Below are positions 1-64,000 of a stretch of DNA of 64,000 nucleotides, in pieces. The stretch lies in NCBI GenBank assembly GCA_963815095.1, contig CAWFFH010000003.1:1120001-1184000 (forward strand). Reading direction: 5' to 3'. Position 1 is the first letter of the stretch, and each line of letters opens with the position of its first letter. The DNA comes from Candidatus Bathyarchaeota archaeon. Lineage in GTDB: Archaea; Thermoproteota; Bathyarchaeia; Bathyarchaeales; Bathycorpusculaceae. The translations under genes and the position numbers were made by a program. Under the pieces are notes generated by a model that saw only the letters and a program-made list of their open reading frames with translations, was not told the origin of the DNA and did not search any database.

Positions 1-223
1 TCAGAGTGTTCATGCAGGTTACCTTGGTTTAGCTGGTCCAGTAATTGCAGAAACTAAAAACACATTGACTCTGATTCATCAAGGTCAACCTAAAAATGTC
101 ATAAAAGACTTGGCAACCTTTGACTTCAAATTTGGCGATGGTACAACTGTAGAAATTGACGGTAACCTATTAGTTGGCAGGTCTGAAGACAGGCTAAAGA
201 AAGGTGTAAAGAGGTTATGGTAA
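1..223 (+). CDS. rnp1: RNase P protein component 1 (Rpp29/Pop4), 5'-truncated by window
   Basis: Frame from nt 2 reads ...VIAETKNTL...VEIDGNLLVGRSEDRLKKGVKRLW*; conserved position before uS17. Confidence 0.85.
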   Translation, partial: QSVHAGYLGLAGPVIAETKNTLTLIHQGQPKNVIKDLATFDFKFGDGTTVEIDGNLLVGRSEDRLKKGVKRLW

Positions 224-224
224 T

Positions 225-545
225 ATGTCGATGAATTTTAAGCAACCAAAAAAGACATGTGACGACCGAAATTGTCCATTCCACGGTGAGTTAGCTGTGC
301 GAGGACGTGTCCTGGAAGGTGTCGTTCACACTGCAAAGATGGATAAAACTGTTATTGTTGACCGAGAATTTACTCAATTCTCCTCAAAATTTGTTCGCTA
401 TGAACGCAGACACGGCCATATTGCTTCCCACAATCCACCATGCATTGACGTTAAGGAAGGCGACCGCGTAAAAATCGCAGAGTGCCGACCAGTCAGTAAG
501 ACAGTATCATTTGTGGTTGTAGAAAAATTAGGAGAGGAACGATAA
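225..545 (+). CDS. rps17: 30S ribosomal protein uS17
   Basis: CDDRNCPFHG, KMDKTVIV, GDRVKIAECRPVSKT motifs. Confidence 0.97.
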   Translation: MSMNFKQPKKTCDDRNCPFHGELAVRGRVLEGVVHTAKMDKTVIVDREFTQFSSKFVRYERRHGHIASHNPPCIDVKEGDRVKIAECRPVSKTVSFVVVEKLGEER

Positions 546-546
546 T

Positions 547-990
547 ATGTGTGCGGCGAAGGCAAAGCAGAGAGCCTTAACAGCAAAAGGTATGCTTTCT
601 CACGGCCAGAAAATTAGTCGTGGACTCTTAGCAGGCTCCGAATTAAGGTGTACCGATAACACAGGTGCACGGGTTTTGCGTTTGATCCAAGCAATGGGTT
701 ATAAAGGTAGACTAAGACGTTACCCATCAGCCACTGTTGGCGACAAAGTAACTGTTTCCGTACGTCAAGGCTCACCCGACATGCGCAAAAAAATATTCCA
801 AGCCGTTATTGTCCGCCAAAGGAAATGTTTCCGACGTGTTGACGGGGTTTGGATTCAATTTGAAGATAACGCCGCAGTAATAATCACACCTGACGGCGAA
901 ATGAAGGGTTCTGAAATTCGTGGCCCAGTAGCAAGAGAGGCAGCTGAAAGATGGCCAAGAATCGCAAGTGCCTCCAGCATAATTGTGTAG
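547..990 (+). CDS. rpl14: 50S ribosomal protein uL14
   Basis: DNTGA, FEDNAAVI, GPVAREAA motifs. Confidence 0.97.
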   Translation: MCAAKAKQRALTAKGMLSHGQKISRGLLAGSELRCTDNTGARVLRLIQAMGYKGRLRRYPSATVGDKVTVSVRQGSPDMRKKIFQAVIVRQRKCFRRVDGVWIQFEDNAAVIITPDGEMKGSEIRGPVAREAAERWPRIASASSIIV

Positions 991-1000
991 GTGTAGAATA

Positions 1001-1654
1001 ATGCAAAATACAAAACGTGTAAAGAACCCTGGTAAACAAAGAAAGATGCTCTTTAACGCTCCCGCTCACATACGACACAAATTCATGTCAGCCCCTCTAT
1101 CACGTGAGTTAACTGCGTCAAGAGGCGCAAAGACTCTTCCAGTAAGAAGAGGCGATACCATTCTCATTAAACGCGGAGATAACAAAGGATTTGAAGGCAA
1201 AGTTTCCCGGGTTGACCTGAAAGCATTCCGCATTTACATTGAAGGATTGACACGCGAAAAAGTAGACGGAACGAACATCTTCCTCCCCGTTCACCCATCC
1301 AAAGTTGAGATACGGAACCTCAACTTGGACGATAAATGGCGAAAGAATATTCTTGAAAGAAAGAAAGCGACAGAAGCTCCCATTAAACAAGAAAAAACTA
1401 AAGCTAAGCCAGCAAAGAAAGCTGAAAAGGCTCCAACTAAAACAAAAGCGGAAGTTGAAGAAGAAAAAACCGTAGATGCAGAAGTTGCAAAAGGGCCTGC
1501 ATCAGAAATGACAACCAAAGAAGCACCCGCAAAGAAGCCTGTCGTCAAAAAAACAGTAACGTCTACAGCAGCAAAGAAGGCACCAGCTGCAAAAGAAACC
1601 GCGTCAAAGGCAAAGTCTAAGAAAACCTCTGAAAAAACTCAAGGAGAACAATAA
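1001..1654 (+). CDS. rpl24: 50S ribosomal protein uL24 with long Lys/Ala/Glu-rich C-terminal extension
   Basis: KQRK..FNAP.H, VRRGD, VHPSKV; ATG at 1001 after AGGTG; about 95 aa low-complexity tail. Confidence 0.95.
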   Translation: MQNTKRVKNPGKQRKMLFNAPAHIRHKFMSAPLSRELTASRGAKTLPVRRGDTILIKRGDNKGFEGKVSRVDLKAFRIYIEGLTREKVDGTNIFLPVHPSKVEIRNLNLDDKWRKNILERKKATEAPIKQEKTKAKPAKKAEKAPTKTKAEVEEEKTVDAEVAKGPASEMTTKEAPAKKPVVKKTVTSTAAKKAPAAKETASKAKSKKTSEKTQGEQ

Positions 1655-1657
1655 AAA

Positions 1658-2422
1658 ATGGGTAAAAAAGGAAAAACTGCAAGGCTGAAACGTAAGCCAG
1701 CTCCAGCATTCTGGCCAATTCACAGAAAAGAATTACCATGGATAGTGAAGCCATCATCAGGTTCACATTCACTGGAAAAATGTGTACCCCTAACGATGGT
1801 TCTAAGGGATATGCTGGGTGTAGCACAAACAAGAAAGGAAGGCAAAATAATTATTTCCCAAGGCAAAGTAATAGTCAACGGGAAAGTTTACAAGAAAGAC
1901 GACATCCCAGTTGGATTAATGGATGTCATTGCTTTCCCTGATAGCGACAAATACTACAGGGTTATGCCATCACACAAAGGTTTGGTTTTAGCTCCAATAA
2001 ATAAGGAAGAATCCAATGTATCTTTGCTTAGAGTAGAGAACAAAACCACGGTCAATAGCGGAGTACAAATTGCTGTTCACGATGGTTCAGTGATGCTGGT
2101 AAAAGTGGCTGACCCAAAAAAACCAGTTGAAGTGACATTTGAAACATTCGATATCTTGAAAGTAACTTATCCAGATAAACAAGTAGTTCAAACCTTAAAG
2201 GTAAAGGAAGGAAACTTGGCAGTAATTACCGGCGGAAAAAACATCGGCAAACTCGGTAAAATAGTTGAAATTGAAAAAACAGAAGCAAAAAAACGTCGCC
2301 AAGCCCTAGTAGTCATCGAAGACTCAGAAGGTAAACGTTGCCAAACAATCCTTGACTTCATCTTCTCAATAGGAGAAACTGAACCACTTATAACTCAACT
2401 GGAGGCATCAGAAGTTGTCTGA
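1658..2422 (+). CDS. rps4e: 30S ribosomal protein eS4
   Basis: LKRKPAP..WPI.RK, PVGLMDVI, ITGGKNIG. Confidence 0.97.
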   Translation: MGKKGKTARLKRKPAPAFWPIHRKELPWIVKPSSGSHSLEKCVPLTMVLRDMLGVAQTRKEGKIIISQGKVIVNGKVYKKDDIPVGLMDVIAFPDSDKYYRVMPSHKGLVLAPINKEESNVSLLRVENKTTVNSGVQIAVHDGSVMLVKVADPKKPVEVTFETFDILKVTYPDKQVVQTLKVKEGNLAVITGGKNIGKLGKIVEIEKTEAKKRRQALVVIEDSEGKRCQTILDFIFSIGETEPLITQLEASEVV

Positions 2423-2954
2423 AGAAGCACTAATTAGTAAATGGGAACAACATCCAATGTTAAAGCCACGAATCGATAAAGTAGTAGTGAACCTTAACGT
2501 TGGGAAATCAGGCGAACCACTTGAAAAAGCAAACAGCGTCCTCAAGGAAATCACAGGTCAAACACCAATAAAAAGGAGAGCCAAGAAAACAATCCGAGAC
2601 TTCGGCATACGTGAAGGTGAATCAATCGCCGTTGTCGTAACCTTGCGTAAACAAAAAGCCATAGATTTCCTCAAAAAAATATTGCCTGTAGTAGATAACA
2701 AGGTTGCAAAACGTTCCTTTGACGAACGCGGCAACTTTGCCTTTGGTCTAAAAGAACACATTGAAATTCCAGGCGTAAAATACGACCCAGAAATTGGCAT
2801 TTTTGGAATGGATGTCTGTGTCTCAGTTAATCGTCCTGGACAAAGAATCAGAATCCGCAGAAAACAAAACAAGAAAATCGGTCCAAAGCACCTGTTAACA
2901 CCTGATGAATCAATTGTTTTCATAAAACAAACTTTAGGAGTCGAAATCGTCTAA
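2415..2954 (+). CDS. rpl5: 50S ribosomal protein uL5
   Basis: [28 protein letters not shown]; TTG start. Confidence 0.97.
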
Positions 2955-2970
2955 AACTGAGAGTGAATGT

Positions 2971-3135
2971 ATGGGAAAAGAGCAAGTTAAGAAAGTAAGA
3001 AAATACGGCAAAGGTTCACGCCCATGTGTTAGATGTGGTTCGTATGGACCAGTCATCCGACGTTATGATTTATATTTATGTAGGACATGCTTTAGAGAAG
3101 CTGCACCAAAATTGGGGTTCAAGAAATACGAGTAG
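2971..3135 (+). CDS. rps14: 30S ribosomal protein uS14 (zinc-binding)
   Basis: Not in ORF track; translates [54 protein letters not shown]. Confidence 0.96.
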
Positions 3136-3151
3136 GAGCTAAAGAAAAACT

Positions 3152-3535
3152 ATGGATACTTTAACAAATGGTTTGATAACCATCAAAAACAACGAAACAC
3201 GCAACAAGCGCGAATGTATAATTAGCCCTGCCTCTAAACTTTTGGGACGCGTATTACGCATTATGCAGCTTAACGGTTACATCGGAGAATTCGAGTTCAT
3301 CGACGATGGACGCCAAGGAAAATTCAAAGTCCAACTGCTGGGTAGGATAAACAAATGCGGGCCAGTTAAACCACGTTTCGCCGTAAAGGTTGACGAATTT
3401 GAAGAATGGGAAAAGAAGTTCCTCCCATCAAGAGATGTTGGCATAATGGTTGTTTCAACTTCCAAAGGCGTAATAGGTCACAAAGATGCTGAAGGAAAAA
3501 ACCTTGGAGGAAGGCTCTTAGCCTTCGTGTATTAA
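3152..3535 (+). CDS. rps8: 30S ribosomal protein uS8
   Basis: GYIGEFEFIDDGR, GRINKCG, STSKG, GGRLLAFVY. Confidence 0.97.
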   Translation: MDTLTNGLITIKNNETRNKRECIISPASKLLGRVLRIMQLNGYIGEFEFIDDGRQGKFKVQLLGRINKCGPVKPRFAVKVDEFEEWEKKFLPSRDVGIMVVSTSKGVIGHKDAEGKNLGGRLLAFVY

Positions 3536-3547
3536 GGAGTGTAATTT

Positions 3548-4093
3548 ATGCGGCTTCCAGAAATATCTAAAACTGTTCAAGTTCCAAATGACGTAACCCT
3601 GAGTCTAGAAAGCAAAAAAATCAGTGTCAAAGGTGCTAAAGGTACATTAATACGCGATTTCTCGTTTGCTCCAATTTCAATAGAAGGCGAAGGCAAAAAC
3701 GTCCGCATTTCAGCCAAGTGGCCGCGCAAAAAGGAAGCTGCTCTGGTAGGCACTATCTATTCGCACATAAATAACATGATAACAGGCGTAACAAAAGGCT
3801 ACCAATACAAACTCAAAATAGTATTCTCGCACTTTCCCATTTCAGTAAAGCTTCAGGACAAATCCGTCTTGATTGAAAACTTTACGGGAGAACGTAGACC
3901 TCGCAGGATAAAATTAGTCGGTAGCGTTAAAGTGAAAATTGAACCTGACGACATCATTGTTGAAGGCGCAAACTTGGAAGAAGTCAGCCAAACCGCCGCC
4001 AACATTGAACAGGCAACACGGGTTAGAAATAAAGACCCAAGAGTTTTCCTCGACGGCATATACGTATATGAAAGAAACGAAGGAATGGCATAA
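3548..4093 (+). CDS. rpl6: 50S ribosomal protein uL6
   Basis: HINNMITGVTKG, SHFPI, NFTGER, DPRVFLDGIYV. Confidence 0.97.
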   Translation: MRLPEISKTVQVPNDVTLSLESKKISVKGAKGTLIRDFSFAPISIEGEGKNVRISAKWPRKKEAALVGTIYSHINNMITGVTKGYQYKLKIVFSHFPISVKLQDKSVLIENFTGERRPRRIKLVGSVKVKIEPDDIIVEGANLEEVSQTAANIEQATRVRNKDPRVFLDGIYVYERNEGMA

Positions 4094-4656
4094 TGACTGA
4101 AAAGAAACCTTCCCCATCACGCGAAGCACTCAAACTTAGAGCGCGCGCAAGGAACAAGAAACCCAAATTCGTAAGAGCTGAAAGCTGGAAATACGACCGC
4201 TTCAGCATAAGCTGGAGAAAACCACGCGGCTTAGACAACAAAATACGCCGAAAAATCAAAGGGTGGCCACCAGGACCCAGTATGGGTTACAAGGGACCAA
4301 AAATCGCCCGATTCCTCCATCCATCCGGATACCGCGAAGTCATAATTTTCAATGTAGAAGGCTTATCCACTATAGATCCTAACACTCAAGCTGCACGCAT
4401 CTCCCACACAGTCGGCAAACGAAAACGCGCTGGAATCATAGCAGAAGCTAAGAATCTTAATATTAAAATTTTGAACCTCAAAGTTTCTAAGGAAACTGAA
4501 GAAGAGACAACCGAGGAAGTCGCTGAGGGTGAAGCACCAGAGGCAGAAGCTGCAGAGAAAGAAGCCTCAAAAGAAGAGAAGAAGCCAAAGAAAGAAACCA
4601 AAAAGAAAGCACCCAAAACTAAACCTAAAGCCAAGAAGGGAGAAAAGAAACAATGA
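4093..4656 (+). CDS. rpl32e: 50S ribosomal protein eL32 with acidic/basic C-terminal tail
   Basis: KPKFVR, WRKPRGLDNK, LHPSG. Confidence 0.95.
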   Translation: MTEKKPSPSREALKLRARARNKKPKFVRAESWKYDRFSISWRKPRGLDNKIRRKIKGWPPGPSMGYKGPKIARFLHPSGYREVIIFNVEGLSTIDPNTQAARISHTVGKRKRAGIIAEAKNLNIKILNLKVSKETEEETTEEVAEGEAPEAEAAEKEASKEEKKPKKETKKKAPKTKPKAKKGEKKQ

Positions 4657-5108
4657 CTGACTTAAGCGGACAAAGACGTTTAGCTGCTCAAATCCTCAAG
4701 ATTGGGCAAAACCGTGTTTGGATTAATCCTGAACGTATGGCTGATGTTGAAGGCGCAATTACACGTGAAGAGGTTAGAAAGCTGATTCACGAGAAAATAA
4801 TCGTTACATTGCCCCAACAAGGAGTAAGCAGATCCCGCGCAAAGGTTATTCGAGCCAAAAAACTCAAGGGCAGACGTAGTGGTCCAGGAAGCCTAAAAGG
4901 CGCTAGCCACTCAAAGGTTACCAAGAAAGAAGCTTGGATGATAAAAATTCGTTCTCTACGGCGCAAGCTTAGAGATTTGAAAGCAAGAAAAGTCATAACT
5001 GACGAAACCTACACCCAATATTACAGGATGGCAGGCAGCGGCAGATTTGAGTCTATTGCTGATTTAGAACGCAATTTGAAAGCGCATGATTTATGGAGGA
5101 AACGTTAG
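4653..5108 (+). CDS. rpl19e: 50S ribosomal protein eL19
   Basis: QRRLAA, RVWINP, GPGSLKG, WMIKIR. Confidence 0.97.
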   Translation: MTDLSGQRRLAAQILKIGQNRVWINPERMADVEGAITREEVRKLIHEKIIVTLPQQGVSRSRAKVIRAKKLKGRRSGPGSLKGASHSKVTKKEAWMIKIRSLRRKLRDLKARKVITDETYTQYYRMAGSGRFESIADLERNLKAHDLWRKR

Positions 5109-6005
5109 ATGGCAAAAAAAGCAAATTACCGAGTACAACTGCGACGTAGGCGTGAAGGAAAAACCGATTACCAAGCCCGCAAGGCACTGGTTACATCCAG
5201 AAAGCCAAGGCTTGTCACAAGGGCGTCACTCAAAAATGTTGAAGTACAAATAATAATCGCTAAGCCCCATGGTGATGAGGTTTTAGCATCAGCTAACAGC
5301 CGCGAACTCATTAAGTCTTATGGATGGAGAGCTCCCACAGGCAACATCCCCGCTGCTTACCTAACGGGTTTGCTTTGCGGTGTGAAAGCTAAAGCTGCAG
5401 GCATAAAAGAGGCAATTTTGGACATAGGCTTGGTTTCGCCAACGAAAGGCTCAAAAATCTTCGCTGTCTTAAGCGGCGTGGTTGACGCTGGAGTGCAAGT
5501 TCCTCACGGTGAAGATAAAATCGTCAAAGAACGTATGAAAGGAGAACACATAGCCAAATATGCAAAAACCTTGGGCATCGGATCCGAAGATTACACAGCC
5601 AAATTCTCACAGTACAACGCGCAAGGTGTGGCTCCAGAAAAAATCGCTGAACACTTCACTAAAGTTAAAGCTGACATTTTGTCTGGCTCAAAGAGTGCTA
5701 AAATAGCCGTAGTAGCTGTTGCACCAAAAGCGGCCTCAAAAGAGAAAGCTACAAAAGCAGCGGTTAAAACAGCAGCACCAGCCCAAAAAGAAAAAGCACC
5801 AATTAAGGCTAAAGAAGAAAAACCAGCAGAAGTAGAACCTGTGAAAGCGAAAGCTGCACCAAAAGCGAAAGTAGCCAAAGAGAAAACGCCAAAGGAAAAA
5901 GTTACAAAAGAAAAAGCTGCCCCAAAAGAAAAAGAGGCAAAAGCACCAAAAGAAGCTGCAACCAAAAAAAAGGCTACAGCTAAGAAAGGTGGAAAGAAAG
6001 CATGA
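5109..6005 (+). CDS. rpl18: 50S ribosomal protein uL18 with about 100 aa Lys/Ala-rich tail
   Basis: RRRREGKTDY, NIPAAYLTG, LDIG. Confidence 0.96.
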   Translation: MAKKANYRVQLRRRREGKTDYQARKALVTSRKPRLVTRASLKNVEVQIIIAKPHGDEVLASANSRELIKSYGWRAPTGNIPAAYLTGLLCGVKAKAAGIKEAILDIGLVSPTKGSKIFAVLSGVVDAGVQVPHGEDKIVKERMKGEHIAKYAKTLGIGSEDYTAKFSQYNAQGVAPEKIAEHFTKVKADILSGSKSAKIAVVAVAPKAASKEKATKAAVKTAAPAQKEKAPIKAKEEKPAEVEPVKAKAAPKAKVAKEKTPKEKVTKEKAAPKEKEAKAPKEAATKKKATAKKGGKKA

Positions 6006-6658
6006 GTAGTAGAAACCGAAATGAAAGAGAAAAGCGTACGACTAACTTAGAAGCTTGGATACCAAAAACCCGGCTTGGTAAGATGATTCAGGAAGGCAAA
6101 ATTACCAGCATCGAAGACGTCTTCTTATCGGGCATAAAAATCTCCGAATCTCAAATCGTCGACTCGTTGATTCCTGACTTGCAGGAAGAAGTCATAAACG
6201 TTAACTTGGTTCAGAAGCAAACTGACGCAGGCGAAAAATCACGCTTCAAAGCCATCGTCGCAGTCGGCAACCGAGACGGCTACATTGGATTAGGCAGCGG
6301 AAAAGCTAGCCAAGTAAGAAACGCTATCGAAAAAGCCGCAGTAAATGCCCGCTTAAACATTATCCCCGTTAAACGAGGATGCGGAAGTTGGGAATGTGGC
6401 TGCGGTAAACCACACTCAGTGCCATTCGAAGTAGAAGGTAAATGTGGCGGTGTCCGTGTAATTATCGTTCCAGGGCCAAGAGGTTTAGGTTTAGTTTCAA
6501 GCGAAGTAGCAAAAGTTATATTAGGTTTAGCTGGTGTGAAAGACCTTTGGATGCGAAGTTTCGGTTCCACAAGAACGGTGCCCTCTTACGCATGCGCAAT
6601 CTTTGACGGATTAAGGAAGACTTATAATTTGATTACCACAGTGGACTGGGTGAAGTAA
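6002..6658 (+). CDS. rps5: 30S ribosomal protein uS5
   Basis: WIPKTRLG, VQKQTDAG, GCGSWECGCG, PGPRGLGL. Confidence 0.97.
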   Translation: MSSRNRNEREKRTTNLEAWIPKTRLGKMIQEGKITSIEDVFLSGIKISESQIVDSLIPDLQEEVINVNLVQKQTDAGEKSRFKAIVAVGNRDGYIGLGSGKASQVRNAIEKAAVNARLNIIPVKRGCGSWECGCGKPHSVPFEVEGKCGGVRVIIVPGPRGLGLVSSEVAKVILGLAGVKDLWMRSFGSTRTVPSYACAIFDGLRKTYNLITTVDWVK

Positions 6659-6659
6659 A

Positions 6660-7148
6660 ATGGCGCAGAAAATAGAAGAATGCAAACCTCTCGTCGTAGT
6701 ACGAATCCGTGGACTCGTTAGTGCTCAGCGCGAAGCCAGAGAAACCCTTGACCTACTCAATCTAAACCACACCAATCACGCTATCATAATCGACAGCCGA
6801 CCATCCTACAAAGGTATGCTTCAACGCGTAAACAGCTACGTCACCTACGGGGAACCCACAACAGAAACCGTAACTATGATGCTACAAAAACGCGCGCTCC
6901 TTGCAGGCGACAAAAAACTAACTGAAGAATACCTTACAAAAATAGGCTACAAATCTTTCGCGGACCTCGCAGAAGCCATAGTTGCCTGCAAAGTGCAATA
7001 CGGCAAACTTCCAGACATACAAGCACGTTTCCGACTGCATCCACCAAGCAAAGGCTACAAGGGCAAAACCAAAAAAGGCTTCAAAGCAGGTGGCGAAGCT
7101 GGCTACCGCGGAGAAGCAATCAACGCATTAGTCCAACGCATGGTCTAA
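6660..7148 (+). CDS. rpl30: 50S ribosomal protein uL30
   Basis: VVRIRG, FRLHPP.KG, GYRGEAIN.L..RM. Confidence 0.96.
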   Translation: MAQKIEECKPLVVVRIRGLVSAQREARETLDLLNLNHTNHAIIIDSRPSYKGMLQRVNSYVTYGEPTTETVTMMLQKRALLAGDKKLTEEYLTKIGYKSFADLAEAIVACKVQYGKLPDIQARFRLHPPSKGYKGKTKKGFKAGGEAGYRGEAINALVQRMV

Positions 7149-7657
7149 ACAACAAATACGCTCAATTATTTTTTGTTTTGTTTAATTCTTAATTGGTTTA
7201 AAAGTTATTTTGTTAAATTATTTCTAAAGCAGATTGTAATATAGTTCGTTATCATAATTGTTTTATCCAATAATGATTATTTAACTTTCGAGATCTTTTC
7301 TTGTTTATGCTCTAATATTTTTATAAATTTGTTAAGTTTTTGTGAAGTATTTTGTTTAGCAATGTAATTTTTCAAATCCATGTAGTATATTTAGTTCATA
7401 TAGTCTCTATCCAGAAGTTAACGAAGTGGATCATTTTGTTTATTTTTCCAGACATTAATAAATTGAAAACCATAAATCACTGAATTGCCCATTATTTTTC
7501 ACAAAATCAGCCTGCTTCCGCCGGCGTATCACCGTGCAATCGCTGTTTTCATTGATATTTTGCTTATTGTCGGTTAGGGGATTTGTCACCGTTTATGTGC
7601 GATACGTTTTATAACATCCTTAGAGAGATGCGTTAGTCAATTGGAGGGGCAAGATAC

Positions 7658-8101
7658 ATGAGTGCAAGATGGAGAAGAAGCAGTAAGAAACGCAAGTGGC
7701 TTGATTTTAACGAGTTTAAGGACAAGAAACCTGTAGTAACCCAGAAAACTCGACGGTTAAAAAACATGCCTGCACATACAAGTTTTCGCCCATCCAAAAG
7801 CTTTATCAAACGCAACTTAGCTGAACAAAAACCTTTAATTGACATCTTCCAAGAAAACAACACAATTACTATAGTTGCTGAAATAGTAGGCTTTAATAAG
7901 GAATCTCTCAAGATAAATGTGAAAGATCAGAAAATTACGCTGTCGGCAAAGTCAAAAGACCGAAGATACTATAAAAGTTTAAATCTTCCGACGGTAGTGA
8001 TTCCAAACGCAATGCACACCAAATTTAAGAATGGCGTGCTCGAAATCAAGCTTAAAAAAGCTGAAACAATCGATAAAGAAGCGGATCAAAATGCCACATA
8101 A
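7658..8101 (+). CDS. Hsp20/alpha-crystallin family small heat shock protein
   Basis: PLIDIF, AEIVG..KESL, YYKSLNLP, FKNGVLEIKLKK; SD GGAGG; stop overlaps rpl15 start. Confidence 0.85.
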   Translation: MSARWRRSSKKRKWLDFNEFKDKKPVVTQKTRRLKNMPAHTSFRPSKSFIKRNLAEQKPLIDIFQENNTITIVAEIVGFNKESLKINVKDQKITLSAKSKDRRYYKSLNLPTVVIPNAMHTKFKNGVLEIKLKKAETIDKEADQNAT

Positions 8102-8501
8102 ACTAAGAAAAATCAGAAAAACAAGAGGCTCAAGAACACAAGGTTACGGAAGAATAGGTCAACACCGAGACAGCGGCAGTAAAGGCGCCCGAAAAGTTGG
8201 ACGCCACAAACACCTGTGGAGTCTAGTTGTTACTTCTGAACCCAACTACTTCGGAAAACACGGATTTACGTCACCACAAAGCCTACACACTAAAACAAAC
8301 ACAATTAACCTAATCAAACTTGACCAATTAGCTCAAGGCTCCGAAATCGACCTAACCGATCTTGGCTACACCAAACTCTTAGGCACAGGAAAAATCAGCA
8401 AACCCCTGACTATAAAAGTAGCGTCATTCTCAAAATCTGCACAAGAAAAAGTCACCCAAGCCGGCGGAAAAATCGTAGCTCCCCAAACCCACGGAGAGTA
8501 A
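8091..8501 (+). CDS. rpl15: 50S ribosomal protein uL15
   Basis: MPHKLRKIRKTRGSRTQGYG, FGKHGF, KLLGTG. Confidence 0.96.
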   Translation: MPHKLRKIRKTRGSRTQGYGRIGQHRDSGSKGARKVGRHKHLWSLVVTSEPNYFGKHGFTSPQSLHTKTNTINLIKLDQLAQGSEIDLTDLGYTKLLGTGKISKPLTIKVASFSKSAQEKVTQAGGKIVAPQTHGE

Positions 8502-8510
8502 AACTGCTAA

Positions 8511-9929
8511 ATGCCCGGAAGATTTCTCAGCCTCTTCAAACCAATAGGCAGAGTTTTACCTGAAATAAAAAAGCCTGAACGCAAAGTAAGCTTTAATGAA
8601 AAAATCTTCTGGACTGCACTCGTTCTTATTATTTTCCTTGTCATGACTGAAATCCCGCTTTTTGGGATTGAAAAAGCAGCCTCTGATAGTTTTGGTCAAT
8701 TAAGAGTTATTTTTGCTTCCAACCGCGGCACCTTGATGGAGCTGGGTATCGGTCCAATTGTTACTGCTGGATTAATTCTCCAATTGCTCGCAGGATCCTC
8801 AATTATTAAATGTGACATGTCAAACTCTGAGGATAGAGGACTTTTCACTTCAGCAAGCAAAGTCTTTAGCATTGTATTAACCGGCATCCAAGCTGGCGCA
8901 TACATTTTAAGCGGCATGTATGGTACGACCCTAGCTGGACCCACAATTATAGTAATTTTCCTGCAACTCCTTTTCGCAGGCATAATCGTAATGTTAATGG
9001 ATGAACTCGTCCAAAAAGGATGGGGATTAGGCAGCGGAATCAGCCTATTCATCATGGCAGGCGTTGCCCAAAACGTCTTATGGTCAACCTTCTCGCCGCC
9101 CACAGGATTATTCGTTGGTTCTCTCTCAGCCTATTTAGGCGGTTCACAAACTTTAGTTCAATGGTCCTTTGGCAGTGCTTCAGGGGTTTACCCGTCCCTG
9201 CTAGGCTTCTTTGCCACTATTGCCGTTTTCTTGATTGTCATTTATTTGCAAGGCGTAAGAATTGAGCTTCCAATGAGCTACGCTGGGTACAAAGGCTTCC
9301 GAAGCAGATACCCAATTAAACTCCTTTATGTCTCAAACCTGCCAGTTATCTTTGCATCAGCCCTATTCGCAAACGTTTACTTCTTCAGTCAACTACTTTG
9401 GAGTCAATTTGGACGACCTGCGCCAGGAACGAATTTGTTCTTCCAATTTATAGGTGATTACAGCTATAACGCAACATCAGGAGCTGTTACAAACGTAGGG
9501 GGCTTAGCATATTATGTTACTGCACCACGAAACATTCAAACCGTAATAGCTGCGCCAGTGCAAGCTTTCGCATACTTAGGTGTCATAATAATTTTCTGTG
9601 CCGTCTTCTCATTGATTTGGCTTGAAGTCGGCGGTTTAGGACCTTCAAAAGTCGCACAGCAACTCATGGACAGCGGCATGCAAATTCCAGGTTACCGTCG
9701 CTCAGGACGACCCATCGAAGCCATCCTCAAACGTTACATACCTGTAGTTACAGTTTTAGGAGGTATTATCGTTGGGCTTGTGGCTGGGGTCTCCGACTTC
9801 TTTGGTGCCTTCGGTTCAGGTACGGGTATCTTGCTGTCAGTAGGCATCATCTACCAGTACTACGAACTGCTGATGCGTGAACGCGCCGCAGAGATGTTCC
9901 CAGCGTTCAGAAGAATCCTGGGCGAATAG
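8511..9929 (+). CDS. secY: Preprotein translocase subunit SecY (Sec61alpha)
   Basis: GTLMELGIGPIVTAG, GLGSGISLFI, YPIKLLYVSNLPVI, GSGTGILL. Confidence 0.98.
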   Translation: MPGRFLSLFKPIGRVLPEIKKPERKVSFNEKIFWTALVLIIFLVMTEIPLFGIEKAASDSFGQLRVIFASNRGTLMELGIGPIVTAGLILQLLAGSSIIKCDMSNSEDRGLFTSASKVFSIVLTGIQAGAYILSGMYGTTLAGPTIIVIFLQLLFAGIIVMLMDELVQKGWGLGSGISLFIMAGVAQNVLWSTFSPPTGLFVGSLSAYLGGSQTLVQWSFGSASGVYPSLLGFFATIAVFLIVIYLQGVRIELPMSYAGYKGFRSRYPIKLLYVSNLPVIFASALFANVYFFSQLLWSQFGRPAPGTNLFFQFIGDYSYNATSGAVTNVGGLAYYVTAPRNIQTVIAAPVQAFAYLGVIIIFCAVFSLIWLEVGGLGPSKVAQQLMDSGMQIPGYRRSGRPIEAILKRYIPVVTVLGGIIVGLVAGVSDFFGAFGSGTGILLSVGIIYQYYELLMRERAAEMFPAFRRILGE

Positions 9930-9937
9930 CATAAACA

Positions 9938-9980
9938 ACGCTGACCAGTAAGTTGGCGTTTGCCTCTCTTTCTTTCTTAA
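9938..9980 (+). terminator. Hairpin plus pyrimidine tract after secY
   Basis: AACGCTGAC-cagtaa-GTTGGCGTT followed by CCTCTCTTTCTTTCTT. Confidence 0.55.
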
Positions 9981-10301
9981 TTAAGTCTACTTAATTTCAA
10001 CCGGTTGTAACTCAGCAACCAAAGAATCACTGGATTCACGACTTTTCCCGACTTTAAAGCGTAGATTCGGGTAAATGACGGATGGTGTTTTGGGCGCATT
10101 TCATTTTCTTAAACGCTAATTTTCGTTATTATGCTCATTTTTTGGTCGGCTCATTTCGTATGCTTTGATAGGTCTTCTTAGTTTAGAGGAAAGTGGCTTC
10201 TTTACCCAAATCTTATAAACAATATGAAACAAAAATTGAAAGATTGAACAGGTTGCACATGCTTCCTGTTCAACCAACAAATTGAAAAAGGAGAAAAGAA
10301 C

Positions 10302-12965
10302 TTGAGCATTCTAAAAAATCGAAAAATAGCTATCGTGACTATAACTGTACTAATATTAGCAATGAGCACGTCTATGATGCTGATTCCGCAGACTAAAGCG
10401 CACACGCCGGCATGGCACTGGGTTTCATACCCCTACATAGTTGCTTCGCCGAACCCTGTCGGTGTCGGCCAGACAGTAGCTGTCGTCTTCTGGATTGATG
10501 ATCCATTGCCAGGAGCAACAGTTTCAAACGACATACGACGCCACGACTATACCTTAACGATCACTGATCCTGATGGACAAGTACAAACTCAAAATTGGCC
10601 CGTTCTCAGCGACTCAACTGGCATGCAGTACTATCAATATACACCTGAAAAAGTAGGCAACTACACAATCAAATTCAACTATCCAGACCAAATCTACACG
10701 TGGCCTTCCTCTGCATCAATGAACTACACTGGCGACGTTTGGCTTGGCGCAAGCAAAACTATCACGTTGGAAGTGCAACAAGAACCGATTGCGGCAGCAA
10801 GAGACAGCTATCCAATGCCAACTGAATACTGGACACGACCCATCGAAGGCGAAAACACCTACTGGTACTCTATCGCGTCGAACTGGCTAGGCACACCATA
10901 CGTTATCGGTGCAGGTGCAGGCTACGGGATTCCAGGTGCAGTTCAACCTGACGGCTCAGCACCCAACAGTGCACACGTAATGTGGACTAAGCCAATTCAG
11001 TGGGGTGGAGTAGTCGGAGGAAACAACACAGCGTACCCAGGCGAAATGTACTACGGCGGCTTATCCTACAATACACGCTTCGGCAACCCAATCATCATGC
11101 AAGGCATTCTCTACTACCAAGAACCATGGGGTAACGCAGGCGGAAGCGGCGGCTTATTCGGCACAGGCGGAGACTACGTTGCAGTAGACATACAAACCGG
11201 ACAAGAAGTCTGGCGCATAAACCCCGCGGCAACAGGCACAATGCTCGTACCATCCTTCGGCTACCTATATTCATATGAAGACCCCAACCAACATGGAGTA
11301 CTTCCAAACGGCATTCTAATCGCATCCTACCGACTTACTGGATACAACACATGTTGGGCAGCATATGACGCAAGAACCGGCAAACTTCTAACCATGAACT
11401 TCACTAACATACCCACAGGTGTTGCAGCTAAAGGACCATCAGGCGAATACCTAATATACACTCTGACAAACTATGGCACAACATCGTCACCAAACTGGTA
11501 TCTGGCACAATGGAATTCCTCTAGGGTCTTCGGCGGACAAGCAGGCGGAATGATGGGCGCTGGCAACTGGTTCACTATGACTGGATTTGCATGGGCTAAT
11601 GCGACAACCGCTTACGATTGGAACGTATCCATGCCAAACCTTAAAGGAACCTGGAGCGTCGGTGTAGCCAGCTTAGGATCCATTCCTCTGGTTAACCCAG
11701 GCGACAAACTACTGTTGGTCCAAGGAACCTTCGGCGGACACCCAATGGACTACTACGCAACAATATCATTGGATAACGCAAACATCACAGCTGTAAACCT
11801 CAAGACAGGCATGGTCGGTCAAACACTCTGGACAAACACGTATACACCAGCACCAGGCAACAATACACGACTCATCACTGATTGGGATCCAGTTAACGGG
11901 GTCTTCGTGTTCTGCGACAAAGAAGACATGGTTCACTATGGTTGCAGTCTAGCAGACGGCAACAAATTATGGGGACCAACCGTTCTCACCAATGACTTCA
12001 CCACAGACTACAATTACATGGCTATCGGCTTGGAAAGAATAGCTTATGGCAAACTTTTCTTCACAGGCTACAGCGGCATCCTATACGCATATGACGACAA
12101 AACTGGCGACCTACTGTGGACTTATGGCAATGGCGACGCAGGCAACAGCACACTCAGCGGATTTGAAACACCATACGGACGTTACCCAACATTCATCAGC
12201 GTCATCGCAGACGGAAAAGTCTACTTAGACACAACAGAACACTCACCCAACTCTCCACTCTACAAAGACGCACAATTCCGCTGTATCAACGCCACTGACG
12301 GAACTGAACTCTTCAAGGTACTAGACTACGGAAACCAAATGTACGGCGGCCAAGCAGCAGTTGCAGACGGCTACCTAACAACGCTCAACTCCTATGACGC
12401 GCAAATCTACTGCTACGGCAAAGGCCCGAGCGCTTTAACTGTTACAGCGCCAGACTTAGCAGCAGCAGCAGGACAAGCAGTAGTCATACGGGGCACAGTC
12501 ACCGATGTCGCAGCAGGAACACAGCAAACTGAACAAAAAGGGCGTTTCCCCACAGGTGTACCCGCAGTCTCTGACGCAAGCCAAAGCGCGTGGATGGAAT
12601 ACGTCTACATGCAGAAGCCCCGTCCAACCGACGTAACAGGTGTACCCGTCTCAATCGACGTGATGGATTCTAATGGCAACTTCCGCAACATCGGAACAGT
12701 AACAAGCGACGCAAACGGCGTATTCAGCTTAACTTGGCAACCAGACATTGACGGTTCATACACAGTAATCGCTTCGTTTGCAGGTTCAGAATCCTACTAT
12801 CAATCGCATGCTGAGACATCCTTCGCAGTTTCGGCTGCAACACCAACAGCATCACCGTCCCCAGTGACCAACGCTCCATCAACTGACATGTCCTTTACAG
12901 CTTCAACAATCGCCATAATCATCGCAATCGCGATAGCAACAATTATCATCATCAAGAGAAAATAA
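10302..12965 (+). CDS. Secreted, C-terminally membrane-anchored PQQ-binding-like beta-propeller surface protein (paralogue 1)
   Basis: Signal peptide, Ig-like N and C regions, repeated D..TG...W blades, Pro/Thr linker, TM anchor then KRK; paralogous to 59025..61643. Confidence 0.8.
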   Translation: MSILKNRKIAIVTITVLILAMSTSMMLIPQTKAHTPAWHWVSYPYIVASPNPVGVGQTVAVVFWIDDPLPGATVSNDIRRHDYTLTITDPDGQVQTQNWPVLSDSTGMQYYQYTPEKVGNYTIKFNYPDQIYTWPSSASMNYTGDVWLGASKTITLEVQQEPIAAARDSYPMPTEYWTRPIEGENTYWYSIASNWLGTPYVIGAGAGYGIPGAVQPDGSAPNSAHVMWTKPIQWGGVVGGNNTAYPGEMYYGGLSYNTRFGNPIIMQGILYYQEPWGNAGGSGGLFGTGGDYVAVDIQTGQEVWRINPAATGTMLVPSFGYLYSYEDPNQHGVLPNGILIASYRLTGYNTCWAAYDARTGKLLTMNFTNIPTGVAAKGPSGEYLIYTLTNYGTTSSPNWYLAQWNSSRVFGGQAGGMMGAGNWFTMTGFAWANATTAYDWNVSMPNLKGTWSVGVASLGSIPLVNPGDKLLLVQGTFGGHPMDYYATISLDNANITAVNLKTGMVGQTLWTNTYTPAPGNNTRLITDWDPVNGVFVFCDKEDMVHYGCSLADGNKLWGPTVLTNDFTTDYNYMAIGLERIAYGKLFFTGYSGILYAYDDKTGDLLWTYGNGDAGNSTLSGFETPYGRYPTFISVIADGKVYLDTTEHSPNSPLYKDAQFRCINATDGTELFKVLDYGNQMYGGQAAVADGYLTTLNSYDAQIYCYGKGPSALTVTAPDLAAAAGQAVVIRGTVTDVAAGTQQTEQKGRFPTGVPAVSDASQSAWMEYVYMQKPRPTDVTGVPVSIDVMDSNGNFRNIGTVTSDANGVFSLTWQPDIDGSYTVIASFAGSESYYQSHAETSFAVSAATPTASPSPVTNAPSTDMSFTASTIAIIIAIAIATIIIIKRK

Positions 12966-13104
12966 AAAAAATCAGCCAAAACAAACCTCTCTTTCTTTTT
13001 TTAATTTTCAAGTTAATCTTTAAATTCCGTTAAATTGTTTATGATGCAATAATATAGTTAATAAATCTCTTCAGAGAGACGCTAATCTGTTAAAGTGGGA
13101 AAAA

Positions 13105-13638
13105 ATGAAGGCTCTTGTACTTTATGGTAGTCGTTGGGGAGGCACAGTTGGTGTAGCTAAAAAAATAGGGATAGTTCTAAAAGAAGAAAGCTACAGCGTT
13201 GATGTTATTGATGCCAAACATAGTCCCAAAAACATAGAATCATACGACCTTGTTATCATTGGAAGTGGCATAAGAGCGGACAAATGGACCAAAGAATCTT
13301 TGGGTTTCATGGAAAAAAACGCAAGTTACTTAAGAACCAAGAAGACGGCTTTATTTGTCAGTTGCCAAATGGCTGACCGCATCGAACCAGAAGTTCGAGA
13401 TAAAGCACAAAAACAATACTTAGAAAAAACGGCTGCACAATACGAATTAAAAACTGTTGCTTACGGTTTTTTTGGAGGGTTCTTAGATTTTAGCCACAGC
13501 CATGGTTTAATTGTAGATATTATGGTTAGAGTTAACAGGAACAGTTTACGCAAAAATGGGTTGGATACTCGTAAAGTGCGAGATACTCGAGATTGGAGTA
13601 TAATAGAGGCTTGGGCGCGAGAGGTAGCTAAAACTTGA
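13105..13638 (+). CDS. Flavodoxin-domain protein (HemG-like)
   Basis: YGSRWGGT FMN loop, YDLVIIGSGI, D.RDWS.IEAWA. Confidence 0.85.
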   Translation: MKALVLYGSRWGGTVGVAKKIGIVLKEESYSVDVIDAKHSPKNIESYDLVIIGSGIRADKWTKESLGFMEKNASYLRTKKTALFVSCQMADRIEPEVRDKAQKQYLEKTAAQYELKTVAYGFFGGFLDFSHSHGLIVDIMVRVNRNSLRKNGLDTRKVRDTRDWSIIEAWAREVAKT

Positions 13639-13798
13639 CCTTAACGAGCAAATCTCGCATTTTAGCCATAATTCTTAGGGTTTTTTTGGAAATTTAAATA
13701 TTTTTTGTTAGTTGCTACTTTCAATTCTCCCTAGTAAATAGAAACCGGTATAAAAGTGACAGACAAGGACATTTTCTAACGTTCTTGCCGAGAAACAG

Positions 13799-13881
13799 GT
13801 TGAGAAGACTCGGGGAGAAAAAATGCATAATAATCTGCATATTTTCTTTTCTCCCAACATCCCCTCCTCTCGAGTCTCAAC
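13799..13881 (+). ncRNA. Candidate small RNA hairpin element A
   Basis: GTTGAGA..ACTCG pairs with CGAGTCTCAAC; inner GGGAGAAAAAATGCA / TGCATATTTTCTTTTCTCCC; TATAAAAG at 13749; T-tract near 13893; shares motif with 35497 and 61705. Confidence 0.45.
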
Positions 13882-14009
13882 AACCCCCAAATGTTTTTCT
13901 TTAAAATTAAAGAACGATTTCGTGACCTATTTAGAGTCTAAATAAGTGAAAATGGTTATTAACAAGAAACATGTACGCTTAGACTTAGAGCGGTTAAGAG
14001 GAAAATATA

Positions 14010-14525
14010 ATGTCTATCGATCTCCTGGCAACACTAGCAATCATGGGAATTGCAGCTGGAATTGCTTTCTTAAACTCTGGCATAAACAGGGTTTTAATCA
14101 ACTACTTCATCGGCTGGGAACAATACCGCGTCATGCAGAAAGAAATGGCTGAATATCGTTCAGAAACAATGGCGGCCATGCGTGCGAACGATAAAAAACA
14201 AGTTGAAAAACTCAAAAAGAAAGATTCACAGATAAAAAATATGCAAGCAAAAATGATGAAACCTCAAATTGTCCAGTTCGGAATATCTTTTGTTTACCTT
14301 ATTGTTTGGTTTTTAGTGTTAACGCCTACTTTTCATAATGCTCCTATGGCTTTGATTCCTGGCATTGGTACAATTGCTAATGCTCAAACAATTACAAATG
14401 GCGTTGCGTTAACAATCCCTAACGCAATTCCAGTGTTCTACTGGTACCCCATCTGCTCTCTTTTCTTTGGCCTACTTTCTTCACGCATAATTGGCATAAT
14501 GCCAATTGAACAAGGACCTATATAG
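14010..14525 (+). CDS. EMC3/TMCO1 (DUF106, Oxa1 superfamily) membrane protein
   Basis: TM - coiled coil - MKP - TM - WY..CS pattern; canonical position before cmk. Confidence 0.85.
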   Translation: MSIDLLATLAIMGIAAGIAFLNSGINRVLINYFIGWEQYRVMQKEMAEYRSETMAAMRANDKKQVEKLKKKDSQIKNMQAKMMKPQIVQFGISFVYLIVWFLVLTPTFHNAPMALIPGIGTIANAQTITNGVALTIPNAIPVFYWYPICSLFFGLLSSRIIGIMPIEQGPI

Positions 14526-14548
14526 TGCTGAAAACAGGTGAACGCCAA

Positions 14549-15160
14549 ATGGCTAAACAACAAGAAAACTGCGTTTCCCCCAAAAAAACTGTAATTTGCA
14601 TATCTGGATTGGCTGGAACCGGAAAAAGTACGCTCTCCAAAAAACTCGCTGAGAAATACCAACTGCGATACTTTTCTGGCGGAGACGTTTTGAAAGAGTT
14701 GGCCCAGCAAGAGGGTTACGATGTGTCTATTCAGGGGTGGTGGGAAAGTCCGGCAGGCTTAAAATTTCTTAGCGAGCGAGCAAACGACCCTAAATTTGAC
14801 AAGGCTGTTGATGATAAGCTTTTAGAGCATGCTCAGCAAGGAAACGTTCTTTTGGACAGTTGGACTATGCCTTGGCTATTAAAGGATGGCTTTAAAATCT
14901 GGCTGGAAGCGTCGTTCGAAAGAAGAGCTGCAAGAGTTGCCGTTAGAGATGGGTTGACTGTTGCTGAAGCTTTTGATGTGTTGAAGGAAAAAGAGGCGCG
15001 GACTAAAGCTATTTACAAAGCGCTGTATGGTTTTGGTTTAGGTGAAGATTTCAAGCCTTTTGACTTCATTTTAGACACTGATAATTTGAGCGCAAATGAA
15101 GTATTCGAGGTCCTGTGCAAAGTAATAGATAACGTGGCTATTTCTTTCGATAGTGTTTAA
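14549..15160 (+). CDS. cmk: Cytidylate kinase (archaeal type)
   Basis: ISGLAGTGKST P-loop, SGG, D.ILDT; SD AGGTGA before ATG 14549. Confidence 0.9.
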   Translation: MAKQQENCVSPKKTVICISGLAGTGKSTLSKKLAEKYQLRYFSGGDVLKELAQQEGYDVSIQGWWESPAGLKFLSERANDPKFDKAVDDKLLEHAQQGNVLLDSWTMPWLLKDGFKIWLEASFERRAARVAVRDGLTVAEAFDVLKEKEARTKAIYKALYGFGLGEDFKPFDFILDTDNLSANEVFEVLCKVIDNVAISFDSV

Positions 15161-15274
15161 TCTTTTGTGAAATAGAACATTCTTCTATAACACAGTTTCA
15201 GCTGATTTAATAACTACAAGCAAGCAAATTAGCCATATGTCGTAAGCATATAACGCGAATGGGCTGGGCTGTAG

Positions 15275-15655
15275 TTGAAGAATTTAAACCGATTAGTAAC
15301 AATTTTCTTAGCAGAAACAATAATTCTAATCCTTATAACGTCCTATCGATTAATCAACAGCAGCCTATGCATCGCCAACCTCTTAATCTTTAATACTTTT
15401 TTTATTACACTATTTTTTCAACTTAACGGCAGTTTCAACCTTAAAATGGGCATATTAGCAGCAGGTAACTTCCTTGGATTACTTTGGAACCTATTTTTCT
15501 ATTACTTCTCTTTAGCAAGTCATAGTATTTTCAATATATCCTTCGATGTTTTCTTTATGATAGTTTATCCCATCTTGAACCTGATGTGGATGGTTCCCTT
15601 TTGGTCGTTGAGCTTGAGTCTTTTACCCAAACTACAACTTTCTAAAACTACTTAA
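15275..15655 (+). CDS. Hypothetical multi-pass membrane protein
   Basis: About 4 hydrophobic segments; 13 nt upstream of GT2. Confidence 0.65.
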   Translation: MKNLNRLVTIFLAETIILILITSYRLINSSLCIANLLIFNTFFITLFFQLNGSFNLKMGILAAGNFLGLLWNLFFYYFSLASHSIFNISFDVFFMIVYPILNLMWMVPFWSLSLSLLPKLQLSKTT

Positions 15656-15668
15656 TGGGGTTTGTGAA

Positions 15669-16946
15669 ATGTTAGTAGAAATAATAAACTTATTTTTCGT
15701 ATTTTCAGCATTAATTATAAGTGCTTATCTTATACGTCACTATTTTTTCACGCTATTCATTCTGCGGAGTCTAAAGAACTTGCCAAAGGAGGAAGTTTCT
15801 AGCCGTGACAATTATGAACCATCGGTTTCAATTCTTATCCCGGCTCATAACGAAGACCAAGTAATTGGCAAACTGCTACAGAAAATGGCTGAACTGTTAT
15901 ATCCGCATAGCAAACTGGAAATTATAATGATAGATGACGCTTCAACTGATAGAACAGGGCAAATCGCAGACGAGATTTCAAAACAATATCCATTCATCAA
16001 AGTGTTGCACAGAACCAGCCAAGAGGGCGGTAAGGGAAAATCTTCGGCTATGAATGCCGGGTTAAAGATAGCAAAAGGCGAAATTGTACTTTGCTTCGAC
16101 GCAGATTATCTCCCACATCCCGATGTAGTTAAGAGACTTGTAAAAAAGTTCGCCGACCCAACCGTCGGTGCCGTTCAGGGCAGACCCGTTGTATTAAATG
16201 AACCACAAAATATCCTAACTCGCATAATCGCTTTAGAACGTATAGGTGGCTACCGAGTCGATCAAGAAGCACGTGATGCTTTAGGTCTTGTGCCGCAATT
16301 TGGTGGTACAGTTGGGGGATTTAGGCGATGCATTGTGGATGAATTTGGTGGTTTTGACGAATCAATGATTACTGAGGACACCGATTTAACTTTCCACATT
16401 TATCTTGCGGGCTATAAAATTCGCTATTGTGGAGACGCAGAATGTTACGAGGAAGCTGTAGACTCTTGGAAGGCTTATTGGCGTCAAAGACACAGATGGG
16501 CAAAAGGACACATGCAAGTTTGTCTTAAACATGAGCTTAAGGTTATTCGAAGCAAGAAAATGAAGTTAAAAGAGAAAATTGATGGCTTGCTTTTATTGAA
16601 CATTTATTTTATGCCGCTTTTGACTATTTTTTCGTTTTTTGCTGGACTTTTGCTCATCTTGACTGGTTCACCAATAATTGAGTACCTTTGGTTAGCGGTG
16701 ATTATATCTTTTTACAGTTTCGTTGGAAATTATGCGCCCTTCTTTGAGATTGGAATAGGTGTGTATTTAGATGACAGAAAACGGGTTCAATGGCTAGCCC
16801 CATTATTGATTTTTTCTTTTATCTATAACATACTTATCTGCGGAAAAGCTTTCTTTGATCTGTTAACAGATAAATTACTACGTCGCAAAAGCAATTGGAA
16901 TAAAACAGAGCATCTAGGAAGGGGAAATCGTTATATTGGGAATTAA
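15669..16946 (+). CDS. Processive GT2 family glycosyltransferase (PgaC/IcaA/cellulose synthase-like)
   Basis: IPAHNE, DDASTD, FDAD, TED, QRHRW (QxxRW); N- and C-terminal TM helices. Confidence 0.9.
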   Translation: MLVEIINLFFVFSALIISAYLIRHYFFTLFILRSLKNLPKEEVSSRDNYEPSVSILIPAHNEDQVIGKLLQKMAELLYPHSKLEIIMIDDASTDRTGQIADEISKQYPFIKVLHRTSQEGGKGKSSAMNAGLKIAKGEIVLCFDADYLPHPDVVKRLVKKFADPTVGAVQGRPVVLNEPQNILTRIIALERIGGYRVDQEARDALGLVPQFGGTVGGFRRCIVDEFGGFDESMITEDTDLTFHIYLAGYKIRYCGDAECYEEAVDSWKAYWRQRHRWAKGHMQVCLKHELKVIRSKKMKLKEKIDGLLLLNIYFMPLLTIFSFFAGLLLILTGSPIIEYLWLAVIISFYSFVGNYAPFFEIGIGVYLDDRKRVQWLAPLLIFSFIYNILICGKAFFDLLTDKLLRRKSNWNKTEHLGRGNRYIGN

Positions 16947-16969
16947 GTGATAATGCTTTTTGATATTGA

Positions 16970-17176
16970 ATGATCTCAAATATAACTCTCTTCATTGTGA
17001 CCTTAATTGGTATGGCTTTGACAATTTTGATAATGTTTCTGCCCACAATTATTGAGTTAAGAAAACCTCGCGATGCTGGACCAAGATTAATAACAGAGTC
17101 CTTTACGTCAGCACAGCCTCTTAATCTTAAAACATCTTCAGACGACAAAGACGAGTTAAAAAAGACAGCTAATTAG
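16970..17176 (+). CDS. Small single-pass membrane protein
   Basis: Hydrophobic N-terminus then ELRKPRDAGPRLI; follows GT2. Confidence 0.55.
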   Translation: MISNITLFIVTLIGMALTILIMFLPTIIELRKPRDAGPRLITESFTSAQPLNLKTSSDDKDELKKTAN

Positions 17177-17189
17177 CTATTTTGAGCTA

Positions 17190-18236
17190 CTAATTTTTTT
17201 TGAAAAGTAACTTTGCATTTTTCCATTGGTCTTTAGCTAGTGATATATTTCCGTATGGGCTTCCGTGAAGCGAATAGAATACGTAGCAGAGATAGTTGCA
17301 TTGAGTGCATTGGTGATAGTTTTTTCTTAATTGTTTGAATTCTGGACTTTTCCATTTTTGAGTTAAATCAAAGATTGACCCTGCAAAGTTGTGGCTGTGG
17401 CATCCTGCAACTCTGCCCAAATGGTCAATGACTAAAAACTGGTTTAGTGCTTGGCATTTCCACGATCTTTTGTTGTCTTCTTCGTAGATGCTTCGAAGTG
17501 TTTCAAGCAATTTATCGGTCATGAGAATTTTTTTGTTTTTCTTTTTCATCTCGATAAGCGAGTTGCAGAGGTTAACCATTGCTTTTTTGTCTGTTATTAC
17601 AAATTCGTCATTTGCTCTTCCCAGCTTAAACAACTGTTTGCTGTCAGCAGATGTATCGTATGAGTAGAGACTATACCAGACTGGAATACCTTTTTCGGTG
17701 AAGTGGTTTGTTAGGTCAACGATTTCATAAAGGTTCTTTTGAGAAATTGTTGGAGTTACACTAACTTTTATGCCTTCATTGTGGAGGGTTTCAACGGCTT
17801 GAGTTGCATTTTTCCAAGCGCCCGGAACTGATTTGATGTAATCGTTTTTTGCTTCATCCAGACTATCAATTGAGATTGCAACGAAATCCACTTTTCTTAA
17901 TGCATCAAGTTTTTTTGCAGCCATACTTCCATTATCATAAACAGTTGTAACAAACAATTTTGATGCATAATTGATTATTTCGCCGATGTCATCTCGAAGT
18001 AGCGGGTCTCCGCCTGAGAGGACAAGCTCAATTACACCAATTTTTTTTAGAATATCTAAGCCTTTCTTTATTTCGTCGGTTGCAAGTTCTCTTTGATCTT
18101 GTTCTTTCCAAACGGTGCATCCACGGCATTGATAGTTGCATTTTCTTGTTACTAGCCATTGTGCATGATGAGGTTTGCCAGAAGCAAGCGAACGCGCCGC
18201 AATTGATGCTGCTTTTTTGAAACCAGACGTCAACAA
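17190..18236 (-). CDS. Radical SAM protein with Twitch/SPASM-like C-terminus
   Basis: CNYQCRGC (CX3CX2C), SGGDPLLR, ISIDS, C-terminal C...GC...CxxCxxxC. Confidence 0.88.
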   Translation of the reverse strand: MLTSGFKKAASIAARSLASGKPHHAQWLVTRKCNYQCRGCTVWKEQDQRELATDEIKKGLDILKKIGVIELVLSGGDPLLRDDIGEIINYASKLFVTTVYDNGSMAAKKLDALRKVDFVAISIDSLDEAKNDYIKSVPGAWKNATQAVETLHNEGIKVSVTPTISQKNLYEIVDLTNHFTEKGIPVWYSLYSYDTSADSKQLFKLGRANDEFVITDKKAMVNLCNSLIEMKKKNKKILMTDKLLETLRSIYEEDNKRSWKCQALNQFLVIDHLGRVAGCHSHNFAGSIFDLTQKWKSPEFKQLRKNYHQCTQCNYLCYVFYSLHGSPYGNISLAKDQWKNAKLLFKKN

Positions 18237-18321
18237 GTATCACTAGCCGATTAATTGTTATTACCTATCTCGGGTAGGAACTATAAAAACCATTATAAAA
18301 CTAAGGTTCTCGTATGTTGTT

Positions 18322-19338
18322 TCATGTGCTTTGACGAGACAGTGCAATCCACAGATGGTCTGAGGTTGGTCTTGGTAATATCTCTGGCGAATCATCCTTG
18401 TGAATGATTATGCGTTTGTTTGGGGTTGGGTTGAATTCGCCGATGACATCAGCGTATATGTGTTCTTGGCCGAGTGAGTCGATAATTTTATTTGTGGCTT
18501 GTGGGTCGGCGGCGATAAGTAGTGCTCCTGAACTGATAAGTTGCAGTGGGTCAATTTCGTAAAACCTGCAGATTTTAGCGGTTTCAGGTTCAATAGTTAT
18601 TTTCTCTTCAAACACGCGTACGCCTAAGCCTGCTGCGTCCGCCATTTCGTGAATACCGTTTAAGATTCCGCCTTCAGTTGGGTCGTGCATGGCATGTACT
18701 CCACCTGCTCTGTAAGCGGTTAAGGCATCTTTTACGATGCTGATTTGTTTGTAGAAACCTTTAGCGCTATCCAACAAGGTGGAGGTGAAAGTTTTTGTGA
18801 GCTGCACTTCCCGGTCAGAAGCTAAGATAGCTGTGCCCTCAATTCCTGCGCTCTTCGTCAAAATTAGTTTGTCGCCTGCTTTGGTGCCAGCGGCAGTAAC
18901 GTATTTGCCTTTTTCGGTTAAACCCATGATGCAGCCCACCACAATCGGGTTCTCTAAGCCGGGTGTGGATTCGCAGTGTCCGCCCACAATAGCAATGCCC
19001 AACTCTTTTGCAGCTTTGTGCATTTGGGTACTGATGGTTTCAACGATTTTGCTGTCCGCGTTCTCTGGAAGCATTATGCATGAGAAGAAAAACGCGGGTT
19101 CCACGCCGAAAGTGGCAACATCGTTGGCGTTTACGTTTATGGCTTCCCATCCGACTCGCTCAACCGCACCAGTTATGGGGTCCATAGAGACTATAGCGTT
19201 CTTATTTCCAAAATCTAAAACGGCTCCGTCCACACCTGCGGCGGGTCCCAAAATAACTTCGCTACGGGCGGTGCCGAGGTTTTTGAAAACTACATCTTTT
19301 AGGATGTCTATGGGAATTTTTCCAGGTGGAAGCTTCAT
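18322..19338 (-). CDS. AIR synthase/PurM-HypE-ThiL fold ATP-binding protein
   Basis: MKLPPGK, SMDPIT, NANDVA, IVGGH, MHDPTEGG. Confidence 0.85.
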   Translation of the reverse strand: MKLPPGKIPIDILKDVVFKNLGTARSEVILGPAAGVDGAVLDFGNKNAIVSMDPITGAVERVGWEAINVNANDVATFGVEPAFFFSCIMLPENADSKIVETISTQMHKAAKELGIAIVGGHCESTPGLENPIVVGCIMGLTEKGKYVTAAGTKAGDKLILTKSAGIEGTAILASDREVQLTKTFTSTLLDSAKGFYKQISIVKDALTAYRAGGVHAMHDPTEGGILNGIHEMADAAGLGVRVFEEKITIEPETAKICRFYEIDPLQLISSGALLIAADPQATNKIIDSLGQEHIYADVIGEFNPTPNKRIIIHKDDSPEILPRPTSDHLWIALSRQST

Positions 19339-19351
19339 GCGTATTCCTCTG

Positions 19352-19879
19352 TTAAAGCTGGCTTTTAAGCTGTGGGAAAATACGCAGTACTGCGTGCATG
19401 ATTGGTACTGCAATTATCAGGCCAATGAGCATTTGAACGATGTTGAAAGGAACTTCTAGAATCGCCACAGTACTTCCTAAGATAAGTGTTTCATAAAGGA
19501 AGTATCCTAAAACCATCTCAAACCCTCCAATAACAATGGATATGGTGGCGCTTAAAGTGATGCTTTTAGTCTTCTGTACTATTTTCTTGTATAGGATGCC
19601 GACGAGTAAACCTTCAATTGCTTTTATAGTGAAGGTTCCGGGGGCATACTGCGGAGCTACAAGTGCATCTGCTATTGTTGCTCCTGCACCTGCTATGGCA
19701 CCTACAAAAGGCCCGAACAGCAATGCAGCTACGTAAATGAGAGTCTCTCCGAGATTGAAGTATCCACTGGTAGCAGGAATAGGAATCACAAACAGTAGTG
19801 TGGCTGCTGCGACTAGTGCTGCAAAGATTGCGGCTACTGCAATTTTGAATGGTGTGGTTGTGTTAAATTTGGATTGCAT
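19352..19879 (-). CDS. ECF transporter S component (HmpT/PdxU-like)
   Basis: AAIFAAL (AxxxA), IPIPATSGYFNLGE, LFGP..G, TFTIKAIEG; about 6 TM. Confidence 0.85.
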   Translation of the reverse strand: MQSKFNTTTPFKIAVAAIFAALVAAATLLFVIPIPATSGYFNLGETLIYVAALLFGPFVGAIAGAGATIADALVAPQYAPGTFTIKAIEGLLVGILYKKIVQKTKSITLSATISIVIGGFEMVLGYFLYETLILGSTVAILEVPFNIVQMLIGLIIAVPIMHAVLRIFPQLKSQL

Positions 19880-19893
19880 GTTTTTCGCCTTAG

Positions 19894-19926
19894 TATAGTT
19901 GTGACTATAGTATAGTTGCAGCTATA
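19894..19926. promoter_or_regulatory. Tandem palindromic operator TATAGT-N4-(A/G)CTATA x2, directly downstream of the minus-strand TATA box (19931-19938)
   Basis: TATAGTTGTGACTATA (19894-19909) and TATAGTTGCAGCTATA (19911-19926). Confidence 0.7.
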
Positions 19927-19952
19927 CCATCTAATAAATATTCCCAAAACAA

Positions 19953-21365
19953 TCACATCAGCAACTGAATCTCATCAAACGCCGCCAAAACTTTTTTCCC
20001 ACGCTCCGAAACACGGAAAAACTTCTTCCCACCAACCTCGTAACCAATCACCAACCCCTTATCTGACAGTTCGTTGAGGTGTTGGTAGATAGCGGCGCGC
20101 GTCATTATCTTGCCCAATTGTTTCCACAAATCATAACCATACGTATCTTTCTCATTGAGAATCTTGAGAATTTTCTGTTTCGTACTTACCGCGAGCCCTA
20201 AGCCTATCGTCTTCTGTTTCTTGTTCAAAGCTTGCAACACATCAGTGGCTTTAAGACCGCTCCCCGTAATTAGGCACACAACGCTACCGTCTTTTGAGAT
20301 TCTTTTTTCATCTACAAGCTTTTTCAATGCTGCGACAGTTATTGCACTGGCTGGTTCTGCAAACACGCCCTCTAGTTTTGCGATCTGGAGTTCTGCAATC
20401 AAAATGTCTTGATCGGACACGGTTAAGGAAAGCCCTCCTGACTCAGTTATTGCTTTGGAGGCAAGTTCGCATTGAAGTGGATTTCCTACGAGGATTGCAA
20501 GGGCTCGAGTGGATGGATTGCAAGTTTTATTATTTTCAGAACCTTTGGCCGCGTTCACTATAGCAGCACATCCGTCAGGTTGAACTCCAACCATCTTTGG
20601 CAAGGTCTTCGTTAAGCCGCGTTGTTTTAGTTCTTTGAATCCTTTCCAAACTGAGTAAATGGTGCCCCCGCTTCCCATGGAAACTATCATCCACTCGGGA
20701 ACCTCATATTGTTCCATAATTTCGAAAGAAATGGTTTTTTGGGCTTCAATCACCAGCGGGTTAAGTTCCGCAGTTGCTTGATACCAACCTGTTTCTTTTG
20801 CTACAGCCTTTGCTTTTTGGATTGAGTCGTCAATGATTTCGCCGTATTCCTCAATTATCGCATCGTAGGCAAGTATCTGGGCAAGTTTTCCCACATCCAC
20901 TTCTTTTGGAACTATTACATGACAATTTAATCCAGCTTTTGCCGAGTAAGCGGCCAGAGATGCTCCCATGTTGCCGTTAGTTGCGCATACCAGTGTATCT
21001 GAAAGGAGGTCTATAGCATTAGAGGTTAGGAGTGCAGCAGCCCGGTCTCGATAGGAGTTGGTTGGGTTTCGTGTTTCATCCTTCAAATAAAGTTTAGTTA
21101 ATCCCATTGTTTTCGCAAGTCTCTCAGCCTTATGAAGGGGTGTTCCACCCTCTCCTAAACTGACCATTTGCCTGACAGCAGGAAGCATTTGCCTATACCT
21201 CCAAAACCTAAGTGTTCCAGAAAACTTGACCGATCGTTTCTGGGGAACGTCTGCCGTGTACTCCAATATTTTACCGCATTTTTCGCAGTTACTTCTAAGT
21301 GGGTAAACTGGAAATTTGGTGCCACAATGACTGCATTGAAGGTTTTCGTTGGACTCTTGGAGCAT
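19953..21365 (-). CDS. Threonine synthase-like PLP-fold protein (Schiff-base Lys replaced by Arg) fused to C-terminal winged HTH
   Basis: N-terminal CxxC..CxxC; SLGEGGTPL; NPTNSYRDR versus canonical NPTGSFKDR; MGSGGT; EPASA; C-terminal YGYDLWK..AIYQHLNEL..GLV wHTH. Confidence 0.85.
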   Translation of the reverse strand: MLQESNENLQCSHCGTKFPVYPLRSNCEKCGKILEYTADVPQKRSVKFSGTLRFWRYRQMLPAVRQMVSLGEGGTPLHKAERLAKTMGLTKLYLKDETRNPTNSYRDRAAALLTSNAIDLLSDTLVCATNGNMGASLAAYSAKAGLNCHVIVPKEVDVGKLAQILAYDAIIEEYGEIIDDSIQKAKAVAKETGWYQATAELNPLVIEAQKTISFEIMEQYEVPEWMIVSMGSGGTIYSVWKGFKELKQRGLTKTLPKMVGVQPDGCAAIVNAAKGSENNKTCNPSTRALAILVGNPLQCELASKAITESGGLSLTVSDQDILIAELQIAKLEGVFAEPASAITVAALKKLVDEKRISKDGSVVCLITGSGLKATDVLQALNKKQKTIGLGLAVSTKQKILKILNEKDTYGYDLWKQLGKIMTRAAIYQHLNELSDKGLVIGYEVGGKKFFRVSERGKKVLAAFDEIQLLM

Positions 21366-21546
21366 TTTTGGTTAAATCCAGTCAACTATTATTGTGTTCC
21401 TCCATTTCTCTCTTATCCAAAATTTGGTTACTAAATAGTAACTATAGTTGTTTCCCAAGAGCATTACAAAAGTAGCTAATGCGAGGGGGAAAATCTAAAT
21501 GTGACTTCTTCAAAGAATAATGTAGAACTAAGAGAGTTGCGTAAAA

Positions 21547-21951
21547 ATGAGCACTGTTAGAGAAGACCCAATTAAAATGCATAAAGATGCAATCACGTTG
21601 ATGGAAAATGGCAAGTACGCTGAGGCAAAAGACCTCTTTATGAAAGTGGCAGAACTCTATTATAAGGGACAGAACTATTTTGGCGCGGCAGAAATGAATT
21701 ATAAAGCAGGCGAATGTAGTTTTGCGCTAAAAGACTATACAAAAGCTGTAGAATTTTTCACCAAATCTGCTGACATCTCATTTGGCAAAGGCTTTGAGCG
21801 TTATGGCGTTAGTGCATTAGAGCAAGCGCGTGATAGCCAGAAATCATTGGGTAACGCTAAAGAAGTAGCGGAACTGGAAAAGAAGATTAGGGAAATCAAC
21901 GACAAACAAAAAGAGCCTGAAGGCGAATCTTCGTTCTCTGTATTTTCCTAA
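21547..21951 (+). CDS. TPR-like helical repeat protein
   Basis: Repeated Y..A...F..A / AGEC helical pattern. Confidence 0.7.
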   Translation: MSTVREDPIKMHKDAITLMENGKYAEAKDLFMKVAELYYKGQNYFGAAEMNYKAGECSFALKDYTKAVEFFTKSADISFGKGFERYGVSALEQARDSQKSLGNAKEVAELEKKIREINDKQKEPEGESSFSVFS

Positions 21952-21957
21952 ACTTGT

Positions 21958-22743
21958 TTAGTTACCCCAAGTTTTCCTTTTTTTGATTTTTTGCTGCAGA
22001 ATACTGTAAGTCAGGCTTGGGGCAGCAAAATCAGTTGAGGTTTTGATTTCAGGGGTAAAATCGACGATCCCTAACATGTAAGTGGGATGCTTTTCTAACT
22101 CAACTTCGCTGGTGTAGGGTGTTTTTGTGAATCGAAGCACCGTGTTTGCTTTTTGGGTTGTTATTTCTTGTAGGGTAATGTTTCTTCGGTTGCTCTCATG
22201 CGATAGATATGTTGCGATTATGATGATTCGGTGTTTTTTTGCGAAATTTGCAAGATAACTCATGATTTGGCTGTAAACCGCTTTTGCTTCTTGGTCATCC
22301 ACGTTGTCATTCAAAAATGAACTCACCATATCAGAGATCACTACAAGTTTTGCTCCAGATGTTTCTACGGTCTCTGATAGTTTCTCCATTATTAGAGAAG
22401 TCAGTCGATATGCTGTATATGCGCGCATACTGATTACTCGTCCGAGCGCTGCTTTGGGGTCTAGTTGTTGAAGTTCTGCAGCTTGCGCTATGTTTGATAG
22501 TGAAGAACTGTTTGAGCAATCAATGAAAATAACATCGCTTTCTAGTCCGCCAAGTTTCATTGGTAATTGTGCACGGACGCAAAGCTCAGACATTAATGCC
22601 GTAACTGATTGAGAGCCATAGACGACTGCGAAGTCTCCTGCTTTGAATCCTGGAAAAATCTGCTCTATTTCTGGAACCTTAAAAGTAAACTGTTTAGTAG
22701 TTGTCTGTATTATTGTCGCTTTAAGCATAAGTTTTTGTTGCAT
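21958..22743 (-). CDS. Inactivated RadA/RecA-fold protein
   Basis: RAQLP..LGGL, VIFID, RAYT, LVVISD; Walker A degenerate (YGSQSVT). Confidence 0.75.
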   Translation of the reverse strand: MQQKLMLKATIIQTTTKQFTFKVPEIEQIFPGFKAGDFAVVYGSQSVTALMSELCVRAQLPMKLGGLESDVIFIDCSNSSSLSNIAQAAELQQLDPKAALGRVISMRAYTAYRLTSLIMEKLSETVETSGAKLVVISDMVSSFLNDNVDDQEAKAVYSQIMSYLANFAKKHRIIIIATYLSHESNRRNITLQEITTQKANTVLRFTKTPYTSEVELEKHPTYMLGIVDFTPEIKTSTDFAAPSLTYSILQQKIKKRKTWGN

Positions 22744-22902
22744 CGTTTCTTCACAGAAAACCAGTTTACCCTGATTTGCCTATTTAAAGCGTCGATGCAG
22801 CAACATAGCCGAATAGTGGAGGGGTCAGTGAAAGTGAATTTGGGAGCAATCAATTATAGTCTCAAACACCTTTAGACTAATACGCGTTTTTTGGGGTAAA
22901 TT

Positions 22903-24597
22903 ATGTTTACATCGTTCAAATCTCTCTCTGAACTCCTTGAAAGAGTAGAGGGAACAAAGAAACGGCTTGAAATCATAGAGCACACCACAAATTATCTGAA
23001 AACGATTGGCGCCGATGAAATCGAAGCTGCCACTAACATGATGGTGGGACGAGCTTTCCCCAAGTTCAGCCAAAAAACTCTCGACGTAAGCTGGTCAACC
23101 CTCACCAGCATCTTTGAGCGAATAAGCTTCTTTGACTGGGAACTTTTTCGAGAAGCCATGGCGAAAACAGGCGATATCGGTTCAGCCACCAAAGTAGTTC
23201 TTGAACAAACAAAAGCAAAGAAACAAACTCAACTAACACAGAAGTCCCTAAGCATAACCGAAGTTAGAACCACATTAGAAGCCGTTGCACGAGCTCAGGG
23301 TTCAGGTTCCAGAACCAAAAAAGGACGTCTAATTACCACACTCATGAGCCAAGCCTCACCAGTCGAAGCCAAGTATCTCGTCAAAATCTTCACAGGTGAA
23401 ATGCGTACAGGACTTCATGAAGGTTTAATGGAACAAGCGGTTGCAGGAGCGTTTAACGTTCCGTTCCAGAATGTGCAGCATGTCAGCATGGTCTTGGGAG
23501 ATATTGGCGAGGTTGCCGCTGTCCTTAAGACTCAAGGAGCAGAGGGATTGGAGAAGGCAGGTTTTAGTATCTTTAGACCAGTCAAACTCATGCTTGCACA
23601 GACTGCACAATCAGTTCAGGAAGCTTTAGCTGAGCATGACGGAAAAACCGCATTCGAATACAAGTATGACGGCGCTAGAGTTCAAATTCACAAGCAAAAC
23701 AATAGGGTGAAAATTTTCAGCAGACGACTGAGTGACGTTACGGCGAGCTTGCCTGAAGTTGTGGAAGCCGTAAAACAAAACATCAAAGCACAATCTACAA
23801 TCGTTGAAGGAGAAGTAATCGCGCTCGACAGTGCTGGCTATCCCATCGCGTTCCAGCACCTGATGCGTCGTTTTAAACGGATCCGAGGAGTTGCTGACAT
23901 GGCAGAGAAGATGCCTATAACCCTCTACCTCTTCGATATCCTCTATCTAAACGGGAAAAGCCTAATTGCCGAGCCTTACAACCAGCGTCGTCAAATCCTC
24001 GCCCAAAACGTCGGGGAAATTTCCTTAACCAATCAAATAATAACTGAACAGCCCGCCCAAGCCGCAGGTTTTCTCAAAGAAGCTCTTGATGCTGGACACG
24101 AAGGTTTAATAGCGAAAAAACTCGACAGCCCTTATACTCCTGGACGCCGGGGCAAACGGTGGCTTAAAATCAAAACTGTTCTTGAACCCTTAGACCTTGT
24201 TATCACAGCCGCCGAGTATGGTTACGGGCGCAGGAAAGGCTGGCTCTCAGATTACTATCTTGCGGCAAGAGACTCTAAGACAGGCGAGTTTTTGAATCTT
24301 GGAAAGACGTTTAAGGGGTTAACTGAAGCCGAAATCATCGAGTTAACCCAGAGACTAAAAGAATCCGCCGTAAGCCAAGAGGGGCACCGGGTGATTGTTC
24401 TTCCTAAAATCGTTGTAGAAGTTGCTTATAACGAAATCCAGCAAAGCCCCCGCTACAAAAGCCAAATGGCGCTGCGGTTTGCAAGAATTACACGCATTAG
24501 AGATGACAAAACTCCGGAGGAAGTTGACACGGTTGAGCGGGTTAGGGAAATATATGATAGGCAGTTTCGGAATAAAGGCAAATATAACACTGATTAG
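22903..24597 (+). CDS. lig: ATP-dependent DNA ligase
   Basis: EYKYDGAR motif I, EGE, FD, EGLIAK, WLKIK, LRFARITRIRDDK. Confidence 0.95.
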   Translation: MFTSFKSLSELLERVEGTKKRLEIIEHTTNYLKTIGADEIEAATNMMVGRAFPKFSQKTLDVSWSTLTSIFERISFFDWELFREAMAKTGDIGSATKVVLEQTKAKKQTQLTQKSLSITEVRTTLEAVARAQGSGSRTKKGRLITTLMSQASPVEAKYLVKIFTGEMRTGLHEGLMEQAVAGAFNVPFQNVQHVSMVLGDIGEVAAVLKTQGAEGLEKAGFSIFRPVKLMLAQTAQSVQEALAEHDGKTAFEYKYDGARVQIHKQNNRVKIFSRRLSDVTASLPEVVEAVKQNIKAQSTIVEGEVIALDSAGYPIAFQHLMRRFKRIRGVADMAEKMPITLYLFDILYLNGKSLIAEPYNQRRQILAQNVGEISLTNQIITEQPAQAAGFLKEALDAGHEGLIAKKLDSPYTPGRRGKRWLKIKTVLEPLDLVITAAEYGYGRRKGWLSDYYLAARDSKTGEFLNLGKTFKGLTEAEIIELTQRLKESAVSQEGHRVIVLPKIVVEVAYNEIQQSPRYKSQMALRFARITRIRDDKTPEEVDTVERVREIYDRQFRNKGKYNTD

Positions 24598-24624
24598 CAA
24601 CACACAATTTGGAGATGACTAAAG

Positions 24625-25665
24625 TTGGAGTCGGCAGAGAAGAAAGCGTTTGCTAAGGAGTTCTATAGTCGCCAGACTATATTGAAAGAATTGGGCGAGA
24701 TAGGTCAGCAAAAGCTTGCAAAGTCTAAAGTTGCAATAGTGGGTGCTGGTGGACTCGGTACCGTATCCTCGCTCTACCTCGCGTTGGCTGGCGTCGGCTA
24801 CATCCGCCTTATCGACCAAGACACAATAGAAATTCACAACCTTCACCGCCAAATCCTCTACAACCCAGACGACCTCCATTACCCCAAAACAGAGGTTGCT
24901 GCTAAAAGGCTGGAAAAACAGAATCCGCTCGTAAACGTTGAAGCAGTGCCCGAAAACGTGAATGCAGGCAATGTTGAACGGCTTTTGCAAGGGGTGGATT
25001 GCGTGGTTGATGGATTAGATAATATGGTCACCCGCTACCTTGTAAATCGCGCTTGCGTTAAACTGAAAATACCCTACGTTTTCGGTGCAGCCATCGGTAT
25101 CGAAGGCAACCTATCAGTTTTCGCCCCGCCTGAAACGGGATGTTTGGAATGTTTGATGCCTAACCTCTCTGACTCAGATTTGCTGACATGCAATACCCGC
25201 GGCGTCTTGGGGGCTACAACGGGAATAATAGGCGCCTTGCAAGCGATGGAAACCATAAAACTCCTAATAGGCGTAGGCTCCACGTTGAAGAACAAGTTGA
25301 TGGTTTGCGACTTTAGCGACATGGACTTCACAACCATAGATATCTCAAAGAGCAATCGTTGCCCCGTATGTCATGGCGACGTAGCATCGATTGCGGGTGG
25401 CGAGCGGTTGGTTTGGCTCTGCGGCAAGGAAACCGCTAACATCAACCCTAAAAACCCTCTAAAACTTAACCTTGACGAAGTTTATCTACAAGTTAGTGAG
25501 CAATTCAAAATGCGTCTGAAATCGCGGTTAGCATTAATGTTTAATTACAAAACCTATGAAGTTAGCCTCTTCAACGGTGGACGTATGCTCGTAAAAGGCG
25601 TTGCAGACGAAAAAACCGCTTTGACAGTTTACAGAGAAATTTTGAAGAAAATAAATGTTGGCTAA
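24625..25665 (+). CDS. ThiF/MoeB/HesA family adenylyltransferase (E1-like)
   Basis: YSRQ, GAGGLG, NLHRQ, CLEC..C, CPVC. Confidence 0.9.
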   Translation: MESAEKKAFAKEFYSRQTILKELGEIGQQKLAKSKVAIVGAGGLGTVSSLYLALAGVGYIRLIDQDTIEIHNLHRQILYNPDDLHYPKTEVAAKRLEKQNPLVNVEAVPENVNAGNVERLLQGVDCVVDGLDNMVTRYLVNRACVKLKIPYVFGAAIGIEGNLSVFAPPETGCLECLMPNLSDSDLLTCNTRGVLGATTGIIGALQAMETIKLLIGVGSTLKNKLMVCDFSDMDFTTIDISKSNRCPVCHGDVASIAGGERLVWLCGKETANINPKNPLKLNLDEVYLQVSEQFKMRLKSRLALMFNYKTYEVSLFNGGRMLVKGVADEKTALTVYREILKKINVG

Positions 25666-26894
25666 TGGTTTAGCATTTTTATCAGAGCTGTGGCGTCATT
25701 TACCCATCCATCGATGACTTTGAGGTTTTCCTCAAGTTTCTGTTGGTTCTTTTCAAATCCCCTGAGCTGTCCCTGCTGATGCACGTAGTAGCTTGCTAAT
25801 TGATTTAATGGCTCAATGAACTCTGTCGTTGAAGCTCCTGTTTTCAGGCTGTTTCCTAAAGCTTTCAGAGTGGTTTGCATCTCATCAATTGATGATCCTG
25901 TTGTTTTCTTGAAGTCTCGGCTTACCCATTGGCGTTCGAAAAGGTTGCGTTTTTTCCATCCTTCGGACTGCTCTAGATAAGTTTTCAGTACTGTTTGGTA
26001 GAGCTCAGAGGTGTTTCTGCTTTCAGATGTTATAGCTTTTTGTATTTCTTCGGGGTTGCTCGGCTTTTGTTCTTCCGTTTTGGTTCCTTCTTGATCTGTC
26101 AGCGGTATTCCTGCTTCACGCAGCACTTGGATGGAGCTGGTTTCTCGTCCATGGTACTTTTTGGCAAGAGCAATCGCGATGGCAAAGCCTGCACCTGCGG
26201 CTTCGGGAGAAATCTGGGCGTTTTTGTTTAGTTCAAAGAGCTGCTCTAAACTCATACCCATCAGCGAGGCTACTTTTCCTCCGCCTTCAACAAATCCGGG
26301 GGTTTTAGAGATTCCTGGTCCGATGGTGAATGCATAGACTCCAGTGTCTTCGACTTCGGCGGATATAGTATTTGATAGTTCAACTTGGGCTGTCTTGAAA
26401 ACCTCATAGGCTCCCATGTAAGGTGCCGCTCCAGAAGAGGAAACGCAAACGAACACGCCGTGCTTGCGGTCAATCATGGCTGGCAGAAACTTTCTTGCCA
26501 ATGCCACTGGTCCCCGTAAATTCACTCGGTAGCTAAAATCCCAAGATTCAACAGGTGTGTTTTTGACTGCACCCATTGGAAACACAGTGGCGTTATTTAG
26601 GATAACATCAACTTTGCCGAATTTTTTCAACGATGTCTCGGCGAGTTTGTCGATGTCTTTCTCGTTGCCAATGTCCGTTTTGATAAAGAACGTTTTTCCT
26701 GAGCCAAATTCTTTGTTAATAATTTCTTCGGCGGCTTTGCCATTTTTCTCATCGATTTCAGCGATAATCACATTTGCGCCAAGCCAAACAAGGCTTCTAG
26801 CAGCTTCAAAACCGATTCCTCGTCCAGCGCCAGTTACGAGGACGACTTCTCCCTTAAATGAATCCTGAGTTAGATTTCCTTTGCTGACAATCAT
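25662..26894 (-). CDS. SDR family oxidoreductase with C-terminal helical extension
   Basis: TGAGRGIG, NNA, SS, YEVFK (YxxxK). Confidence 0.85.
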   Translation of the reverse strand: MIVSKGNLTQDSFKGEVVLVTGAGRGIGFEAARSLVWLGANVIIAEIDEKNGKAAEEIINKEFGSGKTFFIKTDIGNEKDIDKLAETSLKKFGKVDVILNNATVFPMGAVKNTPVESWDFSYRVNLRGPVALARKFLPAMIDRKHGVFVCVSSSGAAPYMGAYEVFKTAQVELSNTISAEVEDTGVYAFTIGPGISKTPGFVEGGGKVASLMGMSLEQLFELNKNAQISPEAAGAGFAIAIALAKKYHGRETSSIQVLREAGIPLTDQEGTKTEEQKPSNPEEIQKAITSESRNTSELYQTVLKTYLEQSEGWKKRNLFERQWVSRDFKKTTGSSIDEMQTTLKALGNSLKTGASTTEFIEPLNQLASYYVHQQGQLRGFEKNQQKLEENLKVIDGWVNDATALIKMLNH

Positions 26895-26944
26895 ACAGTT
26901 CCCTACTTCAAGGTTGTTATGGCTGACTTGTTACTCGGTTTTCC

Positions 26945-28292
26945 TTAAAAAAGTTTAAACCCAAGTAATGCAAGTTCTGCCCATAGCACGGCTGACGCAA
27001 TAGCAACTTGAGCAATAGATAAAGTTGCACCGACTTTGAGGTATTCTTTTAGGCTGATGGACACGCCTTTGCGTCTCATGATTTCTAGCCACATCACAAT
27101 CGCCAGTGAACCAAGTGGAAAGAAGTGTGGTCCAAGGTTGTTGCCGATGATGTTACTGAACACTAAGTTGGTCAAGAGTGGTCCAGTTACCGCTGCTTGG
27201 TGAATGCTAAGTAACCCCAAGATTGTCATGGGCCAATTGTTTATGAAGCTTGCCCCCATAGTTATAACCATGCTCGGCCCAAATACTCCCAATACAGATG
27301 GAAGCTTGCTGGTTGTCACAAGGGCAGAAGCCAGAAGATTAGTAACTCCAGCTGCTTCCAGTCCTTGCACGACTATGAAAATACTAAGCATAAACAGCAC
27401 AATATCCCAATTGATGTCCCTCGCTAATCCAACGAGCCCTTTTTTCTCGCCGTTCACCGACCCATTGTGGATCAGCGTAACCCAGTAAACCACTACCAAA
27501 AATGCTACCCCACTGCAAATCACTAATGAAACTGGGAACCTACCCAAAGAAGTCAAAACGTACCCAATATCAATCGCTACAAGAGTAACTACGGTTATTT
27601 TCAGTAGGTTCGGTGAAATTGGGGGTTTTCCTCTGGTTAAGGAATCTGCAGCTTGTACATTGAAGGTCTTGGGAATTTGTTTTCTAAAAAAAAGCCAAAT
27701 CAAAAGCAAACTGCTCAAAAGAACCGCCACGGCTACGGGTCCCATGAAGATTAGGTGGTCGATGAAGCTGTAATTGAAGTAGTCTGCTGAGAGGATGTTG
27801 ATGGGGTTACTTGTTATAAGCGGCATAGCGGCGGTGTCGGGCGATTAAGCCTGCAGTGAATAAGTATGCGAGTTTGCCTTTTTTGTCTATGCCCAAGCAG
27901 ATTACTACCTCAAGCACAATTGGCGTGAGAATCAGGACTGCGCTGTCGTTGGCAAAAAGAATGCTCACCGCCGCCGTCAGCAAGGCTATATAGAAGTAAA
28001 GTCACAATCCACTTCCATTCGCCAATTTAACAACTCGCAGTGCCGCCCACCTAAAGAAACCCATAGCATCCAACGTAATCGACAACACTATGATGCCCAA
28101 GAATGCCAAAGCGGCGTCCCAGATATCCAAAAACGACTGCGCCGCCTGCCCAAAACTTACTGTACCCAACAACAACGAAGCAACCGCACCGATTCCAGCT
28201 GCGTAGCCCAGTCGTAGACCCCGCGGACGCTTAATCATCAAGAAAAGCGTTGCAACAAAGACTGCTAACGCAGAGACAGTGATATAGTCCAA
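26945..28292 (-). pseudogene. ArsB/NhaD (ion transporter superfamily) anion permease, disrupted
   Basis: Motifs FANDS, SNPIN, NNWP, PLGSLA; in-frame TGA at 28002-28004 and an extra C near 27840 (ATC GCC C GAC ACC). Confidence 0.8.
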
Positions 28293-28416
28293 GAGGGTGC
28301 CTCATATCGTTACTCTGCGGTGGTTTTAGGTATAAAAGATTAGCTCGTCAAACAAGATAGAACTTAAGGTACTCGAACAAAAAATTAAACAAAAATAAAA
28401 AAATTAGAAAAGAAGC

Positions 28417-29481
28417 TTATTCTGTCTTCTTCTGCTTAGGACGCAAAGACCGAACGGTTGCGCCTGCACGCCACATTTCGCTGTTGCCCATTTCTTTGAG
28501 TTCATCAGCAAGTTTCTGGCGGTAGTCGGGTGCTTTGCTCTTTTCCAGCACGATGCGTGTTTCTTCGCCAGCCGCGACAAGTTCGTAGAGTGAGTCGAAC
28601 ACTGGTTGTGTTGCTTCGCGGAATCTGCTTCTCCAGCGTAATGCGCCGATGCGGGCGGTTTCGCTGCAGTTGCAGTACATCCAGTCCATGCCGTTTTCGT
28701 CGACAAGGCGGATTAGGCTTTGGGTGAGTTCTTCGACAGATTCGTTGAATGCTTCGCTTGGGCTGTGTCCGTGTTCACGTAGGGTTTTGTATTGGGCTTC
28801 AAGGATGCCTGCGAGTGCTCCCATGAGTGTGCCGCGTTCGCCTGTTAGGTCGCTGTAGGTTTCTTTTTCGAATGTGGTTGGGAAGAGGTATCCTCCGCCA
28901 ATGGCGATGCCGAGTGCTTTTGCGCGGTCTTCGGCTTTTCCTGTTGCGTCTTGGAAGACTGCGAAGCTGCAGTTTATGCCGCTTCCGTCAACAAAGTTTC
29001 GGCGTACAGATGTGCCGGAGCCTTTGGGTGCAACAAGGATGACGTCTATGTCTTTGGGTGGGATAACGCCTGTTTGTTCCTTGTAAACAATTGAGAACCC
29101 GTGGCTGAAGTAGAGTGCGTCTCCTTTTTTGAGGGTTGCTTTAACTTTAGGCCAGACAGCTTTTTGTGCAGCGTCGGTGAGCAGGAAAAGTTTGATGGTG
29201 CCCATTTTTGCTGCTTCTTCCATCGGGAACAGGTTTTTGTCTGGAACCCAGCCGTCTGCGATTGCTTTGTCCCATTCTTTTTTGAATACGCCCTCTTTTT
29301 CTTGTCCTATAATTACTTTTATTCCTTGGTCACGCATGTTGAGTGATTGAGCTTGACCCTGTATGCCGTAGCCAAGTGAGACGACAACTTCGTCTTTTAG
29401 GATTTTTTGGGCTTTTGCCAATGTGAATTCTTCTCTTGTGATGACGTCCTCTTTGACGCCTCCGAAATCGATTTTCACCAT
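28417..29481 (-). CDS. ilvC: Ketol-acid reductoisomerase
   Basis: GYGIQG, FSHGF, APKGSG, SDLTGERG, EAFNE. Confidence 0.95.
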   Translation of the reverse strand: MVKIDFGGVKEDVITREEFTLAKAQKILKDEVVVSLGYGIQGQAQSLNMRDQGIKVIIGQEKEGVFKKEWDKAIADGWVPDKNLFPMEEAAKMGTIKLFLLTDAAQKAVWPKVKATLKKGDALYFSHGFSIVYKEQTGVIPPKDIDVILVAPKGSGTSVRRNFVDGSGINCSFAVFQDATGKAEDRAKALGIAIGGGYLFPTTFEKETYSDLTGERGTLMGALAGILEAQYKTLREHGHSPSEAFNESVEELTQSLIRLVDENGMDWMYCNCSETARIGALRWRSRFREATQPVFDSLYELVAAGEETRIVLEKSKAPDYRQKLADELKEMGNSEMWRAGATVRSLRPKQKKTE

Positions 29482-30154
29482 TTTTAAGTACCTCAGCCAT
29501 TGCATTTATCAGATGGCATAATTAAGAATTATGTTGGTAAATCCTGCGATAATTATGCTTTAAAGGTGCTCTTAATACTTCTAAAAAATTAATCAAGCTC
29601 AACAAATTCGTCTTTTCCGTATATGTGTCAAATAGAGTATCGAATTGAAAGATTGAATTCTATAGTCGGTTAGAGGTTTGTTTTGAAGAGAAGTTATGTT
29701 GTTGGACAGGAATCCAACCTGTTTACACATAAATATGAATAAACAGGTCATTAGATTGCTGTTATTTTGAACGCTTTAATTGGATAATTGAGTGCACTTG
29801 TACTACAGTTGAGTAGGTGACCATTGTAAAAGGATAATTCCCGTCTCAACCTAATATTAGCTAGGGATTAAGAATGAATAGTACCGTGCAAAAAGAAAAA
29901 ATGAAGTTGAGTAAATGTCTCGAACAAAAATATTCAAAGAATGTAACCAAAGAAATATTGCGTCTGTATGACTCTGATCTAAATCATTATTTTGGTCTGC
30001 CCCATAAGAAACAAGAATAATCACAAAAGTATAAGCTTCAACAATAATTAGTTGGCGTTTTACCAGGGTTATTTATTTTCCTAAAAGCTTAGAGCTACCC
30101 TGACATTTATGCAAAAACGCAAACCAATTAAACCGTTTTCCCATAATACAATCG

Positions 30155-30601
30155 ATGTCAACCGACAAATTTACGCCTGAACTTGTAGCTCCTTGTGGCA
30201 TGAACTGCGGCTTATGCAAAGCCTACCTATTTTACACGCATGACGTACCAAGGCGAAAGGGCAAAGTAACTCACTGCGCAGGTTGCCTTCCCAGAGCCAA
30301 AAACTGCTATATCAAACGAGGCTGCAATAAACTCTCAAAACACCAAATCCAATCCTGCCATCAATGCAACACAATTCCATGCAAAAATCTTGCACACCTA
30401 GACAAGCGTTACCGAGAACGCTACGACATGAGCATGGTTGTAAGCCTCCAAACAATAAATGCTAAGGGAATTAAAGGGTTTCTCGATGAACAGGTACAGA
30501 AGTACAAGTGCCCCAGCTGCGGAGGCGTCGTTTCTGTGCATGATGGAAAATGTTACTCATGTGGCTATGTAAGAAAAAAGGCTGATGTAACCAAAGCATG
30601 A
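30155..30601 (+). CDS. DUF3795 domain Cys-rich protein
   Basis: APCGMNCGLC, CAGC, C.IK.C, CHQC...PC, C-terminal zinc ribbon. Confidence 0.75.
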   Translation: MSTDKFTPELVAPCGMNCGLCKAYLFYTHDVPRRKGKVTHCAGCLPRAKNCYIKRGCNKLSKHQIQSCHQCNTIPCKNLAHLDKRYRERYDMSMVVSLQTINAKGIKGFLDEQVQKYKCPSCGGVVSVHDGKCYSCGYVRKKADVTKA

Positions 30602-30606
30602 CTGGC

Positions 30607-31518
30607 TTAAGCGCTCATCAGCTTTAGGTAGATCGCTTTTGCTGAGTACAATCTGTTTTCAGCCTGCTCATAAATTACCGACTTAGGATTCTCGATTGCT
30701 TCTGGGCTTATTTCGTAGCCTCGATGAATTGGCATATCATGCATGATGTATGTGTCGTTGCCTTTGAGAAGTTGGGAGTTGATTTGGTAGGGCATCATGA
30801 GTTTAATGCGTTTTTCTTTTTCTGCCGCAAACTTAGGATCAGTGAAGAATTCCATGTCGATCCAGGTATCTGTGTAAACGAAATCTGCTTCGGCCACTGC
30901 TTGTTTGACATCCAAGGTGGATTGCCAAAGCCCAGTCTTCTTGGCTTTGGAGAGTAACTCCTCGTCTCTTGCTGCTTCATTAAAAATCGGCGCTACCGTT
31001 GTCAGTTTGACTCCTGTTTTGGTACAGCCTTCTATTAGCGAGTTAGTTACGTTGTTGTGGACGCCGATGTAAACAAGTTTGGCTCCTTTGAGTTTACCAT
31101 ATTTTTCTTTGATGGTGATTAAGTCTGCGAGGGCTTGGCTTGGATGATACATCTCATCGCAGCCATTTATGACTGGAACACGGGAAGCCTTAGCCATCTT
31201 GAGCAAATCTGAGTCACAAAGTAACCGGGCCATTATACAGTCGACGTTACGTGATAGGTATTGAAGCTCGTCTGTTATATCTGCTAAAGAGAAGTTGGTT
31301 GTGCGCCAATCGATGTAGAGTGCGTGGCCGCCCAGTTGCGTCATGGCTACTTCAAAAGAAACTCGGGTGCGAGTTGAGGTTTTTTGGAAAATCAGCGCCG
31401 CTGACTTGCCTTCAAAGATTTTTAGGTATTTCCTTGGATTGTGTTTAATTTCTATGCCTAAATCAACCAGTGCACCAAGCTCTTGGCTTGTTAATTCTTT
31501 GAAGTTAATCAGATGCAT
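30607..31518 (-). CDS. argF: Ornithine carbamoyltransferase
   Basis: STRTR, HPSQ, YTDTW, MHDMP (variant of HCLP), QAENR. Confidence 0.88.
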   Translation of the reverse strand: MHLINFKELTSQELGALVDLGIEIKHNPRKYLKIFEGKSAALIFQKTSTRTRVSFEVAMTQLGGHALYIDWRTTNFSLADITDELQYLSRNVDCIMARLLCDSDLLKMAKASRVPVINGCDEMYHPSQALADLITIKEKYGKLKGAKLVYIGVHNNVTNSLIEGCTKTGVKLTTVAPIFNEAARDEELLSKAKKTGLWQSTLDVKQAVAEADFVYTDTWIDMEFFTDPKFAAEKEKRIKLMMPYQINSQLLKGNDTYIMHDMPIHRGYEISPEAIENPKSVIYEQAENRLYSAKAIYLKLMSA

Positions 31519-31618
31519 CTTTTCTATGCCTTCAATAAACGCTGAACCAAGCATGCAATTATAAGCTTTATGCAAAACCTTTTTCCACTACAAACATGAA
31601 CCAATTAAAAGAACAAGC

Positions 31619-32443
31619 ATGATTCTGCTGGTTGCCTCGAACAAAGATGTTGCAAGTTTAAACATCAAAAAGCAAATCCTCAGCTACTACCCTTTCCGCA
31701 AGCTGGCAAAGATATTTCAGCATAACCCCGTTTACGGTGCCGAATTAAATAGCAAAACGCTGAATCTTGTTACCTTAGCCAATGAATCAGTTAAAGCGCA
31801 AGATTTACCCAAAAAGTTTCCAACCGCAAAATCAATTATTTTCATTTCAAGGCACAGCAGTCAAAGTGGTAAACCAACCCTCTCCGTCCATGCTCCGGGA
31901 AACTTTGGAAATGCAGAACTTGGAGGATTGCCTGGCAAACTTTCGGTTTCATCGCCTTATACGATGCAGAATGCCCTAAAAGCGCTCCTGTACCACAAGG
32001 AAAAGTTATCCCTCAACTATGAGGTATCCTTTGAGTGTACTCATCATGGACCCAGTCTTGATATTCCTTGTATGTTTGTTGAGTTGGGAAGTTCTTCTGA
32101 GCAATGGGGTGATTTGAGGGCTGCTGAAGCTGTTGCACACTCCGTGATGTATACGGTTGCCAACTATGCGGCGCCTATCAGTCCTGTGGTTTTGGGTATA
32201 GGGGGAACGCACTACAACCAAAGGTTTACCGTTATGGCTTTGGTCGGTGAATTTGCTTTTGGTCACATGATTCCCAAGTATGCAACTCACCTTGTTGACG
32301 CTGAAATCATATCTCAGTGTATAGAGAAATCTTCCGAGAAAGTGCAGTTGGCTGTTTTGGATTGGAAAGGAATCAGAGGCGAAGACAAACCAAACATACT
32401 CTCAGCTCTGGAAACTGTGGGTTTACCATTTAAGAAAGTGTAA
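31619..32443 (+). CDS. dtdA: D-aminoacyl-tRNA deacylase (DTD2 type)
   Basis: SRHSS, H.PGN, ECTHHGP, FVELGS, GGTHY, GHMIPKY. Confidence 0.92.
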   Translation: MILLVASNKDVASLNIKKQILSYYPFRKLAKIFQHNPVYGAELNSKTLNLVTLANESVKAQDLPKKFPTAKSIIFISRHSSQSGKPTLSVHAPGNFGNAELGGLPGKLSVSSPYTMQNALKALLYHKEKLSLNYEVSFECTHHGPSLDIPCMFVELGSSSEQWGDLRAAEAVAHSVMYTVANYAAPISPVVLGIGGTHYNQRFTVMALVGEFAFGHMIPKYATHLVDAEIISQCIEKSSEKVQLAVLDWKGIRGEDKPNILSALETVGLPFKKV

Positions 32444-32552
32444 ATCTGTCTCTTCAAGGCAACGTTTAAAAGGATTAATACAGTAGTTTTTAAACTAAAA
32501 AGTTACAGTAACGTTTATTATTCCTAATTGAAATGTTGAGTGTGCGGTAAAA

Positions 32553-32729
32553 ATGGGCGTAAAAGATTGGCTTCAACAGGCTGCAAGAACTTTAAAGCTA
32601 GCTGTAAAACCGGGGCGCGAAGAGCTTTGGCTCTCAATTAAAATTAGCCTCTTAGGTATAGGTGCTGTTGGCTTAATTGGCTTCGTAGTTAAACTGTTAT
32701 CTTACGCCGTTGGCGGCGCATCAAAGTAG
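32553..32729 (+). CDS. secE: Protein translocase SecE/Sec61gamma
   Basis: Not in ORF track; MGVKDWLQQAARTLKLAVKPGREELWLSIKISLLGIGAVGLIGFVVKLL...; precedes spt5. Confidence 0.9.
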   Translation: MGVKDWLQQAARTLKLAVKPGREELWLSIKISLLGIGAVGLIGFVVKLLSYAVGGASK

Positions 32730-32742
32730 AGAGTGCTTGACC

Positions 32743-33216
32743 ATGGATAAAAAAGAAGACTTTAGTCAACAAATAAAAATCTTCGTTGTAAAGACAACTA
32801 CTGGTCAAGAACGCAACGTAGCCCGGTTAATCGCGTCAAAAGTTGAAATGTCACATATTCCTATTAAGGCTCTTCTTGTTCCAGATACCCTCAAAGGCTA
32901 CGTGTTTATTGAGGCAGATGGACCACATCTTGTGGAAGAAGCAATTACAGGTGTCAGACACGTCCGTTCCAGAATCCCGGGGCTTGTAAGTTTCGCGGAA
33001 ATTGAACGTTACATAGTGCGTAAACCAGTCATGGAAGACCTCAACGAAGATGACGTCGTCGAAATTACTGGTGGTCCCTTCAAAGGTATGCGTGCTAAAA
33101 TCACACGACTGGACAAATCTAAAGCCGAAGTTACCCTGGAATTGCTTGAAGCAACATTTACTTTGCCTATCACAGTACATTCAGACTATGTAAAACTAGT
33201 TGAAAAAGCAAAATAA
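32743..33216 (+). CDS. spt5: Transcription elongation factor Spt5
   Basis: TTTGQE, KGYVFIEA, KOW motif GGPFKG. Confidence 0.96.
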   Translation: MDKKEDFSQQIKIFVVKTTTGQERNVARLIASKVEMSHIPIKALLVPDTLKGYVFIEADGPHLVEEAITGVRHVRSRIPGLVSFAEIERYIVRKPVMEDLNEDDVVEITGGPFKGMRAKITRLDKSKAEVTLELLEATFTLPITVHSDYVKLVEKAK

Positions 33217-33229
33217 ACGGTGAAACAAA

Positions 33230-33721
33230 ATGTCAGAGAAAAAAGTTGTAGAATTAATTGTCAGCGGCGGACAAGCCAATGCAGGTCCCCCATTAGGTCC
33301 AGCTCTTGGTCCACTTGGCGTAAACATAGTGGCTATTGTCAACAAAATCAACGAAATCACAAAAGAATACTCTGGAATGAAAGTTCCAGTAAAAATCAGC
33401 GTTGACACAGAAGACAAAACCTTCGAAGTAACTGTTGGTACACCCACTGCATCCGCACTCATAGTTGCTGAACTCAAAGTTGAAAAGGGCTCAGGCACAC
33501 CAAACACCGTAAAAATTGGCGACTTAACTATGGAGCAGATAGTGAAGATAGCAAAAATTAAAGGTCCTCAACTTTTAGCTCCAACTGTCAAAAAGGCAAC
33601 TAAAGAGTTACTTGGTACCTGCGTGAGTTTAGGTGTTACCGTAGAAGGCAAAGATCCCCGAGAAATCCAGAAAGACATTGACGCTGGCAACTACGAACAA
33701 CTATTTGGTACTCAACAATGA
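33230..33721 (+). CDS. rpl11: 50S ribosomal protein uL11
   Basis: GPPLGPALGPLG, GTC.SLG. Confidence 0.97.
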   Translation: MSEKKVVELIVSGGQANAGPPLGPALGPLGVNIVAIVNKINEITKEYSGMKVPVKISVDTEDKTFEVTVGTPTASALIVAELKVEKGSGTPNTVKIGDLTMEQIVKIAKIKGPQLLAPTVKKATKELLGTCVSLGVTVEGKDPREIQKDIDAGNYEQLFGTQQ

Positions 33722-33776
33722 TAAGCGAATATTTTTATAATGGGTTTCAAATCTCTCAATGGCACGAGGCTTAAAA

Positions 33777-34430
33777 ATGCCCCTAGACAACAAGACTATA
33801 ACCGAAGCAATTAAACAGGCAAAGGCAAAATCTGGTCAGAAAAAATTCAACCAGACTGTAGATTTGATTCTCGATATCGTCGAGATCGACATGAAGTCGC
33901 CAGAAGGCAAAATTCAAGAAGTTGTAGAACTTCCTCATGTAACAGGCAAACCGAACAAAATCTGTGTCGTTGCTTCAAGCGGAGATTTCATTGTAAAAGC
34001 GAAGAGCTCTCAAGCTGATAAAGTAATTGAACGTGCAGACTTAGATGCGTTAAGCGGCAAAAAGAAAGATCTTCGCAAACTCGCCAATGAATATGACGTC
34101 TTTATCTGCGAAGCCCCATTAATGCCGCTTGTAGGTAAAACGCTTGGTCCAGTTTTAGGTCCCAGAGGCAAGATGCCTATTCCAGTTCCACCAAACGCAG
34201 ATATTGCTGCCCTGATAAACAAGCACCGCAAAACTGTGGTTGTGAGAATGCGTACCCAGCCGATTATCCAAGTTTCCGTTGGCTCTGAACAGATGAAAGA
34301 TGAAGAACTTGTCGATAACACTATGACTGTTCTCCGTGTATTAGATGGAAAACTAAAACGTGGCTTGAAAAACGTAAAGTACGCTTTTGTCAAAACCTCT
34401 ATGGGTGAACCGGTCAAAATTAAAGCTTAA
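33777..34430 (+). CDS. rpl1: 50S ribosomal protein uL1
   Basis: FNQTVDL, LGPRGKMP, KTSMG. Confidence 0.97.
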   Translation: MPLDNKTITEAIKQAKAKSGQKKFNQTVDLILDIVEIDMKSPEGKIQEVVELPHVTGKPNKICVVASSGDFIVKAKSSQADKVIERADLDALSGKKKDLRKLANEYDVFICEAPLMPLVGKTLGPVLGPRGKMPIPVPPNADIAALINKHRKTVVVRMRTQPIIQVSVGSEQMKDEELVDNTMTVLRVLDGKLKRGLKNVKYAFVKTSMGEPVKIKA

Positions 34431-34445
34431 GCGAGAAGAAAAACT

Positions 34446-35309
34446 ATGCCGTCTCAACAAGTATTAGAAGCAAAATCAACTGAAGTAGATGCAATAAAGG
34501 ACATTCTCAAAGAATACAAATCCATTGGCATCGCCAGCCTGAAGAAGGTTCGAGCTTCCCAACTTCAAGAACTAAAGAAAAGCATGACTGGCAAGGTTTA
34601 CCTCCGCGTCCTAAAGAACACACTCATCAGAATTGCCTTAGAAGAGATGAATCAAACAGACCTCAAAAAACTCGAGGAATACTTGGAAGGATCAAACGTT
34701 TTCCTCTTCACTGACCTCAACCCCTTCAAACTAGCATTGTTGCTGGAACACGGCAAAGTTAAAACAACTGCCAAATCAGGCGACATAGCCGCGATGGATG
34801 TGGTTATTCCATCTGGAAACACAGGTCAACCACCAGGACCAGTTATCAGCCAACTCAACGCAGTTGGGTTACCTACAAGAATCGAGTCAGGAAGCGTCTG
34901 GATCAGCAAAGATACCTTAGTTGTCCGCAGAGGCGAAATCATCAACGAACGACTCGCAGGTGTCCTCGCAAAACTTGGTATCAAAGCAGTTGAACTCGGT
35001 ATATCCATGCGCGCAGTCTTCGACAACGGCATAATTATCGCCGGCGATCAACTCAAAGTTGATGTTGACGCAACACGCAGGAGCGTCCAATCAAGCAACT
35101 CAGAAGCATTTGCATTAGCCCTCGAGATAGGCTACGCAAGCAAAGACACCATCAAACCACTACTCCAGCGAGCACATCAAAAAGCAGTCGCACTATCTGT
35201 AAGCGCAACCATACCTACAAAAGACACAATCGCAGACATCATCCGCAAAGCAAACGCAGAAATGACAAGCCTAAGCGGCGCAGCCGATAAGGTTAAGCCT
35301 AAAGCTTAA
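34446..35309 (+). CDS. rpl10: 50S ribosomal protein uL10 (P0), lacking acidic C-terminal tail
   Basis: KNTL, NPFKL, TGQPPGP, LGIK. Confidence 0.95.
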   Translation: MPSQQVLEAKSTEVDAIKDILKEYKSIGIASLKKVRASQLQELKKSMTGKVYLRVLKNTLIRIALEEMNQTDLKKLEEYLEGSNVFLFTDLNPFKLALLLEHGKVKTTAKSGDIAAMDVVIPSGNTGQPPGPVISQLNAVGLPTRIESGSVWISKDTLVVRRGEIINERLAGVLAKLGIKAVELGISMRAVFDNGIIIAGDQLKVDVDATRRSVQSSNSEAFALALEIGYASKDTIKPLLQRAHQKAVALSVSATIPTKDTIADIIRKANAEMTSLSGAADKVKPKA

Positions 35310-35423
35310 ACCTAAATTTTTCATTTCTTATTTTTTAAAAGAGAATTTTTTTTAACTTCAACTGTTGACATTTTTCTTGGTGTTCAACGTAAGATCGCTA
35401 TAATTGTTGCATTGAAGTTGTTG

Positions 35424-35450
35424 TATCAGTTTGTAGCCAACAAACTGATA
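35424..35450. promoter_or_regulatory. Perfect 10-bp inverted repeat overlapping a putative promoter
   Basis: TATCAGTTTG-tagccaa-CAAACTGATA running into TATATT. Confidence 0.5.
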
Positions 35451-35496
35451 TATTCTTTAAAATCTTCTCTTCTTACAAGAAGAGATAGCCTGAATA

Positions 35497-35586
35497 GTTA
35501 GGCAGGTCGAGTTGCCAACAAAAGGTGAGGTTTTTGCATTTTTCTCCTCCTTATCTTCTGGCTGCGGTTGGCTTGACCTGCTTAAC
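35497..35586 (+). ncRNA. Candidate small RNA hairpin element B
   Basis: About 18-bp stem GTTAGGCAGGTCGAGTTG / TTGGCTTGACCTGCTTAAC with several G-U pairs, which imply the + strand; CU-rich loop; T-tract after. Confidence 0.55.
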
Positions 35587-35610
35587 CATATTTTTAATAA
35601 AGAAATTGTT

Positions 35611-36087
35611 CTATATCTTTTTTGTCATGACATAGGCGTCTTCGCCGTCAGAATAGTAGCCGTTGATGGTTCGGGTTATTTCAAAACCTAGTTTCTTATA
35701 GAGGGAAATTCCCGCTTCGTTTGTTACGCGCACTTCCAGAAAGCCCTGTTTTGCCTTGTAGTACTCCATGCCTTCTAGTGCTTTGTTGATTAATGCGGAA
35801 GCCATGCCTTTGCGTCTGTTCTGAGGTAAAACTGCGATGGAAACCACATGTCCTTTACGGATTAAGCCGCCGAACCCAAAATTTGACAAGCCGACTTCGA
35901 TGCGGCACATAATGTACCCGCCTATTTTTCCATCTTCTTCAGCTACGATGAAGGTTTCTGGGAACCTTTGATGGAGGTCTACAAAGAAGAAGTCGGTGTA
36001 GTTTTCTGGGAGGCAGACGCGGTTGATTTGCATTACGCTCTGCAGGTCATTAGGAACGAATTTTCGCAGCGTGAAGGTTTGTTGCAT
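35611..36087 (-). CDS. rimI: N-alpha-acetyltransferase (RimI/Ard1)
   Basis: LPENY, GHVVSIAV, RRKG, LEVRVTN, YYSDGEDA. Confidence 0.92.
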   Translation of the reverse strand: MQQTFTLRKFVPNDLQSVMQINRVCLPENYTDFFFVDLHQRFPETFIVAEEDGKIGGYIMCRIEVGLSNFGFGGLIRKGHVVSIAVLPQNRRKGMASALINKALEGMEYYKAKQGFLEVRVTNEAGISLYKKLGFEITRTINGYYSDGEDAYVMTKKI

Positions 36088-36186
36088 CGTTTCGCCTTGC
36101 CTAAACCAAATTTCAATGTTTAAACTTAAAGGTTACGCTTTAAAGGTCAACCGCTCGCTTTCCTGTGAGCTTTGGCAGATACTTGT

Positions 36187-37470
36187 TTAGGTTTTTGTTT
36201 CCTCAGCAGTCTTAAACACTGGCAATGTGTAGCTTCCCCACGGCATAGCCCAAACTCTTGATGCTGAACCCGCAATTTTTAGCGCCTCTGCCAAAGCGTC
36301 GTTTACGGCGCGTGCTGTTTTAAGCTTGAATACGCTGGCCGCATAGTACTCTGGCAAAGAAGAAACCAAAATAATTGGGTGATTCTGCAACGCTTTTAGG
36401 AGGTAGTACGTTTTGTATCCGCCGAGGACAAAGTTGCGTTTTATTTCACGTTCGACGTTTTTGATATCGGAGAGACGTGTCATCCATTCATAGAAGACTT
36501 GGTTGCCGTGTCCTTCTGGGCACTCTGCAACAAGGATTATGACTCCGCCGCGTTTGACGGCGTCTATGGAGTTGTCTAAGCCTTTGTAGGCTTCATAGAG
36601 GCTAATGTCTGAAGGGTATCCGCCTGGGCTAACCACGATGATGTCGGCTCGGCGGTCGACTGTTATTTTATACATTTTATCGTAAAGTTTCACTGCTTCC
36701 AAAAACGCTGCATCCAAGTCGCCCGCAAACGCTTTCACAACTTCGCCTTTGCGGTTTGCAACAACGTTAACTATAAAGTCTACTTTAGCTAATCGAGCTG
36801 CCTCTGTCATATCCACATGCACAGGGTTATCTACTAAATTTCCCGATCTTGCATTGGCGCTTACAAGCATGCCGTGGTTTTGCTTGATGGTTTCTTCCCC
36901 ACAAATCCCGGGCAAAACCCCTTTTCTTCCCCCACCGTAACCAGCATAATAGTTAAGGTCCACATCACCCAAAAGTACCTTAACATCAGATTCCATAAAC
37001 ACTCGGTTCACCAAAACCTTGTTATTATATGTCTTGGTTGTGCCCACATTTACCAAGTCTGCCGCCCGAAAATCATGACTAACCGTTTTCACTCTTTTTA
37101 GGGCTTCTTCACCAATCAGCTTTAGAGCTTCTTCGGGTTTTACTGCCCCATAGGTTCCGCAGCCAAAAACAACCGTGACATTCTCGTCTTTTACCCCTGC
37201 CCCGTTGAGTTCAGCGAGGACCGGTAAAAGCATAATTTCACCAGGAGTTTTGCGGGTGGCAACATCCACAACGATGGCAACTTTGTACTCAGGCTTAACA
37301 AGCTCAGATAAGCGTTTTGTGCCAATAGGTTCTTTGAGCGCTCGATCAACCTCAGCCTTCGGGTCCGCCGCTGCTGGCTGCTCTTTAGGTTCCATTGTTC
37401 CCAAAAGATTTCGAGCTGGAACACGAACACAAACATCGGTTTTTCCGTAGGGTAACCAAACATCCACCAT
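36187..37470 (-). CDS. LarA family (nickel-pincer lactate racemase-like) protein with degenerate catalytic residues
   Basis: LPYG, AGYGGGRK, NH, SPGGYP.D, AEC.EG.G; GTY and LNY in place of GTH and PHY. Confidence 0.8.
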   Translation of the reverse strand: MVDVWLPYGKTDVCVRVPARNLLGTMEPKEQPAAADPKAEVDRALKEPIGTKRLSELVKPEYKVAIVVDVATRKTPGEIMLLPVLAELNGAGVKDENVTVVFGCGTYGAVKPEEALKLIGEEALKRVKTVSHDFRAADLVNVGTTKTYNNKVLVNRVFMESDVKVLLGDVDLNYYAGYGGGRKGVLPGICGEETIKQNHGMLVSANARSGNLVDNPVHVDMTEAARLAKVDFIVNVVANRKGEVVKAFAGDLDAAFLEAVKLYDKMYKITVDRRADIIVVSPGGYPSDISLYEAYKGLDNSIDAVKRGGVIILVAECPEGHGNQVFYEWMTRLSDIKNVEREIKRNFVLGGYKTYYLLKALQNHPIILVSSLPEYYAASVFKLKTARAVNDALAEALKIAGSASRVWAMPWGSYTLPVFKTAEETKT

Positions 37471-37587
37471 GACAGGTCACGTAATTTAGAATGTACTCGG
37501 CGCAAGAAACTATTAAGCCTTATCAAAACGTAGAGGGTGCAGCATAACAATAAAAAAATCAAATTAAATTGAGGGAATTTTAGTTAG

Positions 37588-38685
37588 TTATTTTTTGCCT
37601 TTTGCTGCTTCTAACTTGGTAGGTAAATATTCGTCGACGATGTAGGTTAATCCGTAGCGGCTGAAAGCTTCAAGTTCCGTTTTACGTTTAATTTTGAGGA
37701 ACATTTTGATTTCTCTTTGCCAGACGGGGTCGTTTTGGTATCTTGGGTCTTTTTGTAATTCGTAGAGACGTTTTATGTCTACTTCGTCGAGTGGGTCGGT
37801 GGGTAGTTTGTATTCGACGATGTCGCTTGCCCAAACTCCGCTCCAAACTGCGTCGGGTGTGTTTAGGTCTCGCAGGTGGGCTGCGTTGGCTGAGCCTGAG
37901 ATGATGACTTGGGCAATGTGCATTCCCCATGGGTCGCCGTCGGTGAGGATGAATACTGGGAGGCCGAGTTCGTCGTGGAGTCGGCGTATGAAGCTTCGGG
38001 TTTGTCTTGGGGCTTGGCCACCGCATGAAATTAAAAGGGATTTGTGTTTGTTGTGAACGTTTTCTTCAATGAATCTTGTGAAGAGAGCACCTTTTTCGAT
38101 GGCTATGACTTTGTCTGCGCTGGTTTTTATGAATTCTGAAGAGGTTACTGCTGGTCCGATGAGTACGCCATCTGGGTGGCTGGTTAAATTCACTGTTTTG
38201 CCTTCGTAGCCTGGAACTGTGTAGCCGATATCTAAGTCGCCGAAAATTGCGCTGCGTTCTTCGGGAAATATGCTGAAGTCTTCTCGTGCAAAGCCTGTGA
38301 GGGTTTCAAGGTCGGTGATGATGTTGTTTGATTCTTGCTGGTCAGTAAAAGTCATCTCGTATGCTTGAGCTGAATAGTAAACGTCTCTTAGGGTTGAGGT
38401 TTTACGTTTGCTGGTTAATTCATTGCTGAACATCGCGCACCATGCGAGTTGGGTGAAGGGCTTGATGTGGCGGATGTTGCGAGCGGTTCTGCCCACGTTT
38501 TTCTCGCCAAGGATGTATTGGCGTAAAGCTGGGTCATAGTTGATGTTTTCTGTGGAGCGGCTTGGCATGTTGATAGTTGGAAAAACACCTTGGTCCAGCT
38601 GATCATAGATTGAGGTGCCGAACGTTTTCAGCGTTTCAAGAACTTCGAGTTTTCTTTCAGTTATCTTAGCTTTCTTCTGCTCCAT
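37588..38685 (-). CDS. top6A: DNA topoisomerase VI subunit A
   Basis: TLRDVYY, IEK, GQAP, DGDPWG, ELEA. Confidence 0.96.
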   Translation of the reverse strand: MEQKKAKITERKLEVLETLKTFGTSIYDQLDQGVFPTINMPSRSTENINYDPALRQYILGEKNVGRTARNIRHIKPFTQLAWCAMFSNELTSKRKTSTLRDVYYSAQAYEMTFTDQQESNNIITDLETLTGFAREDFSIFPEERSAIFGDLDIGYTVPGYEGKTVNLTSHPDGVLIGPAVTSSEFIKTSADKVIAIEKGALFTRFIEENVHNKHKSLLISCGGQAPRQTRSFIRRLHDELGLPVFILTDGDPWGMHIAQVIISGSANAAHLRDLNTPDAVWSGVWASDIVEYKLPTDPLDEVDIKRLYELQKDPRYQNDPVWQREIKMFLKIKRKTELEAFSRYGLTYIVDEYLPTKLEAAKGKK

Positions 38686-40192
38686 ATTTCTGCACACTCT
38701 TAAGTAATTTTTCTATGTCAGGAAGCTTGTCTTTTTGGGCAAGGGTGGTTGAGAACTCTGCGATTTTGGGTAGGTACTTGCTGAAAATTCCCAGTCGCTT
38801 CTTTTCCATGTGTACGTGCTCTTGTTTGGCTAAGAAATGTTGTAGTTGACGTGCAACTTCGCGCAGGGCATTTGCGACTTCTCTGCGTACTTCGGGGCGG
38901 TCGGAGATGAATTCTTTGCCTACGGTTTTGTAGGGGACTTTGGTGCTGCATATGTGGACAACTATTGCGATGGGCATTTCGGGAGCGACTTTGTATCGAC
39001 GCCAGTTCATGGCTGCGATTACGCGGTAGGAAACGTCGCTTGCTTCGTCGTATAGAAGGGGGATTTTGTTAGCGAAACGGTAAATAACAAATGTGCCGCG
39101 TTTGGGTACGCCTCCGCCATAAGCCATGGCTAACTCCACAATGAATGGGTGCCCGGCGTAAGTGGATGGTTTGCGTTGGTGAACCACAAGGTACTCTGGG
39201 CTGAGTTCTTTTTGGATGCCTGCCTTAAGTAGATCTTCGCCAAGTGGTGAGAGGCAACTGGCATCTGGAGGAAGGAAGTCCTTGTATTTTTTGAGGTTCT
39301 GCATTAAACTCACGATTTCTTCATGAGCCAGTTTTTTGGGATTTTTGTTTTGGGGAATACCTGCGAACTCGAGGAATTTTATGGCAGTAATTTCGCCGAC
39401 TCGGTGAAAGTGTCCTTTTAAGAACTCTTTCATGTTACTGAAGGTTGTTAATGCGATGAGGCGTTGGAGGAGTTCAACATCAACACCGTATGGGTGGGGC
39501 ATGGTTTCCTTGGGAGGCTCAGGCATGACGGTGGTTGCCCTTGTAAACTTGTAGAGTCTGCCTTTAGGGTCAACAAAAGTTATGTTTGCATAAGGGTTAA
39601 CCATTGCAGTTTGCTTGAAGTACTCTATAATTTTGGGCATAGCCCTCAGATAGTCGCCTTCCAAGGTGAACTCTACGATGGTTCCTCGCCAACAATCTTT
39701 GTTGATGAGGACTTTGCGGTCTATAATTATAGGTTTGTTCCGCTGGATATCAATCATTAACTTGAAACTGTAAATTTTCTCTTGACCCGTGCTTGAGGTT
39801 ACAAAAACTGGTTGGTGGGTTGTGATTTGTCCGTAGAGCACTGCCATTTTTCCGCCTAAGCCGAACGTGCCTCTTGCTTGTTTGAGTTTATATTTGCTGC
39901 CGTAGAGGACTTGGCCGAAGGCTGAGGGAATGAATCGGGGTGGGATTCCGCTGCCGTTGTCTTCGACACGGAGTTTGTAGATTTGGGTTTCTTTGGTTGC
40001 TTCTCCTTCGTAGGATAGGCGTACGTAGACGTCAGGCGGGATTTTTTGGCTCTCAGCCGCGTCGAGTGAGTTTTCTACGATTTCTCGTATGGCTACAAAA
40101 ATGGCGCGCGAAGGATTTGTTAAGCCTGCAATGTCTCTGTTACGGTAGAAAAAGTCAGATGCGCTGATTTCTTCAAACGTTGCTTGAGCCAC
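38666..40192 (-). CDS. top6B: DNA topoisomerase VI subunit B
   Basis: EIVENSLDA, DNGSGI, RGTFGLG, PHPYGVD, RFANKIPL. Confidence 0.97.
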   Translation of the reverse strand: MAQATFEEISASDFFYRNRDIAGLTNPSRAIFVAIREIVENSLDAAESQKIPPDVYVRLSYEGEATKETQIYKLRVEDNGSGIPPRFIPSAFGQVLYGSKYKLKQARGTFGLGGKMAVLYGQITTHQPVFVTSSTGQEKIYSFKLMIDIQRNKPIIIDRKVLINKDCWRGTIVEFTLEGDYLRAMPKIIEYFKQTAMVNPYANITFVDPKGRLYKFTRATTVMPEPPKETMPHPYGVDVELLQRLIALTTFSNMKEFLKGHFHRVGEITAIKFLEFAGIPQNKNPKKLAHEEIVSLMQNLKKYKDFLPPDASCLSPLGEDLLKAGIQKELSPEYLVVHQRKPSTYAGHPFIVELAMAYGGGVPKRGTFVIYRFANKIPLLYDEASDVSYRVIAAMNWRRYKVAPEMPIAIVVHICSTKVPYKTVGKEFISDRPEVRREVANALREVARQLQHFLAKQEHVHMEKKRLGIFSKYLPKIAEFSTTLAQKDKLPDIEKLLKSVQKYGAEES

Positions 40193-40547
40193 TTGTAGCT
40201 ACACCACTTTCCCCGGTTTTAGTTTGCAATTGCTAAGTATATTTGCTGCTGGTTCTTTAAGTTAACTGCACTCTACGGAGAAAAACCTTTTCTAAAAGTA
40301 TGCTATAAAATTGTTTAATGGTTACTTTTGCCACAAATATGTAAAATAGTGGATTGTTCTATTGTTCTGTCTGTAGCGAATTCTTTGTAATTTTTTGGTT
40401 TATTTTTGTGTTTGAGTGTTGTACAGTTTGTTTTTTGGGGGTTTTGGATGTTGGTTTGGTTTGTTTTGGGTTGTTTTTGTATGGTTGTGGTATGCTTGGG
40501 TTATGTCTGAGGGTTTATATCGGGCTTTGGGGTATCTATGTAATTGT

Positions 40548-40571
40548 AATATGTCCGTATAAAGACATATT
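40548..40571. promoter_or_regulatory. Inverted repeat (ATGT-N10-ACAT core), candidate PadR operator
   Basis: AATATGTC-cgtataaa-GACATATT about 30 nt downstream of TTTATAT (40514), upstream of the PadR gene. Confidence 0.6.
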
Positions 40572-40627
40572 GTATACAGGTACAACAGAAAAACTGTTCA
40601 ACAAAAATACAAGTCAGGGAGAAAAAA

Positions 40628-40999
40628 ATGTTTAAGGCAAACTCACAAAAAGAGGTTTCAACAAAACTTATGAAAGGACTACTGGACATGATAATTCTGC
40701 AATTCCTAAGCAATGAGCCCATGCACGGCTACCAAGTAATCACCAAAATCCGCAAAAACTACGGCGTATACTTCGGACCCAGCACCATATACCCGCTTCT
40801 AGGCACCCTTGAAAAGAAAGGGTTCGTAGACAGCAAATGGAACATGAATTTTGAGCGCCCAAGAAAAGTCTACAGCTTAACAAACGATGGACAAAGCATG
40901 TTGAACTTCACTGAAGACTCATTAAATTTAATTTGCAGAAAAATAGCAGCCCCCAATCCAGAGATTACACATCCAACAATGGGCGTTATACCCACTTGA
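40628..40999 (+). CDS. PadR family transcriptional regulator
   Basis: PMHGYQ, STIYPLL..LE..G, RPRKVYSLT..G. Confidence 0.92.
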   Translation: MFKANSQKEVSTKLMKGLLDMIILQFLSNEPMHGYQVITKIRKNYGVYFGPSTIYPLLGTLEKKGFVDSKWNMNFERPRKVYSLTNDGQSMLNFTEDSLNLICRKIAAPNPEITHPTMGVIPT

Positions 41000-41152
41000 G
41001 TCTGAAACAATAACAATTATTGCAGCTTGATAAATAAAATTAAGTAATAGGGATTTCGCGGGCCTCAAGTTTTTTGAAGAGGCGAAAAAAGATTCTCGAA
41101 TATGGCATAATGCAACCTGCAATCAACTGAATTTACGTAAGTAGCTTGTACT

Positions 41153-41374
41153 TTAGTTAGTTGGTTGGGCTTTTATCGTCTGCTCTTCTTTAGGAATTAT
41201 CATTAGCTCAATTTCTTTTTGCTTTAGGCGTGTTTTGTTGGTTGGTTTTTGTTTTTGCCCTGATTCTCCTATATGACTGAGGGTCCAGCCGACTAGGAAT
41301 ATAGGGGCTAAAATGGGGAGTAGTAGAATTCGTTTTAGTTTGCTGCGTTTTTTTGTTTGAATTGGTTTTGTCAA
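41153..41374 (-). CDS. Small membrane-associated hypothetical protein
   Basis: Basic N-terminus, ILLLPILAPIFLVGW; TATA-like CTTATATA upstream on minus strand. Confidence 0.55.
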   Translation of the reverse strand: MTKPIQTKKRSKLKRILLLPILAPIFLVGWTLSHIGESGQKQKPTNKTRLKQKEIELMIIPKEEQTIKAQPTN

Positions 41375-41519
41375 TTCGATTTCAGCAATATTCTTGTTAC
41401 TTAATTCTTAATATATAAGTTTTATTTATCAGAGATAACTAGCAACCTGTCGAACGTAGACTTTTTTTGTCTTAAAAAAAATGAAAAAATAAGTTTAGGA
41501 TAAATTTACTTTATTTTTA

Positions 41520-41810
41520 CTAAGGGGTAGTTGATGTTTTTTCGTCGATGGGTTCAGTTGTGATTTCCTCGATAGGTTTTGGTGCGGGCGTTGTTGCCAT
41601 CGTATAGCCGATCCATGCGCCGATACCTAAAATCGCGATGAATGCTACAGCGACTGGCAAAGCAATTATCCAGAAACGAACATTCGCAGCAGATCCTATA
41701 TTGATCATTGATTGAATGTTAGGATAAAAGAACAACAAAACCACATACACTAAAGCAACAATAACACAGACAGCCGCAATTACCGAGCCAATAACTTGAT
41801 CTTTACTCAT
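41520..41810 (-). CDS. Two-TM membrane protein resembling DPM2
   Basis: DQVIG...; WIIALPVAVAF..IGAWIGYTMATTP; SD GGTGGTGA. Confidence 0.75.
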   Translation of the reverse strand: MSKDQVIGSVIAAVCVIVALVYVVLLFFYPNIQSMINIGSAANVRFWIIALPVAVAFIAILGIGAWIGYTMATTPAPKPIEEITTEPIDEKTSTTP

Positions 41811-42177
41811 TATTTTTCACCACCCTAAACCAAAATAATATACCCATTACTGGATAGATACTTGCATATTAACCATATTCTATTTTTTGATAGAAGTGGA
41901 ATTATCGCTGTTTTTATGCCGAACCACAACAACAATTATAACAGGTTTTGTTCAAAGCAAATTTCTGGGTGGCGACGTTTATCTTTCAAAGGCACCTAAA
42001 ACACCCTCCGTTCTTGTCTTAATAGACAAACGTGACATTTGTAAACGAAATCCAAAAATCGAGAATCTTATTCAACTTTTATACTTTTTGACTTCAGATG
42101 GGAATCTCATTTTCAAGCATTCAGGAAGATTTCTATATTGGAAAATATTGATAGATAGAATGTTAAGGAGGTTTCTT

Positions 42178-42744
42178 ATGAAAAATTCTTTGGGTGCGAA
42201 GACTATTGTTCCCACGACGCCAGTCTGGGTTGTGGGAACTTATGATTCAGAGGGAAAACCAAATGTTATGACTGCTGCTTGGGGAGGAATTTGTTGTTCT
42301 CAGCCGCCATGTATCTATGTGTCTCTGAGAAAAGCCACGTATACCTACGGCAATATTGTGGAGCGGAAAGCGTTTACAGTGAGTATTCCACCCGAAGCTA
42401 ATGCTAAGGAGGCTGATTATTTTGGAATCACTTCAGGGAAAACTGTAGATAAATTCAAGGCCACAGGGCTCACTCCCGTGAAAAGTGATCTTGTTGATGC
42501 ACCCTACGTGAAAGAATTTCCTTTGATTTTAGAGTGTAAAGTTATTAAAATAGTTGAAATTGGGCTACACACAGAGTTCATAGGTGAAATTATGGATGTC
42601 AAAACTGATTCTGATGTGCTCAACGAAAAAAACCTTCCAGACATTGAAAAGATTAAACCGATCATATGGAATCCTGCAGAAATTACTTACAACAAAGTTG
42701 GGAAACCAATAGGAAAAGCTTTCTCAATTGGAAAAGAGGTATGA
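42178..42744 (+). CDS. Flavin reductase-like (flavoredoxin) protein
   Basis: [25 protein letters not shown]; SD AGGAGG before ATG 42178. Confidence 0.9.
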
Positions 42745-42766
42745 AAGCAAGAAAATAATCTCTTTA

Positions 42767-43378
42767 TCATAATTTCTGAGCCACAAACGCATTCCAAGGT
42801 GATTCGGTCTTGGTAAATATTTGAACTCCCACAAATCCAACCGATTGCATAACATTTCGAATCTCTTCTAGAGGAATAAGGCACACATGGGTTTCTGCAA
42901 TTAGTTTTGCGTATTTAACCTCGAACACTCCGTCTTGGACCATTTCATTCACCAGCAAAAGTTTTCCACCCGGCTTTAATACCCGTTTTATTTCCGCTAA
43001 GGCTTCACGGAAATTGGGCCAAAAATAGTAGGTTTCGCAAGCGGTCACCAAATTGAAATAATCATTGGGAAAGCCCATTTTCATAACTGACCCTTGAATT
43101 ATCTGCACCCGGTTTTGGTCAATTAGTTCCTTATTCATTTTTTTGGAGTAGTTTACCATGTCCTCTGAATGGTCAATGCCGAAGACTTTCCCTTTGGGCG
43201 CCAACTGAGCTAACGTGTTGATTGTTTTGCCGCCTCCACAGCCTACATCCAAAATTACATCTCCAGATGTGATTTTTACTTTTGTCAATCCCCACATGGT
43301 TAGAGGTTCATGATTTTGGTTCATTTGTTCAGCAATTATTCTACCATTGCGACCTCGTGGGCATTGATATTGATCCAT
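42767..43378 (-). CDS. Class I SAM-dependent methyltransferase
   Basis: LDVGCGGG, GIDHS, ETYYFW, RVLKPGG. Confidence 0.88.
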   Translation of the reverse strand: MDQYQCPRGRNGRIIAEQMNQNHEPLTMWGLTKVKITSGDVILDVGCGGGKTINTLAQLAPKGKVFGIDHSEDMVNYSKKMNKELIDQNRVQIIQGSVMKMGFPNDYFNLVTACETYYFWPNFREALAEIKRVLKPGGKLLLVNEMVQDGVFEVKYAKLIAETHVCLIPLEEIRNVMQSVGFVGVQIFTKTESPWNAFVAQKL

Positions 43379-43608
43379 TAATCCCAAAAAATATCCTCTA
43401 AACATAGACGTTGAATAGAACCCTAATAAATCATACCCATAGGTCTTAGACAAGCAAATATTGTTAACTCCTTTTTCCACAATCCCACGATAATCCCAAA
43501 AAATCATTTTTGAATGCCCATCCTTTCTAAAAAAACTCGAAAAAAATGAAGCAAAGGCAACGTTAGTTATGAAAAATTTTTATGCAGAACAACCACCTTG
43601 TAGGTATC

Positions 43609-44685
43609 ATGGCAAAGTTCCTCTCAAAAGGCGAGCTCTACAAAGCGATAAATCAGAAATCTAGCGAAACAAGGAGGATGCTGTGGGCATGTTCATCCAC
43701 GCTTGGAATGGGGGCTCACCGAGTTTTCTCCCAAGACATCTTGAAGAATTCTCCTTTAGATGTTCGGTTTGTGTTCCCCCTAACCGAAGCGACAGTTAAG
43801 GAAGGAGAGATTTCTCCCCACGAAATACAGTTCCTCCAAGAACACTTAGATGGGAGCGCTGTAAAAACCCAAAGCAGTTTGAATGCAAACCTCTACATTT
43901 TTGATGATTCAGCATTCGTGACCTCAGTAGGTTTAACTGAAGCTTCCTTTGACAGCGAAACAGCGGCGGGAGTTATGCTCACGGAGCCCGAAGAGATCGA
44001 CCAAATCAAAGCATTCTTCAACCAAATCATCTGGCAAAACGCCAAATCCACAGGTGACTTGAAAAAATTCAAGAAAACCTACAACACAGCCCAAAAAAAC
44101 AACCCCACAAAAACTAAGAGATTCACCGGAAGCCAAGATTGGCCCGATACCAGTTTCCAGAAATGGTACATTGGCGTCCTTCGCAAGTTGCCCCGAAAAG
44201 TGGAGGGTAAGGTTAAGGTTGAGAGGTCTTGGTCCACTAAACTCTTGTTGGCTGGAGATGTGGGCTACAAGGCTTTTAAGCAAATTAAACTCGGGGACAT
44301 AGCTTATCTGTTTAATGTTTTCAAGAAGGTTGGCAGCGTCGAAGTCCAGTTGGTTCGTGTCCAAGACAAGGATAAAGTGGAAACGGATGAGGGCGACTTT
44401 CACCTTCTCTGCCAAGTAGAGAAAAACTATTTGCTTCCAAGAGAACAACTCCAAAATCTTCTAAACGCTATGGGCATGCACTCAAGAAACTCCGAGGTGC
44501 CCCTCAACGACCAACAACTGACGCAGCTAACCCAGGCACTCGCATCGATCAAAACGAAAAGAAAAACGAAAAAACTCAAAAACAAAACAGCTCCAAACCC
44601 CACACAAAAACAATCAACGACTACAACTAAAAAAACCAAAAAACGCAAACGTAAAACAAAACAATCCAAAAAACAAACACCATAA
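43609..44685 (+). CDS. PLD-like nuclease-fold protein with degenerate HKD motif and Lys-rich tail
   Basis: LNANLYIFDDSAFVTSVGLT versus canonical LHAKxYxxD...TSANLT. Confidence 0.65.
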   Translation: MAKFLSKGELYKAINQKSSETRRMLWACSSTLGMGAHRVFSQDILKNSPLDVRFVFPLTEATVKEGEISPHEIQFLQEHLDGSAVKTQSSLNANLYIFDDSAFVTSVGLTEASFDSETAAGVMLTEPEEIDQIKAFFNQIIWQNAKSTGDLKKFKKTYNTAQKNNPTKTKRFTGSQDWPDTSFQKWYIGVLRKLPRKVEGKVKVERSWSTKLLLAGDVGYKAFKQIKLGDIAYLFNVFKKVGSVEVQLVRVQDKDKVETDEGDFHLLCQVEKNYLLPREQLQNLLNAMGMHSRNSEVPLNDQQLTQLTQALASIKTKRKTKKLKNKTAPNPTQKQSTTTTKKTKKRKRKTKQSKKQTP

Positions 44686-44800
44686 CACAAAACACCCATA
44701 ACAATAACCAAACAAAAACAACAAACCAACTGTTGCATAGACAAAGTTTTTATGCGCGTTTGAAACTTAAGTTCGACGTTAAGACAAAGGATGATTCAAG

Positions 44801-45640
44801 ATGGCCCTACAAAAAGGAGACTTCATTCTAATCGATTATGTAGCGAAAGTTAAGGAAACGAACGAAGTTTTCGATACAACAAAAGAAGATGTTGCTAAAA
44901 AAGAGCATCTTCACAAAGAAGGACAAATCCACGAACCTGAACTTGTAGTTGTTGGCGAAGGCTGGGTTCTAAAAGCCCTAGATGACGCATTAACTACCAT
45001 GGAAGTTTGTAAGCCTTGCACGGTTGAAATTTCACCTGAGAAAGGCTTTGGACAAAGAGATCCAGAAAAAATCAAACGGGTCCCAATCAAACAACTCTAC
45101 TCAAAAGAAATCAACCCAGTTGTCGGTGCACGCATCGAATTCCAAGGCAAAAACGCCACAATCCGCTCCGTCGGTGCAGGCAGAGTTCTACTTGACTTCA
45201 ACGCACCCCTCGCAGGAAGAACCCTCATCTACGACGTGACAGTAACATGTAAATTAGACCAAAAAGAACAGAAAATCGGCGCTATAATTCACCGCAGAGT
45301 TCCAGTGGTTGATCAAGAAAAATTCAAACTAACCCTAAAAGGCACTGACTTAACCATTGATATGCCTGAAGACACATTCTACGTTGAAGGCATTCAAATT
45401 GCTAAACGCGGCATTGCCATGGATATACAAAAATTCGTCCCTGACCTATGCGAGACAAAGTTCGTTGAAACCTTCAAATCTGAACCAAAACCAGCCCCAA
45501 TCACCCCACCAGTAGCACCAGAAGCAGAAGCCGAAGCTAAACCAGCGCCAGAAGAAGCTAAATCTGCTCCAGAAGCTAAACTAGCCGCAGAAGACAAACC
45601 TGCCAAAGCGCCAAAAGCCGCAAAAGCAGCCAAAGCATAA
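44801..45640 (+). CDS. FKBP-type peptidyl-prolyl isomerase (long archaeal SlyD type)
   Basis: GDFILIDY, FDTT, FGQRD, DFNAPLAG. Confidence 0.92.
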   Translation: MALQKGDFILIDYVAKVKETNEVFDTTKEDVAKKEHLHKEGQIHEPELVVVGEGWVLKALDDALTTMEVCKPCTVEISPEKGFGQRDPEKIKRVPIKQLYSKEINPVVGARIEFQGKNATIRSVGAGRVLLDFNAPLAGRTLIYDVTVTCKLDQKEQKIGAIIHRRVPVVDQEKFKLTLKGTDLTIDMPEDTFYVEGIQIAKRGIAMDIQKFVPDLCETKFVETFKSEPKPAPITPPVAPEAEAEAKPAPEEAKSAPEAKLAAEDKPAKAPKAAKAAKA

Positions 45641-45810
45641 AATAAACCATAAACTTTTCTTTTAAACTTAATTTTTTATTTTTTCAATTTGATCGAAACA
45701 AATTAGGTTTATCTGTTTTCTATGGAAAATAATAAATAAATTCCCCATCTACCATAATATATTTCTCTAGTTCTTCACCAATTAATTCCCAAATAGGAGG
45801 TGGAAAAAAG

Positions 45811-46194
45811 ATGGATCACACGCTGATGCATTTTGAAATCCCAGCCAACGATGTAGAAAAACTGAAACGTTTTTATGAAGAAGTCTTCGGATGGAAAATC
45901 ACTCAAGCCTCAGGACCCATCGAGTACTGGGTAATCCAAACTGTTCCCGTTGCACCAGATGGCACCCTTATTCGCCCCGGCGTCAACGGCGGTATGTATA
46001 AAAAAGAGGTTCCAGAAAGCAAACCCGTAAACTACTTTACCGTTAAATCCATAACGGATTTTCTTGTAAAAATTGAAAAGTTAGGCGGAAAAGTTACCCA
46101 GCCCAAACAAGAAGTTCCAGAAATCGGATGGATCGCCGCGGCAGAGGACCCTGAAGGCAACCTATTTGCCCTCATTCAGCCAATTCGCCCCTAA
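45811..46194 (+). CDS. VOC/glyoxalase family protein
   Basis: HFEIPA, FYEEVFGW, DPEGN. Confidence 0.9.
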   Translation: MDHTLMHFEIPANDVEKLKRFYEEVFGWKITQASGPIEYWVIQTVPVAPDGTLIRPGVNGGMYKKEVPESKPVNYFTVKSITDFLVKIEKLGGKVTQPKQEVPEIGWIAAAEDPEGNLFALIQPIRP

Positions 46195-47249
46195 GCGATT
46201 ACTCCGGTGGCTTTGGCTGTTTTCTCGCAAGCTTCCAAATTAAGGTTTAGCTTGTGGAGGATAGTGAAACGCTCAGGCCTAATTTTCGGTGCCAGCTCTA
46301 AGGCTTTAACAACATCTGCATCTTCCACGCCCAATTCCATTGCAGTTGTGGGTGCACCGAGTTGTTTGAGGGTTTTTTTGATACCCTGCCAATTCGCCTT
46401 GTAAAGATAAGCTGCTAAAATGGCTCCGACACCGCATTGCTCACCGTGCATGGCATGATTTGATTTAACTAAATCTAACGCGTGGCTGAAAAGATGTTCT
46501 GAGCCGCTGCAGGGACGACTGCTGCCAGCTATGCTCATGGCAACTCCACAGCTAATCAACGCTTCCAACAAAACACGCAAACCTTCATCCTGCCTATTAA
46601 CCATTAAATCCGCGTTTTCAGTTACCAGTTTCGCACTCATCAACGCTAAACTAGCCGCGTAGCCACCATAATACTCGCAATTTTCCAAGTGCGCCAGTTT
46701 CCAATCTTTTACGGATGTGAACTTGGAAATTACGTCGCCGCAGCCGCTAATCATGAACCGCCACGGCGCCTGACCAATAACTTCTGTATCCGCAATTATC
46801 GCCAGCGGTGCTTGCGCCAAAATTGAGTAGGGTTTGTCGGAGCCTTTGATGGAGGCAAGGGGGCTGGAGATGCCGTCGTGGGAGACGGTGGTTGGGACGC
46901 TTATGAAGGGGATATTTTGAGTGCAAGAACTAATTTTTGCGGCATCAATTATGGTTCCGCCGCCCACACCAAAAACAATATGCGGTTTTGTGGCTAAAAT
47001 TCGATTTTCGAGGATTATCATGTCTTTTATAGTCATGCTTTTTATCTGGAGAACATCAACCTCAAGTTCCGCCTCTCCCAAAAGCCCGCAAACCCTCTCT
47101 CCAGCTAACTCATAACTCTTCGACCCACAAACCACCAACGCCCTTCCCTTAAGACCAAGCCGCCTAGCCACTTCAGGGACTCGGGTTAGGGTGCCTTTTC
47201 CAACAATGACTTCGCGGGGAAGCTGCATATAATGGTAGTTTAAAGTCAA
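46191..47249 (-). CDS. egsA: sn-glycerol-1-phosphate dehydrogenase
   Basis: GGGTIIDAAK, SHDGISSP, SRPCSGSEH, HGEQCG; start uncertain (TTG 47249 or ATG 47228). Confidence 0.93.
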   Translation of the reverse strand: MTLNYHYMQLPREVIVGKGTLTRVPEVARRLGLKGRALVVCGSKSYELAGERVCGLLGEAELEVDVLQIKSMTIKDMIILENRILATKPHIVFGVGGGTIIDAAKISSCTQNIPFISVPTTVSHDGISSPLASIKGSDKPYSILAQAPLAIIADTEVIGQAPWRFMISGCGDVISKFTSVKDWKLAHLENCEYYGGYAASLALMSAKLVTENADLMVNRQDEGLRVLLEALISCGVAMSIAGSSRPCSGSEHLFSHALDLVKSNHAMHGEQCGVGAILAAYLYKANWQGIKKTLKQLGAPTTAMELGVEDADVVKALELAPKIRPERFTILHKLNLNLEACEKTAKATGVIA

Positions 47250-47932
47250 ATCGACCACGTTAACTTGCAAACACATAACTCGATATGAATGCTTTAAAAC
47301 TTTGCGAAAAACACAACCCTTCAAACCCCAAAAACCCACCCACAAACCAAACACCCAACATACCCCACACTACACCCACACAACCCAACATACAAACCAA
47401 CATAGCAGTGCAAACCAACCCAACCCACAAACCACAACTCCAAAACCCTTAGCCGCCTATCCCTCCAACGCTTGGCCTGCTCCAAACTCTTAACATAGGT
47501 ATCTATGCGCCGATACGCAGCCCAACGCTATGCTTTTTTAAATCAAAAACTCTCCCAAACAAGCTAAAACACCTCCAAAACAGGGCAAAACACGCCAAAA
47601 AACAACAAAATAGGGAACCGAAAAAACCCCAAAAACAACCCGTTTACCAAAAACAGCCACAAACCAGCGATATCACCCACACCTAAACCCCATTTACAAC
47701 ATACATATCCATCTTAAATTGGAACAATCCGCCAAATTTTACCAAACAAAAGATAACTACACATATCAAACCATACTTTTTGTCACACACACAAAAAAAC
47801 AAAAACACTCTGCAAAAAATACAACTTAACTAAGTTTACTCAACCCAAGAAAAACAGCCAAATCTTAATCGAAACATGTCATGCTTAAATATGGATTGTT
47901 GGTTTAATGGTTTTTAAGGAGACACACAAAAC

Positions 47933-48211
47933 ATGCCCGCTATTGAAGTCGGCAGATTATGCATAAAACAGCTCGGTCGAGAAAACGGCAAAAAATGCGT
48001 CATCATTGACGTCATGGACAAAAGCTTCGTTTTGGTTACGGGACCAAAAAAAGTTACCGGAGTCAAACGCAGACGCGTAAACATAAACCACATCATGCCC
48101 CTACAAGACAAAATCGACGTCAAAAGAGGCGCCTCAGACGACGAAGTCACCCAATGTTTAGAAACTTGCGGTAAACTCGCCGAAATGACTCAACCCGTAA
48201 AAGCCGCATAA
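47933..48211 (+). CDS. rpl14e: 50S ribosomal protein eL14
   Basis: EVGRLC.K..GRE.G, VTGP, RRRVN..H. Confidence 0.95.
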   Translation: MPAIEVGRLCIKQLGRENGKKCVIIDVMDKSFVLVTGPKKVTGVKRRRVNINHIMPLQDKIDVKRGASDDEVTQCLETCGKLAEMTQPVKAA

Positions 48212-48274
48212 TTTTAAACCTTAATTACCTCAAACTTCTTTTTCTTACAACCAACCAGGAGAAAAACCCCCAGC

Positions 48275-49306
48275 ATGCCCAGAACAACCCCTCCATGGGA
48301 AACCAAACGTGAACTGTTAACCAAAGCACAAGATTCAACCGACCCAAAATACGGTTGCAAACCTTCTGAGCGTCCAGCAAAAGAATACATCCGCTACGGC
48401 ACCATAAATCTGGATAAACCTGCTGGTCCAACAAGTCACGAAGTAGCAGCCTGGGTTAAACGAATAATGCATTTAGAAGCAATTGGGCATGGAGGAACCT
48501 TGGACCCCAAAGTAACAGGCATTTTACCCATCACATTAGAAGACGCAACAAAGATGGTTCAAGCATTGCTCCACAGCGGCAAAGAATACATCTGCGTCAT
48601 GAAACTCCACGGCGACGTACGCGAAGACCAAGTTAAACGGGTTTTAGCCGAGTTTGAAGACGAAATCTTCCAACGCCCCCCACTACGCTCATCAGTAAAG
48701 CGACAGTTGAGAACTAGGCGAATTTACTATAACGAATACATGGAACTTGATGGCCGCAACGTACTCTTCAAAGTCGGATGCGAAGGCGGCACCTACATCC
48801 GCAAACTCTGCTTTGACATCGGCGAAATTCTAGGTGTCGGTGCCCACATGCAAGAACTCCGCCGAAGCCGCGCAGGACCATTCCTTGAAATCAGCGCCAA
48901 AAAAGTCACCCTACACGACGTCGCATACTGGTTTGGCGAATATGAAACCACAAAAGACCAAACACATCTTTGCAAATTCATCGAACCCATGGAAGTTGCC
49001 CTCATGCAAATCCCAAAAATCATCATACGCGACTCCGCCGTCGACGCTCTCTGTCACGGAGCCAACTTGACCGAGCCAGGTGTGCTGCAGGTTGATACGG
49101 GTATTGTGAAGGGTTCAACAGTTGCAGTTTTCACTCTCAAAGGCGAAGCAGTTGCTTTATCCAAGGCGCTTGTTTCAACTGAGGAAATCATGGAGTTAAA
49201 CCATGGCGCTGTCGCAGCTTCTTCACGCGTGTTGATGCCACGGGGCACTTACCCGAAAGTTTGGAAGACTGGTAGTGCACATGAGCAAAAATCCGAAAAG
49301 CGTTGA
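48275..49306 (+). CDS. cbf5: H/ACA RNA-guided pseudouridine synthase Cbf5
   Basis: LDKPAGPTSH, GHGGTLDPKVTG, QRPP, GTYIR, PUA domain. Confidence 0.96.
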   Translation: MPRTTPPWETKRELLTKAQDSTDPKYGCKPSERPAKEYIRYGTINLDKPAGPTSHEVAAWVKRIMHLEAIGHGGTLDPKVTGILPITLEDATKMVQALLHSGKEYICVMKLHGDVREDQVKRVLAEFEDEIFQRPPLRSSVKRQLRTRRIYYNEYMELDGRNVLFKVGCEGGTYIRKLCFDIGEILGVGAHMQELRRSRAGPFLEISAKKVTLHDVAYWFGEYETTKDQTHLCKFIEPMEVALMQIPKIIIRDSAVDALCHGANLTEPGVLQVDTGIVKGSTVAVFTLKGEAVALSKALVSTEEIMELNHGAVAASSRVLMPRGTYPKVWKTGSAHEQKSEKR

Positions 49307-49895
49307 TCACTATTTTTCTTCGGCGCCCAAGTCGCAGGAGCGCTTCGGACTTGTTCAAACCAGCCTATGTGGCAAACCCTTCGAGTTTTTGACTGCGTCG
49401 AGTGTTTTTTCGAAACGAAAAGTTGACTGCGGCACCCGATTACTTATAGAATCTATGGTTCTGCCAGAAGCGGGCTGGGTTCTTGATATTGGCTGTGGAT
49501 ACGGAGTGGCTGGAATTGCTGCAGCAAAATTCAATCCTAAACTTCACGTGGTCATGACGGATGTGAATGCAAGAGCGGTGCGGTTGGCCAAGAAGAATGT
49601 TGGGTTAAACAGAGTTTCTAATGTTGAGGTTCGGTATGGCTTTTTTTATGAGCCGGTGGAGGATTTGAGGTTCAATTGTGTTTTGTCGAATCCACCTGTA
49701 AGTGCAGGTATGGAAACGGTGAAGGCAATTGTTTCGGGTGCACCAGAAGTGATGGCGTCTGATGCTAGTTTTTTGATGGTGATTCGCTCTAAAATCGGTG
49801 CTAAACGGTTGCCTGAATTGTTTACGGAAACTTTTGGCAATTGTGAGGTTGCTGCGCGTGAGAGCGGATTTCGGGTACTCATGGGCAAACTGTAA
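49281..49895 (+). CDS. RsmC-like (MTS) methyltransferase
   Basis: HYFS, VFS...D.GT.LL, LDIGCGYG, SNPP. Confidence 0.88.
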   Translation: MSKNPKSVDHYFSSAPKSQERFGLVQTSLCGKPFEFLTASSVFSKRKVDCGTRLLIESMVLPEAGWVLDIGCGYGVAGIAAAKFNPKLHVVMTDVNARAVRLAKKNVGLNRVSNVEVRYGFFYEPVEDLRFNCVLSNPPVSAGMETVKAIVSGAPEVMASDASFLMVIRSKIGAKRLPELFTETFGNCEVAARESGFRVLMGKL

Positions 49896-50253
49896 CAGTT
49901 TTGCCTGAGCTAAAAAACAACTGATGACTCCCAAAGCTACGCATAGCCCTATTGCAGTTTTCGATATATTCTCCACTTTGCAATTCACCTTTTATTACTA
50001 AACCCGATAATTACCTTCAATGAGAAGGTTAGAAAATGGAACAAAACAAAACAGACGATTGCTGCGAAATAGGCGTGAAGGGCGCTTGTACAACCTGCGA
50101 TTTTATCACTCTCTGTAACGGCAAATGGAGCCACCCAACAAACTAAAACCAGAAACCAATCTATTCTTTCTATGTTTACTTGATGTTTTAGCCCTGTTAA
50201 ACCGCAAACTTGAAAAAGCCACCCAACCATAACAAAACAACATTACAAGGCAG

Positions 50254-50493
50254 TTGACTGAAATGAAACTAAACAAAGTCGACGAAAAAGTCTACCAAAC
50301 CCTCAAAACAGAAGGCAAAGAACTAACCCTACAGGAACTCACCGATAAAACAGGCGAACCCACAAAAAAAGTCTTCAAATCACTCAAAAAATTCTTTGAA
50401 CAAGAAATCATCGAAACCAAAGCCCGCAAATACTCACTAACGGGAAAAGATCCCAAAGCCGCCAAAGAAGAAGAGCCCGAACCAGAAATATAA
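50254..50493 (+). CDS. Small winged-HTH protein
   Basis: VYQTL...ELTLQEL..KTG....VFKSLKK.....I. Confidence 0.65.
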   Translation: MTEMKLNKVDEKVYQTLKTEGKELTLQELTDKTGEPTKKVFKSLKKFFEQEIIETKARKYSLTGKDPKAAKEEEPEPEI

Positions 50494-50505
50494 AAATTTA
50501 ATTTT

Positions 50506-50582
50506 TGGAGCCTCGAGCGGGCCTTGCTCCCGCGGCCTGCTGCTTACAAGGCAGCCGCTCTACTGGGCTGAGCTATCGAGGC
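50506..50582 (-). tRNA. tRNA-Thr(UGU), intronless, CCA encoded
   Basis: GCCTCGA/TCGAGGC acceptor, GCTC/GAGC D-stem, GCTGC-CTTGTAA-GCAGC anticodon arm, GCGGG/CCCGC T-stem. Confidence 0.88.
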
Positions 50583-51200
50583 ACCCAACAAAGAGCCCAG
50601 ATTACACCAACAAATAAAACATTAAACAAATAAAAGTTACTACTAAAATTCTACCCAGACAAAGATTCTGCAAGCAAAATTCTCACCAATAAAAAAATAT
50701 TTTATCATTTCAAGGACATATCCCTTATTCTCTAGTAAAACCAATGGTTAATCAGTATTTTAAACTGCCTAATTATAAGCCCAATAGAAAACTCATTACA
50801 AAATCATGGAAATAAAGTCGCTATCGGCGTTTCTAATCGCTACAGAATGCTCAAAACCAGCGCTTATCGATTCTATCCCAAACAAGACAAAATAATGCAG
50901 AGTTGTTCCATAAATAACGACAATCTTATATGCTGGAATAGTGCTAATAAGGTTCCCCACATATGCAACTCGGCATCAAAGCAAAATGCGCGAGTGAAGA
51001 ATGCAAAAGAAGCTAAACAACGCACGAAAACATCGCCAACAAACCTTGCAACTGTTCAACGATACACTTATATTAAAGAAATCTGCTTCTATTGCAGTTC
51101 AGCAATTATGGGTTATACCATAAAAAAGATGCAACTCCCCACCTAACAGTGTGGAGTGAAGGGTGAGTTGAGTTCCTGATCACTGGGAATTCACAATGAC

Positions 51201-54397
<3,197 letters not shown>

Positions 54398-54600
54398 AAC
54401 TCATATTTGTTTTTTTTGATTTTGTGTTATTGTTTTCTGCTTTCTTTTTTCTTTTGCTCTCCAAGTGTCGGGTTGCAAATGTTTGGTTATGCACGTTAAT
54501 TGTGGTGGTTCTATTTTTGGTGTCGTTTATAGGTAAAATTGGGGTTTTTCTGAGTAAACGTTATATCAGCAAAATTGCAGCTAAGACTGATGAGTAATCT

Positions 54601-54741
54601 ATGACAGCCAATACAAAAACGCCTCTTTGCCCCACCTGTTACATAGAAATGAAACCAAAATGCAACAAAGATAACACCGTAATCTATCACATCTGCCCAC
54701 AATGCGGAACGTTGATTTTGTTTACTCACTCAGGACACTAA
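54601..54741 (+). CDS. Small CPxC/CPxCG zinc-finger microprotein (46 aa)
   Basis: MTANTKTPLCPTCYIEMKPKCNKDNTVIYHICPQCGTLILFTHSGH*; AAACGTTATAT promoter-like element upstream. Confidence 0.65.
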   Translation: MTANTKTPLCPTCYIEMKPKCNKDNTVIYHICPQCGTLILFTHSGH

Positions 54742-54887
54742 AACTGGGTTATGCCGTTGTTATTTGGTTGCAGTGCGGAAAAGCAAAATAGCAAATATTA
54801 ATCAAAATTTAGTTGCAATAAGAATTTCCAGAATCCTGAATTCATAAAGCCTATTTATATCTTCATTGAACATGTTTTTGATTCAAA

Positions 54888-55025
54888 ATGAAAAGTAAAC
54901 AAGTTCTTGAAACCTGCAGTTTAGAGTCCCCGATCACCATTGACTTTTTCGATTTGGATACAGTTGAACAAGTGGTTGAGGAAGCTTTCATTAAGGAACC
55001 GAAGAAGCGAAGACGAAAAGCCTAA
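54888..55025 (+). CDS. Small hypothetical protein (45 aa), acidic core with basic tail
   Basis: MKSKQVLETCSLESPITIDFFDLDTVEQVVEEAFIKEPKKRRRKA*; AAAGCCTATTTATAT promoter-like element upstream. Confidence 0.5.
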   Translation: MKSKQVLETCSLESPITIDFFDLDTVEQVVEEAFIKEPKKRRRKA

Positions 55026-55209
55026 CCTTCAGACCTCAGGCTCAAAACGCTTAATCCTGGCTTTCTATTTTTGTAGAGAAAACAAGTTTAGGTGCAGTAG
55101 ACGCTGGATTTACAGCTAATGTTATGTCCAGACAAAAAAACTCAAGTTCCAAAACCTTTTTAAAAAATGGGCGAAGCGTCAAAAAGAAATTGTTGTTTAG
55201 GCTGAGTCT

Positions 55210-55413
55210 TTATTCGCCCCAGTCTTCGCCCTCAATAGTTAACTCTTGAAGGTCAACACAAACGCCTTTTACCTGTTTAACCTCAAGTTCAAGACCACAG
55301 CCAGGACAACTCACAATTTCACCTTTCTCTGTGTCAGCTGGAATATCTAGATCTGCATCACAGTCTGGGCATTTTGCTTTGTTTTGTTTAATTTGATTTT
55401 GGGGATTAATCAT
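55210..55413 (-). CDS. lysW: Amino-group carrier protein LysW/ArgW
   Basis: CPDC...CPGCG..LEV and C-terminal EDWGE. Confidence 0.92.
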   Translation of the reverse strand: MINPQNQIKQNKAKCPDCDADLDIPADTEKGEIVSCPGCGLELEVKQVKGVCVDLQELTIEGEDWGE

Positions 55414-55556
55414 TATGTTTTTTCTCTTTTTGATTGTTGATTCTCATGGGTGAAGATTTCTTTTAAATATTGCGACTTTTATGTAACAAATTATGCTATT
55501 TATGTTCTATTTGGAACAATAATTGTTAATGCAACCAAAACTAACAAGACCTGAAC

Positions 55557-56618
55557 ATGAGAATAATCTTCCACCTAGACATGGATCACTTCTACACAGC
55601 AGTTGAGGAGCGGGAACGCCCAGAAATCAAAGGCTCAGCCGTAATCGTCGGCGCCGACCCCAAAGCGGGCAGGGGCAGAGGCGTCGTTAGCACGAGTAAT
55701 TATGAGGCGCGAAAGTCCGGTGTGCGTTCGGGTATGCCGATTTCAATGGCTTGGCGGCTTTGCCCAAGAGCGGTGTATTTGCCCCCGGATTTTCCTTTGT
55801 ACATTCGTGTTTCAAGCGAAATCATGGAATTAGCGCGGAAGTATGCGAGAAAGTTTGAGCAGTGGGGGATTGATGAGGTTTTTTTGGATGTAACAGACAA
55901 GGTTGGAAGTTGGGCTGAGGCTGAGGTGTTGGCGCGGCGAATTAAGGCTGAGATTAAAGAGAAAGAGGGGATCACTGCCTCAATTGGTATTGGACCCAAT
56001 AAGCTGGTTGCAAAAGTTGCGAGTGATTTCCAGAAACCCGACGGCTTAACCATCGTTCGGGAAAGTGAAGTGGAAAAGTTCCTTGATCCCTTGCCTGTGC
56101 GCAAGTTGTTGTGGGTTGGACGTAAAACCGAAGCCAAACTCACAGAATTAGGTGTAAACACAATCGGCGACTTGGCGCGTTATGAACCCACAGCGTTGAC
56201 TTCTATGTTTGGCGTAATGGGTTTGCAGATGCATCTGATGGCAAAAGGCGTAGACCGAAGCTAAGTTGAGGAGCGCATGGGTGTAAAAAGTGTCAGTCAC
56301 GAAACCACTTTTGAAGAAGACACTGCAGATTCCACAGCTATCTTTCAAGCTTTGGATGCGCTCTGCGAAGATGTTTTAAAGGAAACAGTTGACCAGCACT
56401 TGCTGTTCAAAACGGTAACCGTTAAAATTCGTTACCAAGGCTTCGAAACACATACAAGAAGCAAAACCCTGCCCTTTCTGACCAACCGTCTCCGTGACCT
56501 GCAAAAGACCGCTAACGAGTTGCTGTTTGCCAACTTGAGCAAAGACCGGAAAGTCAGGTTGATTGGGGTACGGGTTTCCAGCTTGGTTTCAGGGGAAAAG
56601 CAAAAAACTCTAATTTAG
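55557..56618 (+). pseudogene. dinB: Y-family DNA polymerase IV (DinB/Dpo4) interrupted by one in-frame TAA
   Basis: HLDMDHFY, SNYEAR..GV.SGM, GIDE, KPDG; TAA at 56262-64, same frame continues KSVSHETTF..VRLIGVRVS..QKTLI. Confidence 0.85.
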
Positions 56619-56880
56619 AGTTTTTTCGCTGGCGACTTCAGATAGTGTCTTTTGGGTTCATACTATGTTTAGGATTTTGCTTGATTAATCTTTGTGGTCG
56701 CCTGGGTAGCCAACTGCTAACCTGATAACTCGAAGTTGCTGGGAATTTTAAGAGCGCATTACGAGGAGGAAAAATATTTGTTCAGAGTTTTTTGTTCAAT
56801 AGAACAACAACGCTTGAAATTGCTGCACTGATAACCTTGTTTTAGGTTGCTTTTCTGTTTTCGGGCTTGTGGAGTTTGTA

Positions 56881-57658
56881 GGTTGCGTCTGGGGTAGTCG
56901 GTGTTCGTCTGGGTGCGGCTGGTTACGGTTTGGTGTTCTTCTATTCAGGAAAGGTTAGGCTGTCTTGGTTGCAGTGTTAGCGTAAAGTCGATTATGTCAT
57001 AATTGTGCCAGTAATTGTTATTAGTTTAGAATGCAGAAGTTATTTTGGATTACGTATGGCACAGAGGAGTTTGTGTCTGTCTAATAGAAGAAGTCCACAT
57101 GTTTTATTGCGTTTTATAGGGGGCTTTGTTTTGGATTGCTTTTTTGATTTAGGGCTTGTATTGTTTGCGGGTTGCGTCTGTGGAAGTCTGGGTTTGTCTG
57201 GGAAAGGTTTGGGACGGTAGAGTATTGCCTTTAACTGAGAAGGTGTCTTTTCAAGCTATGCTTCAGAAGAGCAACCGACTGCAGATTCCACGGGTGGTAC
57301 GGTGGCGTTTCAAAGTTGAAAGCGACCAGGTTCTAAAGGTAACAGTACACTGCCGCGATGCTTATCTCATGAGTGAGCATTTCTATGCAATAATGAGCAA
57401 AGTGGCCGCATAGTTGTTCCAAAGCTGATACTATTTGTGATTGGTCGTTATAAGCCAAGCCTTGAAGGTTACACATTCCAAGTTGCATTGGAACCATCTT
57501 AGCTATGGGTGATTTGTGAAGGGTTTTTGTTCTGTTAGAAGAAGAACATTTGTTTTTTGCTTGCGGTAAAGGGCTTAGTTTTAACTTGCTCTTTTGGTTT
57601 AGCATTTGGATTGCTTGTCGGCTGCGTCTGGGGGAGTCTTTGTTCGTCTGGAAAGGTT
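56881..57658 (+). repeat. Three copies of a 30-40 bp element, each with GTCT boxes at exact 10-bp spacing
   Basis: Copies start at 56881, 57170, 57620; consensus GG(T/C)TGCGTCTG.GG.AGTC...GTT.GTCTGG. Confidence 0.75.
57225..57502 (+). pseudogene. Tandem AbrB/MazE-like swapped-hairpin DNA-binding protein, frameshifted
   Basis: MPLTEKVSFQAMLQKSNRLQIPRVVR...FYAIMSK, then 1-nt shift to GRIVVPKL...FQVALEPS*. Confidence 0.6.
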
Positions 57659-57841
57659 AAATTTAAGTTATACAAATCTTCGGAGTAATCGCCCACCAAT
57701 CGTCCAACCTCTCAACACCGTTCCAGATGACTACGACGCAGAAGAACCGATCGGCCAAAAAAGAAGTGCAACCACACGAAAAAGATGAAGCGAATCCTCT
57801 AACAAGTTAGCCTCCCCTAAGTTTTTGCCTTTTTTCACTGC

Positions 57842-58783
57842 TCATTTTGCAAGTAGAGCCAGCGATCTAACATTTCCCGAAACACTCAGTCTTATAGCCG
57901 CCACGGCATTCAGAAGCATCGCAATCAAACAGAACAACGAATGAAACGTAACCCGCAGCAAACTCCTGACCCGATGATTCTCAAGCACAGCAGCTCCTTA
58001 AGCCTAAAGTTAACCCTCTCAACTGAAGACCGAAGCCTGTAAAACCGCTTCTCGAGCTTGGGTCCATGAGTTCGAAAGAACCTGTCAACCCTCAACAGCC
58101 CCCTTTGGCCACGCATCTGGTTAGCAGGATAAGGAATAACGACACGACCCCCTGCAGCCTTAGCTTGTTCTCTTTGACCCTGCAAAAGTACTTGCGAATC
58201 CGCAACCAATAGCTTCATCTTCTTTATTGTCGCCTTGAGAGCTTTTTTGAAAAGATCTGGAGCATGCTTTTTCTCGTTGTCGTTGGTGGGAGACACCGTG
58301 ACCGCCAAGGGTAGTTCAGACTTAGCGTCGACTGCGAGGTGTAGTTTGCAGGCCAAGCTCGTAGGTTTTGCCGTTCCTTCCCACCTTGCCCTTGGATCCG
58401 AGCCGCCTCTGCTGTTTTCGTGTATATCTCGCTTGCTGTAGGCTTTGATGAAGGTGGCGTCAAAAGCCACTTTCTTGCCCTTGACGACTTTTTGTCAATC
58501 AACTAGTCGAGCAGGGTGTTCATGATTTTCTCGAGCCTTTTGACTCCGATGCGGTCTCTGAATCGGGTTAACTGTGAAGGGTGATAGGGCTTTTCGTAGT
58601 CTTCGATGTCGCAGATTTCTCTGAGGTCTTGGTCTTTCCATAGTCTTCGGTATAGTTCTCTGTCGCTGGGGCTCTGTTTGGTTTTCTTGGAGGTCTGCCT
58701 GCGCCTTATTTGTGTAGGTTCAGTTAAAGTCTCTTAGATGTCGTCGTGTTCTAAACTGCACAAAATGGAGCGAGAATTTTCAT
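57842..58783 (-). mobile_element. Degenerate IS transposase (IS5/IS1182-like DDE)
   Basis: SDRELYRRL..LREIC..SQLTRFR, DATFIKA, KLHLAVD, RSSVERVN; multiple stops and frameshifts. Confidence 0.75.
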
Positions 58784-59024
58784 TCTTCTCCATAATAGAC
58801 TAAGAATAAATCAGATACAAATGTATTAAGCATGAAAATGTCAATCAAAATAGTTTAGCAACGAACTGGCGTGTGCGTAAGAGCTTCTTGCGACAACATT
58901 GTTTATAAAAAATTGCCAAATTATGTTATTAATGGCTATTTTGTGCATCTGAGTTATTCCGATAGCAAAACTTTTAAATAAAGTCACAGATTGACGCATT
59001 AAATGCAGAACAGGAGACAAAAGA

Positions 59025-61643
59025 ATGAATTTATACAAAGATAAGAAAACTACAATTGCACTCGTAATATTGCTAATAGTTTCAATGTCAGCTTCAATGA
59101 TGCTACTACCCAGCACATCCGCTCATACCCCTAAATGGGATCTGACAACTAATGCTTACATATCAGCTAACCCCAATCCTATAGGCGTCGGTCAATCAAC
59201 CCTTGTATACATGTGGTTAAACAAAGTCTACGACGGCGCAGCAATCGGCAACGATAATAGGTTCCACAACTACAAACTCACCATAACAGCCCCTGACGGT
59301 ACAAACACAACCCAAACTTTCGACACGATCCAGGATACAACATCTAACCAAGGCTATCGTTTCACACCTGACCAAGTCGGAACATACAACCTTACCTTCA
59401 ACTTTCCAGGACAAGCCATAAACGACTATACACATGATGCTAACTCGCAATATGTAAACGACACATACCTCCCCAGCAGCGCAACAACAACACTAATTGT
59501 CCAAGAAGAAGGAATTTCATATATTCCGCAAGCACCTTTGCCAGCGGAGTATTGGACACGACCCATATACGGCGAGAACACTAACTGGTTTACTATATCA
59601 TCTAACTGGCTAGGCAGCGGCTCACCCGGCTACGGCGGCTTCTCAAACAGTTACAACGCAGGCGGAAACGGCGAACTGATAAGCCCACAAGACGCAGTTG
59701 GACCATTGACTTCTCACATAATGTGGACAAGGCCATATCAAACGGGCGGAGTCGTTGGAGGCGACAACTTTGCAATCCAAGGAGACACCTACTTCGAAGG
59801 CTCAGCATATAACCAGAGATTCACCAACCCAATAATTGTGAACGGCAAACTATACTACACACAAACAGAATCTTTCGTAGTGTCCTTCTTTGGAGCCTCA
59901 GGACCGCTTCAATGTGTTGATCTGCGAACAGGAAAACTTATATGGTCAAGAGCTGATGTTCCCGCAATTAGCTTTGCCTACATCTATGATGTTCAAGACC
60001 CTAACCAACACGGTGTTTACCCAGCAATACTCTTCACAAGCAACTTTGCCCGGGCATTTGACGCAGACACTGGAGACCCACTGTTCAACGTAACTGGTGT
60101 GCCATCAGCAAATCAGTACCAAATGGCACTTGGTCCACAGGGAGAACAGCTACGGTTCGTTTTAACAAACAAAGGAACGAGTTCAAATCCAAACTGGTAT
60201 CTAGCCGAATGGAACTCTTCTAAGCTTTGGGATTACACTGGTTTATCCCCCGCCATTTCGGGCTCAACCGATGCTAGCACCTCCAATCGTTACGATTGGA
60301 ATGTCTCAGTTTCCGCTCTTAACTCAGCAGGTTCATCCATCACAGTAGTTCGCGCCCTATACAATGATACACTTCTATGCTACAGCGGAACATTACCCTC
60401 CCAAGGAGCCACATTCATGGGTACATTGGGTTTCAACGATTACACATACTACGCCATTAGTCTTGCTAAAGGTCACGAGGGCAGTCTTCTATGGTCAAAC
60501 ACACTAAATCCACCAGCAGGCAACCTTACCGTAATGGAAGCTGGTGTTGATCCAATAAACCGCGTCTTCACTGAAAACCTAAGAGAAACTAACAACTTTG
60601 TTGGCTACAACTTAGATACAGGCGCAAAAATTTGGGGACCAACAACACCTCAAGTAGCTCTCGACTACTACGGCAGCCCCTCTTCCGGCAGTATAACCGA
60701 TACAATAGCTTACGGTAAACTATACGCAATGGGCTATGGAGGCATAGTCTACTGCTATGACACCAACACGGGCGATCTCCTCTGGACTTACGGAAATGGC
60801 GGAGCTGGCAACAGCACAAACAGCGGCTTTGAAGTACCAGGACACTACCCAATATTCGTCCAAGCCATCGGCAACGATGTTGTGTACCTTGCCTCTTCAG
60901 AGCACACAGTCGAAACACCAATCTACAGAGGCGCACTAGCACGAGCAATCAACGCAACCACCGGCGAAGAAATCTGGACTCTCTCAAGTTATACTGGCGA
61001 GTTCTTCGCCATGAGCTATGCAATTGCAGACGGTTACGCAACCTGGTTCAACGGCTATGACAACCAAATCTACAGTGTAGGCAAAGGACCAACAACTCTA
61101 AACGTAGAAGCACCAACACTTGCTAGCACACTAGGCTCAAATCTAGTAATTCGCGGATCAGTTTACGACATTTCTGCAGGCACACAACAAAGCGAGCAAG
61201 CAAGTCGCTTCACCAAAGGTGTTCCATGTGCAGCTGATGAAATTATGACCGGCTGGATGGGTTATGTCTATCAGCAACAAGTAATGCCAAGCAACTTCAA
61301 AGGCGTTGACGTAACAATCGATGTGGTAGATGCTAACGGCAACTATCGAAACATAGGAACAGCAACTACTGATGCGAGTGGAGCATACACTCTAACATGG
61401 ATGCCTGATATTCTTGGAGACTACACTGTTATTGCTACTTTCCATGGCACCAACGGTTACTGGCCATCATACGCAGAAACAAGTTTCACAGTTGACCCAG
61501 CAGCAGCAACACCGTCACCCACGGAAGCACCACCACAATCAGTAGTTGACATGTACTTTGTTCCCGCAGTCGCAGGCATAATCATTGCCATAGTAATAGT
61601 TGGCATTATCTTAGCGCTGCTCTTACTCCGGAAACGACCATAA
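59025..61643 (+). CDS. Secreted, C-terminally anchored PQQ-binding-like beta-propeller surface protein (paralogue 2)
   Basis: Shares AHTP.W, NP.GVGQ, EYWTRPI.GEN, DPNQHGV, WTYGNG..GNST, GKGP with 10302..12965. Confidence 0.8.
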   Translation: MNLYKDKKTTIALVILLIVSMSASMMLLPSTSAHTPKWDLTTNAYISANPNPIGVGQSTLVYMWLNKVYDGAAIGNDNRFHNYKLTITAPDGTNTTQTFDTIQDTTSNQGYRFTPDQVGTYNLTFNFPGQAINDYTHDANSQYVNDTYLPSSATTTLIVQEEGISYIPQAPLPAEYWTRPIYGENTNWFTISSNWLGSGSPGYGGFSNSYNAGGNGELISPQDAVGPLTSHIMWTRPYQTGGVVGGDNFAIQGDTYFEGSAYNQRFTNPIIVNGKLYYTQTESFVVSFFGASGPLQCVDLRTGKLIWSRADVPAISFAYIYDVQDPNQHGVYPAILFTSNFARAFDADTGDPLFNVTGVPSANQYQMALGPQGEQLRFVLTNKGTSSNPNWYLAEWNSSKLWDYTGLSPAISGSTDASTSNRYDWNVSVSALNSAGSSITVVRALYNDTLLCYSGTLPSQGATFMGTLGFNDYTYYAISLAKGHEGSLLWSNTLNPPAGNLTVMEAGVDPINRVFTENLRETNNFVGYNLDTGAKIWGPTTPQVALDYYGSPSSGSITDTIAYGKLYAMGYGGIVYCYDTNTGDLLWTYGNGGAGNSTNSGFEVPGHYPIFVQAIGNDVVYLASSEHTVETPIYRGALARAINATTGEEIWTLSSYTGEFFAMSYAIADGYATWFNGYDNQIYSVGKGPTTLNVEAPTLASTLGSNLVIRGSVYDISAGTQQSEQASRFTKGVPCAADEIMTGWMGYVYQQQVMPSNFKGVDVTIDVVDANGNYRNIGTATTDASGAYTLTWMPDILGDYTVIATFHGTNGYWPSYAETSFTVDPAAATPSPTEAPPQSVVDMYFVPAVAGIIIAIVIVGIILALLLLRKRP

Positions 61644-61654
61644 AACAAGCAACC

Positions 61655-61686
61655 AAAAACAAACACCTCTCTTTCTTTTTTTGTTT
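61655..61686 (+). terminator. Pyrimidine-tract terminator shared by both beta-propeller genes
   Basis: AAAACAAA(CA)CCTCTCTTTCTTTTTT here and at about 12977-13003. Confidence 0.55.
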
Positions 61687-61704
61687 AAAGGCAGAATATA
61701 AATG

Positions 61705-61801
61705 GCTGAGAAGGCCCTAGTAAATTTCACAAAAATAACTATAAGCTGTTAAAAGAGAGTTTGCATTTTCTCTTTTCTCCGATTTGGTCCAGAGTCTCAG
61801 C
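61705..61801 (+). ncRNA. Candidate small RNA hairpin element C
   Basis: GCTGAGA / TCTCAGC closing stem; inner AAAAGAGAG / TTCTCTTTT; motif TTGCATTTTCTCTTTTCTCC. Confidence 0.4.
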
Positions 61802-61952
61802 AAACCATACTAATTTTGAAAAATATGAATCACTTTGCCAGCAGCCGAATCTACAGCTACATTCTCTGTTTAGACAGGAGCATTGACTTGCTTGTTGGCG
61901 AAAACCTGCAGAGTTCCTCAGGACGTGTAAACATTAAAATTCCTGCTCATAC

Positions 61953-62273
61953 ATGGTAGAAACAAGAACACCATTAATCTATCAAGATAATCATCCATTA
62001 TTGAAACCAGTTCCAATTCCGTTGATGAGTTCAAATCCTTTAAACCTACCAACCCCGACACCTTCCACAACGCAGCTTCCTACGATTAATATTGGTGCAG
62101 AACCACCGCAGACAGCGTCTATAATTATTGTCACTATTACCTTTGCAATCGCATTAGCGGTGGCTGCTGGTTTGTTTACTTTTTCAGAAAACAAAAGCGT
62201 GAAGCTGTACAAGGATAAAAAAAAACAAAATTACTGGTCAACTTTGGATATAAAGACCGTTAAAGCGAATTAA
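61953..62273 (+). CDS. Probable remnant C-terminus of a surface protein (PT linker plus TM anchor)
   Basis: PTPTPSTT, INIGAEPP, hydrophobic helix; no signal peptide. Confidence 0.4.
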   Translation: MVETRTPLIYQDNHPLLKPVPIPLMSSNPLNLPTPTPSTTQLPTINIGAEPPQTASIIIVTITFAIALAVAAGLFTFSENKSVKLYKDKKKQNYWSTLDIKTVKAN

Positions 62274-62340
62274 TCGACAAGTGGAAAAAGTAGAGGGTGA
62301 CCAATGACATATGCATCAGCTTCTTGGGGTGGTTTGAGGA

Positions 62341-62997
62341 CTATTCTTCGTATTTTGTTAGATCCGCAAAGCATGCTTCCTTGAAGGCTTTTTTGCGATT
62401 TATGCAGGATTCGCATTTACCGCAGTGTTTGGCGTCTTCACGGTAACACGACCATGTCAACTCAAAGGGCACACCCAAATTGAACCCTTCTTCAATTACC
62501 TCGGATTTACGTTTGCCACTGAATGGCGCTTCAACACTAATGTCCTCACCAGTACCCAACCTTGCTGCTTTCTCAAATGCTTCGTAAAATTCTCGGCGGC
62601 AATCAGGATAAAACGGTTCATCTGAGCCATGTGCACCATAAAAAATCTTTTGTGCGCCGACTGAAACCGCGTAAGAAACCGCTACAGAGAGGAAGATTGC
62701 GTTTCTGAAAGGGACGATTATGGGTTGGCTGAACTCAGATGTTAGGGGGATGTTGGTGTTGCATAGTGAGGTTACGTCGCCGAAGACTTCCTTTAGTGCT
62801 GAAAGGTCGACGATTTTTGTTTTGGCGCCAAGGCTTTCCGCGATTTTTTGTGCACATGCGGTTTCTTTTACGGCGATTTGACCATAGTTGAAGGTTATAG
62901 GGTACACCTCATAGCCTTCTTTTTTTGCCCAATATGCCACTACAGCTGAGTCTGGGCCACCACTAAGGACAACTACACATTTTTCTTTTTTATTCAT
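62341..62997 (-). CDS. queC: 7-cyano-7-deazaguanine (preQ0) synthase
   Basis: SGGPDS, FNYGQ, VPFRN, YPDCR, TWSCY, CGKCESC. Confidence 0.95.
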   Translation of the reverse strand: MNKKEKCVVVLSGGPDSAVVAYWAKKEGYEVYPITFNYGQIAVKETACAQKIAESLGAKTKIVDLSALKEVFGDVTSLCNTNIPLTSEFSQPIIVPFRNAIFLSVAVSYAVSVGAQKIFYGAHGSDEPFYPDCRREFYEAFEKAARLGTGEDISVEAPFSGKRKSEVIEEGFNLGVPFELTWSCYREDAKHCGKCESCINRKKAFKEACFADLTKYEE

Positions 62998-63015
62998 TTT
63001 TCTTTCCTTCTATTT

Positions 63016-63519
63016 TTAGTTTGCAAATTGTGTTTGGAAGAGACCGGTTTTTTTTAGTGCCTTAAAGACTGGCCATCCTATGAGAACGGTTGCAATGATG
63101 TTTCCTACGGCTACCCAAGCTATGGTGACTAACAGTGGTAACCCATACAGGTAAGATAGCATCCATCCCACTGTTGTTCCAATGACAATTGAGTATGCTA
63201 TGCATGTTCCGATTACTGTATAGTCGTTTTTGATGCGTTTGTAAACGTAATAGACCACAAAGGACATGACAAAAGAGGGTATGGTGTTAAGTAAGTCTAA
63301 TGGACCAGCTGTTGAAAATATGTTTGCAACGAATACTCCCAAGGTGTGTCCCAAAACTCCGGCTAAACCAAGCAGGGGAACAACACCAAGCATTGCATCC
63401 GCAACACGGAGGTTAACGGGTCCATATGAAAAAGCTCCAAGAACAACAACAAGAACTGCATAAAGTGCAGCATAAATCGCAATTATAGCTATATTTTTTG
63501 TTTGTATTTTCAATTGCAT
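63016..63519 (-). CDS. queT: QueT family transporter (queuosine-precursor ECF S component)
   Basis: AALYAVL, SYGPVNLRVAD, G..LG.F.AN.FS; cotranscribed with queC. Confidence 0.82.
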   Translation of the reverse strand: MQLKIQTKNIAIIAIYAALYAVLVVVLGAFSYGPVNLRVADAMLGVVPLLGLAGVLGHTLGVFVANIFSTAGPLDLLNTIPSFVMSFVVYYVYKRIKNDYTVIGTCIAYSIVIGTTVGWMLSYLYGLPLLVTIAWVAVGNIIATVLIGWPVFKALKKTGLFQTQFAN

Positions 63520-63592
63520 TTTTCTCCCTACTCCCGGGTTTTATTTTGGTTGGCGGAACGGGTAGGAGAATCAACTCACCCGCCAATTGCCC
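63520..63592 (-). promoter_or_regulatory. Structured 5' leader of queT-queC, candidate riboswitch
   Basis: Stem UUGGCGG/CCGCCAA; loop UUCUCCUACCCG complementary to the SD region CGGGAGUAGGGAGAA; A-rich linker. Confidence 0.55.
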
Positions 63593-63773
63593 ACTAAAAC
63601 TGTGGTGTAGCCTAAAAATGTTGTGAAAGATCTTCCTTTCAAACATTATTTCTTTGGTGTACTTGGGGCAAAAGTAGTTTTTTGTTAGTAAAGAAAGTTT
63701 GACTAAACTTAGTCAAGAAATCTTTACGAAAACGCATTTTACCTATGACTGAAAATAAGCAAGCAATGGAGAA

Positions 63774-63953
63774 GTGAAGGATACGGCGTTAAACCACTAT
63801 GTGATAAATCATAGGCTCTTAATACAAATGCAGAAGAACGGCAATATTTTCTGCGCTATATGTCACCAACCCATCGTTGAAGGACAGCGGGTTGCTTCAA
63901 GAAAAGCCACATCTGTTCGTCATGAAGAGTGCTATGAGCGTTCATTTGTTTAA
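63774..63953 (+). CDS. Small CxxC...HxxC zinc-finger protein (59 aa)
   Basis: GTG after GGAG; ...FCAICHQPIVEGQRV...VRHEECYERSFV*; followed by hairpin and T-tract. Confidence 0.6.
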   Translation: MKDTALNHYVINHRLLIQMQKNGNIFCAICHQPIVEGQRVASRKATSVRHEECYERSFV

Positions 63954-64000
63954 TTAAAGCCCGTCCACATGGGTGGGTGTCTTTTTTTGTTTTGGCGAAA

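Follow-up and report, generated by a model that had tools for sequence, protein, structure and literature searches.

To our knowledge, hardly any regulatory RNAs have been described from uncultured archaea, and the substrates of the archaeal splicing endonuclease beyond tRNA and rRNA amount to a handful of single introns. In bacteria, 3'-UTR-derived sRNAs are regulatory RNAs situated at the 3' ends of protein genes and possibly processed free, and in Methanosarcina mazei sRNA162 reportedly masks ribosome binding sites through an exposed stretch complementary to the translation starts of its targets. The consulted part of PMC3510493 treats sRNA162 as an archaeal trans-acting sRNA. As far as the consulted part of PMC7714728 extends, non-tRNA substrates with bulge-helix-bulge motifs and circular products are known, the cases outside tRNA and rRNA including an intron in the 5' UTR of Haloferax volcanii HVO_1309 and an intron in the crenarchaeal cbf5 mRNA, and the two-subunit type of the endonuclease tolerates relaxed motifs. 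According to the consulted sections of PMC12918454, circularisation by the endonuclease and RtcB acts on Bathyarchaeia rRNA.

Upon analysing a window of 64,000 nucleotides from a Candidatus Bathyarchaeota archaeon (the whole stretch, in whose coordinates all positions are given), we found two elements on the plus strand, A and C, that can be set beside these systems. With a probability of roughly 45%, we consider that they encode, as genes or as 3'-terminal modules, structured ~100-nt RNAs of one family, which would be released by the endonuclease and act as antisense repressors of paralogue translation. Like the HVO_1309 and cbf5 introns as covered in the consulted part of that source, they have a 4-bp helix with a 3-nt bulge on either side, in what would be a non-tRNA transcript, from which endonuclease and ligase would be expected to produce an excised circular RNA. 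Those introns, as treated there, are single-copy and their removal matures the host mRNA, whereas here the excised piece is itself conserved and presumably functional; the element also differs in occurring 1-19 times per genome, in lying after genes and not inside them, and in its antisense core, and its cleavage is a prediction. Like sRNA162 it would be a small RNA that exposes a stretch complementary to the target start region, but it has no sequence or structural relation to that RNA, is multi-copy, tied to one paralogous family and closed by a splicing motif, and is predicted from sequence. The predicted enzymes are those behind the circular RNAs that arise from tRNA introns and rRNA precursors in archaea (consulted part of PMC12918454), and the motif polarity is that of a tRNA-Ser intron in this genome; unlike those circular RNAs, the element lies outside tRNA and rRNA, and what is conserved in its interior is an antisense module. 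Its position at the 3' end and possible release by processing recall the bacterial 3'-UTR-derived sRNAs, from which it departs in being archaeal, in the processing enzyme and in that many copies may have their own promoter. The element would then be an RNA conserved in many copies, with an excised functional part aimed at the starts of one surface-protein family. If confirmed, this would give the splicing endonuclease a role in regulator production, add probably circular antisense RNAs as a natural class and open a testable route to surface-protein paralogue choice in abundant soil and sediment archaea.

Elements A and C belong, on the evidence of a covariance model, to one conserved, multi-copy family of ~100-nt structured elements. 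The model, R1, was trained on 26 copies with A excluded, and with filters off it recovered A at 41.9 bits (E 9.6e-8) and C at 94.8 bits, the next best match in the window reaching 13.8 bits. We observe eight copies in this genome, 39-80% identical to one another, and within the same GTDB family 24 of 121 genomes, spread over 12 of 70 genera, carry members of the family (1-19 copies each), which also occurs in one sister family; in a sample of the class it was found in 8 of 141 genomes, restricted to two families. Searching this and related genomes with such a model, as the initial annotation had suggested, thereby yielded further members of the A/C family together with covariation. The host organisms are uncultured soil archaea of one order of Bathyarchaeia. 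Against Rfam, the whole window at gathering scores matched only 23S rRNA and one tRNA, and three loci of the element matched nothing at E<=1.

Element C (61702..61808) is a full family member. The 5' strand of its bulge-helix-bulge motif (61702..61720; sequence, and covariation on A3 and A5) comprises the outer helix strand at 61702-61704, the central GCUG at 61705-61708, the bulge AGA at 61709-61711 and the inner helix strand at 61712-61720, and the 3' strand (61789..61808; sequence and covariation) comprises the inner helix strand at 61789-61797, the central CAGC at 61798-61801, the bulge AAA at 61802-61804 and the outer CC at 61805-61806. The inner helix of C has two mismatches (C-A and A-C) and one G-U pair. 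Its core, TTTGCATTTTCTCTTTTCTCC (61760..61780), is antisense to GGAG followed by a purine spacer, ATG and CAAA. By the rule for tRNA introns, which we take to apply here, C would be cut after 61710 in the 5' bulge and after 61803 in the 3' bulge, and a topology check supports this placement of the predicted 5' cut. Element A (13796..13888) is a diverged member, with the central helix GUUG/CAAC (13799-13802 with 13878-13881), the inner helix 13806-13814 with 13869-13877, bulges AGA (13803-13805) and AAC (13882-13884), and a weak, nearly missing outer helix. Its core, recognised by sequence, is TGCATATTTTCTTTTCTCC (13836..13854); in the predicted fold a start-site-like stretch takes the place of the middle hairpin and pairs with the core, which is internally paired in the minimum-energy fold of A.

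A and C had been described simply as long hairpins with a compensatory change in their closing stems (GTTGAGA/TCTCAAC versus GCTGAGA/TCTCAGC). The change is real and sits within a larger conserved structure: the family's closing stem is a canonical bulge-helix-bulge motif, a 4-bp helix flanked by two 3-nt bulges (definition from the consulted part of PMC7714728), which points to excision by the splicing endonuclease, a possibility that had been overlooked. Across 56 copies, the 16 pairs of the motif are 95.4% paired, and 11 of them have changed on both sides, compared with 4.0 in shuffles (0/500 shuffles match); a 46-row sample, which partly overlaps the 56-copy set, gave 91.2% and again 11/16. 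The central helix GCUG/CAGC is 99.1% paired in the 56 copies and 95.6% in the 46 rows, with compensatory variants (GUUG/CAAC in A; C-G replacing U-A), and the 9-bp inner helix is 96.6% paired, with double-sided changes at seven of its nine pairs. At just 2-3 bp (86.9% and 79.3% paired), the outer helix is short, its outermost pair being open in 14/56 and 21/45 copies. Every one of the 56 copies has a 5' bulge of 3 nt (AGA in 32; AGA, AGU or AAA in 49), next to a pair that is AU in 34, GC in 14 and GU in 6, and 54 of them have AAA as the 3' bulge. Relative to the central helix, the 5' bulge faces inwards and the 3' bulge outwards, the same polarity as in the tRNA-Ser(gga) intron of this genome. 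When sequences were folded singly, the bulges were predicted unpaired at 0.77 and 0.91 and the core was mostly unpaired (mean 0.67 and 0.60). G-U pairs lean moderately to the plus strand (33 vs 19). The sequence of the motif is conserved beyond the needs of structure alone, which hints at a further binding partner. The enzymes are present: two genes match tRNA_int_endo, at 100.5 and 75.5 bits, RtcB is encoded as well (597.7 bits), and 5 of the genome's 46 tRNAs contain introns.

Next, we consider the core. The family core reads UUUGCAUUUUCUCUUUUCUCC, and folding predicts that most of it is free of pairing. It is antisense to the stretch from Shine-Dalgarno to AUG in a family of beta-propeller surface proteins with 19 members in this genome. 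The pattern GGAG[AG]{7,12}ATGCA has nine occurrences in the 2.69-Mb genome when both strands are counted, namely at four surface-protein start regions, in the antisense of four elements and in the antisense of B, a third hairpin element of the window. The three sequences quoted in the initial annotation are all present, and the 11 nt that it matched between A and the initiation region of the gene at 10302 were confirmed as GGAGAAAAGAA; its concern that low complexity could generate such matches is answered by controls. Upon comparing family start regions with other genes, real cores reached an AUC of 0.84, versus 0.45 for 42 shuffled cores (maximum 0.77), and placed on average 7.0 paralogues within the top 3%, versus 0.19. 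When the antisense of element interiors was aligned to paralogue 5' regions, with the bar set at the 99th percentile of 600 other ORFs, the eight elements had 12, 11, 12, 7, 13, 2, 9 and 2 of the 19 paralogues above it. These results support the core being antisense specifically to surface-protein start regions, far better than shuffled pyrimidine tracts are.

The strongest of the rival explanations, though still unlikely, is that the element is a structured RNA whose core has another partner than start regions, such as a ribosomal component or an RNA-binding protein of the Sm-like or another type, the match to start regions being a by-product without a present regulatory role, which could stem from purine-rich leaders or from an ancestor that was a gene's 5' end copied in inverted orientation. 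Consistent with this, core and closing stem alike are conserved in sequence beyond what pairing needs, a clear anti-AUG is missing from the core in some genera, and many genes outside the family are among the best predicted targets. Among 3,538 ORFs the paralogues rank 2, 3, 4, 20, 21, 48, 55, 60, 83, 92 and 101, and non-paralogues take rank 1 and 15 of the top 20 places, the target region being purine-rich and of low complexity; the diverse loops of the B-type scaffold fit as well. Against this, the strict pattern is confined to family starts, element antisense and B, and the signal is lost with shuffled cores. The complementarity also runs beyond the AUG into the first codons (best case, 24/26 positions), and three of eight elements carry a second block of 11-13 nt that matches codons about 7-11.

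Turning to the gene linkage, element C starts 58 nt past the stop of an 872-aa surface-protein paralogue (59025..61643, plus strand), identified by Pfam, paralogue search and context, which has a PQQ_2 beta-propeller, an Ig-like domain and a C-terminal membrane anchor (...LRKRP). Its 3' flank (61644..61701) is conserved, as judged from 56 copies and 19 paralogues, and runs from an A/C-rich tract through a C/T-rich tract with a T run and a TTTAAA box to a purine-rich leader and then C, a layout that may represent a terminator or a promoter. Assembled metatranscriptome contigs matched parts of the gene upstream of C and no part of 61682-62100. The placement of A and C downstream of beta-propeller genes, as had been proposed, thus holds closely for C; A lies 830 nt past such a gene, with a flavodoxin ORF in between. 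An 887-aa paralogue (10290..12965, plus strand; start region GGAGAAAAGAAC-TTG) is the one at rank 92 of the predicted targets. Across homologous genes, 38/77 have an element 50-98 nt past the stop, and all 45 full matches near such genes are on the gene strand. A/T boxes lie upstream of elements, and a T5 run follows within 60 nt in 38 of 98 copies, versus a 16% background.

This fixed spacing and constant strand, together with the co-inheritance of element and gene upon duplication, which we conclude because the flanks are shared, would also suit a cis-acting 3'-UTR module, a read-through element that autoregulates its own start or sets or protects the 3' end through cleavage or the stem. We hold this to be distinctly unlikely. 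An element does not favour its own upstream gene over the family (permutation p=0.72 by alignment, 0.85 by energy), cognate pairs are weaker within this genome (p=0.98), and a T run separates gene from element. Moreover, 9 of 20 loci in other species are not behind such a gene, and five of these share a TTTAAA box ~55 nt upstream, which suggests a promoter of their own.

Under our preferred reading of released antisense repressors, we infer the following course. The tRNA-splicing endonuclease would cut both bulges of the closing motif, and RtcB would seal the ends into a stable, probably circular RNA of about 93 nt. Its interior would present the largely unpaired, pyrimidine-rich core, antisense to Shine-Dalgarno, spacer, AUG and first codon, and pairing with the starts of paralogue mRNAs would block ribosome binding, so that expression of an element-bearing paralogue would damp the other family members. 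Targets would mainly be paralogues with GGAG-purines-AUGCAA starts, most of them without an element of their own. A sparing of element-bearing genes is only weakly indicated: their energy difference from other genes gives p=0.105 (6 vs 13) and p=0.19 (32 vs 35), and ATGCA is found in 3/32 element-bearing versus 12/35 other genes (p=0.019, a contrast picked post hoc among mutually related genes). The trans-acting antisense idea of the initial annotation is in this sense upheld by complementarity and gene linkage, that is, on sequence evidence only. With the covariance models and the junction coordinates predicted here, the claim could be checked directly against metatranscriptomes that already exist.

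A role at the DNA level appears quite improbable, either as a MITE with terminal inverted repeats or as an inverted 5'-end copy at which recombination or inversion would switch surface-protein genes. The terminal inverted repeats, the many dispersed copies and the tandem arrays of paralogues would fit it, and the core is an inverted copy of the family start region, so that each gene is flanked by inverted repeats of about 20 bp. However, target-site duplications are lacking, the longest shared flank word among 98 copies averaging 3.29 versus 3.31 +/- 0.13 when permuted, and with no such excess and no near-identity among copies we did not class the family as MITEs. The stem is maintained by compensatory changes and G-U pairs, the orientation relative to the gene is strict, and conserved bulges have no reason at the DNA level. 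Short peptides, read in the frame in which A and C are alike (LHxxFSP..SRVS) or in a minus-strand ORF after a Shine-Dalgarno-like GGAG and ATG, can be dismissed as highly improbable, with core-to-3'-stem lengths falling into all three classes modulo 3 (23, 19 and 14 of 56), stops in the plus frame of 18/56 copies, minus-strand ORFs of 1-22 codons without conserved length, and TAG at the bulge in the 5'-stem frame of several copies.

Finally, element B (35492..35595, plus strand) had been grouped with A and C, a grouping that stands for A and C and fails for B, which has a conserved scaffold of its own despite the same core. R1 with filters off gave nothing at E<=10 against B, and blastn-short among the three regions revealed no cross-similarity; a model of B's scaffold, R3, finds B at 83.5 bits with 13 copies in this genome, and its matches do not include A or C. 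A single family of all three was therefore rejected, the motif being common and the scaffold not. B belongs to a second, sRNA-like family of hairpin scaffolds that is genus-restricted and diverse in its loops, the same core occurring only in B's lineage. A broader and rather unlikely reading is that circular antisense RNAs made by endonuclease and RtcB cross-silence sister paralogues, such that only a subset of the ~19 surface beta-propellers is made, and that the B-type scaffold does likewise with interchangeable antisense loops; if true, this would be an RNA-based exclusion system for archaeal cell-surface variation. In the predicted fold, the core of B, TGCATTTTTCTCCTCC (35535-35550), occupies the apical loop; an A/T box lies upstream and a T run downstream, and orthologues of B carry a compensatory change.

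We found the three intergenic elements of the window, with coordinates refined to A (13796-13888), B (35492-35595) and C (61702-61808), all on the + strand, with the sequences that the initial annotation had quoted, in an archaeal assembly (G000) of 2.69 Mb with 42% G+C. Its description of the three as one family of hairpins complementary to Shine-Dalgarno and AUG sequences, proposed as trans-acting sRNAs, holds for the most part in the case of A and C but errs in including B, which is built on a second scaffold. Within the genome, blastn-short revealed no cross-matches among the three intergenic regions and no family, and the A/C family became visible only via related genomes, each of which has as many as 10 matches to the dispersed repeat contained in region C. 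In relatives, conservation of region A is limited to the promoter of the gene at 14010 and its leader, and does not extend to hairpin A. We aligned 26 copies, six from the own genome and 20 from five relatives, which have in common the 5′ end GGGCUGAGAAGGCUCUGG, a variable middle followed by a pyrimidine-rich core UUUGCAUUUUCUCUUUUCUCC, and the 3′ end CCAGAGCCUCAGCAAACC. Upon searching the own genome with a covariance model of these 26 copies (R1), from which A was left out, we observe six copies scoring 76-104 bits; A itself scores 41.9 bits (E 4e-6), and a further, degenerate copy 34.2 bits. In the window, with filters off, genuine matches are limited to C and A, and B is not matched. Of 121 genomes sampled from the GTDB family, 24 contain the A/C family, at 1-19 copies per genome, and these represent 12 of 70 genera. 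In a class-wide sample it was found in 8/141 genomes, all within two families of one order (5/13 and 2/4 genomes), whereas 123 genomes from 29 further families gave no match, which is not to say that it is absent there. Furthermore, Rfam holds no match to the A/C elements, whether at gathering scores or with the threshold set to E ≤ 1, and the titles, abstracts and excerpts of papers found on Bathyarchaeia together with bulge-helix-bulge motifs contain no description of them.

Upon closer examination of the closing stem, we observe an outer GGG/CCC helix, a central GCUG/CAGC helix and an inner helix of 9 bp. A 5′ bulge of 3 nt (AGA) separates the central from the inner helix, and a 3′ bulge of 3 nt (AAA) separates the central from the outer helix. 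This layout fits the bulge-helix-bulge motif as published, in which a helix of 4 bp has a 3-nt bulge on either side (PMC7714728). Across 56 copies, 95.4% of the cells in the closing stem are paired, against only 20-55% when the partner strand is slid, and 11 of the 16 pairs are changed on both sides, compared to 4.0 ± 1.2 in shuffles, none of 500 of which reach 11. A second sample of 46 rows, partly overlapping the first, gave 91.2% pairing and again 11/16 pairs changed on both sides. This covariation and the further members recovered by covariance model in the own and related genomes bear out the family claim for A and C. One bulge is AAA in 54/56 copies and the other AGA, AGU or AAA in 49/56; the pair adjoining the 5′ bulge, absent from the structure of the model, is AU in 34 copies, GC in 14, GU in 6 and other in 2. 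When sequences are folded singly the bulges are open (0.77, 0.91) and the helices closed, and the fold polarity equals that of the tRNA-Ser intron of the same genome, which also codes for two endonuclease-family proteins (genes at C1:54071 and C4:89623) and RtcB. Less favourable to this reading are an outer helix of no more than 2-3 bp, which is weak in element A, a preference of G-U pairs for the + strand of only 33 vs 19, and two mismatches in the inner helix of C. Relaxed motifs are said to be accepted by the two-subunit endonuclease type (PMC7714728), and a second study reports circularisation of Bathyarchaeia rRNA by endonuclease/RtcB (PMC12918454). The bulge-helix-bulge closing stem supplies a specific, testable processing route for the A/C elements; we infer their transcription, cleavage and circularisation, and regulation by them. 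Circularisation would join 61803 to 61711 in C and 13883 to 13805 in A. Elsewhere in the genome, aragorn places a tRNA-Trp with a 95-nt intron on contig C5 (complement 133283-133461), the longest intron of the five intron-bearing genes among 46 tRNAs. The 23S rRNA gene at window 51285-54319 has no adjacent 16S gene, and its flanks (about 51177-51300 and 54308-54420) can pair into a processing stem of great length (duplex energy −100.6 kcal/mol).

In the own genome, the six intact copies and the degenerate copy lie 58-82 nt past the stop codon of a surface-protein paralogue, on the same strand, as C does behind the gene at 59025-61643; A lies 830 nt behind another paralogue (10290-12965). The genome contains 19 such paralogues, whose proteins of about 860-920 aa combine a PQQ_2 beta-propeller with an Ig-like domain and finish in a C-terminal anchor (...LRKRP); 11 of them have only the common C-rich tract and T run downstream and one has a relic. 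Public MAGs supplied 79 homologous loci, at which every one of the 45 full matches is on the gene strand, and an element is found 50-98 nt past the stop in 38 of 77 homologous genes. When loci from other species are considered (n = 20), 11 lie behind such a gene and 9 do not, five of the latter being preceded, at about 55 nt, by a common TTTAAA box and also having a purine-rich leader. Paralogues also occur in tandem arrays in which element-bearing and element-less genes are mixed (contig C3, 1329372-1340819 and 191800-201179). The 3′ flank common to all 19 (window 61644-61690 behind the gene preceding C) consists of an A/C-rich tract followed by a C-rich stretch and T run, is conserved even across genera and often permits a small CCC...GGG hairpin.

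Next, we investigated the core against the start regions of these genes. Paralogue starts read GGAGAAAAGAAAA-AUG, often followed by CAA (MQ-type, for example the gene ending at C9:5707), and in reverse complement the core reads GGAGAAAAGAGAAAAUGCAAA. The pattern GGAG[AG]{7,12}ATGCA occurs nine times in the genome, at four paralogue starts, in the antisense of four elements and in the antisense of B, and two more paralogues match when GAGGA replaces GGAG. Duplex energies were calculated for 7 cores against the best candidate start of each of 3,538 ORFs, all 100 aa or longer. Paralogues take ranks 2, 3, 4, 20, 21, 48, 55, 60, 83, 92 and 101, and many non-family genes also rank high. The AUC was 0.84 for the real cores (range 0.72-0.95) vs 0.45 (maximum 0.77) for 42 shuffled cores, with a mean of 7.0 vs 0.19 paralogues in the top 3%; the putative antisense role proposed initially survives this comparison, which the initial annotation had called for. 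When the antisense of the whole interiors of eight elements was aligned to 5′ regions, 12, 11, 12, 7, 13, 2, 9 and 2 of the 19 paralogues exceeded the 99th percentile set by 600 other ORFs, the matches extending into the first codons (24/26 positions in the best case). A second antisense block, matching codons about 7-11 exactly over 11-13 nt in only 3/8 elements, suggests that the element interior may have begun as an inverted copy of a paralogue 5′ end. At window 13814-13856, A carries GGGGAGAAAAAATGCA in place of the usual middle hairpin; this start-region-like stretch pairs with the core of A itself, and A may thus be self-masked or decaying. Separately, an ORF of 348 codons occurs four times with one and the same start region, GGAGAAAGAAAAAAAATG, and is probably a mobile gene present in repeated copies (contig C3 at 1060976 and 1398728; contig C4 at 83777 and, on the minus strand, 2498).

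Element-bearing genes tend to be poorer targets than the others, with medians of −13.9 vs −16.5 kcal/mol (p-value 0.105; 0.19 for the same contrast in a larger sample), and ATGCA starts are found in 3/32 element-bearing vs 12/35 other genes (p-value 0.019, for a contrast picked post hoc among related genes). This poorer targeting fits trans action on sister genes, without establishing it; for immunity of element-bearing genes there is only a trend. Preferential pairing with the element's own upstream gene was not supported, the core pairing with that gene no better than with other members (p-values 0.72 and 0.85) and cognate core-gene pairs being the weaker ones within the own genome (p-value 0.98). 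Self-masking of the core by the leader is weak, at −9.9 kcal/mol compared with −8.4 when leaders are shuffled and −9.5 when they are permuted. Nor do the data support a transposon-like repeat, with no target-site duplications and own-genome copies only 39-80% identical. The short peptides offered initially as an alternative fail, with no conserved frame (core-to-stem lengths are spread over the three classes modulo 3, with 23, 19 and 14 copies in each), stops in 18/56 copies and minus-strand ORFs of 1-22 codons.

Small shares of the stretch were present in 14 metatranscriptome runs, and contigs of the four runs examined matched pieces of the gene body, with no cover over 61682-62100. Soil metatranscriptome contigs from two studies are 99-100% identical to pieces of the surface-protein gene (window 59286-61514); the RNA libraries therefore contain this organism or one very closely related to it, with DNA carry-over possible.

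Finally, B is conserved in two relatives, its stem being kept through compensatory change. Models of its scaffold (R2, R3) comprise GUUGGGCGGRUCUGGCUGCUAAC, a variable loop and GUUAGC-ACAY-GGCUAAAUCCGCCYAAC, forming a long, conserved hairpin whose 3′ strand bears a 4-nt bulge and whose apical loop, about 30 nt in size, is variable. Rfam gave no match at the position of B in the window. The own genome contains 13 matches, among them B itself and copies on contigs C4 (15581-15685, 60501-60607, 21264-21367, 27922-28037), C2 (3324-3428, 8976-9080) and C3 (166093-166196, 1096615-1096719, 889914-890018, 1491911-1492016). B-type matches are found in 19/41 genomes of the genus but only 3/121 of the family-wide sample, indicating a putative second sRNA-like family restricted to the genus. 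The UUUGCAU...CUCC core is exclusive to B and its orthologues, and as a family-specific antisense the B loop was rejected, paralogues ranking only 8, 20 and 29 with other genes higher. In most own-genome copies a TTATAT-like box precedes the hairpin by about 45-50 nt and a T run follows it, commonly with CCCC behind. The loops vary between copies, and the arrangement resembles a modular carrier on which different loops are mounted.

Follow-up and report, generated by a model that had tools for sequence, protein, structure and literature searches.

A lysine-less threonine synthase fold joined to a PadR-type winged helix as a candidate vitamin B6-responsive regulator of B6 uptake in a Bathyarchaeon

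Three genes lie in series on the minus strand of the window, which here means the whole 64,000-nucleotide stretch of Bathyarchaeota DNA that was analyzed. The first encodes a putative regulator and the next two, as a first-pass annotation made from the sequence alone had listed them, an ECF S component (PF07155) and an AIR-synthase-fold protein (AIRS domains). The features are as follows.

19953..21365, minus strand: regulator gene, 470 aa, with a ThrC-fold (fold-type II PLP) sensor domain and a C-terminal PadR-type winged helix (open reading frame and Pfam)
21276..21335, minus strand: N-terminal four-Cys zinc-ribbon-like stretch, Cys11, Cys14, Cys27, and Cys30 (translation)
20262..21164, minus strand: PLP-fold domain, residues 68-368 (Pfam PF00291, E 1.3e-72)
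21048..21050, minus strand: codon CGA for Arg106 at the Schiff-base Lys position (alignment to 2zsj and 2d1f, bases read)
19956..20183, minus strand: winged helix-turn-helix (wHTH) DNA-binding domain, residues 395-470 (Pfam PadR at 399-461 and AlphaFold model)
19933..19940, minus strand: A/T-rich element resembling a TATA box, 5 nt upstream of operator 1 and inferred to be the S-gene promoter (sequence)
19909..19928, no strand assigned: predicted operator 1, a 20-bp 9-2-9 palindrome in the S-gene promoter (weight-matrix hit, no binding data)
19892..19911, no strand assigned: predicted operator 2, sharing 3 bp with operator 1 (weight-matrix hit, no binding data)
19352..19879, minus strand: ECF S component of the HmpT/PdxU2 kind, 175 aa, predicted B6 vitamer-binding subunit (PF07155)
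18322..19338, minus strand: AIR-synthase-fold ATP-utilizing enzyme, 338 aa from ATG, candidate B6 salvage enzyme (AIRS and AIRS_C domains)

The domain make-up of the regulator is established by computation. Pfam places PALP at residues 68-368 and a PadR wHTH at 399-461 (PF03551, 34.7 bits against a cut-off of 27), in agreement with the C-terminal winged helix expected from the first reading. Both parts of the definition of a PadR-type winged helix, the PF03551 score and the helix-helix-helix-wing topology, are met, with helices at 395-405, 410-416, and 423-435, two strands, and a final helix at 454-469 in an AlphaFold model of mean pLDDT 92.1 that falls below 50 only in the linker 380-392. The best PDB folds for this model are threonine synthases (2zsj, 6nmx, and 1v7c; TM-score 0.84-0.89 on the target, 34-38% identity), which span only the first ~350 residues. 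The zinc-ribbon start is shared with archaeal ThrC; since the same C-x2-C...C-x2-C opening is present in the true ThrC of this genome, it was inherited from an archaeal-type ThrC rather than added.

Where the solved threonine synthases 2zsj and 2d1f read N-P-T-G-S-F-K-D-R, the regulator reads N-P-T-N-S-Y-R-D-R, so that the Lys that would form the Schiff base with PLP is replaced by Arg. The alignment and the bases themselves confirm what had been read at this CGA codon, and the MGSGGT, AEPASA, and ITGSGLK stretches said to be kept are all found in the translation. Arg occupies the Lys position in all 120 homologues among the matches listed at 73% identity or higher, 119 of them by the motif and one, an N-terminally cut protein, by its remaining ...SYRDR. 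Thus, the substitution is no sequencing slip.

The regulator passes the cut-off of the ThrC model TIGR00260 (206 bits against 167.1), which is why pipelines name it thrC, and the mislabeling foreseen in the first-pass annotation has indeed taken place: wherever the source names homologues, they are called threonine synthase or PLP-dependent enzyme. Residues 9-463 also match positions 2-441 of the 442 in NF004170 (PRK05638), a model that carries the name threonine synthase. The score of 396 bits falls short of its cut-off of 421; the regulator is therefore a near relative of that family, the name of which is probably wrong. A separate, Lys-bearing thrC, whose existence was one of the proposed checks, is present at G000:C3:1039778-1040764, encoding a 416-aa protein with N-P-T-G-S-F-K-D-R and 370 bits to TIGR00260, and it adjoins homoserine dehydrogenase. 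The regulator gene, in contrast, is not the only thrC of the genome and has transporter genes rather than homoserine-pathway genes as neighbors. The protein further differs from threonine synthase in its extra wHTH and in lacking the Arg of the N-S-x-N-P-x-R stretch of true ThrC, the residue that holds the substrate phosphate in ThrC structures. The regulator has Val in this column, and the 75 wHTH proteins sampled have mostly Leu (19), Phe (18), Ser (9), or Thr (6); no regulator of the wHTH family has an Arg aligned to that of the true ThrC of this genome. In the absence of biochemical or expression data, the 470-aa protein is most likely a transcription factor and not a threonine synthase.

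At E 1e-30 or better, the query retrieves 1271 cluster representatives, a count that takes in true ThrCs. The family was sampled as 150 representatives of 50%-identity clusters, 75 of which carry the wHTH. The Lys is absent from 73 of these 75, whereas it is kept in all 68 wHTH-less relatives and in 4 longer fusions, which answers the proposed question of whether K->R is conserved: what is conserved is the loss, as the residues in its place are Leu (19), Arg (17), Ile (16), Val (6), Thr (5), Met (4), Phe (2), and one each of Ser, Ala, Asn, and Tyr. Among 33 columns conserved at 90% or more in the Lys-bearing group, the Lys column alone is fully lost in the wHTH family, in which the pocket positions N132, G231, G233, T367, G368, G370, E337, D107, and R108 stay. 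When a tree was built from the PLP domain after masking of the Lys column, the wHTH proteins fell on one side of a single branch (support 84), and judged by this tree the fusion arose once, giving rise to a large archaeal family. Two of the 75 representatives do keep the Lys, as do 6 of the 54 loci that were tabulated, four of these 6 having an S gene alongside; Lys loss is thus typical of the role but not required for it. These two representatives, together with the TIGR00260 score, could be taken to mean that the protein is still an enzyme with a DNA-binding tail, for example a Lys-independent PLP enzyme, or else a decaying thrC paralogue without a regulatory role. This is very improbable, given that eleven different residues replace the Lys while the protein remains conserved at full length in several phyla, that a canonical thrC is present, and that an operator co-occurs with the regulator gene.

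The S component meets PF07155 clearly (E 1.7e-29, 103.5 bits, cut-off 26.7). Its only PDB match is HmpT/PdxU2 of a Lactobacillus brevis ECF transporter (4hzu chain S, E 1.4e-14 over 158 residues). PF07155 is, according to a recent survey, the family of RibU, PdxU, and PdxU2 (PMC9997740). The HmpT study reports pyridoxamine as the ligand extracted from the protein and six conserved pocket residues, Glu41, His84, Gln87, Tyr120, Asn140, and Gln143 (PMC4860826). Four of the six (Glu, Tyr, Asn, and Gln) are identical in the archaeal protein, whereas His84 is replaced by Lys and Gln87 by Glu, and the pocket positions, including both substitutions, are invariant in 47 archaeal S orthologues; the substrate of the archaeal protein is a prediction. 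The G-Y-x-N-L-G stretch had been taken for a mark of the HmpT/PdxU type, which does not hold: the solved HmpT/PdxU2 chain reads G-I-V-T-L-C-E where the S component reads G-Y-F-N-L-G-E, and thus the motif is a feature of the archaeal family and not HmpT's own. The substrate assignment of HmpT itself rests on mass spectrometry and simulation.

Linkage of the regulator to the S component and to pdxS-pdxT, both suggested as checks at the outset, was established by comparing gene neighborhoods. An S component adjoins the regulator in 27 of 36 wHTH loci and in the window (28/37), but in none of 44 plain ThrC loci, and the taxa with this linkage include Bathyarchaeia, Asgard lineages, Nitrososphaerota, and Desulfurococcales. 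Nine of the 36 loci have no S gene nearby, four of these nine being at contig ends. Three Bathyarchaeia genomes have the regulator and pdxS-pdxT in divergent orientation, separated by 61 nt in G085, 151 nt in G022, and 36 nt in G082; of the three pairs, only that of G085 was checked by Pfam. It may be argued that PLP is instead a fixed, non-covalent prosthetic group and that the protein senses an amino acid, phosphorylated or not, through the aldimine it forms with PLP, in the manner of GABA in GabR, and so reports amino-acid status and not B6. The sensor domain does come from an amino-acid enzyme and retains nearly all conserved pocket positions, and MocR regulators of such logic exist in Bacteria (PMC5320631). 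Nevertheless, only a slim chance can be given to an amino-acid signal, as the targets conserved in the family, namely a vitamin-type ECF S component and pdxS-pdxT, are not amino-acid genes, and as the Arg of true ThrC discussed above is missing in all regulators of the family.

A palindrome scan recovered the operator blind in 13 of 17 orthologous regulator-S intergenic regions. Under a weight matrix derived from 11 orthologous loci, to which the window did not contribute, operators 1 and 2 are the best two matches in the 2.69-Mb genome (22.9 and 21.4 bits; third-best 15.5). The control is limited to two mononucleotide shuffles of a single contig, in which the highest scores were 19.6 and 16.2, compared with 22.9 and 21.4 for the operators. 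Scores of 19.7-31.1 were obtained for all seven Arg-clade S promoters kept out of the training, against no more than 12.1 for those of nine close relatives that have no regulator gene. The operator co-occurs with the regulator and is absent from the nine relatives in which the regulator was lost. These nine keep both the S gene and the AIRS-fold gene, which indicates that the regulation is dispensable. The TATA-like element is inferred to belong to the S promoter from the usual layout of archaeal promoters. In the Arg clade, the region preceding the regulator gene itself yielded no operator. The sister clade has a conserved motif of its own upstream of the regulator, in 13 of 25 cases under strict and 18 of 25 under loose scoring, whereas among 262 other ORFs it precedes 10 and 20, respectively; this motif is also found at S promoters unlinked to the regulator in four of five genomes tested.

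Genome-wide searches found neither PdxS nor PdxJ in this genome, which is rated 98.45% complete, nor any PF08543 kinase over the cut-off (best match 21.4 bits), and SNO has a weak generic amidotransferase match only. The Bathyarchaeon is unable to make PLP and is a B6 auxotroph. Within the sampled Bathyarchaeia, PdxS occurs in only 20 of 121 genomes, and the S component is present in 92 of the 101 without PdxS as opposed to 8 of the 20 with it, although these counts are not independent, as a single family (f11) supplies 11 of the 20 PdxS-positive genomes. ThiC, ThiE, and ThiD are also absent from the genome, and auxotrophy alone thus fails to separate B6 from thiamine precursors. The same regulator-importer logic could then serve another ligand, either hydroxymethylpyrimidine or some other small heterocycle, with the AIRS-fold enzyme acting like ThiL or ThiD. 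HmpT was first named for hydroxymethylpyrimidine (PMC4860826), and the lack of ThiC, ThiE, and a ThiD-type kinase, together with the 91 bits of the AIRS-fold protein to ThiL, would suit such a ligand. Set against this are the kept PLP pocket of the sensor, the complementarity of S and PdxS across the class, a full-scoring ThiL elsewhere (256.7 bits), and the position of family members next to pdxS-pdxT in three genomes, with the AIRS-fold gene so placed in a fourth. Another ligand is considered unlikely.

It is considered probable that the locus as a whole encodes a PLP-responsive repressor that controls B6 uptake through an S component of the HmpT/PdxU2 type, with an AIRS-fold enzyme downstream. 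With the pocket kept and the Lys for the covalent tie lost, the ThrC-derived domain is proposed to bind its ligand, PLP or a closely related B6 vitamer phosphate, in a reversible manner and so to report its level. The ligand-bound protein would sit as a dimer, through its C-terminal winged helices, on the two overlapping 20-bp palindromes between the TATA-like box and the S start codon, and would there repress the S gene. The S component, using ECF energizing modules encoded elsewhere, would import a B6 vitamer, an uptake on which the auxotroph may depend, and the AIRS-fold enzyme would process the imported vitamer, most simply by phosphorylation. The ligand, the binding as a dimer, and the reaction of this enzyme are inferred without biochemical or expression data, and the sign of regulation is inferred from operator position only. 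The B6-sensor interpretation of the first-pass annotation is supported, each computational test that it proposed having agreed; ligand binding and kinase activity remain inferences.

Archaeal vitamin regulators such as ThiR and RbkR join a ligand domain derived from a pathway enzyme to a helix-turn-helix and control genes for vitamin synthesis or uptake. The design principle is like that of the regulator described here, but the vitamin, the folds, and the pseudo-enzyme state differ. MocR regulators carry a GntR-type helix at the N-terminus, followed by a fold-type I aminotransferase domain, and those characterized are known to keep their Lys, whereas the regulator joins a fold-type II ThrC domain without the Lys to a C-terminal PadR-type helix. 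Membership in MocR/PdxR was ruled out, as Pfam found only PALP and the C-terminal PadR. PdxR likewise combines a PLP-enzyme fold with a winged helix, and in the streptococcal pdxR-pdxKU locus lies next to the genes for a B6 kinase and an ECF-type B6 permease, which it controls (PMC11619246); pdxST takes that place in other species, and Archaea are reported to have no members of the MocR subfamily (PMC5320631). By analogy, the locus is best read as an archaeal, non-homologous counterpart of pdxR-pdxKU. A full-text literature search found no published description of a ThrC-wHTH regulator, and vitamin B6 regulation in Archaea appears undescribed. Since its members are named as synthases or generic PLP enzymes, a metabolic reconstruction of an uncultured archaeon would include one thrC too many and overlook a B6 regulon. 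The regulator would be a clean natural case of a pseudo-enzyme turned sensor, in which one catalytic residue is removed and the cofactor pocket kept, and the regulon provides testable operators and a marker for B6 auxotrophy.

For the remaining gene of the locus, the preferred start is the ATG that lies 13 nt beyond the S stop codon, and not the TTG at 19413. The AIR-synthase fold is so far known, to our knowledge, for PurM, PurL, ThiL, SelD, and HypE chemistry. ThiL and HypE are the best family matches and share both AIRS domains, but the protein meets neither cut-off (TIGR01379, 91.4 bits against 184.15; TIGR02124, 107.1 against 251.6). It also ends without Cys, whereas the 357.7-bit HypE of this genome ends in Cys. 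With a true ThiL at G000:C3:232058-233095 and a true HypE also encoded elsewhere, both identities were ruled out. Pfam found no Phos_pyr_kin domain (PF08543; PdxK/PdxY/ThiD2 kinases) in it, and the kinase slot that a ribokinase-fold PdxK fills at pdxR-pdxKU is held here by an AIR-synthase-fold protein. That this enzyme is a B6 kinase is a hypothesis, its activity being inferred with the gene neighborhood as the only support. On a broader and more doubtful, though possible, proposal, it is the B6 vitamer kinase so far missing from many Archaea, an alcohol kinase non-orthologous to PdxK, PdxY, and ThiD2, which with the sensor and the S component would make up a complete B6 salvage regulon across Bathyarchaeia, Asgard lineages, Nitrososphaerota, and Thermococci. 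If true, such a regulon would explain the PLP supply of many PdxS-less archaea. The protein is a candidate for the "alternative B6 kinase" that, according to the recent survey, is still to be found (PMC9997740). The AIRS-fold gene adjoins the S gene in 32 of the 121 genomes of the class, and it adjoins pdxS-pdxT in G007.

The first-pass annotation had described a threonine synthase (ThrC)-like protein with Arg in place of the pyridoxal phosphate (PLP) Schiff-base Lys and a fused C-terminal winged helix-turn-helix (wHTH), followed on the same strand by an ECF S component and an AIR-synthase (AIRS)-fold protein. All of these features hold on closer analysis of the source genome, G000, whose 2.69-Mb assembly is rated 98.45% complete and includes the window at G000:C3:1120001-1184000. 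Homologue names assign the organism to Bathyarchaeia. The three closely packed minus-strand genes are as follows, in window coordinates:

19953-21365 (-): putative regulator, 470-aa ORF, with Pfam PALP at residues 68-368 (E 1.3e-72) and a PadR winged helix at 399-461
19352-19879 (-): S component (S), 175-aa ORF, Pfam PF07155 (ECF S component family), after a 73-nt gap following the regulator
18322-19338 (-): AIRS-fold ORF, best start ATG at 19338 and end at 18322, Pfam AIRS and AIRS_C, 13 nt past the S stop

Arg106 of the regulator, encoded by CGA at 21048-21050, aligns with the Schiff-base Lys of solved threonine synthases. Among the matches listed, all 120 homologues of at least 73% identity carry Arg at this position, so that neither a sequencing error nor a pseudogene explains the Lys to Arg change. 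A separate Lys-bearing thrC, which the first-pass annotation had proposed to look for, is present ~100 kb from the regulator, where it adjoins homoserine dehydrogenase and scores 370 bits to TIGR00260. An AlphaFold model of the regulator, built on a 75-sequence alignment (mean pLDDT 92.1), has a body resembling ThrC, which a disordered linker (380-392) joins to a winged helix of three helices, two strands, and one helix. The closest solved folds are threonine synthases, which match the body only (TM-score 0.84-0.89 by target and 0.62-0.66 by query).

Loss of the Lys is characteristic of the family and not of the window alone, as had been anticipated. The best 150 matches from a search of 1.84 billion cluster representatives were aligned, excluding three fragments and two rows without the Lys column. 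Lys is kept in only two of the 75 rows with the C-terminal helix, the query included, compared with 68 of 68 rows without it, among them the ThrC of G000 itself; four longer fusions (~620 aa) are also Lys-bearing. The other helix-bearing rows contain Leu (19), Arg (17), Ile (16), Val (6), Thr (5), Met (4), Phe (2), or one each of Ser, Ala, Asn, and Tyr. In the Lys-bearing group, 33 columns reach 90% conservation or more. The helix-bearing group has fully lost just one of these, the Lys column, and partly lost a Ser column; still in place are the Asn that follows Ser/Thr-Gly, the Gly-rich phosphate loop, a Thr-Gly-x-Gly close to the C-terminus, and the Asp107/Arg108 pair. The regulators mostly have Leu or Phe in the column aligned to an Arg of the true ThrC of G000, which we take to be the residue holding the substrate phosphate.

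In a FastTree phylogeny of the PLP domain, computed with the Lys column blanked and rooted at the midpoint, all helix-bearing rows fall on one side of a single branch (support 84). Within this group two clades are resolved, an Arg-rich one that includes the query (the Arg clade; 23 rows, support 95) and a sister one with mostly hydrophobic residues (the hydrophobic clade; 51 rows, support 99). The distribution of Lys and non-Lys residues requires three changes. This quick tree gives clustering and not direction. Lys-retaining wHTH members occur in some Bathyarchaeia and at two Asgard loci (L015, L016, L023, L024, L115, and L116), with an S gene adjoining four of the six; these proteins could be covalent-PLP sensors like the MocR proteins, or could still be enzymes.

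Databases name members of the family "threonine synthase" or "pyridoxal-phosphate dependent enzyme," so the suspicion that pipelines would mislabel the regulator as thrC was justified. The whole fusion is covered by NCBIfam NF004170, which is named threonine synthase and exceeds its cut-off in none of 14 control genomes. One cultured carrier of the family is Thermococcus chitonophagus. The full-text literature searched, which leaves out most subscription journals and supplements, yielded no account of a ThrC-wHTH regulator and none of any archaeal regulator that responds to PLP. Regulators of B6 genes derived from PLP enzymes are already known in Bacteria, and in the streptococcal pdxR-pdxKU locus a regulator gene is grouped with genes for a kinase and an ECF permease (PMC11619246). 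In comparison with these bacterial proteins, the ThrC-wHTH proteins have an unrelated fold and another domain order, and they have typically lost the Lys. ThrC-wHTH is the first candidate for such a regulator in Archaea.

The surmised linkage to ECF S and pdxST genes is also observed. In a sample of the 80 best loci, one genome per species, 36 contain the full fusion and 44 a plain ThrC. An S component like that of the window adjoins the regulator in 27 of the 36 fusion loci, as well as in the window, in co-directional, convergent, or divergent orientation, compared with none of the 44 plain ThrC loci. Four of the nine fusion loci without S are cut by contig ends. By their titles, the fusion loci come from Bathyarchaeia, Jordarchaeia, Promethearchaeia, Hermod- and Thorarchaeota, Thermococci, Nitrososphaerota, Methanomethylicota, and Desulfurococcales, and nine of them, in addition to the window, have an AIRS-fold gene near the regulator. 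Among 121 Bathyarchaeia genomes, a hydrophobic-clade member is divergent from pdxS-pdxT in G085, G022, and G082, with gaps of 61, 151, and 36 nt, respectively; the identity of the pair was confirmed with Pfam for G085. A regulator family that lies beside biosynthetic genes in some genomes and beside a transporter in others has the usual signature of a vitamin regulon. In nine relatives with the same genus or family codes (L117-L125), the TPR, S, and AIRS-fold genes are kept and the regulator is cleanly absent between TPR and S, which suggests either a recent loss in these relatives or a gain in the lineage of the window. Many orthologous S genes encode ~250 aa and not the 175 aa of the window (L003, L005, L007, L009, L010, L019, L031, L038, L052, and others). 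Since tblastn splits these genes into two pieces ~150-250 nt apart, the long proteins appear to contain a mid-protein segment that is missing from the S of the window.

When the 160 nt past the regulator stop were searched blind for their best 9-2-9 palindrome, 13 of 17 Arg-clade loci gave the same one. A weight matrix made from the 11 best sites, excluding the window, finds its two best matches in all of G000 in the S promoter of the window, as overlapping 20-bp palindromes downstream of a TATA-like element (19933-19940) and ahead of the S start codon (19879):

19909-19928 (contig position C3:1139909): predicted operator 1, top genome-wide match, 22.9 bits
19892-19911 (contig position C3:1139892): predicted operator 2, second genome-wide match, 21.4 bits

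The third-best match in G000 scores 15.5 bits, and two mononucleotide shuffles of the largest contig gave maxima of 19.6 and 16.2 bits. The genome-wide scan therefore reveals no further regulon members above noise outside the S promoter. A candidate operator picked by eye upstream of the regulator gene was dropped, as orthologous loci do not support it. The matrix was also applied to other S promoters:

Held-out Arg-clade S promoters (n=7): 31.1, 27.4, 25.8, 22.9, 22.4, 22.2, and 19.7 bits
S promoters of close relatives without the regulator (n=9): 12.1 and 8.7 bits, the rest at most -2.7 bits

The held-out set includes one locus with S 2.8 kb away and one with the site 155 nt upstream of the called ORF. 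High scores in held-out promoters and low scores in those without the regulator indicate that operator and regulator were gained or lost together. The two weak matches (12.1 and 8.7 bits) lie directly upstream of S and may be operator remnants.

What is conserved in the hydrophobic clade is a different element, located 10-30 nt before the regulator start and consisting of a TATA-like palindrome pair. It is found in 13 of 25 regulator upstream regions with a strict 9-mer and in 18 of 25 with a loose one, against 10 and 20, respectively, of 262 other ORFs in the same loci, including divergent partners that share the spacer. The element also precedes S genes not linked to the regulator in G002, G010, G034, and G091, and it precedes S in G074 too, a genome in which the regulator went undetected; it was not found before the unlinked S gene in G004.

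In a search of all solved chains, the sole match of the S component is 4hzu chain S (E 1.4e-14). This chain is HmpT/PdxU2, and pyridoxamine was extracted from HmpT (PMC4860826). Of the six conserved pocket residues of HmpT, the S of the window shares four (Glu, Tyr, Asn, and Gln), whereas His is replaced by Lys and a Gln by Glu. These positions are invariant in 47 archaeal S proteins from the loci examined, except for Glu/Asp at the first. PF07155 also includes PdxU, as stated in a PLP-pathway survey (PMC9997740). A search of G000 found neither PdxS nor PdxJ, no PF08543 kinase over the cut-off, and only a weak generic amidotransferase match to the PdxT family. Two EcfT genes are present away from the S locus of the window. 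At locus L058, a 248-aa gene behind an ABC ATPase was not called EcfT, having no Pfam match. PdxS exceeds its cut-off in 20 of 121 Bathyarchaeia genomes, and S is present in 8 of these 20, compared with 92 of the 101 PdxS-negative genomes. The Arg/Lys-clade regulator reaches at least 470 bits in 38 of the 121 genomes and is truncated in one more; only two of these carry PdxS. These counts are not independent, as one family code gives 11 of the PdxS-positive genomes. No ThiC, ThiE (TMP-TENI), or ThiD-type kinase was found in the whole genome of G000, despite a full-scoring ThiL, and the organism probably relies on uptake of thiamine, or of a phosphorylated precursor, as well.

It is proposed that dimers of the ligand-bound regulator would occupy the two overlapping palindromes over the expected S transcription start, shutting off S. 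At low B6, the ligand would leave the regulator, easily so in the absence of a Schiff base, allowing the importer and the AIRS-fold enzyme to be made. The same co-repressor logic would fit the pdxST-linked family members. Three points of this scheme rest on inference, with neither a dimer model nor expression data behind them: which ligand is sensed, that the regulator forms a dimer, and the sign of regulation.

The AIRS-fold protein is neither ThiL (91 bits against a cut-off of 184) nor HypE (107 bits against 252, with no C-terminal Cys); G000 encodes both elsewhere at full score, and the protein atlas names the AIRS-fold protein only "AIR synthase family protein." Going by the gene coordinates, 32 genomes from 12 family codes have its gene within 500 nt of S, with no fixed orientation. 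In G007 the gene immediately precedes pdxS-pdxT and is transcribed in the same direction. According to the PLP-pathway survey, alternative B6 kinases have yet to be identified (PMC9997740). By position and analogy, the simplest guess is that the AIRS-fold enzyme acts as a B6 vitamer kinase, an inferred activity. Orthologues (E <=1e-40) occur in 110 of 121 Bathyarchaeia, made up of 15 of the 20 PdxS-positive genomes and 95 of the 101 PdxS-negative ones. Given this near-universal presence, even where PdxS is encoded, a broader role is also possible.

Outside the window, a second pair on the same contig (L094, G000:C3:1335247-1336832) consists of an ECF S component (PF12822, E 6.1e-15) followed directly by a 263-aa distant AIRS-like protein (PF00586, 22 bits, below cut-off), so that an S component is paired with an AIRS-like enzyme twice in G000. 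A 337-aa protein (L093, G000:C3:119777-120790) combines an N-terminal ribbon-helix-helix (PF01402, E 2.2e-8) with a short AIRS-like domain of the same kind as that of L094; it may be another regulator made from an enzyme-like domain, and possibly the partner of this second pair. A 332-aa AIRS-fold paralogue (L091, G000:C3:103404-104402) has its best family scores all below cut-off (ThiL 86.9, SelD 86.2, and HypE 82 bits), and similar second matches of 30-35% identity occur in many genomes of the class. Beside purL, a PurM-like open frame (L090, G000:C3:795627-796376) of 249 aa is short for PurM and may be truncated or frameshifted.

Within the window, a radical SAM/SPASM gene (17190-18236, minus strand) begins 85 nt past the AIRS-fold gene, with its nearest NCBIfam match, the PTO1314 family, at 108.8 bits, far below cut-off. 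In relatives it is still nearby, with one or two opposite-strand glycosyltransferase-like genes intervening before the AIRS-fold gene. Given this difference in gene order, its membership in the operon was rejected as unproven, and it is probably a separate unit. The 64-kb window contains no 16S rRNA gene; a complete archaeal 23S rRNA gene is located at 51285-54319 (plus strand), with a tRNA-Thr (TGT) just upstream on the opposite strand at 50506-50582.

Follow-up and report, generated by a model that had tools for sequence, protein, structure and literature searches.

The queT gene of a Bathyarchaeia archaeon is preceded by a real, conserved and covarying pseudoknot that sequesters the Shine-Dalgarno (SD) sequence and is specific to 7-deazaguanine genes. 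The element is widespread in Bathyarchaeia and is present in other archaeal lineages. By analogy with known riboswitches and from its gene context, we consider it probable, at roughly two chances in three, that this leader represents a new structural class of riboswitch, a translational OFF switch for a 7-deazaguanine and most likely for preQ0. Like riboswitches in general, it is a conserved structured 5' leader tied to the genes of one metabolite pathway. To our knowledge, few riboswitch classes have been established in archaea.

Layout of the queT leader

The window is a stretch of 64,000 nucleotides of DNA from Candidatus Bathyarchaeota archaeon (contig CAWFFH010000003.1), and all positions given below for this genome are counted from its first letter. 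Read directly from the sequence, the leader pseudoknot occupies positions 63586-63522 of the minus strand, 5' of queT. An earlier note on this DNA had quoted the letters of the leader, which are identical to the minus-strand sequence of the window, and had proposed a 7-bp stem whose loop pairs with the SD region. Both pairings are found in the sequence: UUGGCGG (63586-63580) pairs with CCGCCAA (63556-63550) to form the stem P1, and the P1 loop is complementary to the SD region of queT, with an A-rich linker between them. The parts of the locus are as follows.

63613-63618, minus strand: TATA-like box TTTTTA, a putative promoter element
63587-63592, minus strand: predicted transcription start, at about 63589, from the position of the TATA-like box and the usual archaeal spacing
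63580-63586, minus strand: P1 5' strand UUGGCGG, from the sequence, with pairing in the alignments
63571-63579, minus strand: L1, with invariant GU, then GAG and a variable stretch, from the parsed sequences
63559-63570, minus strand: 5' strand of the pseudoknot helix (anti-SD, UUCUCCUACCCG), pairing with 63536-63522
63557-63558, minus strand: L2, the invariant UU between the pseudoknot strand and the P1 3' strand, from the parsed sequences
63550-63556, minus strand: P1 3' strand CCGCCAA, from the sequence, with pairing in the alignments
63537-63549, minus strand: L3, A-rich linker CCAAAAUAAAACC ending in AAA-A-CC, with CC 63538-63537 unpaired
63522-63536, minus strand: 3' strand of the pseudoknot helix, CGG-GA-GU-A-GGGAGAA (CGGGAGUAGGGAGAA; CCCGGGAGUAGGGAGAAAAAUG), in the register of the model-based alignment A6
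63528-63523, minus strand: SD sequence GGGAGA, inside the pseudoknot 3' strand
63517-63519, minus strand: queT start codon ATG
63016-63519, minus strand: queT, 167 aa (Pfam PF06177, E 3.4e-22)
62341-62997, minus strand: queC, 218 aa (Pfam PF06508, E 1.8e-64)

The 23-nt P1 loop GUGAGUUGAUUCUCCUACCCGUU (63579-63557) carries UUCUCCUACCCG, and the SD lies wholly within the pseudoknot helix. The two genes are separated by 18 nt and, given this spacing, are probably co-transcribed. The leader had also been described as GC-rich, and this holds: the G+C content of the motif is 52%, compared with 33% for the intergenic stretch upstream of it and 43.6% for the window.

In the window RNA, P1 alone is predicted at -9.6 kcal/mol and the duplex of loop and tail at -15.7 kcal/mol (RNAduplex), and a competing nested hairpin fold of the P1-loop segment, which uses part of P1, reaches -11.6 kcal/mol. 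The nested minimum-free-energy fold of 121 nt, a span that took in sequence upstream of the likely RNA start, does not stand out from shuffles (z -1.32; 24 of 200 are at least as stable), as would be expected if the real fold is a pseudoknot, which a nested fold cannot represent. The self-complementary CAAUUG occurs twice on the minus strand, at 63589-63584, where it forms the predicted 5' end and overlaps the first bases of P1, and at 63516-63511, directly after the start codon, and the nested minimum-free-energy fold pairs the two copies. Some leaders of the same genus have GCAAUU versus AAUUGC, the latter spanning a UUG start.

The position of the element within the mRNA can be predicted from the promoter. 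In 158 of 188 distinct upstream sequences, the first base of the best TATA-like hexamer falls between -39 and -30 relative to GCGGGT; in the window, TTTTTA (63618-63613) begins 35 nt upstream of the first G of GCGGGT and is followed by an AT-rich spacer of about 25 nt before P1. In archaea, the distance from the centre of the TATA box to the start of transcription is usually about 26 nt. The TATA-like box and this spacing together predict that the RNA starts 2-6 nt before P1, and with such a start the motif would be the very 5' end of the mRNA. A start near 63590 had been anticipated by the earlier note, and the TATA-like box at a fixed distance places it at about 63589, just before the stem, as a prediction from spacing.

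Conservation, spread and covariation of the two helices

Homologues of QueT are encoded in 49 of 61 related genomes. Across 24 genomes of the same genus (the window's own included), in which QueT is 59-83% identical to that of the window, the leader is nearly unchanged from the stem to the SD; the alignment of relatives that the earlier note had proposed as a check has 30 invariant columns in these leaders. In other families of the order QueT is only about 30-38% identical and the leader is still recognisable. The leader is therefore conserved far above the coding sequence. Within the genus, the leaders differ in length by 1-9 nt, only in the first half of the loop and in the linker; this pattern speaks against the leader being coding.

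Two covariance models were used to trace the element: R1, built on the relatives with P1 as the sole structure, and R2, which has the pseudoknot helix as its structure. The window copy receives E 5.9e-26 from R1. Within the order, R1 matches (E 0.01 or better) were obtained in 115 of 151 genomes, or in 84 of 105 if only high-quality ones are counted; every one of the 12 families has at least one match, and a genome as a rule has a single copy. R1 recovers all 24 same-genus loci and none of the four loci with a paralogous type of QueT. In the class, 92 of 151 sampled genomes have an R2 match; 27 of 151 do in a sample of the phylum (15 of the 131 of those lying outside the class), and 17 of 151 in a sample from the phylum of a record labelled Hodarchaeota. 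Ten of these last 17 matches are strong, with four on the first contig (C1) of their genome and up to 1.4 Mb into it; the other seven are weak (E 2e-4 to 9e-4), among them L297 and L298, which were re-scored. A scan with an exact pattern over one genome per prokaryote species found at least 120 stretches and returned 80 loci, and among these listed matches 73 match R1. The titles of the 73 are mostly Bathyarchaeia or Bathyarchaeota and otherwise, again among the matches listed, Nitrososphaerota, Methanomethylicota, Promethearchaeota and Hodarchaeota, these being deposited labels of bins that can be wrong. The remaining seven of the 80 listed loci are bacterial chance matches, none of which matches R1.

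Some genomes have two model matches each (G135, G096, G168, G082, G111, G226, G233, G258, G278 and G430), and in G135, G096 and G168 both copies precede QueT paralogues. The second matches in G082 and G111 (L147 and L149) are partial, cover the tail only and are not confirmed by R2. They were dropped, as was L148 (G054:C21:10300-10380), a weak R1 match (E 4e-4), likewise without a match to R2, that appears to be the 3' half of a tRNA, i.e., its T-arm and the 3' strand of the acceptor (GGGUUCAAAUCCCACCCCCGGCGCCA), a part of tRNA which the core of the motif superficially resembles. These three loci were left out of the duplex test and the gene tally described below and were kept in alignment A3, where they contribute a few unpaired or odd cells. 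Divergent homologues of the motif include one type represented by L105 (CCACCUCC/GGAGGUGG) and another represented by L293.

Covariation in the leader had been named as a further check, and both P1 and the helix between the loop and the SD do covary, in Bathyarchaeia and beyond. P1 consists of five core pairs of invariant length and up to two outer pairs; it is paired in 93-96% of alignment cells, and its four inner pairs are almost invariant. Its innermost pair changes from GC to CG in five same-genus sequences (GGCGC/GCGCC), where the G-to-C change mismatches the competing hairpin and restores P1. A change from GC to AU (GACGG/CCGUC) is present in two sequences, further compensation is seen in UGCGG/CCGCA and in a change from UA to AU, and the outer pairs occur as UA, AU, CG, GC and GU.

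For the second helix, alignments A4 and A3 are the more independent of its structure in that they were fitted to P1 and the sequence, not to the pseudoknot. In them 85.3% (A4) and 87.2% (A3) of the cells of P1 and the pseudoknot are paired, and sliding the partner by 1-3 columns leaves at most 58.8% and 68.2%, respectively. Cells changed on both sides number 51 and 55 versus 25.4 and 27.9 in shuffles, with 0 of 500 shuffles reaching the observed value in each case; indels in the bulges misalign many rows of these two alignments. Realignment with R2 gave 94.9% paired cells and 65 both-side cells versus 21.6 shuffled for the own family (51 sequences, with eight of nine SD-helix pairs changed on both sides), and 94.3% and 144 versus 46.1 for the other families (85 sequences); the counts of A6 and A7 are the cleanest, but these alignments were fitted to the helix and so lean towards that structure. 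Many of the both-side cells stem from a few inherited register shifts (CUCCC/GGGAG, CCUCC/GGAGG and CACCUCC/GGAGGUG), and related sequences inflate the shuffle control. The set from the other phylum taken alone (12 sequences) has 85.5% of its cells paired, which is not clearly above the shuffles, 43 of 500 of which are as high.

Scattered variants are more telling than these bulk counts. In L210, CAUCUC stands with GAGAUG, so that two pairs have changed and the SD departs from its usual core. The loci L008, L050 and L219 have GUCUC with GAGAC and UGCCCG with CGGG..GCA; CCUCCU accompanies AGGAGG in L180, L190, L201 and L226, and CCUCG accompanies CGAGG in L297 and L298. For A(U)CCG with CGGA, the set of other families has 12 U-A versus 48 C-G pairs. 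Within the genus of the window, the base 3' of the SD core and the base 5' of the anti-SD form GC in 12 cases, UA in seven, GU in one and other combinations in seven, and this pair lies outside the stretch constrained by the ribosome. The ribosome itself limits change in the SD core, and the loop is similar to the 3' end of 16S rRNA, so that part of the complementarity would persist even without selection for pairing. In an alignment-free duplex test, cognate loop and tail pairs have a mean energy of -18.71 kcal/mol versus -16.65 kcal/mol for permuted ones, and none of 5000 permutations is as low; with reversed tails the values are -18.66 versus -18.16 kcal/mol, i.e., a difference of 0.5 kcal/mol compared with 2.1 for the cognate tails. 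We give this test little weight since the composition of G-runs and C-runs explains much of the energy.

The competing hairpin of the earlier note, which would free the SD, can form: CGGGUG/CACCCG is paired in 94.8% of cells. This value equals that of shuffles, and the hairpin has no compensatory change; the same is true of the loop hairpin GUGGG/CCCAC, at 91.7%. These loop hairpins may be the ligand-free state. In three leaders before QueT (L026, L145 and L146), CCCCAAAAGGGAGG replaces CCCCGG..GGGAGG, the loop ends in CUCCCUCCG(U/A)U, and the CGG partner of the loop CCG is missing; they have either a shortened pseudoknot or a CCC/GGG hairpin of the tail itself.

Several unpaired bases next to the helices are invariant. 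A simple expression parsed 196 of the 210 distinct motif sequences. In every one of the 196, P1 is directly followed by GU, the pseudoknot strand and the P1 3' strand are separated by UU, and the pairing CGG is preceded by AAA plus (C/U)CC or CC. The three bases after GU are GAG in 149, AGG in 30 and AAG in six of the 196. L1 is 8-20 nt long, L2 2 nt and L3 10-24 nt (median 11), and the entire motif spans 65-90 nt. This invariance of the junction, across lineages whose QueT proteins are about 30% identical, looks like that of a binding pocket.

Downstream genes and described preQ1 riboswitches

The genes behind the motif were tallied with tblastn for 222 matches of R2 or R1, of which 212 are distinct by the motif and the 125 nt downstream. 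QueT follows 202 of the 212 copies, a QueE-like radical-SAM protein four, QueC one (Pfam E 6.2e-63) and a 277-aa membrane protein without a family one; the last four copies abut a contig end and are not assessable. Thus 207 of the 208 assessable copies precede QueT, QueC or QueE-like genes, i.e., genes of 7-deazaguanine synthesis or uptake, and in the sample from the other phylum QueT lies behind all 11 assessable copies. The QueE-like proteins have the Pfam domains Radical_SAM and Fer4_12, and their top five NCBIfam matches are all QueE models, at scores under the curated cut-offs. The context of QueT, QueC and QueE-like genes points to a 7-deazaguanine as the effector.

The one membrane protein without a family (L187:5727-6557, minus strand) is a multi-pass protein for which no Pfam or NCBIfam match was found. 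A protein atlas gives a lead to clusters resembling ECF S-components (score 0.92-0.93, with PF07155 on 23% of the members), and this protein may be an unrecognised transporter of 7-deazaguanines.

PreQ0 is the product of QueC and a precursor of archaeosine. The genome of the window, which is 98.45% complete, encodes an archaeosine-type TGT (arcTGT), QueD and QueC as well as a weak QueE-like candidate, and no match to QueF was found in it. With arcTGT, QueD and QueC present and no QueF, preQ0 and not preQ1 is the expected free 7-deazaguanine, and preQ0 is likely also the cargo of QueT. The portion of one paper that was available describes QueT genes as sometimes placed under preQ1 riboswitches in bacteria and the salvage of preQ0 by archaea as probable (PMC5372724).

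The leader would work like a preQ1 riboswitch and, by Rfam matching and by its features, is a member of no described class. The earlier note had remarked that the sequence does not visibly follow the consensus of classes I-III, and the Rfam 15 models accord with this: no relevant family was found in window positions 63400-63800 at E up to 10 or in eight related loci at E up to 1. In particular, RF00522 has no match in the window (E up to 10) or in the eight loci (E up to 1), RF01054 none in the window or in those loci, and RF02680 none in the window. According to the accessible part of a 2024 review, there are three preQ1 classes, all of them bacterial: class I is a small H-type pseudoknot in which the specificity base is the C of a UC or AC ahead of the P1 3' strand; class II, limited to Bacillota, has an HLout pseudoknot and the pairing regions P1-P4; and class III, of about 100 nt, has five helices and an expression platform away from the pocket (PMC11625349).

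Like preQ1-I (types 1-3), the archaeal leader is an H-type pseudoknot with an A-rich L3, its 3' tail overlaps the SD and forms pairs with the P1 loop, it would act on translation, and it lies before que genes including queT. It differs in having UU in all 196 parsed sequences where class I, as described in the accessible part of the review, has UC or AC with the specificity cytosine, in its size (about 65-70 nt versus about 34), and in having a long L1 with an L2 of only UU, the reverse of preQ1-I. Here, moreover, the whole SD is taken up in a long bulged helix, and the leader is archaeal and probably senses preQ0, as judged by analogy. With preQ1-II (the COG4708/queT motif) it has in common the position before queT, a similar size, full occlusion of the SD in the pseudoknot helix and, by prediction, control of translation only, whereas class II has, on the same partial source, HLout topology and four pairing regions compared with two covarying helices in H-type order here; an embedded P4 hairpin finds no support in the archaeal leader, where the loop hairpins lack compensatory change. 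PreQ1-III likewise precedes queT and uses an anti-SD:SD helix as its expression platform, but its size of about 100 nt and its five helices, again as given in that part of the review, contrast with 65-90 nt and two supported helices. A search of full-text literature, with most subscription journals and supplements lying outside its coverage, returned no archaeal preQ0 or preQ1 riboswitch and no 'preQ1-IV'.

A second type of leader was seen in L027, L028 and L030, about 75 nt upstream of a QueT start near 1501 (in L030 near 1989, on the minus strand). The QueT proteins behind it come from the same genus and are only about 31% identical to that of the window. Its form is GGUAG-UUUCCGUAUAUAAC-CUACC-UUAAAAAACCCGGG.., followed by the start, and it shares a AAAACCCGG tail with the main motif; L1 is short and 'AC' precedes the P1 3' strand, as in preQ1-I. 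No Rfam family (including RF00522 at E up to 10) and neither R1 nor R2 matches it, and its pattern occurs in none of 121 genomes of the family, a sample with only three genomes of the genus. At L008, the 3' end of an archaeal 23S rRNA (3216-3477, minus strand) lies about 1.7 kb from the queT leader, at the end of the contig, and is an ordinary feature.

A proposed switch and its alternatives

The cis-acting 5' leader, about 70 nt long, folds as an H-type pseudoknot. The P1 loop contributes its 3' half, which mimics an anti-SD and ends in CCG, to a helix with the mRNA from CGG through the SD, and the A-rich L3 ending in CC and the invariant UU join both helices. We propose that a free 7-deazaguanine base, most likely preQ0, binds at the junction of P1 and the pseudoknot, lined by GU, UU and AAA(C/U)CC. 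The bound ligand would make the pseudoknot more stable and hide the ribosome-binding site, and the translation of queT-queC (elsewhere of queC or queE) would be shut off; in the ligand-free state, the C-rich anti-SD could be engaged by the G-rich 5' portion of the loop, so that the SD stays accessible. Stabilising the pseudoknot should prevent initiation, since its helix contains the complete SD; translational preQ1 riboswitches follow this logic. Since preQ0 is the expected free base, being the product of QueC and the likely cargo of QueT, an OFF switch sensing preQ0 is favoured over switches for CDG, for preQ1 from outside or for the archaeosine base.

Access to the SD could instead be set by a trans-acting factor, perhaps an archaeosine-pathway protein or a tRNA, for which the same pseudoknot serves as the operator. 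Structure and gene association would fit any cis-regulator of the pathway, and the cross-match of R1 to the tRNA-like L148, like the G-rich/C-rich core with its likeness to a T-arm and acceptor strand, may hint at a tRNA connection; R2, however, no longer matches L148. The motif is also small, with the invariant unpaired bases gathered at a helix junction, a trait of known pseudoknot aptamers, and its form is the same in two phyla and ahead of three different families of downstream genes; on these grounds an operator of this kind is considered unlikely. We rate lower still the chance that the structure acts without any ligand, as a constitutive damper of translation, an RNA thermometer or a stability element. 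Helices that sequester the SD can by themselves tune translation, and alternative hairpins are available in 92-95% of the sequences, but such a role leaves unexplained the invariance of the unpaired GU, UU and AAA(C/U)CC and the presence of the same leader before QueC and QueE-like genes besides QueT; a thermometer is further disfavoured by the occurrence of the motif in MAGs of very different habitats, to judge from record titles among the matches listed.

The leader might also belong, as a very divergent member, to the preQ1-I family. The topology (P1, a pseudoknot strand in the loop, an A-rich L3 and a tail overlapping the SD) and the gene context are the same, and the second leader type before a paralogous QueT, with its short L1 and 'AC', comes close to preQ1-I as the accessible part of the review describes it. 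RF00522, however, matches neither the window (E up to 10) nor that second leader type, UU replaces UC/AC, the proportions of L1 (8-20 nt) and L2 (2 nt) are reversed, and the motif is about twice the size, so that membership of this family appears the most improbable of the readings considered here. Returning to the preQ0-responsive OFF switch, we hold it slightly better than an even bet that the leader is a fourth 7-deazaguanine class and the first native to Archaea, one that senses preQ0 through a pocket of GU, UU and AAA(C/U)CC in place of the class I cytosine and that extends over Bathyarchaeia, other classes of Thermoproteota and Asgard-labelled lineages.

If this reading is true, few archaea-specific riboswitches would be as widespread as this leader, and archaea would have in it a translational switch that depends on the SD. 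Its small size and sharp definition make the motif suitable for a direct in vitro test of the hypothesis. A validated class would bring a new RNA fold to a much-studied family of ligands and would provide archaeal genetics with a natural ligand-controlled SD switch. The motif may also flag transporters of 7-deazaguanines that have gone unrecognised, the 277-aa protein of L187 being one candidate. For the archaea themselves, a validated switch would mean that they control both the uptake and the synthesis of archaeosine precursors by direct RNA sensing.
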